A stretch of DNA of 64,000 nucleotides from the NCBI GenBank assembly GCA_025786725.1, contig JAHLTZ010000002.1, forward strand, positions 62,001 to 126,000, written 5' to 3'. The stretch comes from Syncephalis fuscata S228. Taxonomy: Eukaryota > Fungi > Zoopagomycota. The translations under genes and the position numbers were made by a program. A model generated the notes under the pieces. That model saw nothing but the letters and a program-made list of their open reading frames with translations, made no database searches and was not told the DNA's origin. Positions 1-64,000 of the stretch are shown here, piece after piece (the stretch's first letter is position 1; every line of letters begins with the position of its first letter).

Positions 1-134
1 ATCAGGGTGACTGAAGAGTATCGAGAGTTAGAAACAAAAGGATATTGCTACGGCTGGACTTTTGCAGACGCGTTTGCAGATCTGTTTACAATTAAACTGC
101 TACTATTTTTTGCTACTCGCTGCTGTTTAACATC

Positions 135-882
135 ATGGCGATCCAAAAGAGCGTTCGGGTTATGTTCCTGGTGATGAACTCTATATTTTTTGCAGCAGGC
201 ATCGCCAGTGTGGCCATAGGCGCTTTCTTTCAAAATAATCACCATGCACGACGAAACGCCGTCGTATCAGAGGATAACATTCTAAGTATGTATTTAAATC
301 CACTCATTACTATATCAGCCATGTACTAACTGCTGAACTATTACAGGTCTTATATCGATCGGCGCCATTGTTTTATTCTCTAGTGTAGTTGGATTCTTTG
401 GCTTTGTGCAGCCTATACCGCGCAAGCCAATCCTTATTTCGTTTAGTATATCCGTGGTCGGTATTGTCATTGTATTGGTGGTCATGGGCATCCACGTATG
501 GTACACAACACTTACTATGTACGATGACTTTGCTTTTCATTGGCGTAAATGGAGCGTGTCGCTCCGTGATAACTTCCAAACATTTACGCCAGGATCGCCA
601 TGCTGTGGCTACAGCAATCCGCACGACTTTCCTGCACCCAGCGATTTCTGCGGTGCAACAACGCCAATGTCTGTTCCTGGCTGTCGAGACACCATTTATG
701 CATATGCTAGCTCGTATCTAACCAATATCTACACGTGTACTTTCCTGTTTGTCTTTATCGGTATTCTCGACTTCCTCACCACCATTATGGTTATTCAGTC
801 AGCCAATGAAGAGGAACGATACGAGAAGATGTCGCAAAAGCGCGTGACACGGCCAGGCGAGCTCAGAATGCAGTATCTATAA
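135..882 (+). CDS. Tetraspanin-family membrane protein (2 exons)
   Basis: Intron 286-346 (GTATGT..TACTAAC..CAG) joins ORF 135 in frame to ORF 406-882. Four hydrophobic segments and a CCG motif (PCCGYSNP) with downstream Cys residues in the large loop. Confidence 0.85.
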
Positions 883-2065
883 TATTGTGATTTAAACTAC
901 CGTCCAAGTATCGTTGACCGCCACCACGCACTCACTTCTCATTGATTGATCTCCGATAGACTACTACGCCACAATTATGAAAATTAACTTGTTTCTTTAA
1001 TCATTATCGTAATGCTGGCCTTCGTCGATGTTCCTTTATTACTGGTTATTTTATATAACACAATAATGGTTATAAAATAGAAACGAACAAAGTGTAATTA
1101 TTAATACTAAATTGTCTGCTGGCCGTCAAGCATTTACCGTTTGATACGGCTTGACTCGCGGTAATATGTTTAGCATTATTTCCTACTTTATCGTTGATAA
1201 TGATTATTCAGTCTAAATTTATTAGTAAACCATTACATTTATTAATGATAATATTATTTGTTGTAAAATGCTTCTATAGCACCTTGTAGCTAATTAAATG
1301 TAAAAACAAAGTATAGACCAATTAAAATACAATCATTACTCGCATTGGCCATGGTGTGGTGTAACCATTAGCGCTTTGCAGAACAATAATAATTAGTTGA
1401 TAGCTATGCTTAAATACTAAAGTAGTAATAATGTATATGGATGACATCGTCCATCAAAATACTCGTTATGATAGATTTGTTATCCTGTACATATAAATTA
1501 TATACTCATCTGTATCATTTTGTAGTGCTTTATTATTACTATTTACACCGTCTTTATTTGCAATTTCTTCTTTTTATACTGATTTGCTTTCTTTTGAGCT
1601 TGCTATTATTATAAATGTTTTATTACTCAAATTAAATACCATAGGATTTGTAGTTCACTGCTTTTAACTAATCCAGAAATTGTTAGATATAATCAGCCAA
1701 CTTAAATACATGTTTAAATAAGTTATGTTTTACACATACTTGTATCGTTTGTTCTATTATTGCGTATGGACAGTGAGCAAAATAATGCAAAATTCATGAA
1801 TAATAAGACTGGAGTTAAACATATAACAGTTACAAATAGAACATAACAAAGCAGAAATGCTGATTAAAAGCACACACTTTTGAAATATAATTTATGTTAA
1901 ATGATTGCTTTTATCATCTATTCATTTGTCTTAATCAAAACTAATAAAATTTATTAATCTATACTAAAATAGTTTCAAGTTAGCCATTACTGTGGATAAG
2001 ATGCGGAAAATAAATTTGGCTTGGAAGTTGGATTTTCAACTGAAAAAATGATAATTATTGCAATA

Positions 2066-3289
2066 TCACGAAATATCAGATTCAAAAGAGTTTGCAGTTC
2101 TTACACTAGTAAAACTAGTTGTGATGGTTATTCTAGCCTTTTTAGTGTTAGCATGAGGTTGATGAGCGCCAGGTTGTCCCATTTGCACAGGCTGTTCCAT
2201 TTGCACAGGTTGTCCCATGTATACAGGCTGTTCCGTTTGCACAGGTTGTCCCATGTATACAGGCTGTTCCATTTGCACAGGTTGTCCCATGTATACAGGC
2301 TGTTCCGTTTGCACAAGCTGTACAAACATCACATTAGAATTATTTGCCATATCCATTGTTTGTTGACCGTAAAAAGTACTGGGCATTACACCAGGCATAC
2401 AACTGGTGAGATCAGGATTTTCATCAAATTTTGTTAAAGCCTCACGTGTATAAATACCAACACTCAAAACAAAAATATTAAAAATATGGCCAACTATGTC
2501 GGAGCCAAGAACGTAGGACAGATCAGATGCGAATATTAAAATGCTATGAGCTGCTAATACAAGTAGCTGTCTACTCTTAAAGCCCAAGCCTGGAACGCCG
2601 CTATGTTTGATTTCTACAAATAGCCAAACAAACAGAGCGACCGAGAGAAGGTTAATGGTTAAGGTTATGGCATAGCCAAGACGCACTAGAACAGCTGCAT
2701 TATTAAGCAACGATAAAGAAATAAACGGCAATAAAGTAAAAAAATTAATCAAAAAAATCCAACCAACAACACACAAAACACTGCCAATGCTATAGATAAT
2801 TATTCCACCGACGCCAAATCGATGAACTAGTTGAGCTTGCTGGGCAAATGCCTTGCTCATTGATCGACCCCTGTTGCATAAATTCAGTAGTTACACGTGT
2901 TATATTATTAGTACAATGTTAAGTGGAGTGTGATAATTAAATAAAGCAAAAACGGAAGATAACTTACCATACTAGCGTCAAGCTCGCGACAGTAAGCTTA
3001 ATCATCCAGCCGGAAAAATAAGTATTAGTGTTGAATAAAATAAGAACAGATACTTAAAACTATATGCTCCACCAATGCTTATTCCAAAACTAATTATGGC
3101 AACTAATATGGCACTAATTATCATACCATGGTATTTAGTGTTTGTCTGAATGTAACGCCAAAAATGGAGACAACCAATGCCAAAGAAGAAAACTGTTACT
3201 ATAATGTCCCCAATCGGATCAGCTTCAGGTAAGAAAGCTTTCTTTGGAGCCGCACCACCAAATAAGCCCGAGTTGGAATCCCTCGTCAT
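2066..3289 (-). CDS. Multi-pass (about 7TM) membrane protein with Gln/Pro repeat C-tail, lineage-specific
   Basis: ATG 3289; intron 2967-2871 (GTAAGT..CAG). One missing T in a T-run near 3014-3018 restores the frame (IFSGWMIKLTVASLTLVW|GRSMSKAF). Multiple hydrophobic helices. Confidence 0.65.
2170..2325. repeat. Coding minisatellite: 18-bp units paired into 36-bp higher-order repeats (QPVYMG/QPVQ[MT]E)
   Basis: Repeated caggttgtcccatgtata / caggctgttcc(a/g)tttgca units read directly. Confidence 0.9.
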
Positions 3290-4313
3290 AATGCTATATT
3301 GGTTTATAAAAACCACGTTATCTCATAAAAAGAGTTTTTGAAAGTGTGCAATGCTATATGGACCAGTGACTGCAATAGCAAACTGCACTAAAAAGAAAGG
3401 AAAGCAACTAAATATTATTTATATAAAAAGAGCTGCACTTGATGATAGAGGAAGAGGTCAAGGTAATAAAGAGCGAAGCATGAAAAGAAATTGAAATAGA
3501 GGTTGGTTGTTTGCTTAGTTTTATAACATCAAATTACTAAATTCCTATTATAACTTTAAGCTATAAACACCAGAAAAGAACGTTCAAAGAAACAAGGCGG
3601 TAGGCTGGCATGTACCAAGCTCATGATGAATGCTTGAAACACACACCTACAATACATCGCATACCTGTATTTGTTACTATATTGTGTAACATTTTTATTA
3701 TTAGCTTATGTTCCATAAATGTTCAATGCAATGGGACATCGTCCCCTAAAGTTCAGGCCCATTCTAGCTGAAATATATTTGCATGCACTCGCTAGACGGC
3801 AACATTTGCTGCCGTCTACACTTGCATCGTTGACTTTGATTTTACATACTTTGTTGATATTTACACACGATACTAGTCCACAATAATTAATATATAATAG
3901 TTTTCTATTACTTTATTTTATACTAGTTCAAATTCAATAACGATATGATAAAAGTAATAGTTTTGAATAGTATATAGATACCCTCTACAGTTGAAAACAA
4001 AGGTTGGTATTCATAGCATTTTTTGAATGGCATCGGCTTAAACAAGTTATAGAACGTGATAAGCAACTTTTTGTGAAAATATTATAACAAGATGAAACAT
4101 AAGCGTTGAAATTAAATAATTAGTGTGGTCTTGTTCTGCGTTTAAAACATAGTATCAGCTATTGTGCGTGTACTATAAACCAACTCATGCTTTAGCACAC
4201 TTTCAATCCGTGACTAGGGGAAAACAGTCATCATGCATATTCAAAATGCCAATTCGACAATCTACCAATATCATAATTGTATCAAACAACGCAATAGTCA
4301 TTAAAATAATAAT

Positions 4314-5126
4314 TTGTTCATGGCATGCCTAAGCATCCAATATATACTGGTTTTGATATTATTGATACTATTTAACCTAAATACTAGTTTTAATAATACC
4401 AGTCTAATAGACAAGAATCACCATTACACTATTACATATGTTTTGATTCAACACCCGGCTTTGACCAGTACATGTGTAATCATGGTCTTAATGAGCCCTT
4501 ATTGCGCCGTGCAGATATTGCAATTACGCCCAATCCAACAAATAATCCTATTAATGGTAATTGCAATTTCATTTGCCAAGTCAACATTATGCTAAGGCGA
4601 CTCGTTAAAACTATTTTGTATAATATTTGACAGTAAGCATTTAGGGGTACTTGATTGATTGTTGCTGAAACATTATGCAACAATTGTTACACTGGCATAT
4701 CAATTATAGTTGTTGTTGGTATTTACCAGATACGGCATCATCCGACGATAGCTCTTGGAGTGGAATGCTGTCGAATAGTTTATTGTCTAGTACTATGGCA
4801 ATACTACCGACATTTTTGTTTGTTTCTAGAATATTGTAGATATGAGTATTTTATTATGGGATATTTGTCAATTGTTAAAAATGTGCAACATCTTCTGTCC
4901 ACATACATCGTTCTAGCCATTATATACTTCAATACACTTGGTTCATTTTACTCATTGCGCCATGTACATTGTAATACCAACGTTGCAGTTCATGCCTTTA
5001 CTAATATCCTTCATTCTACTGTGCATCATTGTATCATATACTGACCACATAATATTAATAACTATACTAAAAATAGCTAAATGTAATATAAAAGCAATCA
5101 GCAATGTGATACTAGTAGCTGACTAG
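4314..5126 (+). pseudogene. Possible decayed multi-pass membrane protein gene
   Basis: A chain of short hydrophobic ORFs in shifting frames (4314-4595, 4655-5044, 4938-5126) with stops between them. No family motif recognised. Confidence 0.25.
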
Positions 5127-5573
5127 CGATTTATAACGAATGAGCTATGATACTATAAGCACAAATGCTATTTATACACGTGCAATGTCAACAACCAAAA
5201 TAAGGTTTCTACTCGGACCGATAAAAGCGGAAACCTTGTAAAGCAAATTTAACGCACCGGTTAGTATTTATAATGGCAGCTAGTCACGTGTTTACCGAAT
5301 ACTGCCAAGTATGCCAACAACGCTCACTACTTGGCTTTATTTTTGTGCCGCCGACTTGTTCACACTTTATTCCAGCTTTTCTCGCCATCAAATAATTGCC
5401 ATTCTGTTAAACGAACAAGCGCTGTAGTTTATCGGTTAGTTGTACAGAACAGTCGTATAGCATGTAAGTCATTGTCATTAATACAGCCTATTACAGACCA
5501 CATCCGTGTATTCATTACGATTATCTACGGCGTTATTAGATATAGCGACAGTAACAAACAACAAACAACATTG

Positions 5574-8507
5574 ATGGAGGTAGAGACAGCCGACCTATCC
5601 GCAAAGACTGTTGCACAGCCACAGCAACAGCCTACACTACGTGGCCCAAGACCTTTACCAACATGGAATACCAACAGTACCGGTGGCAGTAAAGGTCGAG
5701 CACGGTCTACAGCACATAGTTCGGGTCACCGGCCTGCCATTCCCGATTTCACTAACCAGTCTATCACTAATACTACTCCTACTACTGCCGATTGTAACGG
5801 AACAGATAGTAAAAGCGATGCTAGTAACAGTGCACCGTATATCAATACACCTACCATTACACCTAACGGCACTTTATCGCGCTATTTAGTCAACAACGGA
5901 TTTATTCAATCTCATTTGAATTCAGTAACATCGGCGACTATTAAAACAACTGGTCGGTCATTTGGTCCTCGGCCAGCACCATTTCCCGAAAAAGCGCCTT
6001 TACGACCAGAAACACCATCTGATTTCAACTCGAGTGATGTATTTAACAATAGTGATAACGATGATGAAGAAGAGATACTTGATCAGGCAGCCAAAGCAGC
6101 CCGTGCGCAAATAGCACAACAACGACAAACAACAGCTGCTTCGTCGGATATGGAGGATAGTGACGATGAAGAGGATATTCTAAGTGTGCTAATGGCCATG
6201 TCAAATCTGACTGCTACAGAAACGTCAGCACCACCAGCTGATGTAAGTATAAATTCAGTCACTAATAATAGTAATAAAGAGGAGAGAGATATATCATCAA
6301 CGGTTGAAATGCAACAAATACCATCAGCTATTACTACAGCTGCACCATTTATAAATAATAAGGATGAAGAAACATCAGCAACTTTACCTGGACAGATGGC
6401 AACTGTCCCTACTGCTGCAGTTATGCATAATCCAGTACCATCTCATGAATTGAATGTCTCTTCTATAGGCAATTCAAGTCCTAATAGTTCATTGATGTCA
6501 ATACCTATACAAGGCCCAAGTCCACAGCCTGGTCAGCGTCCACTCCCACCACCACAACAGCAGCAGCAACAGCAACAATCACCATCTTCTAATTCTTCAT
6601 CTTCACGTGTATCGATTCAACGTATTGATGGTGGCCATTTGCCGGGACATACACCACCAGCATCAAAAAAAGCCGATTATAGTATGCAACCACTACCTCC
6701 AATTCCGGTATCTCCTACTGGCCAGCTTCATATTCATACTAATTTTGCCGAGCAGGAACAGCATGGCCATTCAATTTCACATCCGTCTTCGCCATCACAA
6801 CTTAATCAAACTATGCGTCCATCGTCAGTACAATCACAATCGCAATTCAATAGACCAATGCATCCTAGCTCGCGGCCATCGTCGAATCCACCATCGGCTC
6901 ATCACTCACCTTTATTATCAAGCGGACATCCACCCAATAAACCGCAACTTGCCGGTCCACCGCCGCAACATAATCTACATATGACCCCACCTAAACGAGT
7001 TGCTGCATCACCTGTCAACGGGGATGCACTTCGAGCCAATCTTATTCGTCCTTTATCTTTAGACGTGTTGGAAAAGATGCGATCGGATCTTGTTGGCTCA
7101 CAAGACCCCGCTAAACAATTACGCTTTGCAAAATTCGCTCAATGTACGGCAGAAAGTATGCCCATGTCCGGCACACCAGTCAACGATCCGCGTAAACGTT
7201 TGCTTGATGATGCATTTGCTATTATTGATCGATTGGCCAAGGCTAATAATGGTGAAGCTGTTTATATTAAAGGCACTTGGTATGCCGCTGGTAAAATGGG
7301 AAATACACGTGATGCTGATAAAGCCCTTAAATACTATCAGCGTGCCGCAAAACTTGGTTATTCAAAGGCAAGCTTTCAGATTGGACGACATTATGAAAAC
7401 GATCCAAATCGAGCCATGCAGTTCTATCAACGGGCCTCGGCACTTGGCGATGCAGATGCCAATTATCGCATGGGTACCATTTACTTGAATGGCGATCTAA
7501 AACAAAAGCCCAATCCAAGCCAAGCATTGAAGTATCTAAAACGAGCAGCCACTTCAGCAGAGCCCAGTTCCAAAGCAGCACTGCTACTGGCCGAACTGCT
7601 GGCTGATCGTAACGCCGAATTACGTATTGATCCATTGGATAGAGATGCAAATGAGGCTGTGCACATGTATTATATTGCTGCTGAATTAGATGTTGCCGTG
7701 GCACAACGAGAACTTGGACGTATCTATGAAGATGGCTTACTTAGTTGTCCAAAAGATCCGGCCATGTCGGCTACATGGTTCCAACGTGCTGCCGATAGCG
7801 GTGATGCGGTGGCAGCACTGGCCATGAGCGCATGGTGTATTAAAGGTGTACCCGGTCGATTTGATCGAGATGATCGGGCAGCCTTTGAATGGTGCCGTAA
7901 AGCCGTCGAGCAAGGATTGGCCGATGCTGAATATGCTTTTGGCTACTACCACGAGGCAGGTATTGGTGTGCAAATGGATAAAGATGTGGCAATTGCTTGG
8001 TTTCGTAAAGCAGCTGCAGGAGGTAGTGAACTGGCTCGTGAGCGTGTACGACAACTTGAAAGTGGTGCTGGTGCTCAAAAGCCAATGTTACCTACCTATG
8101 GACATCCTGGACATAATTATCAACCGCCACCGCCACAACCCTCACAGCATCAATCTCAAGGGCCACCTTATTCAGCGAATATAATGTCACCAACATCACC
8201 ACCTCAAGCTATACCTGCCTATCATCATGGCGGTGGTCATCCACAGCAGCCAATGGTTGGCAATTATATGCCTATGCAAGGCTACGGAGGAGGTCCACCA
8301 CCGCCGCCACCACATCATCGCCCACAGCAGCAGCAGCAGCAGCAACAGCCGCCACCTATGGGCTATTCTCAAGGACCATCAAATTATGCACAAGGACCAT
8401 CTTATAATATGCAATCATCTTATCCGCCACCAGGTCCACCAGGTCCACCTCATCACCACCAACAGCAGCAGCAACAACAACAACAGCAGCCATCTTATCG
8501 GCGCTAA
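5574..8507 (+). CDS. SKT5: SEL1-repeat protein, chitin synthase activator Skt5/Chs4-like
   Basis: Intronless ORF, first ATG at 5574. About 7 SEL1 repeats (e.g. A.YRMGTIYLNG, AEYAFGYYHEAGIGVQMDKDVAIAWFRKAA) flanked by disordered and Gln/Pro-rich regions. Family is secure; orthology is less so. Confidence 0.75.
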   Translation: MEVETADLSAKTVAQPQQQPTLRGPRPLPTWNTNSTGGSKGRARSTAHSSGHRPAIPDFTNQSITNTTPTTADCNGTDSKSDASNSAPYINTPTITPNGTLSRYLVNNGFIQSHLNSVTSATIKTTGRSFGPRPAPFPEKAPLRPETPSDFNSSDVFNNSDNDDEEEILDQAAKAARAQIAQQRQTTAASSDMEDSDDEEDILSVLMAMSNLTATETSAPPADVSINSVTNNSNKEERDISSTVEMQQIPSAITTAAPFINNKDEETSATLPGQMATVPTAAVMHNPVPSHELNVSSIGNSSPNSSLMSIPIQGPSPQPGQRPLPPPQQQQQQQQSPSSNSSSSRVSIQRIDGGHLPGHTPPASKKADYSMQPLPPIPVSPTGQLHIHTNFAEQEQHGHSISHPSSPSQLNQTMRPSSVQSQSQFNRPMHPSSRPSSNPPSAHHSPLLSSGHPPNKPQLAGPPPQHNLHMTPPKRVAASPVNGDALRANLIRPLSLDVLEKMRSDLVGSQDPAKQLRFAKFAQCTAESMPMSGTPVNDPRKRLLDDAFAIIDRLAKANNGEAVYIKGTWYAAGKMGNTRDADKALKYYQRAAKLGYSKASFQIGRHYENDPNRAMQFYQRASALGDADANYRMGTIYLNGDLKQKPNPSQALKYLKRAATSAEPSSKAALLLAELLADRNAELRIDPLDRDANEAVHMYYIAAELDVAVAQRELGRIYEDGLLSCPKDPAMSATWFQRAADSGDAVAALAMSAWCIKGVPGRFDRDDRAAFEWCRKAVEQGLADAEYAFGYYHEAGIGVQMDKDVAIAWFRKAAAGGSELARERVRQLESGAGAQKPMLPTYGHPGHNYQPPPPQPSQHQSQGPPYSANIMSPTSPPQAIPAYHHGGGHPQQPMVGNYMPMQGYGGGPPPPPPHHRPQQQQQQQQPPPMGYSQGPSNYAQGPSYNMQSSYPPPGPPGPPHHHQQQQQQQQQQPSYRR

Positions 8508-9392
8508 GCATTATTGATAAAGAATGACAATAAAAGAATATACAAATGTTTAGTGACTATTTATCAATAAAGGCTATCTATTTTATGTGTAGTTTAAATG
8601 TCATAATGTTTTCTTATAATACAACTTAACATGTTGGTGTAACTAATGTGATGTCCAGTGAAATGATATACTAACAATACAATAATTTATTGTTATTTGT
8701 TTACTGTTAATAAACGTTATTTTTACATTGATTATTAAAATTGAAGATTAAGTTATTGGCTTATGAATCAAGTACTGATGGTTGATTGATATTGACAATG
8801 CTTTATCTGTTGGTGAATATTATAAAGAGCCAAGTATATTACAATTTATTTTATTCTAAAAATTATTAAATTGCTGCTTAATGTAATGCACATTATTAAA
8901 CATCGGCATTTAAATCTACAGTATTTTTATTGAATCTATAATTGGTATCAACAAAAAAGATGATTCCAATTCGTGGCATTTACTAGCAAATCTATAGTCT
9001 TTTCAATATCAATGACAAATAAAGATCACACAAAAAACATTGCTATAATGAACCACAGTTTCTGCTTGTCGTGCTATCCAATATCTATAAATGGAAATGA
9101 AAATACTGTTTTAAAATGTTTATATCTCTAACTTATGTATTAAAATATCGAATATCTGTTGCTTTTTGGTTTATTCCATATGCTTACCTTCCCTTTTTAC
9201 TCAAAAACATGCATATTGTATTTGTTCAGTCTTGTAGTAAATATATCAACCACCACACGATGTTTTTGCTATAAATATCTGTTTTTTGTATATTTATTTG
9301 TCCAACCATTACACCATACTTTTTTACGTATTAGCCTAATGAAAATACAATCTTTTAGTTAACGGTTGAACCTTGATAAAACCATATTTACA

Positions 9393-10567
9393 ATGAAATT
9401 AATTAATGCTATCGCCGCTACTACGCTCATGCTAATATCGGTTACGCAAGTCATGCCTGTTGATGGGATGTTAAGTTTATCCAATTCTGAGTCCATTAGC
9501 AAGTGTCAACTCCAATTTATCCATGTTATTTGCTAACTTTAGTATTCATATAGACTTCATGGGTTATAAAAACAACGACCCAGAGAGTCCATTTACCATA
9601 TATGGTATCCAGTTTACAGATATTTCATATCAAGTTAAAGGTGTTCACTATATCAAAGGAACACAACATAGCCAGCCCATTACACTTGCGTGTGGATCAG
9701 ATCCAAATCCAAACAATCCCGCTTTTCAAGTATACAAGGTAAATTTTACGTAGTATTATCTATTCAAGAACTAACCAGCATTATTGGCAACAGGATTTAA
9801 TACTAAATCCCCAATTATCTAAAAACAACGAGTTTTCAATTGCTATGCCTGAACTCAGTTTCATATTTCCTGGACAAAATAGATGCTATGTCTTACCAGG
9901 TCAGTGTGAAATAACATATAAAGAATTCACTAGAAAATACACCAGGTATGGCAAATTCGGCAGTATTATCTTTTTATAATATTTATAATGCTAACGTTTC
10001 AATTAGTGCAGTGCAAAGTGATATGGAAATGGTATTAAATTTGTGGTGGAATATTGGATCAGGTACAGACTTTTATTGTTTACATTTTAGCTATTAAATT
10101 ATTGTTAGGTCTAATTGCTATAGAAGAAGAGGGATGGCATGCCCAAATGAATTTTAAAGGTAGGTATGAAGTTTATTAATGATGCTTATATTAATTGTAT
10201 TGCTAGATATTTGCATCACTAAGAAGAAAAATGGTAAATATATACCACATTTTTTTTACTTCAATAATGCAATTTCAGCAAAGAAAAAAATTGATTACGA
10301 AACAGATATTATAAGTTTCAGTCTAAATCCCGCTACTTTAGATGCAATTCTTTGGCTTGTTAATGAAGAAGTAAGAATTGAAATACTTTGCAAACTTTTA
10401 GATGATCAATACATAAGAAAAAGAAGAGTTTTGTACAGTGCGAATTGGCTTCATTTTGAATTCGACAACCTAGGTGTAACTGACTGTTTAAGAAAAGCAA
10501 ACAAGCCACTATAGATACATTGGAAAGAATGCTTTTGACTAATAATTCGAAATGGCGTCCTCATTAA
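9393..10567 (+). CDS. Secreted kinase-fold (pseudokinase-like) protein, copy C, 6 exons
   Basis: Signal peptide MKLINAIAATTLMLISVTQVMPVDG; five introns, the first GC-AG at 9499. Spliced product contains GLIAIEEEGWHAQMNFK-DICIT..PHFFYFNNA. One 1-nt deletion near 10503. Confidence 0.7.
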
Positions 10568-11371
10568 TAGCTCATTAAATAAAAGCATGACTTGTTGGGG
10601 CTTAATTCATTTAACTATGTAATATATTATATATATATATCATTTATTTGTCCATTATTAATGTCACTTATTTATTTACTTGTAAAACCATTTAATATAA
10701 TTTGAATAGCAAATAGCAGATATTATATAAAAGTAAACGGTAAAACAAGTTATATCTGCATTTTGTATACTTCAATAATCTAATCTTTTTTATCCATTAG
10801 TTTATAAAACATTATCAATATCGTATGGTCAATCATAATGACTGGACAGACAAATGCTAAATTCAATATAGCGATATATTTTATTAAATTTTAAATAAAT
10901 ATATTAAATTCAGCTTTGACAAATCATTTAGCCATTTGATGGATAGCACATCTGTGTACTTTGTAATTGTCGTTCTACCCTTCTTCACTATAGTTATAGC
11001 TTTAATGCTCCAATGATCAGTAGAGTTCAAGTAAGAACAGTACAAATTAGTATACATAAAGCCAACAGCCATAGTGACCATTGATACTATTAATAAATAA
11101 GATTAGATAGTCAGTATAGATATGCTTTATCTAATTATTCAAAATGCTTATAGTATTATTATTATCTTTTTCTTTCGCTTATAACACATACTAATCATCT
11201 TACTGCTAAATAAAAGTAATAGTAAATTTTATTATTTTATAAATTTAAATGATAAGAAAAGTAAATAAACCAACAAAAAATAAAGTGTAATCAAATAGAT
11301 GGCATGCAATAAAATAAAGTTATAATGGATAATCGATAGATATACTTGTATATAATCATAATAACAAAGAG

Positions 11372-14368
11372 TTAAGAGGTAGCAATATATTTGCCCGATC
11401 GTACTTGCACCGTGGCCGACGAAACAGTAGCATCACTAGTACGTACCAATAGACTGGATACACCCAGTGGGCCTATAGACTGAGCCGATGTCGCATCATC
11501 TATTGTTGTCGTCAAACCCGCCACGCTATAGCTTGCTTCGAATCGCGCAGCTACTGGTGGCAAACTAGACTCGTCAATAATCGTCGCGTTAGTCGTTAAT
11601 CGAGCAAGAATACGACGTGGAGCATCATCACCCGCCCGAATGTCCTCGTCAATCTGCCATAATAGTCGAGCGTGGTTCTCGTCCCAATAGCCAGAGGGAC
11701 GTGCTTGTACTTGAACAACGCCACCGCCCAACTCATTAAGAGGCAGCAAGAAGGAGAGCTGTCGTAGATCAGCGGCTGCTAATCGTGTACAGGCTGGATT
11801 GCGTCGATACTGAATGGCCAGTGATGCACCATTAGATTCAATACGCCATGCAGCTTGTATAAGTAGTGGTGTGTCTTCAGCTGTTGTTGTCGTTATTGAA
11901 TGTACCTGCCATGTGGCTATCGGCAATGGCTGATCTGTAATCTGACAGGTTAGTGCAGTCAGTGCATCAAATGCATCTGAAACAGCCATCGTAGCATTTG
12001 TATCAATTAATGACAGTTCATTTAAAGGCTGTTCATTACTATCTGATAGCAATAGTGTACACATCTGATCTGAAGATGTAGTAGTATGGGTCGATTGAAC
12101 ACTTAATTCACCATAAATTATGGTTTTTACTGGCCAGCCAGTAGATTCACAAATAGCATGAATAGTTTCTGTTATAGTCAGCCCAATCGTTGGCTTAACA
12201 GGGGCAGTTATTGAAGGGGCAAATGATGGCGATGCTGGTTGAATAGCTATAGCCGGTGCAAATGGATTATACTGATTTCTAACCGATTCACTTGTAGGCG
12301 GTGTAGCAACGGTTATAGATGCCGCAAATGGATTGCGTTCACTAAGTGGGCTAGACGATCCTGAAATACTAGGCGGCATGACCGTTAAGCTATCATCTTC
12401 GTTCTCGTCCATTGGCTCGGCTACATAAACAACTGGTTGCTGCTGCGACAAAGGCGACGAAGCTGATGCTGGCAAGAAAGACGTAGAAAGCGATGACGAT
12501 GATTTCTTGCCGGTCGTTTCCAATGATAGACTACGGGCTACTTGTTGGAATTTAGATGGATCTACCGCGGCTGATGCACGTCGCACATCTGGATCCCGTG
12601 TAGAACTGCGTCGTGTAATACGTCGTTGTAATCCTAGTGATCGTTCAACTTTCAATGGTGAATGGCCACCCTGTTGTACCGCTATAGCTGATAATCGAGG
12701 TGATTCAGGTGCATCCACCGGCGACGATGAAGTCGAACAGTCATGAGTCGAATTAGAACTGGTATACATAGAAGCAGGTCTAATTGTTATCGTTCTTATT
12801 AACATGAATACCGTTAATAAAGATGTTGATTAACTTACCGAACGGTCGATATGTTCAATCGTTGAGGAATTACTTTAATACTAGACATTACAGTATATTC
12901 TTCAGTTACCGCCTTATTGCCGTTGACAGACTCTGCTACACCATCATGCTGATTATCATTACTAACATTACTAGCATCGCTGGGCTCTTCAAGATGTGCT
13001 CGGGCCACCATAGAACTATTAGTATGGCTATCGTTAGCGCGTGAAGGTACAGCCGATATTGGCACTGTATCAACTTTAGTCGTTGTAACTGCTGCATTGA
13101 TACCACCATGCCATGTAGCAGGTGCTGTTATACTTGATAGCGAATGAGTAGATTCTATATTAGGTTGATTTTCATGCTGAGATGATCTATTGGTACCAAG
13201 TGTAGCCGTATCAACCTCCTGTACTTCAGATAGTGGACGGCCCTACATACTACTAATTAATATCGATAAGTATTAACCGACAAGTTACTTACATCGGTCG
13301 TTGCATTCAATGCACCACGACGTAGATCTGAACGAGAAGGTGTCGCCGATTTGGGATGAGCAGATATGCTATCACTCGATAGACTCATACGTGGTGAACA
13401 GCCATTAGGCAGTGACAGCGTTGATCGCTGTATATTTGTCGAAGATGCTGCAGTAGATTGGTCGTTTAAATAGACACCACGACCACTTAAACTACTGCCA
13501 TTCACAAACTGATTTGAATCGGTGCCGATTGAAGAGGCACATACACGAACAATGTCCTCTTCTGGATCAAAATCAAATGCTATAGCAAGTGTACGATCAA
13601 GTAATTCGGTATAGGCATGTGCACAATCAGATTGTAATGTTTGCAGTCGAGTTACTGCCTCTTTTAAATTATTCAATCGAACACGGTCAACAGACTCGTA
13701 GCGTACCAATAATGTACTGGCATCACGCTGCCATTGAGCACGTAACTCATCAATTTTAACCGTAAGATCTGCAACACGGCGTTCATTGTTATTAGCTGAT
13801 TTAATAATGGACAATCCTGTATTTGAGCCTTTACGAGCCTTAATCAGCTTATTATCCTTCTCTTCCAGCTCTTTGGCCACCTTTTGGGCGGTGACATCAA
13901 GTTGACGAATCGATTGCCAGCTATCATCGTTGGCAATACATTGCCGTATAGGCTTTTCTACCTGATCAATAATATTTTCGGCAAATTTTAGATGGAGTGT
14001 GGCCGTTTCCTCCCACTCTGACTTGATACGGCCCCATAATTCGCCAAACATGCCTAGAAACTCGGCGTCAACAACAGCACGACCCCGCCGCACTAATCGC
14101 TGTATTTGTTTGGCATATTGTTCTTCAACGGCGGCGCTACAACATTACCATTAGTAAATACTTGGACGACAAGCCAATTACTCACCGTTCACGCATTAAA
14201 GCAGCCACGTCCTCGTGAAGTATACGGGCCTTTTTAAATCGACCAGAAAAGTGGTCCAGTACTTGTTTTGGCCGTCGACCTTCCTATTATTACGGCCATA
14301 TACTAATTATTAACTAATCGCAAGTTTTTTGCAATTGTACTTGCCAGAAAAACCGTTTCGTATACCAT
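11372..14368 (-). CDS. SYP1: Muniscin Syp1/FCHo: F-BAR plus C-terminal mu-homology domain
   Basis: Spliced N-terminus MVYETVFL|EGRRPKQVLDHFSGRFKKARILHEDVAALMRE|RAAVEEQYAKQ. C-terminal muHD (GLTITETIHA..IYGEL; PLLIQAAWR; VRSGKYIA). Confidence 0.85.
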
Positions 14369-15641
14369 CGTGAGTAATTAGAGGCAAATGCCGTGTATAG
14401 ACCAGCGTAAAGAAAAGATAACTCGCGGCAAACTAGTTGTTGTTGTATGAAGCAATGCAGGGAAAAGTATGTAACAGTAGAAACAAGTCGGTGCCTGTGG
14501 CAAGAGAGTGGCGGAGATACAGCCACAAACCACACCAATGGCTGTTGTTGCACGCACTACGACACAACACTACAAACAACAGGCTGAGTTATGCGCAATA
14601 AAAGAGCCCAAGCCTGGCACAGTTTCAGATAAATTAGTTAGAAATGCTAGAATGACTACTATAATCGGGAAAGATTGAAAAGAAAGGTGAGGACAAGGTT
14701 GCGTGCACGCAATTCTACCAGGTGGAGTGCTTTGACACGTGTAGATAAGTGTGTAAGTTCATGTGGTGTTGAACGAGGAAGTTAAGCCACAATAATAACC
14801 ATAACAACCACAGTAACAACAATACTACACATAATAAACATAATACTAATAATGATATTGTATATAATAATGGCCACAATACGAAAAATGTTAATAACAG
14901 TGACCATCAATAGCCGCAATATTGATAATATAAATACTATTAATAGAAATATTAATAGAAATATGAATAATAAATGGATCATATTGCTGTGGACTATTGA
15001 GTTTGAATAGAAAGAGAAAGCTATTTCACTTTATGTCTCCTATCCTTAAACTGAAGGACAAAAAATTCATAACTTGAATAATAAACCGTTGATCAGTTTT
15101 TGCTACTAAGAAGTGGTATTTGTTCAAGTAGCGCTATGTCAACTCCGATTGAATCAATCACAAATGAGCCAGTCCGCGCTATTTTCAATATCGAAATAAA
15201 TAAATAGTATTCCATGCTACTTACAATAAAATATAATAAATAGATAAATGTTGATTCATATTATTGTTGCTGTAAAGTATTCAAAGCATTATAATTTGAT
15301 ATTTAATGTCACTCACCATCCAGTCCCATGTTTAGTAGAATAATAAATGTGTAGTTCAGTCAAGTAAAGGATATCGATTTTGGTCTTTTGACACTGAATC
15401 ACATGAGTCTATTTATTAATTAATATATGAAAGTTATTGTACGCCGACTCCCACATTTTTATTTACTCATTTCACCGCCCTTTTCTTATTACTATCTTAT
15501 TGTTCTATTCAAAAATATATTATATAATAGTGTTGAATATAAAATATAAATAGCATGTGTATTTGAACATCAATAAAAACACTATTCAATTTCTAGTCTT
15601 TATTTCTTTTATTTACATCAACACCTGTTCAAGTAACCTCA

Positions 15642-15946
15642 ACGGCATGCCGTATCTTCTGGTTACAACTGTCGCCACAAGATCTTCCTGATGAAGACAC
15701 TCAGCCTACCATTATTGCATATGGTGAGGCCGATTTGCTTCATCAATGGTCGGCAAATAATATGCGTCTACCAAGTTGATATTAAAAATGCTCAAGAAAA
15801 TGGCGAACACCAGAAACGCTAGTTGTCTTACCTTTTGTCATCATAAACAAGTATTTTACATTGCAAATATGCCCAAAATGCAACAGTAGAATAATAAAAA
15901 ATAAAAGAGACAATTCAGATGTAATAAAACCCATGTTGTACGTAGC

Positions 15947-15977
<31 letters not shown>

Positions 15978-16080
15978 GAATGACACAGAATCGCGCTCAA
16001 TGGCGTCTGTTAATAGTCACTCAATCTTTCTACACATGGACAACAACAATAACAATGATCAACCTCAAATGTTTCAATGA
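15642..16080 (+). pseudogene. Degenerate Fanzor/TnpB-like RuvC plus zinc-finger C-terminal fragment (IS200/605-derived)
   Basis: Across frameshifts it reads PTIIAYGEAD(F)ASSMVGK*YASTKLILKML..FVIINKYFTLQICPKC..HVVR..NR(D)SMASVNSHSIFLHM..DQPQMFQ*, matching Fanzor1 motif order. Confidence 0.72.
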
Positions 16081-16350
16081 AATCAAATAGTATGTTACAT
16101 TGTTTATTTGAATGTTTAGAATAGCAGTTACTAATGCAATGTTCTGTTACATTTAATTCTACTTTATGAAAATGATAATGGACAATAATATTGCTTTAAT
16201 ATTTATTGCGAATGATGATTTAAACACAAATCGATTAATTGAATCATTACAATGGATTGCGTAAAAAGATTTATTGCCCTGGGGGAATCAAAGTAAACAG
16301 CCAGAAAGAGCGATAAGAATAATAAACGCTCTTCATTTTGACCCTTTACT

Positions 16351-17078
16351 ATGAATTCCATGTTAATTGGACCAGGTCTAGATCCTGGTAAGCGTCTAAC
16401 ACCGCTACGTGATCTACGACCTATGATGCGTAATATCCACTGTGAAGTGATTGTCCTAGAAAAAGGTAGGCTAGCTATACAGAATAGATTGCCATAATAG
16501 CTAATTGGCAATCACTACAAGTTCGACCTGAACTTGGTATGCGTGATGGCAAGGTGCTTAATACATTCTGGGTGGCCGATCGTACTGGCTCAGTCGTACT
16601 GGATATATGGGGAGAACCAGGCACTATGGTACGCGTCGGTGATATTCTACGCATCACTAACGGGTAAGTAGTGTATACACACAATGTATAATACATTTAT
16701 TAATACATTGTTGTTAATAGAGAGGCCAAATTATTCCGTGAAAAGCTTCATTTGGCACCCGCAAGATCTTATGGACGTGTACGTCGTATTGGACAGTAAG
16801 TAGATGAAGTCTTTGTTATCTGATCACTTATGGTTGATTATTGAATATACGACAACAACCACGCCAATAGAGATACATTTCATTTCAATGAAACTTACAA
16901 TGTAAGCGCTTTTGACTGGACTACTAACCCAGACCGGCCGGGGCCTATGGTAAGTAGCATATAAGGCCAGCCTACTAGAGTCTACATGCCCATGTTAATC
17001 TATAAGGTCCATATCATACGATATCATTAGGTGCCAGGCTCAAAAAGTACCGACTATACGCAAGCTGCTGGACGCTAA
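16351..17078 (+). CDS. NABP: SOSS complex subunit B (hSSB1/NABP-like OB-fold ssDNA-binding protein), 5 exons
   Basis: Spliced LRDLRPMMRNIHCEVIVLEK..RDGKVLNTFWVADRTGSVVLDIWGEPGTMVRVGDILRITNG..IGQ..NVS follows the SSB1 OB-fold pattern. Missed by the ORF track. Confidence 0.85.
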
Positions 17079-17580
17079 TGCATATCTACTTGCCAACCAA
17101 TCAGTTCATCAGTAACAGCGTAACAGGTGACTCGGTACAAATCTATTTTTACGTTTTTCTCTGTTCTGTTTTATAAATCACTATTTCCATCACATCACAC
17201 CAGTTAATTCCTCAAAAACATTACTATTTTTGTGCCACTTTGTGTCCTAGTACTATTCTTGTCTTTGTCAATTTGGTCCGAATATGCCAAGAATAAGGTG
17301 CTATTGTTTATTAAAAAGACTATCGAATAGATGGGCTAGATAGCCAAGTGTTGCTTATCGGCGATGGCCGCCTTTACTTGGTTTTAATTTTATTGCAATA
17401 AAAGTTTTATGTTATTGACAACGTGCTAACATTAGAATAGTCGCTGTCGCCTTTTGTCTAAGGTGGCTGTATCGTTTCATTCACGAGGCCAACCTTTTCT
17501 TTTCTAAAGGCGTGTGTACCTCTTCCGTTTGCTTCACCATTAATAATAATAGTAATAATAGCAGTCGTAACAACAACAAC

Positions 17581-17617
17581 AACAATGGATCTGATCAACA
17601 ATGGATCTGATCAACAA
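17581..17617. repeat. Perfect 16-bp direct tandem duplication (aacaatggatctgatc)x2
   Basis: Read directly, next to an AAC microsatellite. Confidence 0.9.
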
Positions 17618-18024
17618 AGAAACGTAACGTTATTTAGAGATGTTCATACCTAAATTCGGATAACACTAAGGAATGAACGCATAATACTTGGCGATAGTTA
17701 TTTATAGTAACATTTGTATCACTGACCACACCTATTTATTCATGTCGCATATTCACTATAACAAATAACCGGATTGATTGATTAAATATAATTAGGCCAT
17801 TGTCGGGTGCCCCTTTTTTACTCCTTTGCTGTCTCTCTCTCTCTGCATCACGTTGGTTATATAAATTTGCTTTTTTGCCGACTGCTTATTTATTTTTATC
17901 GTATTCGCTAAACTGCTAACCTTTTATATTTAAACACTGGCCATTGATTGATAGTCCACCAACTAGCTATCACCGCCACCATATCTATATCACTTCTACT
18001 CCACTACTACATATCCATAACAAC

Positions 18025-19125
18025 ATGGGCAAAATAGCAAAAATAACTGAGCAATCAGTGCCCAGTCGTATACGCTCACGGCGTAAATTTCAAAAAATCC
18101 AAAATGGCATCTATTTGCAGCGAAACAAATCATTTAACTGGCGAGTGGCCGACGATGTCATGTCAAAGCTAGGCATCAAGCCACTAAGTACCGACAAAGC
18201 AGCAATGGCTAGTCATCAATCTACAAACAACAGCAGCTTTTCTTCATCGCCTGAGCCTATTCTACCAACCGCTGGTCTTTTCTTCAAACATATTGAGGAT
18301 GTTAGTTTGGAGAAAATCCATGGCAAGCCAGTGTCCTACGTAGATCTGCGTAGATTGGTTAATCGAGCCAGTGGTGGTAAAATAAGACATGCCTACTTCA
18401 CTCATTATTATTTACAAAAATCGCGAGCCTACGCTTTAATGCGTGATATGGAACGACAAGAACTGGTGAATGAATATAGCGATGAATTGACTGTTACGTC
18501 CGCCACTACGGCAATCGATACAGCAGACACCAAAGTAGACACATGGACGCTGCAGAATGCTATGCTAGGCATGGCAAAGAAGTCTATACTACGACATCGC
18601 TCATTTATTGATAGCCCACAAAAGAGTATGGCAGCTACCGTATTCAATTCCATTAACCATCGCACCTGTACAACAACAACGACACCTACAAAAAAGCACC
18701 AATATGACAATGATATGAATATTGATACTTGGTACCCTTCATTAGTGCCAGAAGAAGAGAATTCACTCTTATTGTGGCGAGATATTACTTTTGAAATGTA
18801 TCAGCGCCACTTTCAAAATAGCAACACGAGTGGCAATAGGTCACAAGTCGATACAGTGGCTGCACAATACATGGGTGCACGATTAAAGGATCACATCACA
18901 AAGTCTTTGTCTCCAAACAAGTTAGCACTCACTATGGTGGATGTTATGATGTCGCCACCACCTTGTCTACCACCATCACCGCCACCATCACCAAATTCAG
19001 CCTTAAAAGAGGAACAATTAGCCTGTAGTAGTAGGAGTAGTAACGCTAAAAATAGCACTAATGACACCGACGATATGAGTATGCTATCACTGATCACTGC
19101 TGTTGTAACAGCCATTTTTGATTAA
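18025..19125 (+). CDS. Hypothetical protein (366 aa, basic N-terminus, Pro/Ser-rich C-terminus)
   Basis: Long intronless ORF, ATG in CAACATG context, TATA-like element near 17858. No family recognised. Confidence 0.65.
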   Translation: MGKIAKITEQSVPSRIRSRRKFQKIQNGIYLQRNKSFNWRVADDVMSKLGIKPLSTDKAAMASHQSTNNSSFSSSPEPILPTAGLFFKHIEDVSLEKIHGKPVSYVDLRRLVNRASGGKIRHAYFTHYYLQKSRAYALMRDMERQELVNEYSDELTVTSATTAIDTADTKVDTWTLQNAMLGMAKKSILRHRSFIDSPQKSMAATVFNSINHRTCTTTTTPTKKHQYDNDMNIDTWYPSLVPEEENSLLLWRDITFEMYQRHFQNSNTSGNRSQVDTVAAQYMGARLKDHITKSLSPNKLALTMVDVMMSPPPCLPPSPPPSPNSALKEEQLACSSRSSNAKNSTNDTDDMSMLSLITAVVTAIFD

Positions 19126-19586
19126 GCCTTTACAAAATACTTGTAATCACTTTATTTCCTTCCTTCATCTTTACTTTTTATCTTTTGCATGTACTTTTAC
19201 TTCTATATTAATTGACCAATACGCATCACTCGTCACTTTTGCGATATTCGCTTTTGATTGCGTTTTTGGTTTAACCGTTATCACACACTAAACACTGCAT
19301 TCATTTAGTGTTCATTCTATATCTAATCTAATTAAATATAAATTACTCATACTATTGGTGCACCGTTGTATCAGTTGATCCTGACTAAAGAACAAAGAAC
19401 ATGAATGCAAGTCGTCCATTGCTTATTGGTCCGTTATTATTAGCAACACCATAAAGGCTAGAGGAAAGAAGGAGACGATAGGCAGATAGATGTTAATGAG
19501 TGCCTTTTGATCAATTGCTGACGCGTTGGCATTAATTTATTAATAAATTGCATAACATTTACAAAGATGCTCACTGGATAGTTCAC

Positions 19587-22239
19587 TTAGAATCCTGTCA
19601 TCAGCATAATGCCGCTGCCTAATGTAAGAACAACAAGGAATGTGGTTATGGTGGCTGGCACGCCACAGCGTAAGAAATCAATTGATTTCAAGTAGGGCTG
19701 GCCAGTGGCATCTTCAAGCATGGCGGCATTCATGTTAGGAAATCCAGATACGGGCAGCCCCATAGCTCCTGAACACATCAATGCAGCAGTCTATATATGC
19801 AGTAGCAATACATTGAATTAGTCTATAGACATTGTACAACATTCAATATCAGTAGTACTTACCATAACAAGTAGTCGTGGATGGGCATCTGGTAAAGCTT
19901 GGCCCACTTGATTAACAATAGGTAGAAAGACGAGGGCTGCAACTGTATGCGAGATAAATGTGGCGGCTAACGTGACAATGCCCACAAATATAATAGTCAC
20001 TTGCCAGAATGTATAGCCTACAAGCCAGTGCCGAATAGTATTGGCTACTGTAAACAGTAGACCAGAACTACGCACAGCATGTCCCAAGGCAATGCCACCC
20101 ATAGCAAGCATCACAACAGTCCATAAAAAGTTATTAAAGTCTTCTTTGGTCAATAGACCAGAACCGAAATACACAATAATTGGAATAAGCGATAGTACAC
20201 CCATATCACCGACGTAGTATTCAAGACGTGATTCAAAACACCATAGAAGAATAGTAAGCAGTGTAACGCCGGTCACCGCCATTTGCTGTATAGTCCATGG
20301 ATCATTGCTAGTGTGTAGTGGCTGCATAGAGCTGTTTCTCTAGTGGGACGGTAAATGGCCAATAGTAATAGCCAAATGACAATATCGGCCACAATAGCCA
20401 CCGGCAATGCTATAATAAACCATTGCGGCCATGATGGTGCCGGGTCCATAATATCAATGGCAATTAGATTCTGCGGCGAACTGATAGGTGACGCCATGCC
20501 GCCTATGTTCGAGGCTAGAGCAATACCCATGACTAGACAACGAGCAAATGGTGCATCCGGTGGCAACGTACGAAGAATCGGCTATAGATACATAGACGAG
20601 TGAGTAACGGCATAGATTATATACATCGACGTACCTGTATTAAGGAAAAGCATAGTATAGGAGCAGCTACATTACTGACCCACATACTAGCAAATGTAGC
20701 CACCGCCATACAAGCTAGCAGAACAGAGGAGGGATGGGTACCGGCACGAGCTAATACAATAATAGCTGCTCGTCGAGCAATATCATATTTACTTAATGCA
20801 GCTGCAATAGTAAATCCACCCAACAGTAACATAATGACCGGACTAAACATACTGCCAAATATAAGTCGAGCTGCATCACTTGATGGCAATGGATAGCCAT
20901 GCTCATCTCGTTGCACACCAAGAATGACGGCAAATAGCGGTACAATCAACGCCGTAACAAATAATGGCAGTACCTAATAAAATAACAGTTTATAAATAAC
21001 AGCCATTAAATGATTTTACGTAAATAACTTACCTCAAATGCCCAGAGACCCGATACGAATACGAGTAAGGCAAAACAATTACGCTGTAGTTTATCTTCAA
21101 ACCAACTCGCATTTAGGAAATAAATAAATAAAACAATACACAGCGTGCCCATAATCACTCGATGGGTCATTATCCAGCGTGGAATACGGATACAACTAAA
21201 CTGTACTGCTTCTCTAGGTGTATCTGGTCGTGCTTGCTCCACACCGACTGCTGCTACTTTACGCTCCATGCCGATCATATCACGCCATACCGTGTTACGG
21301 GCAAATACTACCCGATTGCGTAAATGCTTGTGCAGGAATTGTTCATTATCCTCCGAATCGCTAATACCGGCTGATTCGCCATGAGCCCACGCTACCGTTT
21401 TAATCTGCTCTTCCAGCCGTGACTTGGTTTGTTCGTGGAATGGATACGCTGCCCGTACCGATTCTTGCAAATAAACTTTACGTACATGATTGCCCGTCAC
21501 TTTATCGTATTTCTTTAAAATCTTTGTAAATGCTGTATAATTCAATTGCACATAGCTTTCAAGATCTGCTAAAGCAATATATAGATTAAGAGTACGCATC
21601 TGCAACTCTTCATTAGGCAGTGTCACTATAGCGGGAGGTGATCTTGGCGTATCTACTCTCCAGCTTGGTCGTCGATGCATACGATCACGAAAGCCGCCCT
21701 CCTCTAATGCACTTGAGTGACTTGTGCCGGATAGACGGCGTGGTAATCCATGATGGATACCGGTTGGTGAAAATGGTGCATTATTAGATGTTGGCGTTCT
21801 ACTTATAAACCTTGTTGTCTGGCCAGTCTTATGGACACCGTGTTGTTCGTTATCAATGAGCTGAGAGGTAGCTTCAGATGCAGCATGAATATCGGCTAGC
21901 AAGCGGCCGATTTCATCGTAAAGCTCGCCCTCTTTGGCTACGTAAAATTCGGTAATACGGCCTAATTCTCGATCTAGTACCGGCAGGAACTCGCTATTGG
22001 CCCGGCTACGTACATCCAATAACGGTTCGTGTTCGGGTAGCGTATCTTCTTCACCAGCAGCGCGTGTAAAAACAACATTACGCTCAATCTGATAGACGAG
22101 TTTTTTCAGCTGCGGATATCTATTGTTTGTTATAATGAATAAGCTAATAGAATGCAGTGCTGTATATAGTTACTTGCGCTACATAGTGGTCGGACCACTC
22201 GGGTACCGCATTGAATTTAAGCTGATGCGAAAATTTCAT
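19587..22239 (-). CDS. PHO91: SPX-domain low-affinity phosphate transporter (Pho87/Pho90/Pho91 family)
   Basis: MKFSHQLKFNAVPEW..YVAYPQLKKLVY SPX start; LNYTAFTKILKKYDK; ASNIGGMASPISSPQN; MGLPVSGFPN. 1-nt frameshift near 20328. Exact paralog uncertain. Confidence 0.9.
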
Positions 22240-22450
22240 AGCGTCCTAACAACCGAAAGAATCAGAAAGAAATGAGGATAGAGGACGTATTATCCAGACA
22301 ACCAGCTCTGGAAGTAACAGCGCAGCAACAACGTCAGCAGTAATAATAATAGTAATTAGTAATACTATTACAGTAACAATAACCAACAAAAGATAGACAA
22401 AAAAGAACTGTTCAAGGTTCAGGAAAAGTAGTTACAATGAAACGGCCTTA

Positions 22451-22460
22451 GTCACGTGAC
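22451..22460. promoter_or_regulatory. Palindromic E-box GTCACGTGAC (bHLH site) 212 bp upstream of the phosphate transporter ATG
   Basis: Perfect 10-bp palindrome in the divergent PHO91/FCP1 intergenic region. Confidence 0.55.
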
Positions 22461-23009
22461 AGTTACTCCGCCATCCTGCAAAACACAGGACATAAATAGC
22501 TACTTCTATTCAGTAAGACCAAAATGTTTAGCATCTGTTTATTGCTATAAAGCTATTCTATCTAATGGTCATTATTTTAGAGTTGAATTAAGTTAATGAA
22601 ATACTAATTATGTATTAATTTTAATTAAAGAAATAAATTACTATACAATAATGTTATTAGTATAATTAGCCATCCACACATCTATGTACATACAACTTAC
22701 CACCTATTGATAACAACCATATAACGGATAATGGGATGGCCACAAACACTGGTTATTATTCAATATGTAGAAATAGTCTATTAAATACTAGTAAATGTTA
22801 AATACAATATCTTTTACTAATGGATTATCAAAGATATTTATAAAATAGATCACAGTAATCATTTGCACCAATAAAACTTGAATTCAGTGGTGTTGTTACT
22901 AACGAGTAACGACAGTGACCATACACCACAGCGTGTAAATACAAACAACACCTTAGCGTCTCATCTCTACAAAACATCTATCTATCTATATATATATACC
23001 GGCGGCAAC

Positions 23010-26000
23010 ATGGATTCCTCCAGTTGCTCGCATGAGATTATATTTGCGGGCATGTGTGCCTATTGCGGCGTTAGTGTAGTCGAACAGTATCCTTTGACGT
23101 ATGGTAATATAGTTGACGACTTTAGCCTTGACCCTATATGCCCTTTGTAGATCAGATCCGCATGACGAGTCGACTTTTGTTTCTATTTCTCATGATACGT
23201 CGGCATTAAGAGCAACCCGCAAGGTAACTAGCTATAAGTGACAGATCATGGTAATGGTCTAAACCGCGTACACTTGTTGTAGCATGCTGAAAAACTTCAC
23301 CAAGAAGAAACAGAACGCCTGTTGAGTGAACGACGGCTTTCGCTTATTGTAGATCTTGACCAAACAATTGTCCACGCCTGGGACGATCCGGTCATTGAAT
23401 CGTGGCTAGTCGATGAAAATCATCCATATCATTATGCTGCCAAAGTAAGCAATTGGCTATGTTGATAGCTTGTTATCGCTGTCGTATCAATAACTAACCA
23501 TCTATTTTGAACTGCAAGGATATACACCGTATTATACTCAATGATAGTCCACGTGCTCTTTATTTAAAACTTAGGTAAGTATACTGTATTAGATATGCTA
23601 TGAATGAATAGTGCATATATATATATATATACCTATTAATATATGGTATTAATATTAAATGTTTAGACCAGGCACAATGGATTTTCTTGAAAAAACAGCA
23701 GAAATATTTGAATTACATATTTATACAGCTGGATCAAGGTCTTATGCCAATGCAGTCGCTCAAATACTTGATCCCAAGGGAAAACTATTTGGACGACGTA
23801 TTTTATCACGCGATGAAAGTGGAAGTAAGTATAGACTATAAATATATCTATTGAGCTAATCAACTTGCCATTCAGGTCAACGTACAAAAGATTTAAAGCG
23901 ACTATTTCCTTGCGATGATGCCATGGTGTTGATTATTGATGATCGGGCAGATGTATGGCGACGGGTACCTAATTTAATCCAAGTTCGTAAATGTAAGTGT
24001 ACAAAAGAAACAAATATAGGCTAATACTAATAATATGTAATTGGTATATAGATGAGTTCTATTTAGGTGTTGGCGACATTAATGCACCTACAGGACGTCG
24101 TCCTGTTCAAGAAGTAATTAGATAGTGCTATTATATAATATAAATTATATTAATCTATGAATGTTTTACTAATTAGAAGAATACGTCTAATAAAAGCACA
24201 AAAGACGCCACATCCGATGAAATTAGAGAGGAAACAGAAGACGCGATAGATGATAAGCCACCCTCTAATGAAGAGATAGGGAATGGCGAAAAGGAGAAAG
24301 AGAATGGCGAAGATACAAATAATGAAAACAAATCAACCGCTAATGTGTCACCTTTACCAGAAGTAAGTGAATTGATTAACCTAATAACTGGTATTAAGCA
24401 AAAATATACCTTTATAACACTAGACACCAGGCCCCATTATGGGCATGGTCTGTCCTGTAGCTGAGGATAATGACAATGAGTTAACGATTATTTGGGATGT
24501 AAGTACATTTTTAATAGATTGAGTAGTTATTAATAGATTAATTATTAAATAGCGATTATTTAAAATTCATACAGCATTCTATATGTTACAAGATGAGAAT
24601 CAAGATGAAGAAAACCCATTACTTGTTAAAGCAGATGTAAAGGTAAATAATAATAACAAAACTAATTAATAACAATAACAATAAATATACAATAGGATGT
24701 AGCCAATGGATTTCGTCACCGCACTTTATTAGGATGTCACGTTTTATTTAGTGGACTGATTGCTGTTAATGAGGCTTTTGAAACGTAATACTAAACAACA
24801 GCATAATGATAGTTACTAATAGATAATGAATAGTAATGAGTTCTGGCTAATGGCTAAAGAATGTGGCGCCACTTGTGTTAGACAGTTGTCACCCTGGGTA
24901 ACTCATTTAGTGGCCGCTAAAGTAAGTCATTATTGCAATAAACATATGTGAATCAACAATATTAATTAATACGATTTAAAGCCGGGTACCTCAAAAGTGC
25001 ATGAGGCAGAAGATAGAGACAATGTATTTATTGTATCCAAGGAATGGTAACTATTGACGTCATTGTATAAAGTGGCCTATTACCATACTAACACCATATC
25101 TGCTCATCTATAGGCTAGAAGAGTCATTCTACACCTGGCGTCGTGCAAGTGAACGTACCTATGCTCTGCCGGGAACTGACCAGCCCAGTATTGATGCCGA
25201 GGAAAGAATCGCTCAGGTGGCAGCTATGATGGTGAGATCTCGAGCTCAGAATGAGGAAGAGAATGCGGTCCATAAACGCACGTATAGTGCTATTGAAGAT
25301 AATGACTTGCGCCAAGAAGTATTGGCTGAAGATAGTGATCAGAAACGGTCGCGTCTAAATGAGACATCATTAGATGAAGACGAACAAGCAGAACTAATGC
25401 GATTGTCTCCATCTAGCGATGCAGATGAAATGCAGGAGAAATTACGCCACTGTGATTGGAGTTCAATGATGGACGACGTGATGGCTGAACTGGAAGAAGA
25501 TGGTGAACATTTAGATACCGAGACTGAGGCAGATGCCTGGGCCGATGATGCGCCATCAAGCGATAATGACGAGTCAGAAGTGTCTACACCTAATAAATTA
25601 GATACGCTTTCAGCCACGGCCCACCAGCGATTGGAAGCACGGTAACACTTTATTACTATTACATATAGATATAGATACTGGCACTAACTACAAATTGTGT
25701 ATAGATTATTATCTTCAAAACAACGACGCAGCCGTCCATCTGAAACAACAACAACAACAACAACTTCATCTGGTTATCGTCCATCACCACTTCGACATCA
25801 AACAGAACAGCCACGTGGATCTAACGGTGAGGAAAGTGATTTAGAAAGTGAACCTGATCGCGATCCCGATATGGAACGACGCCGACAACAACATCGACAT
25901 ACTTCATCACTTACAAAACCACCATATTCAGCTGACACATCAGAGGCCACCACGCCCGAAACGAATGATGATCACCATCAACAACAAGATGAGTTAGATG

Positions 26001-26158
26001 AATTGGATGACTTTAGTGAATTGGATGAGCTAGAACAAGAATTACAAAAAGCTATGGAAAGCGATGACGAAGCATCATCATCATCATCATCGTCAGATAA
26101 TAATAATAATAATAACGATGATAAAGATGCCAATGCAGGGGACAAGAATGAAGAATAG
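23010..26158 (+). CDS. FCP1: RNA polymerase II CTD phosphatase Fcp1 (FCPH plus BRCT)
   Basis: CSH....GMCAYCG, LSLIVDLDQTIVHA (DxDxT), ELHIYTAGSRSYA, RILSRDESG, IIDDRADVW, BRCT VTHLVAAK.GTSKV, acidic tail. Many introns. Confidence 0.93.
23087..23150 (+). other. U12-type (minor spliceosome) GT-AG intron
   Basis: 5' splice site GTATCCTTT, branch site CCTTGAC at 23126-23132, AG at 23149-50. Splicing keeps the FCP1 frame. Confidence 0.8.
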
Positions 26159-26934
26159 ACTTGACCGTCTGATTAGCAACAAGAAGAGACATGCGCGTAA
26201 CAATGACGAAATATATTATGTAAAGGAGTAAGACGGTCATTACACTTGTGTGTGTGTATGACACTATGGTTTTTGCTTTTTCTTCCTTGATTGAAATGTA
26301 ATAAATGTTTATTGGTAGATTCAGTCACCGCTAGATAACGTGTTAATTCGTACTAATAAAATTGGTTTAAAAGATAACAAAAAGTGATCATGTAAATGAT
26401 ATCTTTAACACTGATTATATTCAAATAATTAGTGATAACCATCAATCCTTTGTTATTATTATTACTGCGGTTATTGACGTCATTGCTGTAACCCCGTTGT
26501 TAACGCATGGCGATAACATTTGTCTATTCCCTCACTCACTCACTCACTCACTCATACGCTGAATGAATGAAACGCAGATAAGTGTTTAGCCATTGTTGTT
26601 GCGAGGCAATAAAGGTTCGGCAAGGAAACTTGATCCTATGACGTCGGTCCTTTGATTTTCTTATATATAAAAAGAGAGTTGGTCATGCTTATTACTTGTC
26701 AGTTATTTTCTATCATCGATAGTTGCACACGCACACACATCCATTGATGCTTTATTATTCTCCATCAAGCTAGACTTGCTGGATATTGTTTATCGTTGTT
26801 TATTACATAAAGTGCCATCAACAGCTAGTGGTTTGTCAGTCAGTTGGTTAGTAGTTAGTAGTTAGTCAGTATCGGTCCGGACCGCTATTCACCACCACTA
26901 TCATTTATATCATTTAAAGCAACATACACTAAAA

Positions 26935-27099
26935 ATGATCGTTTATTATTCGCCTTATCCGTTTCCCGGATTCCTTACCTGGTTTCGTTCAAGTAGAAAT
27001 GGCAAACGGTCACCAACGACAGCAACAGCAACAGCAGGAACAAGAACAAGAGCAAAAACAACAGTAATAGCAACTGCTACTACTACGCCACGGTATTAG
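26935..27099 (+). CDS. Candidate 54-aa small protein
   Basis: AAAAATG start; MIVYYSPYPFPGFLTWFRSS..Thr-rich..PRY*. Upstream TATATATAAAA (~26662) and TGACGTCA (26476). Confidence 0.3.
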   Translation: MIVYYSPYPFPGFLTWFRSSRNGKRSPTTATATAGTRTRAKTTVIATATTTPRY

Positions 27100-27194
27100 C
27101 GTACTACAAGTTGGTCCATCTATAATCAATCTACGTAGATATGGTGTATCTACACCAATGGATAAATGATCGCAATAGCTATTTGCTTGTTTTA

Positions 27195-28339
27195 TTAAAA
27201 AGAAGTGTCAGTGGAGGGTTTGCTACGATCTTTGTATATCGTTTCAGTCTTTCCACCTTTCATTGCCGTGTAACGAGCGACAACAAATAAAAAGTCGCTT
27301 AAACTATTTGAAAATGAAATGTGAAAATGTTAATGAATTAAGTAAATAAGTAATTTTGCATCTTACCGATTAAGATATTTAGAAACGCTTGCTTCAGTAG
27401 AGTTAGCCTGTACCAATGGAACAACACGTCTTTCCGCTCGGCGACAAGTGGCACGGGCCACATGCAATTGTGCCGAAGCAATACCACCCGACTACAGAAC
27501 AACAATAACAATAATAATAATAATGATGGTTATAAAGGCCAATGAGCCTAGTAATTCTAATTTTACTTACGGGTAGAATAAATTGACGTAATGGTGGCAA
27601 TTCTTTATCCATATCGTCAATCCAATTCTCTAGTTGCTTAACAGCTTGGCCATCAACATCAAAATGCGTTTTCTCTACTTTTGATTGATTTCGAGCATCG
27701 CGTGGCGTGGCAATGTTGGATCCAATATCCTGCAACATACACTGAATCTATTTACATAATAAACCATCATCTATTTAAATGTAACTGTACATTAGTATTT
27801 GTCGCTACATACCCAACTAAATCGATCCAAATGATCGGCCGTAATGCCTTGCAATTCACAGTATTCACGAGCTAGACTATTTACAACCATAAACAATAGA
27901 ATATAGACTTGAATACACGTATTCATACCCAATATGGCATGCCAACTCGTCATTAGTGCCAAGTGCTTCAAAGATGGCATCATCCTTCGGACGGCGTTCA
28001 CCAGAGAATAGCGCTGACGTGCCTAAACATAGAAAGTAGAGGTGCTTGTGTAAGTGTTTGCAAGTATAGCCAATCTCTATTTCAAATATACCTTTATCTC
28101 CGGTACGGGTATATACCTTCATAAGTGTTGGTTCACGACTATTGTTGCCCAGACGCGTTAATCTTTGTTACAATGTTCTTCACCGTTAATGATGCTGTTA
28201 CTTGCCTGGATTCGTCAGAGCTCATGCTGCGAATAGCGTACTTTTTGCGAATAGAAGCGCCAATATAGCGAGAGGCAGCGACGGAATTGCCTTGAAATAA
28301 GGAAAAAGAGAGATGACGAGAACCTAGTAAATAACGCAT
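27195..28339 (-). CDS. MMAB: ATP:cob(I)alamin adenosyltransferase (PduO-type) with mitochondrial presequence
   Basis: [46 protein letters not shown]|[17 protein letters not shown]|LSDFLF. Presequence exon joined in frame by a GC-AG intron at 28205-28139. Confidence 0.92.
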
Positions 28340-29964
28340 GACGTATTATATGAAAAAACCTGCATTTGTAATAGTTATATTGTACTAAAATCATTCAACA
28401 TAACACTATTTTATACATTAATAAATTAGATAAATTAGTGATTACAAAAATGCGGCGATAATAAGTATGTCGTTGGTATCTAGATCTTCACAAAAAAACC
28501 ACATTCTTTGCAATATCTATTTGATATTAAATCCATAGTTCATTGTAGCATATTGCATGTGTATTTATTCTATTGTCTGTACATAAGATATACACTGTAC
28601 ATTAAAGATTAAGAAAAAAATAAACGATATTTACTAATTATTAATATAAACTGTAACCATATGAAAACCAATATCGATATATAAATGAATATTGTATAGT
28701 TGTGATCTATGCCTGTATTGTTCTCGTTGATAGTATATATATAATAAAAAGCAGTTTTCTACAAACTCATGTACCGTTAATTCTAAGGATAATAGTTTTA
28801 GAAAAAATATGCTTTGATATAGTTATCATTGAAAACATGACTTGGTGTAAATATTGTGTTTTTGATATTATCGTATTGTATTTGTTGTTAATCCAACATC
28901 TAATTGCAATCTATATCAGTCTTTTCTACATTATAATTCATTTTTTGTTAATATGCAATAAAGCAATTTGATTATATGTTATAATCTCTATAGGTAGTTT
29001 AATGCCATAATGTTCCTCATGTAATATAATCTAACGCAATAATGTAATTACTACAATGTCTAGTAAAACAGTATGCTAGCAATACAGCTAATAAGCAGTA
29101 CCATACAATCGCTATATTCATCCCATCTATTCTATCTATTATGGCAATAGTGTTATATGTTTATTTATACTATTAATAATTTGATGACAGTGTCAGTTAT
29201 GCGTTAATGTCATACAAGCCGTTTAGAGGAAAATAGTATACAAAAGAGTAATGATAATAAAACGCAGCCTTATAAACATGGTTTTACACTAGTTATTAAC
29301 AATTAACAGTCGAGTTATCATTTTATAAATTAAGTATTAAGCATTGACTACTATTGGCAATAGTTATATGTTGGCAGATGGTATATAAAACTAAGTATAT
29401 TAAAATTCACAAATAGTATGTGACAATTTACTGTATTCTATGAAACCATTGAATTGATGGTTAATTGTAGTGTATATTATTAAAACTTGATGTTCAAAAC
29501 TACAGCACTTCTATGAGCTATAATTAGTACCAACAAATAAGGCGATCTCGATTGCGGCATTTACTGACAAATTTATAGTTTTTAATATCTTCGCTTCAAG
29601 AATGGCAACTACGCAAAAATGGGATTATCATAATCAGTTGCATTCCTTTATCATACCACTCAATATACATACATGCATAGAAATGCTACTTTAAAGCATT
29701 TACATTCTCAAGCTACGTATCGAAGTGTTAAGATTCACTGTTTTTAGTTTATTCCACGTGCTTTTTCCACGATTTTTTACTCATAAACGTGCATACTGCA
29801 TTCGTTCAACCTCATAATAAATATGGCGACTATTACACGATGCATTTTGATATAAATATCTAGATTTATAGCACATCTATTGTTTACCCATCACATCATA
29901 TTTCTTACGTATTAGCCTAATGAAAATCCATTTTTTTAGTTAACGACTAAACCTTACACAAAAA

Positions 29965-31086
29965 ATGTTTACGATAAAATCCATTTTCGCTATCATCGTT
30001 ACTGTGTCATGACAGTATCGGTTATTCAAGCCATGCCTGTTAATGAAATGCCAAGCTTACCTGAGTCTGAACCCATTGGTAAACTCTACTCCAATTTATC
30101 CATGCTATTTGCTAACTTTAGTATTTATGTAGAATTTATGAGTTATAAAAACACGACTCAGAAAGTCCATTTACCATATATGATATTCAGTTTACTGACA
30201 ATCCATATGAAGTTAAAGGTGTTCACTATATCAAAGGAACGCAGCATAGCCAGCCCATTACACTTGTATTTGAACCAAATTCGAATACAAGCAATCCCGC
30301 TTTTCAAGTATACAAGGTAATTTTATATAAATCACCTTTGCAAAAACTAACAAGTATCGCCATCAACAGGATCTAATGCTAGATCCCAAATCGGTTAAGA
30401 GCGATAGGTTTTTGGTTCCTGTACCTGAAAAAAGGCTCATAATTAAAGGAAATGTGTGCTATATTATACCAGGCCAATGTGAAATACATATAAGGATTTT
30501 GCCCAAAAATACACCAGGTATAGCGAGCTTAACAAAGTTAATTTTACAAAATATACACTATTCTGACTTTATTTAATTTTAGCGGTGCGCGTCTTGTACA
30601 ACTTTTATGGCAGAATATTGGATCAGGTACAATTTTTATTATTTATATAATATTTATTAAAGCACTATTAGGTCTTGATGCTATAAAAGAAGCGGGGTGG
30701 TATTCTCATATGGATTTTAAGGGTGAGTATGACATCATGGCGAGTATTTATGTTGATGATACTGCTAGATATTTGCATGACCAGTGACAGCAATAATAAC
30801 ACCATTCCAAGTTTTTTCAATTTCAATAATGCTATTCCAGTAGGAAAAGGACTTGTTAATATTGAAGATACAAATAATTTTGTTGTAAACAGCAGCCTTC
30901 TCCTTGTTTCCAAGTACGTGAAATCCGGAATAATGCAACACATTATGGGGCCAAATGGAAAGAATACGAATGGCGCTCTCTAAGGCCCCATTTAACTCAC
31001 CAGCTATGTCTAACTGGAGTCATGGCCCATTATATAACTTTAAATATGCACTCAATACAATGCTATTAAAAGAAACTGAAAACTAA
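29965..31086 (+). CDS. Secreted kinase-fold (pseudokinase-like) protein, copy A, 6 exons
   Basis: Signal peptide MFTIKSIFAIIVTVFMTVSVIQA; GLDAIKEAGWYSHMDFK-DICMT..PSFFNFNNA. Several 1-nt deletions are corrected by the right-arm copy. Confidence 0.7.
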
Positions 31087-31686
31087 AAGCTTTACAACTA
31101 ATCAATAGCCCATTAAATAAACTCATAGCATATTATAGCTTAATTACCACAACTGTGTATATATTTTGTGTAGCATGTATTTGTTTATTAATTAGGAATT
31201 TGTGTTAAGTTTACTGCATTTCTATGAGCTATAGTTGGCATCAACAAAAAAGGTAGTTGCAATCCGCGGCATTTACGAACGAATCTGCAATTTCTTCTGA
31301 TAGTAATGTTTCAAAATAGAAATACGCAAACCGGTATTACCATAACGGATTACATCTTTCATCATGTCGCTCAAAGTATATAAATAGAAATGAGAATGCT
31401 GCTTCAAAACATTTGCATTTTCAAATTCATGTTGAGATGTTTGAGGTATTTGCTTTTAGTTTACTCTGGGTGTTTTTCAAGATTTCTTACCTAAAACCTG
31501 TATACTGTATTTGTCCAACCCCAAGTAAGTATGTCGACTATTACATGATGCGTTTTACTATAAATATTTGTATTTTGCGTATTTATTCGTCTAGCCACCA
31601 CATCATACTTCATTTCTTACGTACTGCAATTATAAATAATAAATCGGTTTAATCAACAATTGAACCTTGGCAAAGCCATACCTACA

Positions 31687-32874
31687 ATGAAATCTATTAT
31701 TGCTATCGTAGCCACTACATTTATGCTAGTATTAGCCACACAAGTTACATATTCTAATGCCATGCCAGGCTCCTTCAACTCCAAGCCCGAGCCCAAGCTC
31801 ATTGGTAAACGTCTACGCCAATTTATCCATGCTATTTGCTAACTTTAGTATTTATGTAGAATTTATGCGTTATAAAAACAGCGACTCAGAAAGTCCATTT
31901 ACCATATATGATATTCAGTTTACTGACAATCCATATGAAGTTAAAGGTGTTCACTATATCAAAGGAACGCAATATAATCAACCCATTACACTTACATGTG
32001 GATCAGATCCAAATCCAAACATAATGCTTTTCAAGTATACGAGGCAAGTTTTATGTAGCAATAGATATGCAAAAACTAACAAGTATCATCATCAACAGGA
32101 TTTAAAGGCACATTCTTCGCTATTTAGCAGCACAGGTTTTCTGTTGCTGTACCTAAAGGCGGTTTTATAATTCCTGGACAAATTAGATGCTATGTCTTAC
32201 CAGGCCAATGTGAACAGACATATAAACAATTTGCTGAGAATCCCCTCAGGTATGACTAATTCAATAGTATTACTTCCATATAATATCTATAATGCTAACT
32301 TTTCAACTAGTGCAATGCAGCTTGATATGAAAAAGATATTGGATTTATGGCGTAATATTGGTCAGGTACAAATCTTTATTGTTTATATGGTATATATTAA
32401 ATTATTGTTAGGTCTAGATGCTATAGGAAAAACAGGATGGCACGTCCACAAGAATCTTCAAAGTAAGTATAGCGTTTATTAATAATGCTTATATTGATTG
32501 TATTGCTAGATATTTGCATCACCAAGAAGAAAGATGGTAAATATATGCCACAGTTTTTTAATTTCGATAATGCAATTTCAGCAAAGAAAGAGCTTGATTA
32601 CGAAACAGAGATTATGCATTCCAGTCTAAACCGTATTAATATAAAAACAATTCTTCAGCTTGTTCCTGATGAAGTAAAAATTGAAATATTTTGCAAGCTT
32701 ACAGATGATGCATGCATAAGAAAAACGAGGATTTTATACAAACCAAGCTGGATTGATTCTAGACTTTATGATCTAAATGGAAATGAATGTTTAAAAAAAG
32801 CAGATGCAGTCACTATATATTCATTAGAAAAAATGCTTTTAACTAATAATCCAAACTGGCATCCTCATCAATAA
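31687..32874 (+). CDS. Secreted kinase-fold (pseudokinase-like) protein, copy B, 6 exons
   Basis: Signal peptide MKSIIAIVATTFMLVLATQVTYSNA; GLDAIGKTGWHVHKNLQ-xICIT..PQFFNFDNA. Same intron positions as copies A and C. Confidence 0.7.
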
Positions 32875-34755
32875 TTCATTAAATAAATTCATAGTATGTT
32901 ATGATACAATTATTTAGTTATGTGATATACTTTATGTATTATGTATTTGTTTATTAAATACTAATATTGTATAGCTATTTACTTGTAAATGCTACTTGGT
33001 ATGATTTAAACAGTAAATGACTAATATTCCATAAATTCAGGCTGTAAAACAATTAGTTATAAATATTATATATATTTTAGTATTTCTGATTCTTTAGTCA
33101 TCAATGAATGAAGTATTATAAATACCGCCTGGTTATAATTAGCAATTAAACTGATAAATGCTAAATTCAGCATAACAGTATTTCTTACTAGATGTTATTT
33201 AGATAAATAGCTGCGTTTTCTAAATTCCACATCTACAATTTTGTTAATATTTGCTTTAAATTACCGCCAAATTTATTAATTTTAACGGTTAGTGTAATTA
33301 CACTAAAAAAACAGAAATAACAAATAGTTCTCATAGTAGCTATCAAAATGGTTTGCCTATGGTTTATCATATTAAGCTTTTGTTTCCTGTGATTCGTGTG
33401 ATGTATTTACTGCCATTAAGTCATTATTAATCCAAACTACATCTTATTAGTGATTATGATTATAATTTTATTTATATACAACTAAATAGCAACTTACAGA
33501 TTTGCTTATGTAATGCAGAATTGCCAGTTATAACATTCGTGTATTCTTTACATTATCATTTCTTGCAAGCCGATATTGTTCTATTTTAAACAATCAAATT
33601 GATATTTGTTTGTTCTAATCTATACTCTTTCGATTCTTTAGCTACTAGTCTATCGATATGCGTGTAATTTAATTTAAAATTTAAATGTATTTGATGGTAC
33701 ACATTGCAACCAACAATACATTGCCTAATCTATATTATTTTTCATGCTTTATAGTATCTATACACGTAAATAGTTCACGCAATACAGACAATTGACTGTT
33801 GTTATTATTATTCCACTTTATCTCTGCTAATAGCCATTGCTGCTTACTATACACGACACATATATTATTTATTTCAATCTTTACGTTTAGTTAGTCAACA
33901 CTATTTCAAGCTACTATCAATAGAAGACTGATTAGCTGCAATAATTAATAGTTTAATTCTTTTACAGCAACCTTGTTTGTAACATGCAAGTTTATGAATT
34001 CTATAAAAGCCACTATAATATTCTCATAATATAGCAATTTTTACAGTGATGAGTTGATAGTAATGCAACCAAGAAGCTATTGAGCAAGCAACAGTGCCGT
34101 ATGCTTCAATCAAAGTTAGCAATTTTGCAATAGTCGAAATGCCAGTGGATGTTGAGTAAACGAGTTAGGGAAAGAAATAATTATATTTTTAAGTAATGAA
34201 AATGGTTAACAAAAAAATAAGATTAAAGAAAAGCAATGCAAGATAATAATGTAAATAGTGTTTGTACTTAACTAGTAGTCATCCAAATATTAGCACTATC
34301 TAGGTAACATATATGAAGTGTACAAGTATATGCAATGGATATACGCTATCAAGTGTAAAGAAAGAGTAGTGATGTAGATTATATGTCGTGTTGTTAATAC
34401 AAGTGAGTTTATAATAATGATGTAATTTGACATCAAAACTACTCATTATCATAGAGCATGCAATAAATGCCATTTGCCATTTCCATAGAACATACTGCCA
34501 ATGGAATAATAAATTTAGTAATAAGAATAAATGGCAATGAATAAAGGAATGCCATTATCTACTGTATCACTTTAGTAGTTTATAAAGCTGCTAAAGTAAT
34601 ACAAAATAAGTCAATTAAATGGTGATCTACAATTAAAAAACAATAGCTAAAAATATTATTCATAACGCTCAGAACAGATAAGTTGATAAATCCTGACTTT
34701 CTGCCATATATATCTTAACCTTGTGTCGCTTTTTGTCTTCTTCTGATTAGCAACT

Positions 34756-36335
34756 ATGTCGCTCATTTATTCTGCTCTAAGTCGAACAGCACTTTGTACA
34801 AAGTCTCGTTATATACCGAGTGCACTACGAGCGGTATCAAGTTTACGCTATGCGTCAAATACAAGTAAGTAGAACATTATTACTATTAGCGCTGTTAATT
34901 GACTAATATAAATACTGGTTTGCAAATAGCAACGACCGAACGACGTACCGCTCTCTATGACTTCCACTTGGAACATGGCGGCGAAATGGTTGAATTTGCA
35001 GGCTGGTCCATGCCTGTTAAATACACTAGTCTAAGTGTTCTTAAATCACACTTACATACGCGTGAAAATGCGTCTTTATTCGACGTTTCGCATATGCTGC
35101 AGTCCCGGTAGGCGCAAAACATGATTTGGCACCATCCATTAGCATGCTAATATGGATACCTATAGTTTAACGGGAAAAGATCGCGTCAAGTTTTTTGAAC
35201 GACTTGTGGTAGCTGATCTTCAGGCACTTCCTGAAGGCCACGGTACACTTAGTGTGTACACAGACGAGGATGGTGGCATCATTGATGATTTGATTGTTAC
35301 AAATGAAAATAATTCGTTGTACATCGTATCAAATGCCGGATGTACAGAAAAAGATTTGAAACACGTTCGTGAGCAATTAGATCGGTTCAAGAGCGAAGTG
35401 CCGGGAGCAGATGTTCATTTGGAAACACTAGATGATTCCTCTTTATTAGCATTGCAAGGTAAAAGCGATTATATATTTGCAACAAAATGAAGCTGATGCT
35501 GATTGATTGTAGGACCCAAAGCGGCCTCTGTGCTAGAGAAATTAACCGGAAAAGGACTGGCCGACCAGGCATTTATGACTGCGCGTAAAATGAAAGTGGC
35601 TGGACTAGACTGTCATGTAGCCCGCTGTGGATATACGGGAGAGGACGGATTTGAAGTAGCTATGGCTGATAAAACATTAAACACTAACTGACTAATAATT
35701 GTAATTCGATTAGATTTCTGTGGCATCCCGTGATGCGGTGGCATTAGCCGAGGCACTTGTAGCAAGTTCAGACGTTCAGCTAGCTGGACTAGGTGCCCGC
35801 GACTCACTTCGTCTCGAGGCAGGCATGTGTCTTTATGGTCATGACCTTGACGAGACCATAACACCAATTGAAGCCGGTCTTCTTTGGACAATTGGCAAAC
35901 GTCGTCGCGAAGAGGGTGGCTTCCTTGGTGCTAAGCGAATCCAGGATCAAATTAAAAACGGTGTTAGCCGCCGGCGTGTTGGACTTATAGTTGAAGGGCC
36001 ACCAGCACGTGGTAAGTGTCTTGGAGAATAGCGCAATTGACTAGATGATAACAATATACTGAAATGGTAGAGGGAGCAGTGATTTTAAACTCCAATAACG
36101 AGCCAGTAGGTAAGTGGCGATGTATAAGCTATGGTTGCGTATATTTATTATAATTGTAGGCGTCGTCACGAGTGGTTGTCCATCTCCTTCTTTAAAGAAA
36201 AACATTGCCATGGGCTACGTAAAGAAAGCTTATAGCAAAGTCGGCACCGAATTGGCAACCATTATTCGCAAAAATAACCGGGCCGCACAGGTTGTTAAAA
36301 TGCCTTTTGTGGCTCCTCGTTATCACAAAATCTAA
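34756..36335 (+). CDS. GCV1: Glycine cleavage system T protein (aminomethyltransferase), mitochondrial
   Basis: [73 protein letters not shown]. Confidence 0.96.
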
Positions 36336-37268
36336 ATAGCTTGATTGACTCGTAATTAAAAAAGCAGTTTGAATTAATTAATTTGTTTATACTTGTAAAC
36401 AAACTTAATTATTTGCTAATTGGTTTAAATCGCCTATAATATATACGCAAAAAGAATAAAGCAATTGTGTGTATGGCATAAAAGCCTGAGTAGCAATAAC
36501 AAATATTATTGATGTCTAAACTTAATACTTTAAAATGATAGTTTTCTATATTAATGTAGTTTTATTCTAATAGCGGTGTGATTACCATTATATCGATATC
36601 TAAAATTTAAATTGGCACTACACTATTCTTAGCCATCTATTACATTCATTAACAAGATATTTTAAATTAAAGTATAAAAGGAGAAGCTTTGAATTGTGCT
36701 TTGACTCTTACATTTTGAGTGCTTAAAGTAAAATGTATTTTAGCTGAAGTCATGCCATTGCTATATACAGCATAGTTGTATTGCTTTTTATTAAAATATT
36801 GCTGATAAACTGATTTAAATAAACAATATATCATACTATTTGATTCTTTGAAACATTTGAGCTGATCATTGTTGTTGTTGTTGGTCACGTGTAGAAAGAT
36901 TGATTGAATATTGCTTATTAAAATACATAATCTTGATTATATCTTTTAATTTTACACCTACTCTCTAGCTGATTAGCAGGTATAATCCATTATTTTATTA
37001 AAATTTATATCATAAAATTTTGGCATGAGCCCCGTATCTTTTATTTTCAAAAAGCAGGGGGACAAGTAAGATAGCTCCGAAACTTTAAATTTTAGTTAAT
37101 TCGATTGGTAGCAGTCACACACCCTTGCATTGTATCTTTTCATAAACCGTTTTGTTTCATCGAAAACCACAAAAGCTGCTGTTTGTTCTGCTTTATCCAT
37201 CAATCACACATTTATCAATATACGCAACTACACACATCCAAATACGTACAATAATATAGTTTATTACA

Positions 37269-39885
37269 ATGAACAGCTTTGGAGAAAAAGGTGCAGGGAG
37301 TATATTCTCCCCTGGAGACACCAGCGGAACTGCATCCAAACCGATTGTATCGTCACCATTGTCAAATGCCAGCGTCCAGGTTTGCAACACACTTACAGGC
37401 GATATTGTCGATCCAAGTCCAGTTATTGAAGAGTTCCAGTACTTGCTAGAAAAAAGTCAACAGATGTTTTCCGGGCTAAGGTAGACTTGTGCAGGATAAG
37501 CTGATTCAAGATTATTGATAAATATCTGTTATTAGAGATTTGACGCCGTTAGGCAGTCGACATTGGCGCGGCTATTTCCAAAAAACATTTGAAGTATATA
37601 CACGAGTAAGTATTAGCATGCTGCTAAATAAAACTAATATATATGTTTGTTAGCTATGGCAATTCCAGCAAAAACATCGGTTAGTAGATATTATTGGCCA
37701 TTGTTGCGGCCATTTTAGTCATGGTGAATAGTCAGCATAACAACTAATGGTTATAAATTAGAACTATGCTAGTAGATGCGTATGGTTTAAAGCGCTGGGA
37801 AATTGGAGAAATTGCTTCAAAGATTGGACAATTATATTATCATTATTAGTAAGTGATATAGACTTGTAGAGGTGGTGTTAACACCAAAGTATTAGTTTGC
37901 GCACCAGCGAACGCAGATATCTACAAGAGTCGTCAGTTTTTTATGAAGCTATTCGAGACCGCGATTATTTTACAGATATATTCAATGCACACAAGTAAGT
38001 CGATGTAGCATATTGGCTGTTTACTTATAATGATCAATAGCCCGGGTCTAGCGATTAAATTGCTACGCTATTATGCTCGATTTATCGTTGTATCATTGCT
38101 GTTGAACAACAAGTCTATGGCATGGGTGCTGTTGGATGAATTAACCGCGGCCATTGATGAGTATAAACGTTTATTCAAGACAAATGACATCACCGAATGG
38201 CAATCGGTTATTCAGGAGATTAAATCATTTATTGAAGTAAGTAGCATTGTAACGTAAATAGCTACTTAACCTTCAACAATATTCTAGGCCGAAAATCATC
38301 TTATACCCAAAGGCATTAATGAAGGAATGGCCTCACTGCCGAATCTTGTCTCTTCAATTCGACCCAGTGTCGACCGAGAAGAGTCGCAACATTTACGTTT
38401 ACAGGAAGCCATACTTGTGGGGCACCAGCGTAACCAGGTATTGTCAAGGGCACATTTGTCAAAACAATACTTAAAAACAATACAATTAGATCAAGTTTTC
38501 TGAATTAACTGTTGATGTATATCGTATGATTCAAATTCTGGGTAAGTTATTATTATTATTGTTGTTGTTGTTATTATTTATTAATCAATCAAAAACGATA
38601 TAACTAGAACAATGGATCCCTCCAGAGCGACATGAAGAGGCACGAGCCAGCATAATAAACGATGTAAATCAGTTGAATGGTATTATGCCAGCCGTATCGG
38701 CAACCGGTGTAGCACCACCAACACCATTAAAGAATCCGCACAAGTACATTTTATTCAAGCCTACATTTAGTCAATTGAACACACATATTGCTACGGCATT
38801 TCAGGTAAGTTCACAACGATTTGATGCAATTAGCAAATGCTGACTTCAAGTGAACAGGAAACCAATGTCAACACTGCTCTATTAATATTCTTATCAGCCG
38901 ATGGAGTGAGCGCAATAGCAAAAAAGCCTGAACTTGATTTACTAGGTAAAGCTTATTTATTTATCCATCTATCTTGATTAATAATTATTAATCATTAATT
39001 ATTGATTATACAAAAAGATTATCGTGGTGGTATTGGCACAACGTCACGAATAGAAAACTGGACCACTGAAGATTCGCCCAGTTGGTCTTGCCTTCATCCG
39101 GGAGATCTTCGCTCATTCACGCGTAAGCCACTGTTTCTGGTCATAGAAAGTGACAACAGCATTGCCTATCGAGTAAGTAGCTTACATTATTAATATTGAC
39201 AATATTTACAAACCATGCTTACTATTTAGGCATTAATACCACTTTTTGGACAACCATTGCTCTGTCTACTATCGCCTACAAAATATCCAAACAAAGGTAT
39301 GTTGCACAAATAGCTGCACTATAATCATTCTAGCTTATAGTCATGCTAATACAAAATGAGCTTAGAAGTAAACCGCTACGGCAGTTTATATACTATTTTT
39401 CTTTATTCTCCATTACTGGGATTTGCACTCATTGCCAATATCCAAGAAACAGCTCAAGAGAACTGGACAATGGCCCTTCATCAACTGGCCCGTTTAGAAC
39501 ACTCGGTAATAGAAGCACTGTCCAATAATCCCGAGTTCGGTAGGTTTTATGTATTTCAAGTAGATTAATAGCTTACCATAATGACAAATAACAGCAGGTC
39601 CTAATCGACGCTTTTTACAAGACGATTTCTTGGCTCAGCTAATAGCACGTCACTGTATCTGCCACACACTATTATCACACCACGCATCATTTACCGAGAC
39701 AGTGGCAAGTGAAGCACTGTAGCTATTTATTAATGCTCACTAACTATTTGTAGAACCTACCAAGTACACATCCTCCACTGCCTTACAACACTGCAATTAT
39801 GCAAGTGTTGGAACAAGGACTTTATCAACTCGTATCGATGTTCCGAGTTGAGCAAATTTTCAATTTTGTTGATGCTCGTTGTTAA
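37269..39885 (+). CDS. SCAI: Protein SCAI homolog (multi-exon)
   Basis: EFQYLLEKSQQMFSGLRDL, TFEVYTRLWQFQQKHR, YGLKRWEIGEIASKIGQLYYHYYLRTS, LRYYARFIVVSLLLN, NPHKYILFKPT, LHPGDL.SFTRKPLFLVIESDNS. Confidence 0.92.
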
Positions 39886-40030
39886 CACGCGTTGTTTTTT
39901 ATCGTGATTTTTTTTATTTGTTTGTTTCCCTCTAATTCTCAACTTTATTTGAATACTAAAGTATGACATTATCTAATGCCAGTGTGAGTTGTGCAATCTA
40001 CCACTAGCGAGTGTTTATTGGTTCTAATGT

Positions 40031-42800
40031 ATGTCATACGTTCTACAGTTACTGGCCGATCTACAGGCAAAAAGTACTGAAATAACTGCGACACTATTCA
40101 GTCTACCGCGTATTGGACCACTTGAAGAGAATGCCATTAGCGTGGAAGATAAGACTCAGTTTACGCAACAGCTAAAGCATGCTCGTAATGGATTAGCAAG
40201 CATACACCAGTTGCTACATGCCACGCCCGAATGGTATGAACCTACTGCAGAAACTAATTACGGCAAAAGCATACTTAATGTAGCACTTGCTTGTATTGTT
40301 CACTGTCGCGGGTAAGTTGTAGCTGTAGTTAATATTATCCATTAATACAATTGTTAAATCCATATGATGCTTGTCCAGATGGATTCTAGCTCGTGCACTG
40401 ACAAATGATTTACCGCGAGTCTTACTTAAAAAGCTTGATGATCATATCACGCCACCCTTGGATAGTATATGCTTTATGTTGCTATATGGCAGTAAATTAA
40501 GCACAACTGATCGATGCCACGTTGCTCATACGATACTCACTCTATCGGCTAACACTATGGCTGACGAAGTAGTCAATAGCTTAAAGGGCACAATCCTCAA
40601 ATAGTGGTGGCATTTGTAGAGTTGCAACACTATCGATTAGTATTACAAAACTTTAGTGATCTACCTAGCGCTGTACGCATACAATTGATGCAAGGCACGC
40701 CAGATAAAGACAAGAACGGTAACTTGATACTTCCCTCGTTAACCAACACTTTTCTATCGTTTGTTGATCGAAATGGCCCATCATTGGCCGCATGGACTAC
40801 ATCCGATGCCCTACTCTCGCTAATCTTTACGGGTGGCAGTAGTGCATGGACACAACTGGTTACAATGTTGGCGTTCTTTGCCTATCAACAGTCATCGGAA
40901 ACATTTACCTACTGGGAACATGATATACTGAGTGGTATATTGAACGGTATGGATATTACGGCCATTATTTCAATTGAGGCATGGGCCATCGTATCACGTC
41001 GTTTATCTATTCCACATCTACAGTCGACGGTACTAGTACTATGCAAGCTGGTAAGATGCAGTTAATATGTGTAATATATACTAACACACTATATCAATAG
41101 TTACAACGGGTCTATTCCGTGGTGCCACTACGTGATCGATTAGCCTATTTACTTGGAAGATTGGTCACAAGACTACCTACACCTGAAATGGTAAATAACT
41201 AATAAGCTATTATAGACGTATATGTGTATATATCATTTAATAATTTTGATATTAGAGCGCCATATTAAACGAATTGTTGGCGCCATTACAGACAGCTAGC
41301 CATGCTTATGGTGGAAAGTTGGAGGAAACATTTGGACTATTTGCCTATTTTCCATTGGCATCACTATCTTCAACGTGTCAGCAGTTGGTAGGTTATGCAA
41401 TTATGTAGTTAGACGGTGAATTACAACTCATTTGTAAATAGGCAGCTGAAACAATCGATAAACGAGCAACTCAAGTATTGGATACCCTATCCATGGTAGT
41501 TATGGATACTAAAGCTCATAAGAAAGATATAGATGCCATTCTTGCACTAGTAAGTCGATATGAATCCATACTGCCGTATATTGATCAATTAAACTACAAT
41601 AGATTACTCCTGTAAACTGTTTAATCAACATTATGGATTATGTAAAAACATCAATTACATCCAAGAATACTGAACGAGTTGTAAAGAGGATTCCACAACT
41701 ATTACGAGAATGTCATGCCTGTGCTATTGAACAGCCAGGTCGACTAATTGAGGTAATTTGATTGATTTATAAATGGCAATTCATAATTTATTTGTATAGA
41801 TTACAAAAAGTATACATGCTTTGTTGTTACTGAGCACAACGATAACAGAAATGACATCTACATTTGCTTGTGAGGTGAGATAGCATTGATATATGAATAT
41901 CTATTTAACCATACTAACCAGCTATACCAATAGATTCTTTCATTTCTTGTTCAATGGATGACTATTGATCCTACAGGATTGGGTAAATTCTATGCCTTAA
42001 GATTTGCCGGCAATTGTAGCATTATTCAATTTCAAGATGTTGAAAAGGTAATATAAAACATTGATATAATAATCAGTAGCTTATACTTGTGCCTATAACT
42101 ACAATATATATATATATTTATATACTAGATTAAAGCATTTAATCTATTAGCGCGTATATTTACAGCAGCATGGCAAACTACAGCAATATTTATTCGACAT
42201 GTAGCATTCACTCAGTTTGTACGTAATTATTACTATTTACAATACTTTTCAATTATCTATATTTACGCTATTTGATCTATTAGACTCGATTTGCCACTCT
42301 AACTCCTCATATAGATTTAACAGTGCGATTGGCGCCTGCACATATACAGGAAGAGTTGGCCAATTTTATGGCCAAAAAGGCTGCCACCTGTCCCGAACAA
42401 GACAAAACATATTATAAAGATTCATCAGAGGTAAATCAGTTAGATCTTAATGAGGCTTGTATTAATGGTGGACAATTAGACGGTTAAAGAACTATACTGG
42501 ATATTTGATTTATTAGGCTGTACATCTAATGAATCGACCAATCTTCATAGCATATCGGCTGTAATGACAATAGAAACAAATGTATCTATACCAGCTACAG
42601 CAAGATCTATATCCTGTAACAATGCAAGTCCCTTGAATCCAGAAGAATCGGTAACACTCGAGTCATGTCTTGCTGCCTCTCACATAGTACGCAGATATAT
42701 TCGCCTAATGAAAAAACAAACACTTGAAAAGGCTGATCCTACACTAATGAAATCTTTATTAACATTACGACGTGAACTGGATACATTAGATGTTGATTAA
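40031..42800 (+). CDS. Helical protein resembling FIRRM/C1orf112 (FIGNL1 partner), multi-exon
   Basis: ISIEAWAIVSR..HLQSTVLVLCKL..RLAYLLGRLV and C-terminal IRHVAFTQF|TRFATLTPH..LANFM resemble my recollection of DUF4487 segments. The gene is clear; the identity is tentative. Confidence 0.5.
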
Positions 42801-42926
42801 TCCAGTTTAACAATGTAATGTTAATATAATAATTGCAAATAAATAAATAAATATTAATTTTATTACTAGTAATTTATATTAAATTAAATACACGATTTTA
42901 CACCACCTATCTTTACTATTACTATT

Positions 42927-43933
42927 ATGTTCCGTCTCCAATGTCTAAGCGGTATTCGTACGGGTTTGACTCGTGTGACAACACCGCGTAGTCTACTAGG
43001 TCCACTGGGTCTATTGACAGAATCTAAACTACAATCAATGTTACAGCCTGTTCTACGTCAACGCTCATTTCAAACAACACCGTCTTCTACGATACTTACT
43101 AAATACCATAGCTCGATTACACGAGCATTCTCTTCTTCTTCCTATTCTACTACTACTACTACTACTCGCTCGTTATGTGCTTATCCATTGAAACGCGTTG
43201 GATTCACTTCTTTTCTACGATGCACTCAACCTTTACTATTAGGCAATACTATAGATTCACCGCTATCCTATGCTATACCATTAACGTCGCGTAGCTATAC
43301 TACTACACCACCAGGTCAGCCACCTAATCACCAACAGCATCGTATACGTACCTCGCTATTCTATGCTGTATCGGTGGCGGTTCTACTGCTTGGCCTTAGT
43401 TATGCCGCCGTACCTCTTTACCGTCTCTATTGCAGTGTTATGGGCGCCGGTGGCAAAGCGGAAGTAGCCTCCGATAAATTCCAACCGGAAAATCTCGTAC
43501 CGCGACGCGATGCACGACGTATCCGTGTCACGTTTAACTCGGATGTAAGTCAAGCGCTGAATTGGTCGTTTAAGCCTCAACAAAAAGAAGTCTACGTCTA
43601 TCCGGGCGAGACGGCTCTCGTGTTCTACACGGCCAAGAATAACTCGGACAAGGATATTATTGGCATATCAACGTACAATGTCACACCGAGTAAGGCTGGT
43701 GCTTATTTCAACAAGATCCAATGCTTTTGCTTTGAGGAACAGCTACTACGGGCCGGTGAACAAGTTGATATGCCTATATTCTTCTTTTTAGATCCAGATT
43801 TTAGTGGTAAGTTCAACTCTGTCTGTCTTTTATTAACAGCTAATAACAACAACAACGTATAGATCAACCACAAATGCGTGATACTGATAGCGTCACATTA
43901 TCCTACACTTTCTTCAATGCTAAACAGTGTTAA
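42927..43933 (+). CDS. COX11: Cytochrome c oxidase copper chaperone Cox11
   Basis: SYAAVPLYRLYC, W.FKPQQ..V.VYPGETAL, YFNKIQCFCFEEQ. Last exon VTLSYTFF follows an intron. Confidence 0.96.
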
Positions 43934-43975
43934 ACTACTATTTTATTAATAAAGTCTATATACACATGCGATGGT

Positions 43976-44926
43976 TTAAGATGCCGAAGCACTATTAATA
44001 CGCTGCTCTAGCTTATTAAACTCATCCTGTGATACCTTCTCTTCTTCGTCGTATTCTTGTTCAACACCTTCAACTTCAGGCACGTAATGCTTCAACATAT
44101 TCTCAATGCCATTCTTAAGTGTAATGACTGACGAATCGCATGTACGACAAGCACCTTTAAGTTTCAAGCGAACAATACCTTCAGGTGTAAATCCACGATA
44201 TTCAACATCGCCACCATCCTCTTGAATCGATGGACGAATACGTGTATCTAGCAGTTCTTTAATCATTTTAACTGCTTCAGGGTCATCATCTAGAATGGCC
44301 GTGTCTGATGGTGCCTGTTCATCAGTTAGAATGGGTTGACCCGAAGCATAAAAGTCCATAATGGCCGAATAAATATCGGGTTTCATTAACTGCCAAGTGG
44401 CCAATGGATCTTTGGTCACTGTAATAAAATCCTGACCTATTATTATATTATATAATTAATATATGATTACTAATCAATATCACGATAACTACTATACTTA
44501 CCTAGAAATACATGTTTGACACCGTCAATTTGAAAGAGCAGTTTGGCGAGTGGTGAGGCAAATCCTTCACGAGCAGTTACAAATTCAATAGGTGACATGC
44601 CTTCAGCGAGAACAGTTTCACCAGGAAAGAATTTAATAGCATCTTCATTGGGCGTTACTCTATTTTGAATAAACATTGTACGCACTAATATACTGTGTAA
44701 GCTATCAAATAGAATAGTCCTAGTATTGCTGTAGTTGTAGTTAATTACCTTGTGATTGACCTACTCGAATAGATCGCGCCATAGGCACTGATCGCATCAG
44801 TGGCGTGATTGGCATACGACTATAACAACGAGCAGATACCATACGAGATGGTATTGGTTGAGATAGACAAAGACGTGTAGCTGTAAAAGCCGTACGGCCT
44901 ACCAATGTTCTTATTAATGAACGCAT
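43976..44926 (-). CDS. NFU1: Mitochondrial Fe-S cluster carrier Nfu1
   Basis: Presequence, MFIQ...[41 protein letters not shown] (CxxC). Confidence 0.95.
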
Positions 44927-45120
44927 CGTTATTGTAAGTTGTAGTAAAAGAGTAAGCAGCTACACTTGTTAGAATACAAACGATGTCATTGAACAATAAT
45001 TAAGATGAAATATCAAATTATTTTATAGATTGATTTTGATGATTTCTCATCAAATTTACTCTATTCTTTGCTGTTTTTAGTTCCAATTACTGTTGCCATT
45101 AGCAAGTAGTATTTGCAGGT

Positions 45121-46439
45121 ATGGTACGTTTGAACGGAGATCAAGAACGGGGTATGCCACTATTAAGCGTGGGCTTTCTTAGTATATAGCTAACTGATCA
45201 ATACTTGTCATGGCATCATATCCATACTGTTAAAACACTAGAGTCGTCACCCAAGACTATTATGGGTAGGTATAAGATTGAATTGTTTAATAATATATAT
45301 ATATATATATAATACTATGTATATGTAGAACTTACAGAAGCCGGTATACAAGCATTAAGCTCCTATGCAGAAGGAAAGCAAGATTCCAAGTAAGCAATAG
45401 TATAAAATAGCTATTTATTTAGTAACAATTATTATTATTATGTTATTATGTTATCCAGTCTTTCCTGGGGACAATTACGCGTTGAAATAAGAAATGGAAT
45501 CAATAACGTACGTGTCATTTAATTGACATGTCAATGAATAGACATCAGACTATAGATTATAATAACCATACTAATATATTAATAATATGTTAATAGAATG
45601 TTACACTATTAACTACCATGGCTATTGAGCAGGAATCTATCAAATCACGGCGCAATCTACGAAGTGTCGATAAACCAATCGAGGAAATACAAGGAGAGAG
45701 AAAGAATAATGAGCTGTATATTGGCTCATCAGACTCATATTTAAAGAAAATGAAGGCAATCATACTACAAATACTGCTAATGTGGATTCAACTAGAACAG
45801 ATACAGAAATGATTTGTATAATGATGAATCAACACCTCCAGCCACTGCTGCACTGTTTCAAATGGATTCACCAATCTATGCAGAAGATATTGCCGATGAG
45901 ATAGAGGAAATGATTATTCCTATTAGACAAGTTGTTATGGACTGTTTAGATAATAACTTTGAAAGGTAATTATATAGAATAGCAATAGTAACAATAGTAA
46001 CAATAGGATGGAATACTTTTGGTATTAGTGGGCCACCATTTACGATTCAACGACTGGCTGAATTGGTTCTTAAACCAACAGAACACTATAATGAACCAGA
46101 TAAATACTTACGGGCAGTTCAACGGGTAATTCATTGCACATTTAGTTAATAGTAGTTATTGATATGAGTTGAATACTAGATGGTTATGGTAACCTCAACG
46201 CCATTTGACTATCCACCTGTATCGACGGAGAATGGAACTGGACAATTGGGTGAATTTAGTACACCTATAGGATTAACTACTATTGGATCGACATCATCTT
46301 CGGATAATAAGTGGAAATGGACGTGCCAACAACGGTAGTCCATGCTATTCATGAAGACACGCCACTAACAGAGGAAACAGCATCGATGTCACAGGATAGC
46401 AATAGTAGCGATATAGTTAAAGATGAGCCGATAACTTAG
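45121..46439 (+). CDS. PPP4R2: Protein phosphatase 4 regulatory subunit 2 (PPP4R2/Psy4)
   Basis: Exon at about 46029-46126 encodes PPFTIQRLAELVLKPTEHYNEPDKYLRAVQR, followed by MVMVTST. The 5' end is approximate. Confidence 0.8.
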
Positions 46440-46574
46440 ACACAACAGTATAAATAAGAAGTGTAGTTAAAATCTCCATAATTCTATTGCTATTAATTAA
46501 TTACTACAGCTACTATTTGTGTTTTAAAAATGATCAATTGTTTAATGCGCAAATAAATGAATAACAATGCAAAA

Positions 46575-47200
46575 TCACAATTTAAACTCGATTTCTGCAT
46601 TAAGACAAGCAATTGGTGTATCGTCACCTGAGAATACTCGTGCTTTTACATGGAATTTGCCCTATTAATTAGTTTAATAAAATATAAAAGTTTAATTAAC
46701 ATAATTCAAACAACTTCGTATTTACTTACGGGTGGAATCTCCTTAGGTAGATCGATACTGCGTTCAAGTGTAATTTTGCCTGGTCCAAGGGGACATTCAA
46801 CGTCGGCTTGGGTGATTTCTTTGCATAAATCAAACTTTTTATTAATTAGTTTGATAAAGCCATACTTGACCTCGACTTGAGCATAGCTGCCTTCGACCAC
46901 TGCTTCAGAGAATGTTCCCGTAGCATTGATGTGAAGTGTTTGACCACGACCTGGTGGATCAGGATTAAGTTGTATATCTTCGATTTGCAGAATATAGGAA
47001 GAGTCGCTACAGTCATAGAGCGACTCGCCATACTTTTTGCCCAAATCAGGTTGAACAGAAGAGAATAAGCCGCTGCCTCCATCATCTTCATTGTCGCCCA
47101 ACTGCCATAGCACACGTTCAATCGACGAGGCCTCCAGTAATAGTGCTTGTGAGAACAATACTGCGGCAAACCCGCCTAGTGAAAGGTAGAATAGCTTCAT
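46575..47200 (-). CDS. NPC2: ML-domain sterol/lipid transfer protein (Npc2 / PG-PI transfer protein)
   Basis: Signal peptide; LYDC..I.LNPDPPGRGQTL, VKYGFIKLI..FDLC..CPL..LPKEIPP|GKFHV..IACL. Confidence 0.93.
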
Positions 47201-48397
47201 GTTGAGAGAATAGTCAATATGAATGCAGCCTAAATAAAGCACAAGACTACAAATAGCCGTAGCAATGTGGTATGGACAGTGGAATCACGGTAGAGATAGA
47301 AGGTAAAAGTTAAAGGTATAAAGCAAGGATAGAGCGAGTGATGCGAGGGATAAGTTGAAAGGATTAGAAAAGAATAGGAGTTGCGTGTAAACGTGAGTGG
47401 GAGTGTATTGAGTGTATTACTAGTATCAGCAGTCCGTTTCTAACGAATTGATAGGAAAAAGAGGGGGCAATTCACTGGCACAAGTCACGTGTGCACTTGT
47501 TCGTCGTTGGGGAACATTCGATGTTTATGGCTCAGAATACTGAACATACATCGTATTTCTGGCTAACACCTACGATGACTTTTACAAACTATTAACTATA
47601 ATGAGTTAACACAGGGATTTAATAAGTAGAGCAGATATATTATTGTTTGCATGTGTGTCTCTACTATCTTTGGATTCAGTAGACTATATTGTAGTGTTTT
47701 GACTTTTATGTAATAATACCGTAATTGTCTAGCTTACAGTGGTGTTTTAGATATAAATGTAAACATGGAATAGAATAGTATTATGTGCAGCGTTTAATAC
47801 ACATTGGATAAATGCTTAGTAATGGTTATATATGCTATGATCAGTTGAATACTAATATGTATATCGACTATTTTGTCAAGACAATAAAATATTAATAATG
47901 CTTAGAAGAAACAGCCGTTGTTTTAAATAGTTAATGCAATGGCCATTATAGTTATTCAGCTCATTGCTAGACTATTATATGCTGATTATATATAGTGTTA
48001 TACATATAATTTAATACAAAGGATAGGTAGAGCTATAACGTGCGACTTGGAAGATGTAACTAGTTATTTATCATTCATAAGAGATATTGCTATATTGAAT
48101 TTAACATTTATCACTTTAGTAGTTGGCCATGATAACCAGTGGATATGGATAACGCTTTATATATTGATGAATAAAGGAAAGGACTAAATAGATTGAAAGA
48201 CACGAAATGGGTGTAACAGCTTGTTTTACAGCCTGACTTTATGGAATATTAGTCATTTACTGTTTAAATCATACCAAGTAGCATTTACAAGTAAATAGCT
48301 ATACAATATTAGCGCTTAATAAACAAATACATAATACATAAAATATATCACATAACTAAGACAATTGATTATAACATACTATGAATTATTTAATGAA

Positions 48398-49582
48398 TTA
48401 TTGATGAGAATGCCAGTTTGGATTATTAGTTAAAAGCATTTTTTCTAATGAATATATAGTGACTGCATCTGCTTTTTTTAAACATTCATTTCCATTTAGA
48501 TCATAAAGTCTAGAATCAATCCAGCTTGGTTTGTATAAAATCCTCGTTTTTCTTGTGTATGCATCATCTGTAAGCTTGCAAAATATTTCGATTTTTACTT
48601 CATCAGGAACAAGCTGAAGAATTGTTTTTATATTAATACGGTTTAGACTGGAACGCATAATCTCTGTTTCGTAATCAAGCTCTTTCTTTGCTGAAATTGC
48701 ATTATCGAATTAAAAAACTGTGGCGTATATTTACCATCTTTTTTCTTGGTGATGCAAATATCTAGCGATACAATCAATATAAGCATTATTAATAAACGCT
48801 ATACTTACTTTGAAGATTCTTGTGGACGTGCCATCCTGTTTTTCCTATAGCATCTAGACCTAATAATAATTTAATATATACCATATAAAAATAAGATTTG
48901 TACCTGACCCAATATTACGCCATAAATCCAATATCTTTTTCATATCAAGCTGCATTGCACTAGTTGAAAAGTTAGCATTATAGATATTATATGGAAGTAA
49001 TACTATTGAATTAGTCATACCTGAGGGGATTCTCAGCAAATTGTTTATATGTCTGTTCACATTGGCCTGGTAAGACATAGCATCTAATTTGTCCAGGAAT
49101 TATAAAACCGCCTTTAGGTACAGCAACAGAAAACTGTCGCTGTTAAATAGCGAAGAATGTGCCTTTAAATCCTGTTGATGATGATACTTGTTAGTTTTTG
49201 CATATCTATTGCTATATAAAACTTGCCTCGTATACTTGAAAAGCATTATTGTTTGGATTTGGATCTGATCCACACGCAAGTGTAATGGGTTGATTATATT
49301 GCGTTCCTTTGATATAGTGAACACCTTTAACTTCATATGGATTGTCAGTAAACTGAATATCATATATGGTAAATGGACTTTCTGAGTCGCTGTTTTTATA
49401 ACGCATAAATTCTACATAAATACTAAAGTCAGCAAATAACATGGATAAATTGGCGTAGACGTTTACCAATGAGCTTGGGCTCGGGCTTGGAGTTGAAGGA
49501 GCCTGGCATGCATTAGAATATGTAACTTGTGTGGCTAATACTAGCATAAATGTAGTGGCTACGATAGCAATAATGATTTCAT
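48398..49582 (-). CDS. Secreted kinase-fold (pseudokinase-like) protein, copy B'
   Basis: Inverted copy of 31687-32874 with the same exon structure. Confidence 0.7.
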
Positions 49583-50183
49583 TGTAGGTATGGCTTTGCC
49601 AAGGTTCAATTGTTGATTAAACCGATGTATTATTTATAATTTCAGTACGTAAGAAATGAAGTATGATGTGGTGGCTAGACGAATAAATACGCAAAATACA
49701 AATATTTATAGTAAAACGCATCGTGTAATAGTCGACATACTTACTGTGGGTTGGACAAATACAGTATACAGGTTTTAGGTAAGAAATCTTGAAAAACACC
49801 CAGAGTAAACTAAAAGCAAATACCTCAAACATCTCAACATGAATTTGAAAATGCAAATGTTTTGAAGCAGCATTCTCATTTCTATTTATATACTTTGAGC
49901 GACATGATGAAAGATGTAATCCGTTATGGTAATACCGGTTTGCGTATTTCTATTTTGAAACATTACTATCAGAAGAAATTGCAGATTCGTTCGTAAATGC
50001 CGCGGATTGCAACTACCTTTTTTGTTGATACCAACTATAGCTCATAGAAATGCAGTAAACTTAAACACAAATTCCTAATTAATAAACAAATACATGCTAC
50101 ACAAAATATATACACAGTTGTGGTAATTAAGCTATAATATGCTATGAGTTTATTTAATGGGCTATTGATTAGTTGTAAAGCTT

Positions 50184-51311
50184 TTAGTTTTCAGTTTCTT
50201 TTAATAGCATTGTATTGAGTGCATATTTAAAGTTATATAATGGGCCATGACTCCAGTTAGACATAGCTGGTGAGTTAAATGGGGCCTTAAGAGAGCGCCA
50301 TTCGTATTCTTTTCCATTTGGCCCCATAATGTGTTGCATTATTCCGGATTTCACGTACTTGGAAACAAGGAGAAGGCTGCTGTTTACAACAAAATTATTT
50401 GTATCTTCAATATTAACAAGTCCTTTTCCTACTGGAATAGCATTATTGAAATTGAAAAAACTTGGAATGGTGTTATTATTGTTGTCACTGGTCATGCAAA
50501 TATCTAGCAGTATCATCAATATAAATACTCGCCATGAATGTCATACTCACCCTTAAAATCCATATGAGAATACCACCCCGCTTCTTTTATAGCATCAAGA
50601 CCTAATAGTGATTTAATAAATATTATATAAATAATAAAATTGTACCTGATCCAATATTCTGCCATAAAAGTTGTACAAGACGCGCACCGCTAAAATTAAA
50701 TAAAGTCAGAATAGTGTATATTTTGTAAAATTAACTTTGTTAAGCTCGCTATACCTGGTGTATTTTTGGGCAAAATCCTTATATGTCATTTCACATTGGC
50801 CTGGTATAATATAGCACACATTTCCTTTAATTATGAGCCTTTTTTCAGGTACAGGAACCAAAAACCTATCGCTCTTAACCGATTTGGGATCTAGCATTAA
50901 ATCCTGTTGATGGCGATACTTGTTAGTTTTTGCAAAGGTGATTTATATAAAATTACCTTGTATACTTGAAAAGCGGGATTGTTTGTATTCGAATTTGGTT
51001 CACATACAAGTGTAATGGGCTGGCTATGCTGCGTTCCTTTGATATAGTGAACACCTTTAACTTCATATGGATTGTCAGTAAACTGAATATCATATATGGT
51101 AAATGGACTTTCTGAGTCGTTGTTTTTATAACTCATAAATTCTACATAAATACTAAAGTTAGCAAATAACATGGGTAAATTGGCGTAGACGTTTACCAAT
51201 GGGTTCGGACTCAGGTAAGCTTGGCATTTCATTAACAGGCATGGCTTGAATAACCGATACTGTCATGAACACAGTAACGATGATAGCGAAAATGGATTTT
51301 ATCGTAAACAT
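50184..51311 (-). CDS. Secreted kinase-fold (pseudokinase-like) protein, copy A'
   Basis: Inverted copy of 29965-31086; carries the bases missing in the left copy. Confidence 0.72.
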
Positions 51312-53044
51312 TTTTGTGTAAGGTTTAGTCGTTAACTAAAAAGATGGATTTCATTAGGCTAATACGTAAGAAATATGATGTGATGGGTAAACAATAGATG
51401 TGCTATAAATCTAGATATTTATATCAAAATGCATCGTGTAATAGTCGCCATATTTATTACGAGGTTGAACGAATGCAGTATGCACGTTTATGAGTAAAAA
51501 ATCGTGGAAAAAGCACGTGGAATAAACTAAAAACAGTGAATCTTAACACTTCGATACGTAACTTGAGAATGTAAATGCTTTAAAGTAGCATTTCTATGCA
51601 TGTATGTATATTGAGTGGTATGATAAAGGAATGCAACTGATTATAGTAATCCCATTTTTGCGTAGTTGCCATTCTTGAAGCGAAGATATTAAAAACTATA
51701 AATTTGTCAGTAAATGCCGCAGATCGAGAGCGCCTTATTTGTTGATACTGATTATAGCTCATAGAAGTGCTGTAGTTTTGAACATCAAGTTTTAATAATA
51801 TACACTACAATTAACCATCGATTCAATGGTTTCATAGAATACAGTAAATGTCGCATACTATTTGTGAATTTTAATATACTTAGTTTTATATACCATCTGC
51901 CAACATATAAGCTATTGCCAATAGTAGTCAATGATTAATACTTAATTTATAAAATGATAACTCGGCTGTTAATTGTTAATAACTAGTGTAAAACCATGTT
52001 TATAAGGCTGCGTTTTATTATCATTACTCTTTTGTGTACTATTTTCCTCTAAACTGGTTTGTATGACATTAACGCATAACTGACACTGTCATCAAATTAT
52101 TAATAGTATAAATAAACATATAACACTATTGCCATAATAGATAGAATAGATGGGATGAATATAGCGATTGTATGGTACTGCTTATCAGCTGTATTGCTAG
52201 CATACTGTTTTACTAGACATTGTAGTAATTACATTATTGCGTTAGATTATATTACATGAGGAACATTATGGCATTAAACTACCTATAGAGATCATAACAT
52301 ATAATCAAATTGCTTTATTGCATATTAACAAAAACATGAATTATAATGTAGAAAAGACTGATATAGATCGCAATTAGATGTTGTATTAACAACAAATACA
52401 ATACGATAATATCAAAAACACAATATTTACACCAAGTCATGTTTTCAATGATAACTATATCAAAGCATGTTTTTTCTAAAACTATTATCCTTAGAATTAA
52501 CGGTACATGAGTTTGTAGAAAACTGCTTTTTATTATATATATACTATCAACGAGAACAATACAGGCATAGATCACATAATCTATACAATATTTGGTTTTG
52601 TTAATGCTAAAAATAGATTTTTTTATATTATAGCACCACAATTATAAACCAGCATATTAGAATTGTTGTACTGTGCTATGATCGTCAACAGAGATTTAAC
52701 TTGTAGATTACACACTCTTCTCAATGATATTTTTATATATGTTATACTGGATATGCAGCTGCAAGCTAGCCTAAATGATATTGTTGCATTCAACTCGAAA
52801 CATAATAATAAAGTTTATTTAATTCCGAAATAAGAAATGATTTATCAATGTGGATGCTAGCACATTGTTTTGCCTATTGGCTTCTTGCGCCGCTCACTAT
52901 GTATCATGACTTTTATGAAACGGCATATGGTAATGTTCAAGTGAAAGCGGTACAAAGATGAAGCGGAAGAATTCCAAGTAAAAAGAAAAATCCAATTTGG
53001 CTGACTGTTACGTCGTTCTGATTCCGCTTCTTTTTATGATAAAT

Positions 53045-53807
53045 ATGGCTTACTATTTGCGTTCGATCTCTCGCATTGCTACACGTACGGCCGGGTGCCC
53101 GTCACATTCCAGCTAGCATCAATGCATGGTGCACGAAATATTGCTCCTATTGTGCGTACATACACCACTGATGACAAAAAAGCCGTCGAACTAGAACCAG
53201 AAAAGCATGTAACGGATAAAGAAGCCGAAAAAAAACAGCAGAAATCCACCGAAAGCAAAGAAGGGGACTCGCTACAGAAACAGCTTGCCGACAAGGATAA
53301 ACAGCTTGCTGAAATAAAAGTAGGTATTTACTCTACTGATCAGTAGTTTTTATAACCGAATGTTTGTAGAATAACTACTTGCGTGCATTGGCGGAGACTG
53401 AGAATGTTCGCCAGCAAATGCGTCGCCAGGTTGAAGAGACATCGCAATTTGCCATTCGCAAATTCGCCAAGGATATGCTCGATACGGTGGATATTCTTGG
53501 CATGGCGCTTCACTCTGTGCCCAAGGAAAAGCTGGACACGTCCAATGTGGACGAAACACTAAAGAATCTGCATACCGGTGTTTCTATGACGGAATCAGAG
53601 CTGCTACGCGCACTAAAACGCCACGGTGTCGAGCCATTTAATCCAATCGACGAGGTATTTGATCCAAATTTGCATCAAGCCAATTTCCAAGCCGTGATTC
53701 CCGGCAAAAAGCCAGGCACTGTGTTCCAGGTGGAAAAACGTGGATTTATGATCAAGAACCGTGTACTTCGCCCAGCTCAAGTAGGCGTGGTCAAAGATGA
53801 TTCATAG
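53045..53807 (+). CDS. MGE1: Mitochondrial GrpE nucleotide exchange factor
   Basis: YLRALAETENVR, FAIRKFAKDMLDTVD, FDPNLHQA, RVLRPAQVGV. One intron and a 1-nt frameshift in the presequence. Confidence 0.95.
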
Positions 53808-54971
53808 ATAGAAAAATAAATATCTTTATAACGATAACATCTGTATTCAAATAATGTATAATGAATTAATGTAGTTATAGACATTTGTTAATATGAAGCA
53901 GCGGTTTATAAGATTTATTTGCATAATTGGATGTTTGTTTACTGCGGCATCTCATTTGACTTTTTATGTTATTACAAATAATTTGGTATAATTATTTAAA
54001 TCAAATAGTTTTTATTTAGTTGAGTGCTGTTCTGTTAGGTATTTTACTTCAACAGTATTCATAGGTTACATTAATCATAGTCTAGTATATTTGTATTTGA
54101 TTGTTATCAATTAGCTTGTGGCAGCATTTTAGCCATTATTGTGTATTTTAGACTATTGTATTCAACGTAGTAGTCGAAGTTTTAGCTATAATGCTATAAT
54201 ATACTCAAATCTTGTTTGTTTTTCTTAACTTGAAGCATCTTTGAATCGTTTTTATTTCACTAATTCTCGTTTATTTTTGCTTTACTTTCTGGTGTAAGGT
54301 CATAGTATTTAGTATTTGACACAATATCTTAACACTTGTGTAAATATAAACAATAATGTATGAAATGAATTATATACATTATATCAAATACATTGATATA
54401 AATGATGTAGAATATCGACACAGTATAGAATCTACAAACATCATGTGATTCCTCATGTTGATGGTCAGTTGAACAGTTGATCCACCGCCTTATCGTCACA
54501 ATGTCCTTCAACTGGCCCTTTTTTCTTTGGTTATTCTTTTTATTAGTACTTCTACGCTTACCGCCCTTCTTGTCTAAGGATTCTGTTCTAGGCTTGTCAC
54601 TAACTGTCATTTATTGACGCATATCGCTTGACGCACACACACACACCGAGTTTGTTACTGTGGCGGTAGCTGTTGTTTGAGCATACTTTCCAAGTGGTCA
54701 AGCACGACTGTTTACGTTGTTATTAGTCTTGGCATTATTTACTTAATATTCTCCCTGATATCCAACCATCATTAGTATTATCCGTATTTTATTTAACGTA
54801 TTATCGTATTAACTATTTATACTATTAACGCTTTGTTATCGCTCCTTAACACTTTTATGTTGCGTAACAACAAACTCCATCTTTAGTTGTAGTTCTATCG
54901 CTTATTATTATTATTATTTTATTGTTTATATCATTGTTCATATTAGTACGTGCAGTAACCTTGTTGATACC

Positions 54972-57900
54972 ATGAGCCAGAATACAATGGTATCTTCAAG
55001 CAGTAGTACTGGTGGTGGTGGTAAAAATAATAGTAACAGTAACAGTAATAGTAATAGTAACAATAACAGCGGAAATAATGTAAAAAGAACCAATCCACAA
55101 ATTGCTTATTCCGACCAACGAGCACCTGCTACACGTCGAATATCGCCAACAAACCGTCAAACACGCCTGCCCAATACACACTCTGATGAATATACCAGTG
55201 ATGCACAACAAGGTGCTCGAAATATTTATCGATCTGGCACTCGTCGATCAGTGAGTGAATCACGACTTGTAACAACAGATGAAATGCGTGAAATGAATGC
55301 CGCTATTCAAGAGGGGAATATGCACGTACCTGAAGCATATACGATGGATGCATCAGCATGGGATGGACAGTTAGTAATGAATGAACAAGATCAATATGGC
55401 ACGGCATGGCCTGGTTATTATCCTTATTATGGCTACGACCAGCAAACTGCCGCTTTAACGGCCACGGCAGAATGGAATGGTTATTATCCATCTATGCCTG
55501 CACCAGGTACTATAGGATATGATCCTTATTCAGCGGCAACGGCTGCGGCAGCAGCAACAGCCGCCGTCTATTACGGAACTACTTCTCCCGAAGCATTAGC
55601 GGCTGCTCAAGCTGCCTCAGATGCTGCCCACATATCTATGCTACATTCTGCGGATATGGCTCTTAATATGCCGGTAATGACATCAGGTGTCAATCCATCG
55701 GCGGCTGATGCATCTCAATTACAAGCATTGCCAGCATCGCAACAACCAACTACCAACAACAACAATCAAGTAATTGGTACACAGAATACAATTCAATCCA
55801 ATTTACAGCCTCATATTGGATGGAATTCGGCTGTTTTGGATCGAGCGCAACTTCATCCAGAACAGACTAATCGACGTACTGGCTTACCGGGTACATTTCG
55901 CACAAATAGTGTGGCTACACGTGGCACTGTAGCAGCGCCCATGCCTGCCGCCGCCGCCATTAACACTACCATTCGACGACGTCGCACTGTAAAACGTGTA
56001 GAACTTACCCGTGGTAATTTGGTAGTTGACTGTCCTGTTCCTAGTAAAATGCTTGAACGATGCGTCTATCGATCGGACGAAGAATTTACGCGACTGCGCT
56101 ATTCGGCCGTCACCTGCGACCCGGATGACTTTCTACGCAACCATTATACATTGCGTCCTGTACTCTATAACCGTCAAACGGAATTATTTATTGTAATTAC
56201 TATGTACAACGAAGACGACACGCTATTCTGTCGAACTATCAACGGAGTTATGCGCAACATACAGCATCTATGCAGTCGAAGCCGCTCTTCAACCTGGGGC
56301 GAGAGGGCTGGGAGAAGGTTGTTGTATGCATTGTGGCCGATGGCCGACAGAATGTACACCCGCGTGTACTTAGTGTACTGGCCGCCATGGGTGTTTATCA
56401 AGATGGTATTGCTAAAAACCAGGTGAATGGCCGTGAAGTTAAAGCCCATCTGTTTGAATATACTACACAGCTTTCTGTATCGAGTAATATGAAGGTTATG
56501 GGCCCGGATAAAGGTGTTATTCCATGCCAGATGCTATTCTGTTTAAAGGAAAAGAACGCCAAAAAGATTAACTCACATCGATGGTTCTTTAATGCATTTG
56601 CACCCGTATTGAATCCGAATGTATGCGTACTGGTTGATGTGGGCACTAGACCCGACGATGCAAGCATTTATCACTTGTGGAAAGCATTTGATCTTGATCC
56701 ATTGGTGGGCGGTGCGTGTGGTGAAGTCGGTGTAATGAAAGGATTGGCCTGGTGGCATTTACTTAATCCGCTGGTAGCCTCGCAGCATTTCGAGTATAAG
56801 ATTAGCAATATTCTGGACAAGCCACTTGAATCGACCCTTGGCTATATTATGGTGTTACCGGGTGCATTTAGCGCGTATCGCTACGCTGCCGTGCGTGATG
56901 ATGCCAATGGACGTGGCCCGCTAGCAAGTTACTTTAAAGGCGAGCCTGGCTATCAACCACTTTCGCACCAATCTAGCCAGAAACCTGTCGAGCGACACAC
57001 AGCCGGTGTATTCGAGGCCAATATGTATCTAGCGGAGGACCGTGTACTTTGTTTCGAGGTAGTGGCCAAACGAAATGAACGCTGGCTACTACGCTATGTA
57101 CGCAGTGCCTATGGTGAAACGGATGTACCTCAATCATTGGCAGAGTTCATCGCACAACGACGACGCTGGCTCAATGGCAGCTTCTTCGCCGCTGTCTATG
57201 CACTTGTCCATTGGTATCGTATATGGCGATCAAATCATTCAATATTACGACAAATTACCTTTTCTTTACAATTTATTTATACTTTATATAATATTATTTT
57301 TTCATGGTTTGGCATGGTAAGTAATCTATAGGTTAATATTAATTTAATACTTTTATTAATATTATTTAACAGGCCAACTTCTATTTAACATATCATTTTA
57401 TTGCTCGAACTATGGCCAATCCCAATATTGATCCTATTCCAGGCAATTATGGCCAATTGGTTGTGCGAATACTTGATTATCTCTACTTGGTCCTTATGGT
57501 ATCCATGTTTATTTGCTCACTTGGTAATCGGCCTCAAGGGTAAGCTATAGCTGAATAGTAGCGATAAATACTCATTTGGTTGTCTATTAGGTCAAAACTA
57601 CTTTATATTGGTGCCATGTTATGCTTTTCACTTTTTATGGGCTATATGATTGGCAGCGCAGTATTTCTTAGTATTCGTGGTGTTCGACGCGCCTTGCTGC
57701 AAATGGCCAAAGATAAACAAAGTGTCACAGTGATATCTGTACTATTTGGCAACTCCACACTACGTGACCTTATTATTGCTGTCGGCTCAACCTATGGTGT
57801 CTATCTAGTTGCTTCATTGCTCTATCTACAGCCATGGCATATGATTACCAGCTTTATTCAGTATATGCTATTGGTGCCAACCTACGTTAACGTATTGAAT

Positions 57901-58464
57901 GTCTATGCATTCTGCAACACCCACGACGTTAGCTGGGGCACTAAAAGCCAAGGACCAGAAAAGATGGATCTAGGCGTGGCTGTACCTATGCCTAACAAAG
58001 GTGGCTCACAAACTGTTCAATTAGTACTCCCGGGCATTGATAATGATCTGTAAGTGTAGAATGAACTGAATAGCTATACCTATACACATTAACCAATAAC
58101 TATATAGTAATTCGGCCTATGAAGATGCAATATCAGTAATTAAAACACCTGTAACTCACGAATCTCATCGCCGTGATGCCAAAACAAAACAAGAGGATTA
58201 CTATCGAATGATTAGAACATGGCTTGTACTCTTCTGGATCATGTCCAATGCCATTCTTGCACTAGTTATTGCTAGTACAGAAGTGAATGGACTACTTGAT
58301 CCAGGCAGGGATGATGATGTGGATCCTAACAATCCGGCTAAAGGTTTCTATGTAGCCAATTGGTATTTCTCCTTCATTCTATGGAGTGTGGCCGGTCTAG
58401 TCATGTTTCGATTTATCGGCAGTATGTCTATTTAGTACGCGCCACCTTCTGGAGAGGTCGTTAA
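54972..58464 (+). CDS. CHS: Chitin synthase, division 1 (class I-III type)
   Basis: [60 protein letters not shown]. Frameshifts near 56297 (G-run) and 58427. Confidence 0.95.
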
Positions 58465-58665
58465 CGTAACAAATCATTATACTGCTACAGTATTATTATG
58501 ACTATAAGCGTATTTAACAGCTACCATTCTACTGTACAGTTGACAAACATTTACATATTAATGACTATTTTTATAATAAACTAATTAGGCCATAAAATTA
58601 CGTATTTATTTAATTTACCAATAAAAAGATAATTATTACTACTTTTCATTTTACGCACTTTAACA

Positions 58666-61136
58666 ATGTGGTTCCTTGTTGGTCAAAATAATACAACTGG
58701 TAACCAACTAGCTTGGGTAGTAACAGCTATTAAATGTACTAATAATACTTATATATATATAATACTTGAGTGTAGGTCTTGAATGCTGGATAGACAACAA
58801 TAAGCCAGTAATCGTTGGAAGAAAAGGTAAATACTATTGTTAATAGTATTGTATAAGCTTATAAAGCGTAGATTGCGGCCTTATGATTACCAATGACGTG
58901 TCGGTCAGCCGTATTCATACGTCATTGTGGACTGATAAAAAGAAAGACCGCAGCAATAAGAAAGGCGTAGCAACAGTCGCTTATATCAGAGATGAAAAGT
59001 CCAGTTGTGGCACATTTGTAAATAAGAAACGTATTGAAGGACCACAGACAGAGTTGAAAGACGGCGATAAAGTAGGAATTGGCTCAATAACTCAGTTTCG
59101 GTACTAATATCTATATGAATAATATACGCTTATTAAATACTAATACCAATATTACTAGAGTGCAATACTGTCCAATTGTCATTTGTTATTCGATGGTCGC
59201 ATCAAGTACACAAACCAAACTTACACAATTAGCTCGATTAATGGGTATGAGTTAATATTAATAATATCGTTGTTATTATCTAATTTACACTGTTTATTAT
59301 TTTGGTATTAGATGTTCAAACGACTAATGAATGGGATGCTACATGCACACATTTATTAATGGATAAATTATGCGTAACAGAGAAAGTAACACTTGCTTTA
59401 ATTCATGGTGTGCCTATTGTCACTTCAGGCTGGCTACGTGCTCTTGTATCAGATCGTGATGCATTGATAAAACAAGGCAGATTGGCTATACCAGATCCTA
59501 CTTTGTTCTTACCAAGAATTGTTGATCCAAATGTGTCATCGGATATTTCATTTGATGCCAATCCTCGACGACAACGTTTATTTGTCGATCGAGTATGTGT
59601 TACATTCAGTGATGAACAGGTAATTAGGCATTAGTAATAGAGCACAGTGGGCTAATGATTGTTGGTTAGTATGAACGCGTGGATCGTATTATTTCAGCCA
59701 GTGGAGGTAAAACAATTCATTGTCGAATTGGTGACGAGGTTGCAGCAACTACCGTGGCCATTACCGAGTATTGTCGTGCCTGGCATGGTCTTTGTATTAT
59801 TGAGCCTCAAGAAGCTGATCATGTTGATTTGGTACGGCGTGCAGCTGAACGGTAAGTATTAATTCTTTCAGTTTGTCTACTGACTGTATTAATAACAACA
59901 TTTTATAGATTAGGAAAATCATTAGTGTCAGAACAAGATATTAATCTGGCTATTCTACACGTTTCGACTACCGTTTATTGTAATGGCAATCTATCAACAG
60001 CCGCTGTAGAATATACAGAAAGTGATGCCGATACTACGGTGATGATTGATTCGTTGGATTCCGCTTCAAATCTACACTCACCTAGCCATGCTACCAATAC
60101 CAGTAAGTTTATTAATTAATCTATGTTATGGCTATGTTTATTAATGACACTAAATAGATACTGAACCGAAAATACCTTCACAACTATCGTTGAATGAAGC
60201 ATTCAAGTATGCTCGATCCCGTGCAGATTCACAAAAGGTACAGTAGCATTGTTTTACAGTAATCGTGTATAGTTTAACCATACAAATAATAGTCAGCAAA
60301 ATTCAGTTCATTGCTTGAAAATATGATGTCAACTGAATCATCATCCAAAGTAAGCTATTAACTATATTTAACTTTATTATTTAACTTTATTATCTATATC
60401 TATAAAGGTGCCGGCAGTGAATATCGATATTAAATCAACTGTAGATTATAGTGATGCATCCCATAGTATGAATGTTTTAAAGGCCGATGGAATAATTAAT
60501 GAGAATATCAGTATACTTCAAGAGGTGTCACTATTGAAAATGGACCAGTACCAGTAGTGACACCAATGACAGAAGCAACCAGTAAACAAAAAGTAGTGAA
60601 CCATAAAAGAAATAATGTTGATATGGATGCAAATACACAGCTATTAGAACAAGATATACCCAAAGAAGAGTTACTACTATCTTCAAATAACTCCAATAAC
60701 TCCAATTCAGTAGAAATAGTGTCGTTGGTTAAAACATCTCAAAGCACTACCAGTACAGCTGTATCAAGTAAATTGAATACGACAACAAATTATAAGCGAT
60801 TCAAAAAGGTAGATTATTATCTATAAATGTTATTATAATAATAGCCGTAATGATGTTATAGGCTTCACATGTATCGTCGACATTTATACCATTGGTGGAG
60901 CATACCATTAAATTGGGTACTGGAGCATCAGGTAACAATGATGAATATGCTATATAATTTTGTATTAATAGTAATTAGAATCATGGTTGAAGCCAACAGT
61001 TGATACAAAGACTGATTGTGAAGATATCTTTGTGTAAGTATATGACATTTATATACACAATATTGGTATTAATACTATTTGACTACTATATAGACACCAT
61101 CGAACTCAAACAAAAAAAAGAGAGCGACAACGGTAG
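58666..61136 (+). CDS. NBS1: Nibrin/Nbs1 (FHA-BRCT) subunit of the MRN complex
   Basis: MW start; FHA motifs VGRK, DVSVSRIH, SSCGTFVN; BRCT THLLMDK..VTEKV..AL..G.PIV; Mre11-binding NYKRFKK; terminal EDIF resembling the ATM-binding motif. Confidence 0.88.
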
Positions 61137-61415
61137 TAATCTCGTTTATTTTCAATTAGGGATTAGTAATTAATTTAGTTAATAAATAAATAAAAAGCGT
61201 GTCAGTTGACAATTATAAATTGGAATCAATATATTTATTAATTTAAAAGAACTAAATGAACACTTTGACATCTAATAAACATGAACGTAATGTGTGTATT
61301 ATTTACTTTTATTAGTAAGAAAATAGAATGATTGACGTTAAGCTTTAGAATTAAATCTGGTGTTTATTTATACACCAGTATAAATATATATGTATATAGA
61401 TATTAACCGTTGATT

Positions 61416-62760
61416 TTAACGGATAATACCATTAAATATATGAGGTGCACGTACTTCTCCATGTTGTGTTCTTAGCGTTTCACCTCGATATTTAGCCACA
61501 CCACACTCGTCTGTCGTTAAATGAGGGGCAATTCGCTCCCATACTTTTTTCTTGGGATTTAATACTGATTCTGGTCGACCTAGATAATAAAACAGATAGA
61601 TCATTAGTAATTGATATGTATGTATACATGTATGTATGTATATATGTATTACTTTGATCATAGTGTTGAACAAAGACTCGATCCCTGGCTTGCTATTTTG
61701 AGGCGGTTCAAGCAACTCAACGCGACCATCTTGCTCGGCACAGAGCAGCATACCTTGAGAGATGACGCCACGTAATTTAGCCGGCTTCATGTTTTTAACT
61801 ACAATAACCTTACGTCCCTATATATGCATTAATAAATAAATAAGCTGTTTGTAATAGCTAGAGTAATGATTGCAGTTGCTCAACCGGTCTATTGACACAA
61901 ATAAAACCATTTATTTAGCAATACTACACTTACCTCTAGCGCCAATGCAGACATATACGGTACAAGTCCACTGACAATGACTCGACCGCCTTTTGCCATT
62001 TCTTCAGGATCACCTACGTCAACTATATAATGGTCGTTGTAGTGGCTGGTTGGTTAGATAGTCAATAGAAAGAGCTAATTGATGTAATTTGATACATCGA
62101 ATAAACAGAATAATGTTGCATACCTTGTTCGATGTAAAGTGTATCGGCCTCGGCGTGACGATGTGCAGCCAAAACAAGCGCTACCCGTAGATCCAATTTA
62201 TGGAATTCATCCTCCACGACAGTAGCAGCATTAGTGGTTATTGTTACATCATTGGTCGATGGATGCTTGGAAGTGTCGGCACCATTATAATTATTATTAA
62301 TAATTCTAGATGATTTTTCTGCTTTTTCTAAATAATTTAAATTAGGTTTATACTCTTTAAATAAATACAAGTGTACAATTAAGCTACCTTTAATTCCTTC
62401 AAATAGCATCTTTTGCACATGAAGACTTTCATCCGATGTTATATTTTCTTGTTCGGCCGGCGTTAACGATGGCTGCAGCTGGCCGCTATCTCCATCGTTA
62501 TTATCTTGGTGGCCATTATTGCTGATATCTTTTTTGCTATTATTGCCATGGGACTTTTCGGAAAAAGAGGATGGATTCACTAGGCGAGCATCAAACATAT
62601 GGAATCTATTAGCTGTCAGGGCAGCGAAAGAATGCCATGAATGTGTGCTGAATTGGCGGGCCACTGTTCGAGAATGCTTTAAACCTTTAATGTCAATACA
62701 GCGGCAACTATAACGGCTCGTTACAGCTGCTTTAGACGTCATAGACCGAATGAGTAGCAT
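61416..62760 (-). CDS. tRNA-binding OB-fold protein (Arc1/AIMP1/EMAPII C-domain) with presequence-like N-terminus
   Basis: [19 protein letters not shown]|[39 protein letters not shown]. Confidence 0.85.
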
Positions 62761-62855
62761 GTTTGTCGTAATAGCGATTTACCAATATACAAGGGATAAA
62801 AAATAACGAAAAAAAGATGGGTGACGAATTGTATCACATCTTCTATTTACCTATT

Positions 62856-63809
62856 TTATTTATTTATTTATTTATTTAGCTTGTGGGCCAACGTTTCGTT
62901 GTCTTATTTCCAACGAAGCTTCCCACCTAGAGTGTTATTATTTCACTCTAGTCGGGCTAGACCGCCACGTCTTCACGTGAGCTGGTCTCAATGGCACCAC
63001 GTTGGGGCAATAATCTTTAGGTAGTATTCAGTGTTAAATACTAGTCTATTAATTTTGTCCCAATTTTTAGTCAGATCTTTCGACCCGACTATAGCCGCGA
63101 AGCCAGTGTGTGGCTGGTCTTCGGCTATTATTCCTGGACCTTCTGAGTGGGCTGGGGGGTGTGCTGTTGATTGGCTGGTTTCCATTGGCTGTATTGTGTT
63201 GTTCCTATTGGCCCATATTCCCAATACCGATTTCACTCTTTTACATCTTGGTATCCAGATTTCATTCTCACAAATTTCAACATGGCTGCCGTTGCAGTGG
63301 CCATGATTTCTTCTCTCTCATCATGATTGAGGGTGAACTGTCTCAAATTATTGATGAGCTTCTCCCTCGAGAGTCCCAGTATAAATCCAGTGTCATTTAT
63401 TGGGTCCACTGGCATTGCGTAGTGTGCCACTTCTTCCACTCTGACTGGCAGTTGGGGTGGATTGGCTCTTATTCGTTTTTCGTTGATTTTTGTTATCGTT
63501 TTGATAGTTTCATTAGAAACTTGTCTTTTTGCCTCTCTGCTTATGTCTTCTGTGTTGGCTTTGCAGTTGACTACATGTTTCCACGTTTCTCTTTTCCCTC
63601 TTCACATCTACAGCATATATCTGTTGGATACCTTTCCACACACCATATATGCTGTCTGGCTAATGTTGGTAGTTGGCCAACTGCCAATTTCCACGCAAAC
63701 TCTTTCTTTTTCCTCTCCTTGTGGTTCTCTTCTGGTGTATGCTTTCTTCTTTCACTATCTTTTTCCTTCCCACCTATCGCTGTTACTCTCTTTTGCTTCC
63801 AGGTAGGTG
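62856..63809 (-). mobile_element. 5'-truncated non-LTR retrotransposon (LINE) 3' fragment
   Basis: Minus strand encodes EFAWKLAVGQLPTLAR..YP..CCRCEEGKE(T)WKHVVNC (zf-RVT CCHC) and IWIPRC. (TAAA)n tail at about 62856-62877. Perfect 14-bp direct repeat tctatttacctatt at 62842-62855 and 63810-63823. Confidence 0.85.
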
Positions 63810-64000
63810 TCTATTTACCTATTAATTATCTGGAGCATTGTACTTTATCATATCTTTTATTTATCTATTTCACCTCTTAACACTTTTAAATACAATTAAA
63901 CACTTATTTATTACTATAACGTGTATAATATTACATTCAACAATAACTAATTCATGTGTAATTATTAATACAATAATGTAATTAATTAGTTATTTTTATT

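Follow-up and report, generated by a model that had tools for sequence, protein, structure and literature searches.

A 64,000-nucleotide stretch of the genome of Syncephalis fuscata S228 (the window) carries fragmented open reading frames that a sequence-only reading had joined by hand into five six-exon genes and had taken for secreted kinase-fold proteins with degenerate catalytic motifs. Are these loci usable genes, do their products have the fold of a protein kinase, and what might such proteins do?

Gene structure and the inverted duplication

Five paralogs were found in the window by tblastn with exons 2 and 6 of the copy at 9393 and by DNA alignment (Table 1). All of them have six exons and five introns of 44 to 65 nt at common positions, with GT-AG or GC-AG ends (intron 1 of gene C has a GC donor) and with the branch sites CTAAC or CTGAC. 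The proposed joining of the fragments into six-exon genes thus held with respect to the five paralogs and their common intron positions, but an unbroken spliced frame was found only in C and A′. The motifs quoted earlier (ITLxC, CY[VI]xPGQC, GLxAI..GW, HMDFK/HKNLQ/QMNFK and NFN/NFD/YFN) are indeed present in the sequence. In the catalytic-loop region, A′ reads WYSHMDFKDIC, B reads WHVHKNLQNIC and C reads WHAQMNFKDIC, and at the DFG position the three read NFN, NFD and YFN, respectively.

Table 1. Coordinates of the genes, exons and duplication arms in the window
Feature	Position	Strand	Basis
Gene C, intact	9393..10514	+	Exon borders and unbroken spliced frame
Exons of C	9393-9498, 9554-9738, 9794-9945, 10007-10062, 10109-10159, 10207-10514	+	Exon borders, frame
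Left arm of inverted duplication, with A and B	28688..33052	+	blastn self-comparison
Gene A, frame-broken as assembled; paired with A′ of the right arm	29965..31086	+	DNA alignment, frame check
Gene B, frame-broken	31687..32874	+	DNA alignment, frame check
Right arm of inverted duplication, with B′ and A′	48221..52592	-	blastn self-comparison
Gene B′, frame-broken; twin of B	48398..49582	-	DNA alignment, frame check
Gene A′, intact	50184..51311	-	Spliced translation identical to P0006
Exons of A′	51311-51197, 51141-50957, 50903-50755, 50689-50646, 50601-50551, 50503-50184	-	Spliced frame

The A′ product is present in the database as P0006 (287 aa). All family members are deposited as hypothetical proteins, and several JGI models in the window are truncated, fused or mis-spliced: P0011 is a shortened and differently spliced version of C, P0003 consists of pieces of A fused with B, and P0002, the model of B′, begins at an internal Met and is spliced in a way that skirts the breaks. 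These breaks are all of 1 bp. They lie in exons 1, 2, 3 and 6 of A and, in B, near the end of exon 2, in exon 3 and in exon 4; in B′, exon 1 contains two, exon 3 one that is also present in B, and exon 6 one directly before the DFG position.

Four of the five copies lie inside an inverted duplication, the 4.4-kb arms of which are 98.0% identical over 4384 columns in a blastn self-comparison, with 69 substitutions and some 24 indel events between them. Since A/B and B′/A′ are the two arms of this duplication, the five loci represent three gene types and not five independent genes. Single-base indels between the arms fell into runs of at least three bases in 8 of 22 cases, and simple homopolymer error is therefore no explanation for them. 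At the break in exon 3 of A (place 50787), a DNA contig read a substitution and no gap, and thus at least this break may be an assembly error. The DNA runs, which are small contig sets of low depth, probably raw long reads with indels of their own, contradict this one break and neither back nor contradict the others.

In one RNA-like run, contigs have exact exon junctions where introns 2, 3 and 4 were predicted, and the ends of these introns are GT..AG or GC..AG. These contigs are 95 to 99% alike to the window copies and thus derive from close paralogs, which are correctly spliced and present at appreciable depth. The expected spliced transcripts were therefore found for close paralogs, whereas no transcript contig in this run was specific to one of the window copies.

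Kinase fold and catalytic residues

Pfam was searched with individual exons (from C, A′ and B) as well as with seven full paralogs; gene C was searched exon by exon, A′ was studied via the identical P0006, and the broken copies were left broken. The proteins and exons of the window clade gave no hit even at an E value of 10, apart from chance-level matches (PilP, PRANC, DUF5341, etc.). A PDB search with the first, eight-member profile also gave no kinase, the best match being ribosomal uS5 with an E value of 0.2, and direct sequence detection thus fails for the window clade. Outlying members of the family, on the other hand, are recognized by the Pfam Pkinase model (P0047 with 50.2 bits and P0029 with 33.6 bits, at a cut-off of 31.7), and P0047 can be aligned to CDPK1 across the catalytic loop and the DFG, APE and DxWSxG regions. 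hhalign connected the window clade to the P0047/P0029 clade with a probability of 98.5% and an E value of 2.3e-15 over 158 columns; Pkinase membership of the window proteins is therefore transitive only, via P0047 and P0029.

The AlphaFold (AF2) model of P0006 had a pLDDT of 84.5 and a pTM of 0.79. Foldseek returned at least 500 matches to it in the PDB under an E value of 0.001 (best, 2e-7), and the best 50 of these were all kinases or kinase-fold domains. For the models of both the A′ product and a B/C-type paralog, the matches listed were to protein kinases only, with E values of about 1e-7. In VIA, residues 50 to 276 of the P0006 model matched residues 33 to 293 of Pim1 with a Z of 13.2 and an rmsd of 3.8 Å over 196 residues in both lobes. 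As a control, P0004 was modeled from an alignment without the Pfam-positive members, and this model again matched kinases. The closest kinases that could be detected are ordinary Ser/Thr kinases of the CAMK/ULK-like type. The kinase fold proposed for these genes is thus upheld by the Pfam-positive members, the profile link and the models alike, and the mature protein is predicted to be one complete two-lobed domain descended from a eukaryotic Ser/Thr protein kinase.

Residues were mapped by the P0047-CDPK1 alignment and the hhalign profile alignment. The glycine loop (GxGxxG) is absent, the catalytic loop is one residue shorter than in kinases, and the position of the beta3 Lys is taken by Val, Ala or Thr, which agrees with the earlier observation that ITLxC carries no Lys there. 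At the position of the HRD Asp, A and B have His and C has Gln; at the Asn171 position, A and C have Asp and B has Asn. The DFG Asp position is occupied by Asn in A and B and by Tyr in C, so that its loss, read from the bare motifs before, was recovered in the profile mapping. HMD was considered as the equivalent of HRD and rejected: the profile alignment puts its His at the catalytic Asp and its Asp at the Lys168 position. The three catalytic-loop sequences thus stand as read, but not the equation of HMD with HRD. As judged from alignments and models, the proteins are pseudokinases in that they keep the predicted kinase fold and miss the essential catalytic residues, and canonical phosphate transfer would be impossible for them.

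Several proteins once termed pseudokinases, e.g., SelO and SidJ, turned out to catalyze other reactions, and complete inactivity is therefore a prediction only. If the family members were active enzymes with a noncanonical mechanism (an atypical kinase or nucleotide transfer), working extracellularly or in the host, the complete fold would be in line with this, as would such precedents and the polar residues retained around the site (in A′, His177, Asp179 and Asp182; in B, the Asn that occupies the Asn171 position). However, the glycine loop, the beta3 Lys, the catalytic Asp and the DFG Asp are all gone, two conserved cysteines sit in the region of the nucleotide cleft, and the site residues differ among paralogs (H/Q, N/Y and D/N), as would not be expected of a conserved active site. 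We consider such an enzyme very improbable.

Secretion signs, family divergence and possible function

The N terminus carries a signal-peptide-like segment on an exon of its own, and exon 1 is conserved, with 50 to 58% identity even for distant paralogs. In all full-length models, the first 35 residues include a hydrophobic stretch (Kyte-Doolittle value of 1.9 or more over 12 residues), and no later span of membrane-level hydrophobicity was found in them. A small residue at the putative -1 position precedes a Pro-rich stretch (TQA↓TP and IQA↓MP). The N-terminal signal peptide claimed before is thus borne out as a signal-peptide-like segment, and secretion is a plausible prediction from hydrophobicity, the small -1 residue and conservation. 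The family typically has four conserved cysteines, which its kinase-derived domain has gained. From kinase-fold geometry, C85 (beta3) and C130 (beta5) would lie on neighboring strands and C137 (hinge) would be near C184 (beta7); two disulfides, C85-C130 and C137-C184, would staple the nucleotide cleft.

In the P0006 model, the N-terminal helix (residues 5 to 23) is the sole hydrophobic span. It could also be an uncleaved signal anchor, with the proteins tethered to the surface of the parasite or resident in its secretory pathway and serving its own cell wall, haustorial membrane or secretory pathway, and the conserved cysteines would suit any lumenal or extracellular place. Nevertheless, the conserved small-x-Ala followed by Pro resembles a cleavage site, and more than 40 fast-diverging, lineage-specific copies would be unusual for housekeeping proteins of the secretory pathway, which makes residence in the parasite's own cell unlikely.

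The number of copies is indeed much higher than the five assumed earlier: the proposed tblastn count, done with exon 2 alone, gave 42 matches across the 29.4 Mb of the genome (15 on this contig) and hence at least 42 loci. Intronless copies were looked for and not found; long open frames are read-through of stop-free introns. A profile of the window clade matched only 45 proteins among 1.84 billion, P0047 and P0029 included, and the names of the relatives looked up at NCBI were all Syncephalis fuscata or Syncephalis plumigaleata, in agreement with the mycoparasite origin suspected from the DNA. The family, whose proteins are about 260 to 330 residues long, was found only in Syncephalis. A search of the literature on Syncephalis for pseudokinases or secreted kinases gave nothing relevant, and no paper on the family was found.

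The family probably turns over through duplication, both local and inverted, and through decay. In the window, C and A′ are usable and A, B and B′ are broken as assembled. Could the whole family be a decaying relic, a burst of duplicated kinase-derived genes that drift and whose window copies are useless to the parasite? The frame is broken in three of the five copies, 6 of the 42 exon-2 matches contain stops, dN/dS ranges from 0.46 to 0.79, and the introns are conserved to about the degree seen at synonymous sites. The broken frames together with the high dN/dS indicate that part of the family may be decaying and not diversifying. However, members that are no more than 13 to 20% identical still have the four cysteines and the core of the fold, exon 2 is constrained (pN of 0.08 versus pS of 0.25) and exon 6 is not, and transcription with correct splicing is seen for the close paralogs. 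Moreover, two window copies are intact and some breaks may be assembly errors, as at place 50787. We therefore regard a mere relic as improbable.

To our knowledge, the molecules with which zoopagomycete mycoparasites act on their fungal hosts are almost completely uncharacterized. The present family is large and restricted to one genus, and with its signal-peptide-like N terminus and its recognizable but dead kinase fold it is thus a concrete candidate set for this interaction. Our preferred reading, to which we give a probability of roughly 60%, is that these dead kinases are secreted, disulfide-stabilized binding scaffolds and candidate effectors; an effector role is plausible for the family members and would follow from the predicted features above. 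The proteins would be released where parasite and host meet (the haustorium) and would bind proteins of the host or of this interface. Exon 2, with the conserved N-lobe, would supply the scaffold, and specificity would come from the C-lobe of exon 6, which diverges fast.

Comparison with other kinase-fold families

With the eukaryotic protein kinase superfamily (PF00069, CAMK/ULK-like), the family shares the two-lobed fold across the mature protein, and its ancestry can be traced via intermediate Syncephalis proteins. It differs from these kinases in the missing catalytic residues and the shortened loop as well as in the signal-peptide-like N terminus and the four conserved cysteines. In the window clade, the C-lobe is also reduced and lacks APE and DxWSxG, and the Pfam model is blind to these proteins. 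The vertebrate and fungal secretory-pathway kinases FAM20/Fjx and CotH have a kinase-like fold outside the cytosol as well and are disulfide stabilized, but they have atypical folds and Pfam families of their own. Pfam scans of the Syncephalis family gave no match to them, and its structural matches are canonical protein kinases. Plasmodium FIKK and Toxoplasma WNG are parasite-specific exported or secreted kinases without a canonical glycine loop; they are active and have both aspartates intact, whereas the Syncephalis family has lost both the catalytic and the metal-binding aspartate.

The sequence-only reading had likened the family to the ROP5-type pseudokinases of Toxoplasma, a cluster of the rhoptry kinase family (ROPK). 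The ROPK members are kinase-fold proteins with signal peptides, many of them dead, that are encoded in tandem polymorphic clusters and act as binding proteins. The Syncephalis proteins resemble them as dead, signal-peptide-like kinase-fold proteins with a lineage-specific expansion, but they are fungal, have a conserved cysteine pattern and show no specific affinity to ROPK in sequence or structure. ROPK chains were not among the best 50 structure matches listed, and neither the N-terminal extension of ROPK nor an arginine-rich amphipathic-helix region for membrane attachment was seen in the family. Since the nearest kinases that could be detected are CAMK/ULK-like and not ROPK, the comparison with ROP5 is an analogy only. 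Carried further, the analogy would set the family beside the rhoptry pseudokinases of apicomplexans as their counterpart in a fungus: the disulfide-stapled products of more than 40 genes would pass from haustoria into Mucorales host cells, where the kinase scaffold would capture signaling or defense proteins of the host, and members with a PPxY tail would recruit host ubiquitin ligases of the Rsp5/Nedd4 type. We put this forward tentatively and doubt it more than the secreted scaffold itself. If it were true, two very distant parasite lineages would independently have made the kinase fold a secreted binding module. The preferred reading, if confirmed, would likewise add, beside the ROP5-type proteins of Toxoplasma, an independent case of a parasite that turned kinases into secreted binding proteins.

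Gene layout and inverted duplication

The window is AT-rich eukaryotic DNA (30 to 45% G+C), and its introns are short and carry fungal CTAAC branch sites. When exon 2 and exon 6 of the copy at 9393 were used as queries, five loci, and no more, were matched in the window. A five-way DNA alignment and exon mapping gave all five the same six-exon layout, with five introns of 44 to 65 nt at identical positions. The introns have GT-AG ends; only C intron 1 and intron 2 in both B and B' have a GC donor instead. Comparison of the window with itself revealed an inverted duplication, with A+B on one arm and B'+A' on the other. Also, about 200 to 230 bp upstream of the start codons are about 75% conserved between gene types, equal to the genes themselves, which suggests a shared promoter module copied with each duplication.

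Pseudokinase gene copies and associated features in the window
Feature	Position	Strand	Detail	Frame as assembled
C	start 9393	+	exon 2/exon 6 search	unbroken
A	start 29965	+	exon 2/exon 6 search	1-bp indels in exons 1, 2, 3, 6
B	start 31687	+	exon 2/exon 6 search	1-bp indels in exon 2 (end), exon 3, exon 4
B'	start 49582	-	exon 2/exon 6 search	1-bp indels in exon 1 (two), exon 3 (one), exon 6 (one)
A'	start 51311	-	exon 2/exon 6 search	unbroken
Inverted-duplication arms	28688-33052 and 52592-48221		98% identical over 4.4 kb; ~15 kb apart	
GC-AG introns, GCAAGT donor	9499-9553; 32044-32098, 49172-49226		C intron 1; B and B' intron 2	
Conserved upstream stretches	9163-9392, 29741-29964, 31483-31686		plus mirrored stretches	
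AG just downstream of exon-3 break	32099-32135, 49135-49171		common to B and B'	

Only C and A' have an unbroken spliced frame. B and B' both carry the exon-3 break, so it either arose before the duplication or passed from one arm to the other by copying. Between the arms, 69 substitutions and about 24 indel events were counted, and about one difference in four is a 1-bp indel. Of the 22 single-base indels, only 8 fall in runs of at least three bases, most being outside homopolymers, and in 14 it is the plus arm that is missing the base. The cause may be a poor consensus sequence in the repeat and not biology. The public S. fuscata DNA runs are small, low-depth contig sets only; one contig shows a substitution instead of the exon-3 gap of A (place 50787), and for the remaining breaks the contigs neither confirm nor refute. 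Since one break is thus contradicted and the others are left unsettled, A, B, and B' are designated "broken as assembled" and were kept unrepaired. Database protein P0002, a patched JGI model of B', shifts a splice to the AG behind the shared exon-3 break and so stays in frame; such a transcript is hypothetical.

Kinase fold and missing catalytic residues

Searches with the spliced models were made one exon at a time, and A' was studied via P0006, a database protein of 287 residues identical to the spliced A' model. Neither the exons nor the whole proteins of the window clade matched Pfam, and a profile of the clade found no match among PDB sequences. The outermost family members are recognizable as kinases by sequence: P0047 (named "kinase-like domain-containing protein" in its source) and P0029 scored 50.2 and 33.6 bits, respectively, on Pfam Pkinase (cut-off, 31.7), and P0043 and P0034 scored weakly. 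Alignment of P0047 with CDPK1 spans the catalytic loop, DFG, APE, and DxWSxG regions. In a profile-profile comparison, the window clade matched the P0047/P0029 clade with a probability of 98.5% (E = 2.3e-15); the 158 aligned columns begin at the first N-lobe strands and reach the DFG position.

The AlphaFold2 model of P0006, built on a 33-sequence family alignment, had a mean pLDDT of 84.5 and a pTM of 0.79. Foldseek matched it to at least 500 PDB entries at E ≤ 0.001 (best E, 2e-7), and the best 50 of these were all protein kinases or kinase-fold domains. Re-alignment with Pim1 by VIA gave Z 13.2 and an rmsd of 3.8 Å over 196 residues, with both lobes matched (P0006 50-276 covering Pim1 33-293). 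As a control, P0004, a B/C-type paralog, was folded from an alignment without any Pfam-positive member; its N-lobe and catalytic core were confident (pLDDT 84 to 95), its C-lobe was weaker, and kinases again filled the list of structural matches. Therefore, the proposal of the sequence-only reading that these are kinase-fold proteins stands: the family has kinase ancestry and a kinase fold.

Residues were mapped on P0006 by combining the P0047-CDPK1 alignment with the profile-profile comparison. The GxGxxG loop is absent between the first two strands, and the beta3 lysine, present in P0047, is replaced by Val84, directly before the invariant Cys85. Tyr175-Ser176-His177 occupies the H-R-D position, Asp179 that of Lys168, Asp182 that of Asn171, and Asn199-Phe200-Asn201 that of D-F-G; the catalytic loop has one residue fewer than that of P0029 or of canonical kinases. 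At the catalytic-Asp position C has Gln and B has His; their DFG positions read Y-F-N and N-F-D, and B keeps Asn at the Asn171 position. P0047 is also a pseudokinase by its residues (HNA and NFE). The motifs had thus been placed in the right kinase regions, and the metal-binding Asp is indeed lost in all copies (Asn or Tyr at the DFG position). The equation of "HMD" with HRD fails, since its Asp is Asp179 and the catalytic-Asp position is held by His177. The catalytic residues are missing in the window proteins; a rival reading of the family is a non-canonical enzyme.

Family size, transcription, and constraint

A natural 227-residue open frame of a neighbouring paralog, read through stop-free introns, served as the database query; with a second search it returned nine NCBI proteins, all named "hypothetical protein BDF19DRAFT_... 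[Syncephalis fuscata]." P0003 joins pieces of A and B into one model, and P0011, the JGI model of C, is truncated and spliced differently; it lacks exon 1, and perhaps the GC donor in intron 1 is behind this. Exon 2 matches 42 places in the 29.4-Mb genome, 15 of them on the window's contig; distant copies retain the exon order, and their exon 1 is still 50 to 58% identical. Among 1.84 billion representative proteins, an exhaustive HMMER profile search detected no more than 45 relatives (E ≤ 0.001), and the 30 looked up all came from S. fuscata or S. plumigaleata; the family is therefore large but, as far as public data go, restricted to the genus Syncephalis. Ten further copies lie outside the window on the same contig (C112 of assembly G000) at 130-149, 212-279, and 915-970 kb (loci L002, L005-L008, L012, and L020), partly as identical-scoring triplets (243.7, 257.9, and 277.6 kb), which points to further recent segmental duplications. 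Literature searches found no publication on this family.

The family might be largely decaying: besides the frame breaks in the window, 6 of the 42 exon-2 matches contain stops. Pairwise dN/dS, computed on unbroken exon pieces only, was 0.46 for C versus A', 0.56 for C versus B, and 0.79 for A versus B. Exon 2 (N-lobe core) is constrained (pN 0.08, pS 0.25); in exon 6 (C-lobe), replacement sites change as fast as silent sites. Contigs of one RNA-like S. fuscata run, 95 to 99% alike, show exact junctions at introns 2, 3, and 4, their loose ends fit introns 1 and 5 too, and they support the GC-AG junction of B-type intron 2; one was traced to a paralog just beyond the window. Close relatives of the window genes are therefore transcribed, and their splicing agrees with the models. 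None of the run's contigs was specific to C, A, A', B, or B', and such contigs cannot show absence.

Probable secretion and possible role

All full-length models have a hydrophobic N-terminal stretch and no later membrane-span-like segment. A small-x-Ala then Pro site lies downstream of the stretch, which the P0006 model places outside the fold as a helix of low confidence. Of the cysteines C85, C130, C137, and C184, three are invariant and the fourth nearly so among members only 13 to 20% identical. In the kinase fold, beta3 neighbours beta5 and the hinge adjoins beta7, and because of this geometry disulfides C85-C130 and C137-C184 are plausible. The proteins likely enter the secretory pathway and carry disulfide bonds.

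In a rival reading, the family would serve the parasite's own surface or secretory pathway. We infer instead that the proteins target the host, working as binding proteins. An effector family would fit the parasitic lifestyle, the expansion within one lineage, the birth and death of copies in clusters, and the pairing of a constrained scaffold and a variable lobe, a fit that is not proof. Distant members on other contigs of S. fuscata and in S. plumigaleata (P0021, P0032, P0033, P0037, P0040, P0041, P0042, and P0044) have tails with one to three PPxY or LPxY motifs, as in the P0041 tail PPPY..PPPY..PPSY; these motifs are absent from all five window copies. The WW domains of Rsp5/Nedd4-type ubiquitin ligases are bound by motifs of this kind, and proteins with a signal peptide would meet these ligases only in another cell's cytosol.

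No rhoptry-kinase chain was among the best structural matches listed, and the nearest sequences to the family are CAMK/ULK-type kinases. ROP5 of Toxoplasma, to which the sequence-only reading had likened these proteins, is a fair analogy to the Syncephalis family rather than a relative.
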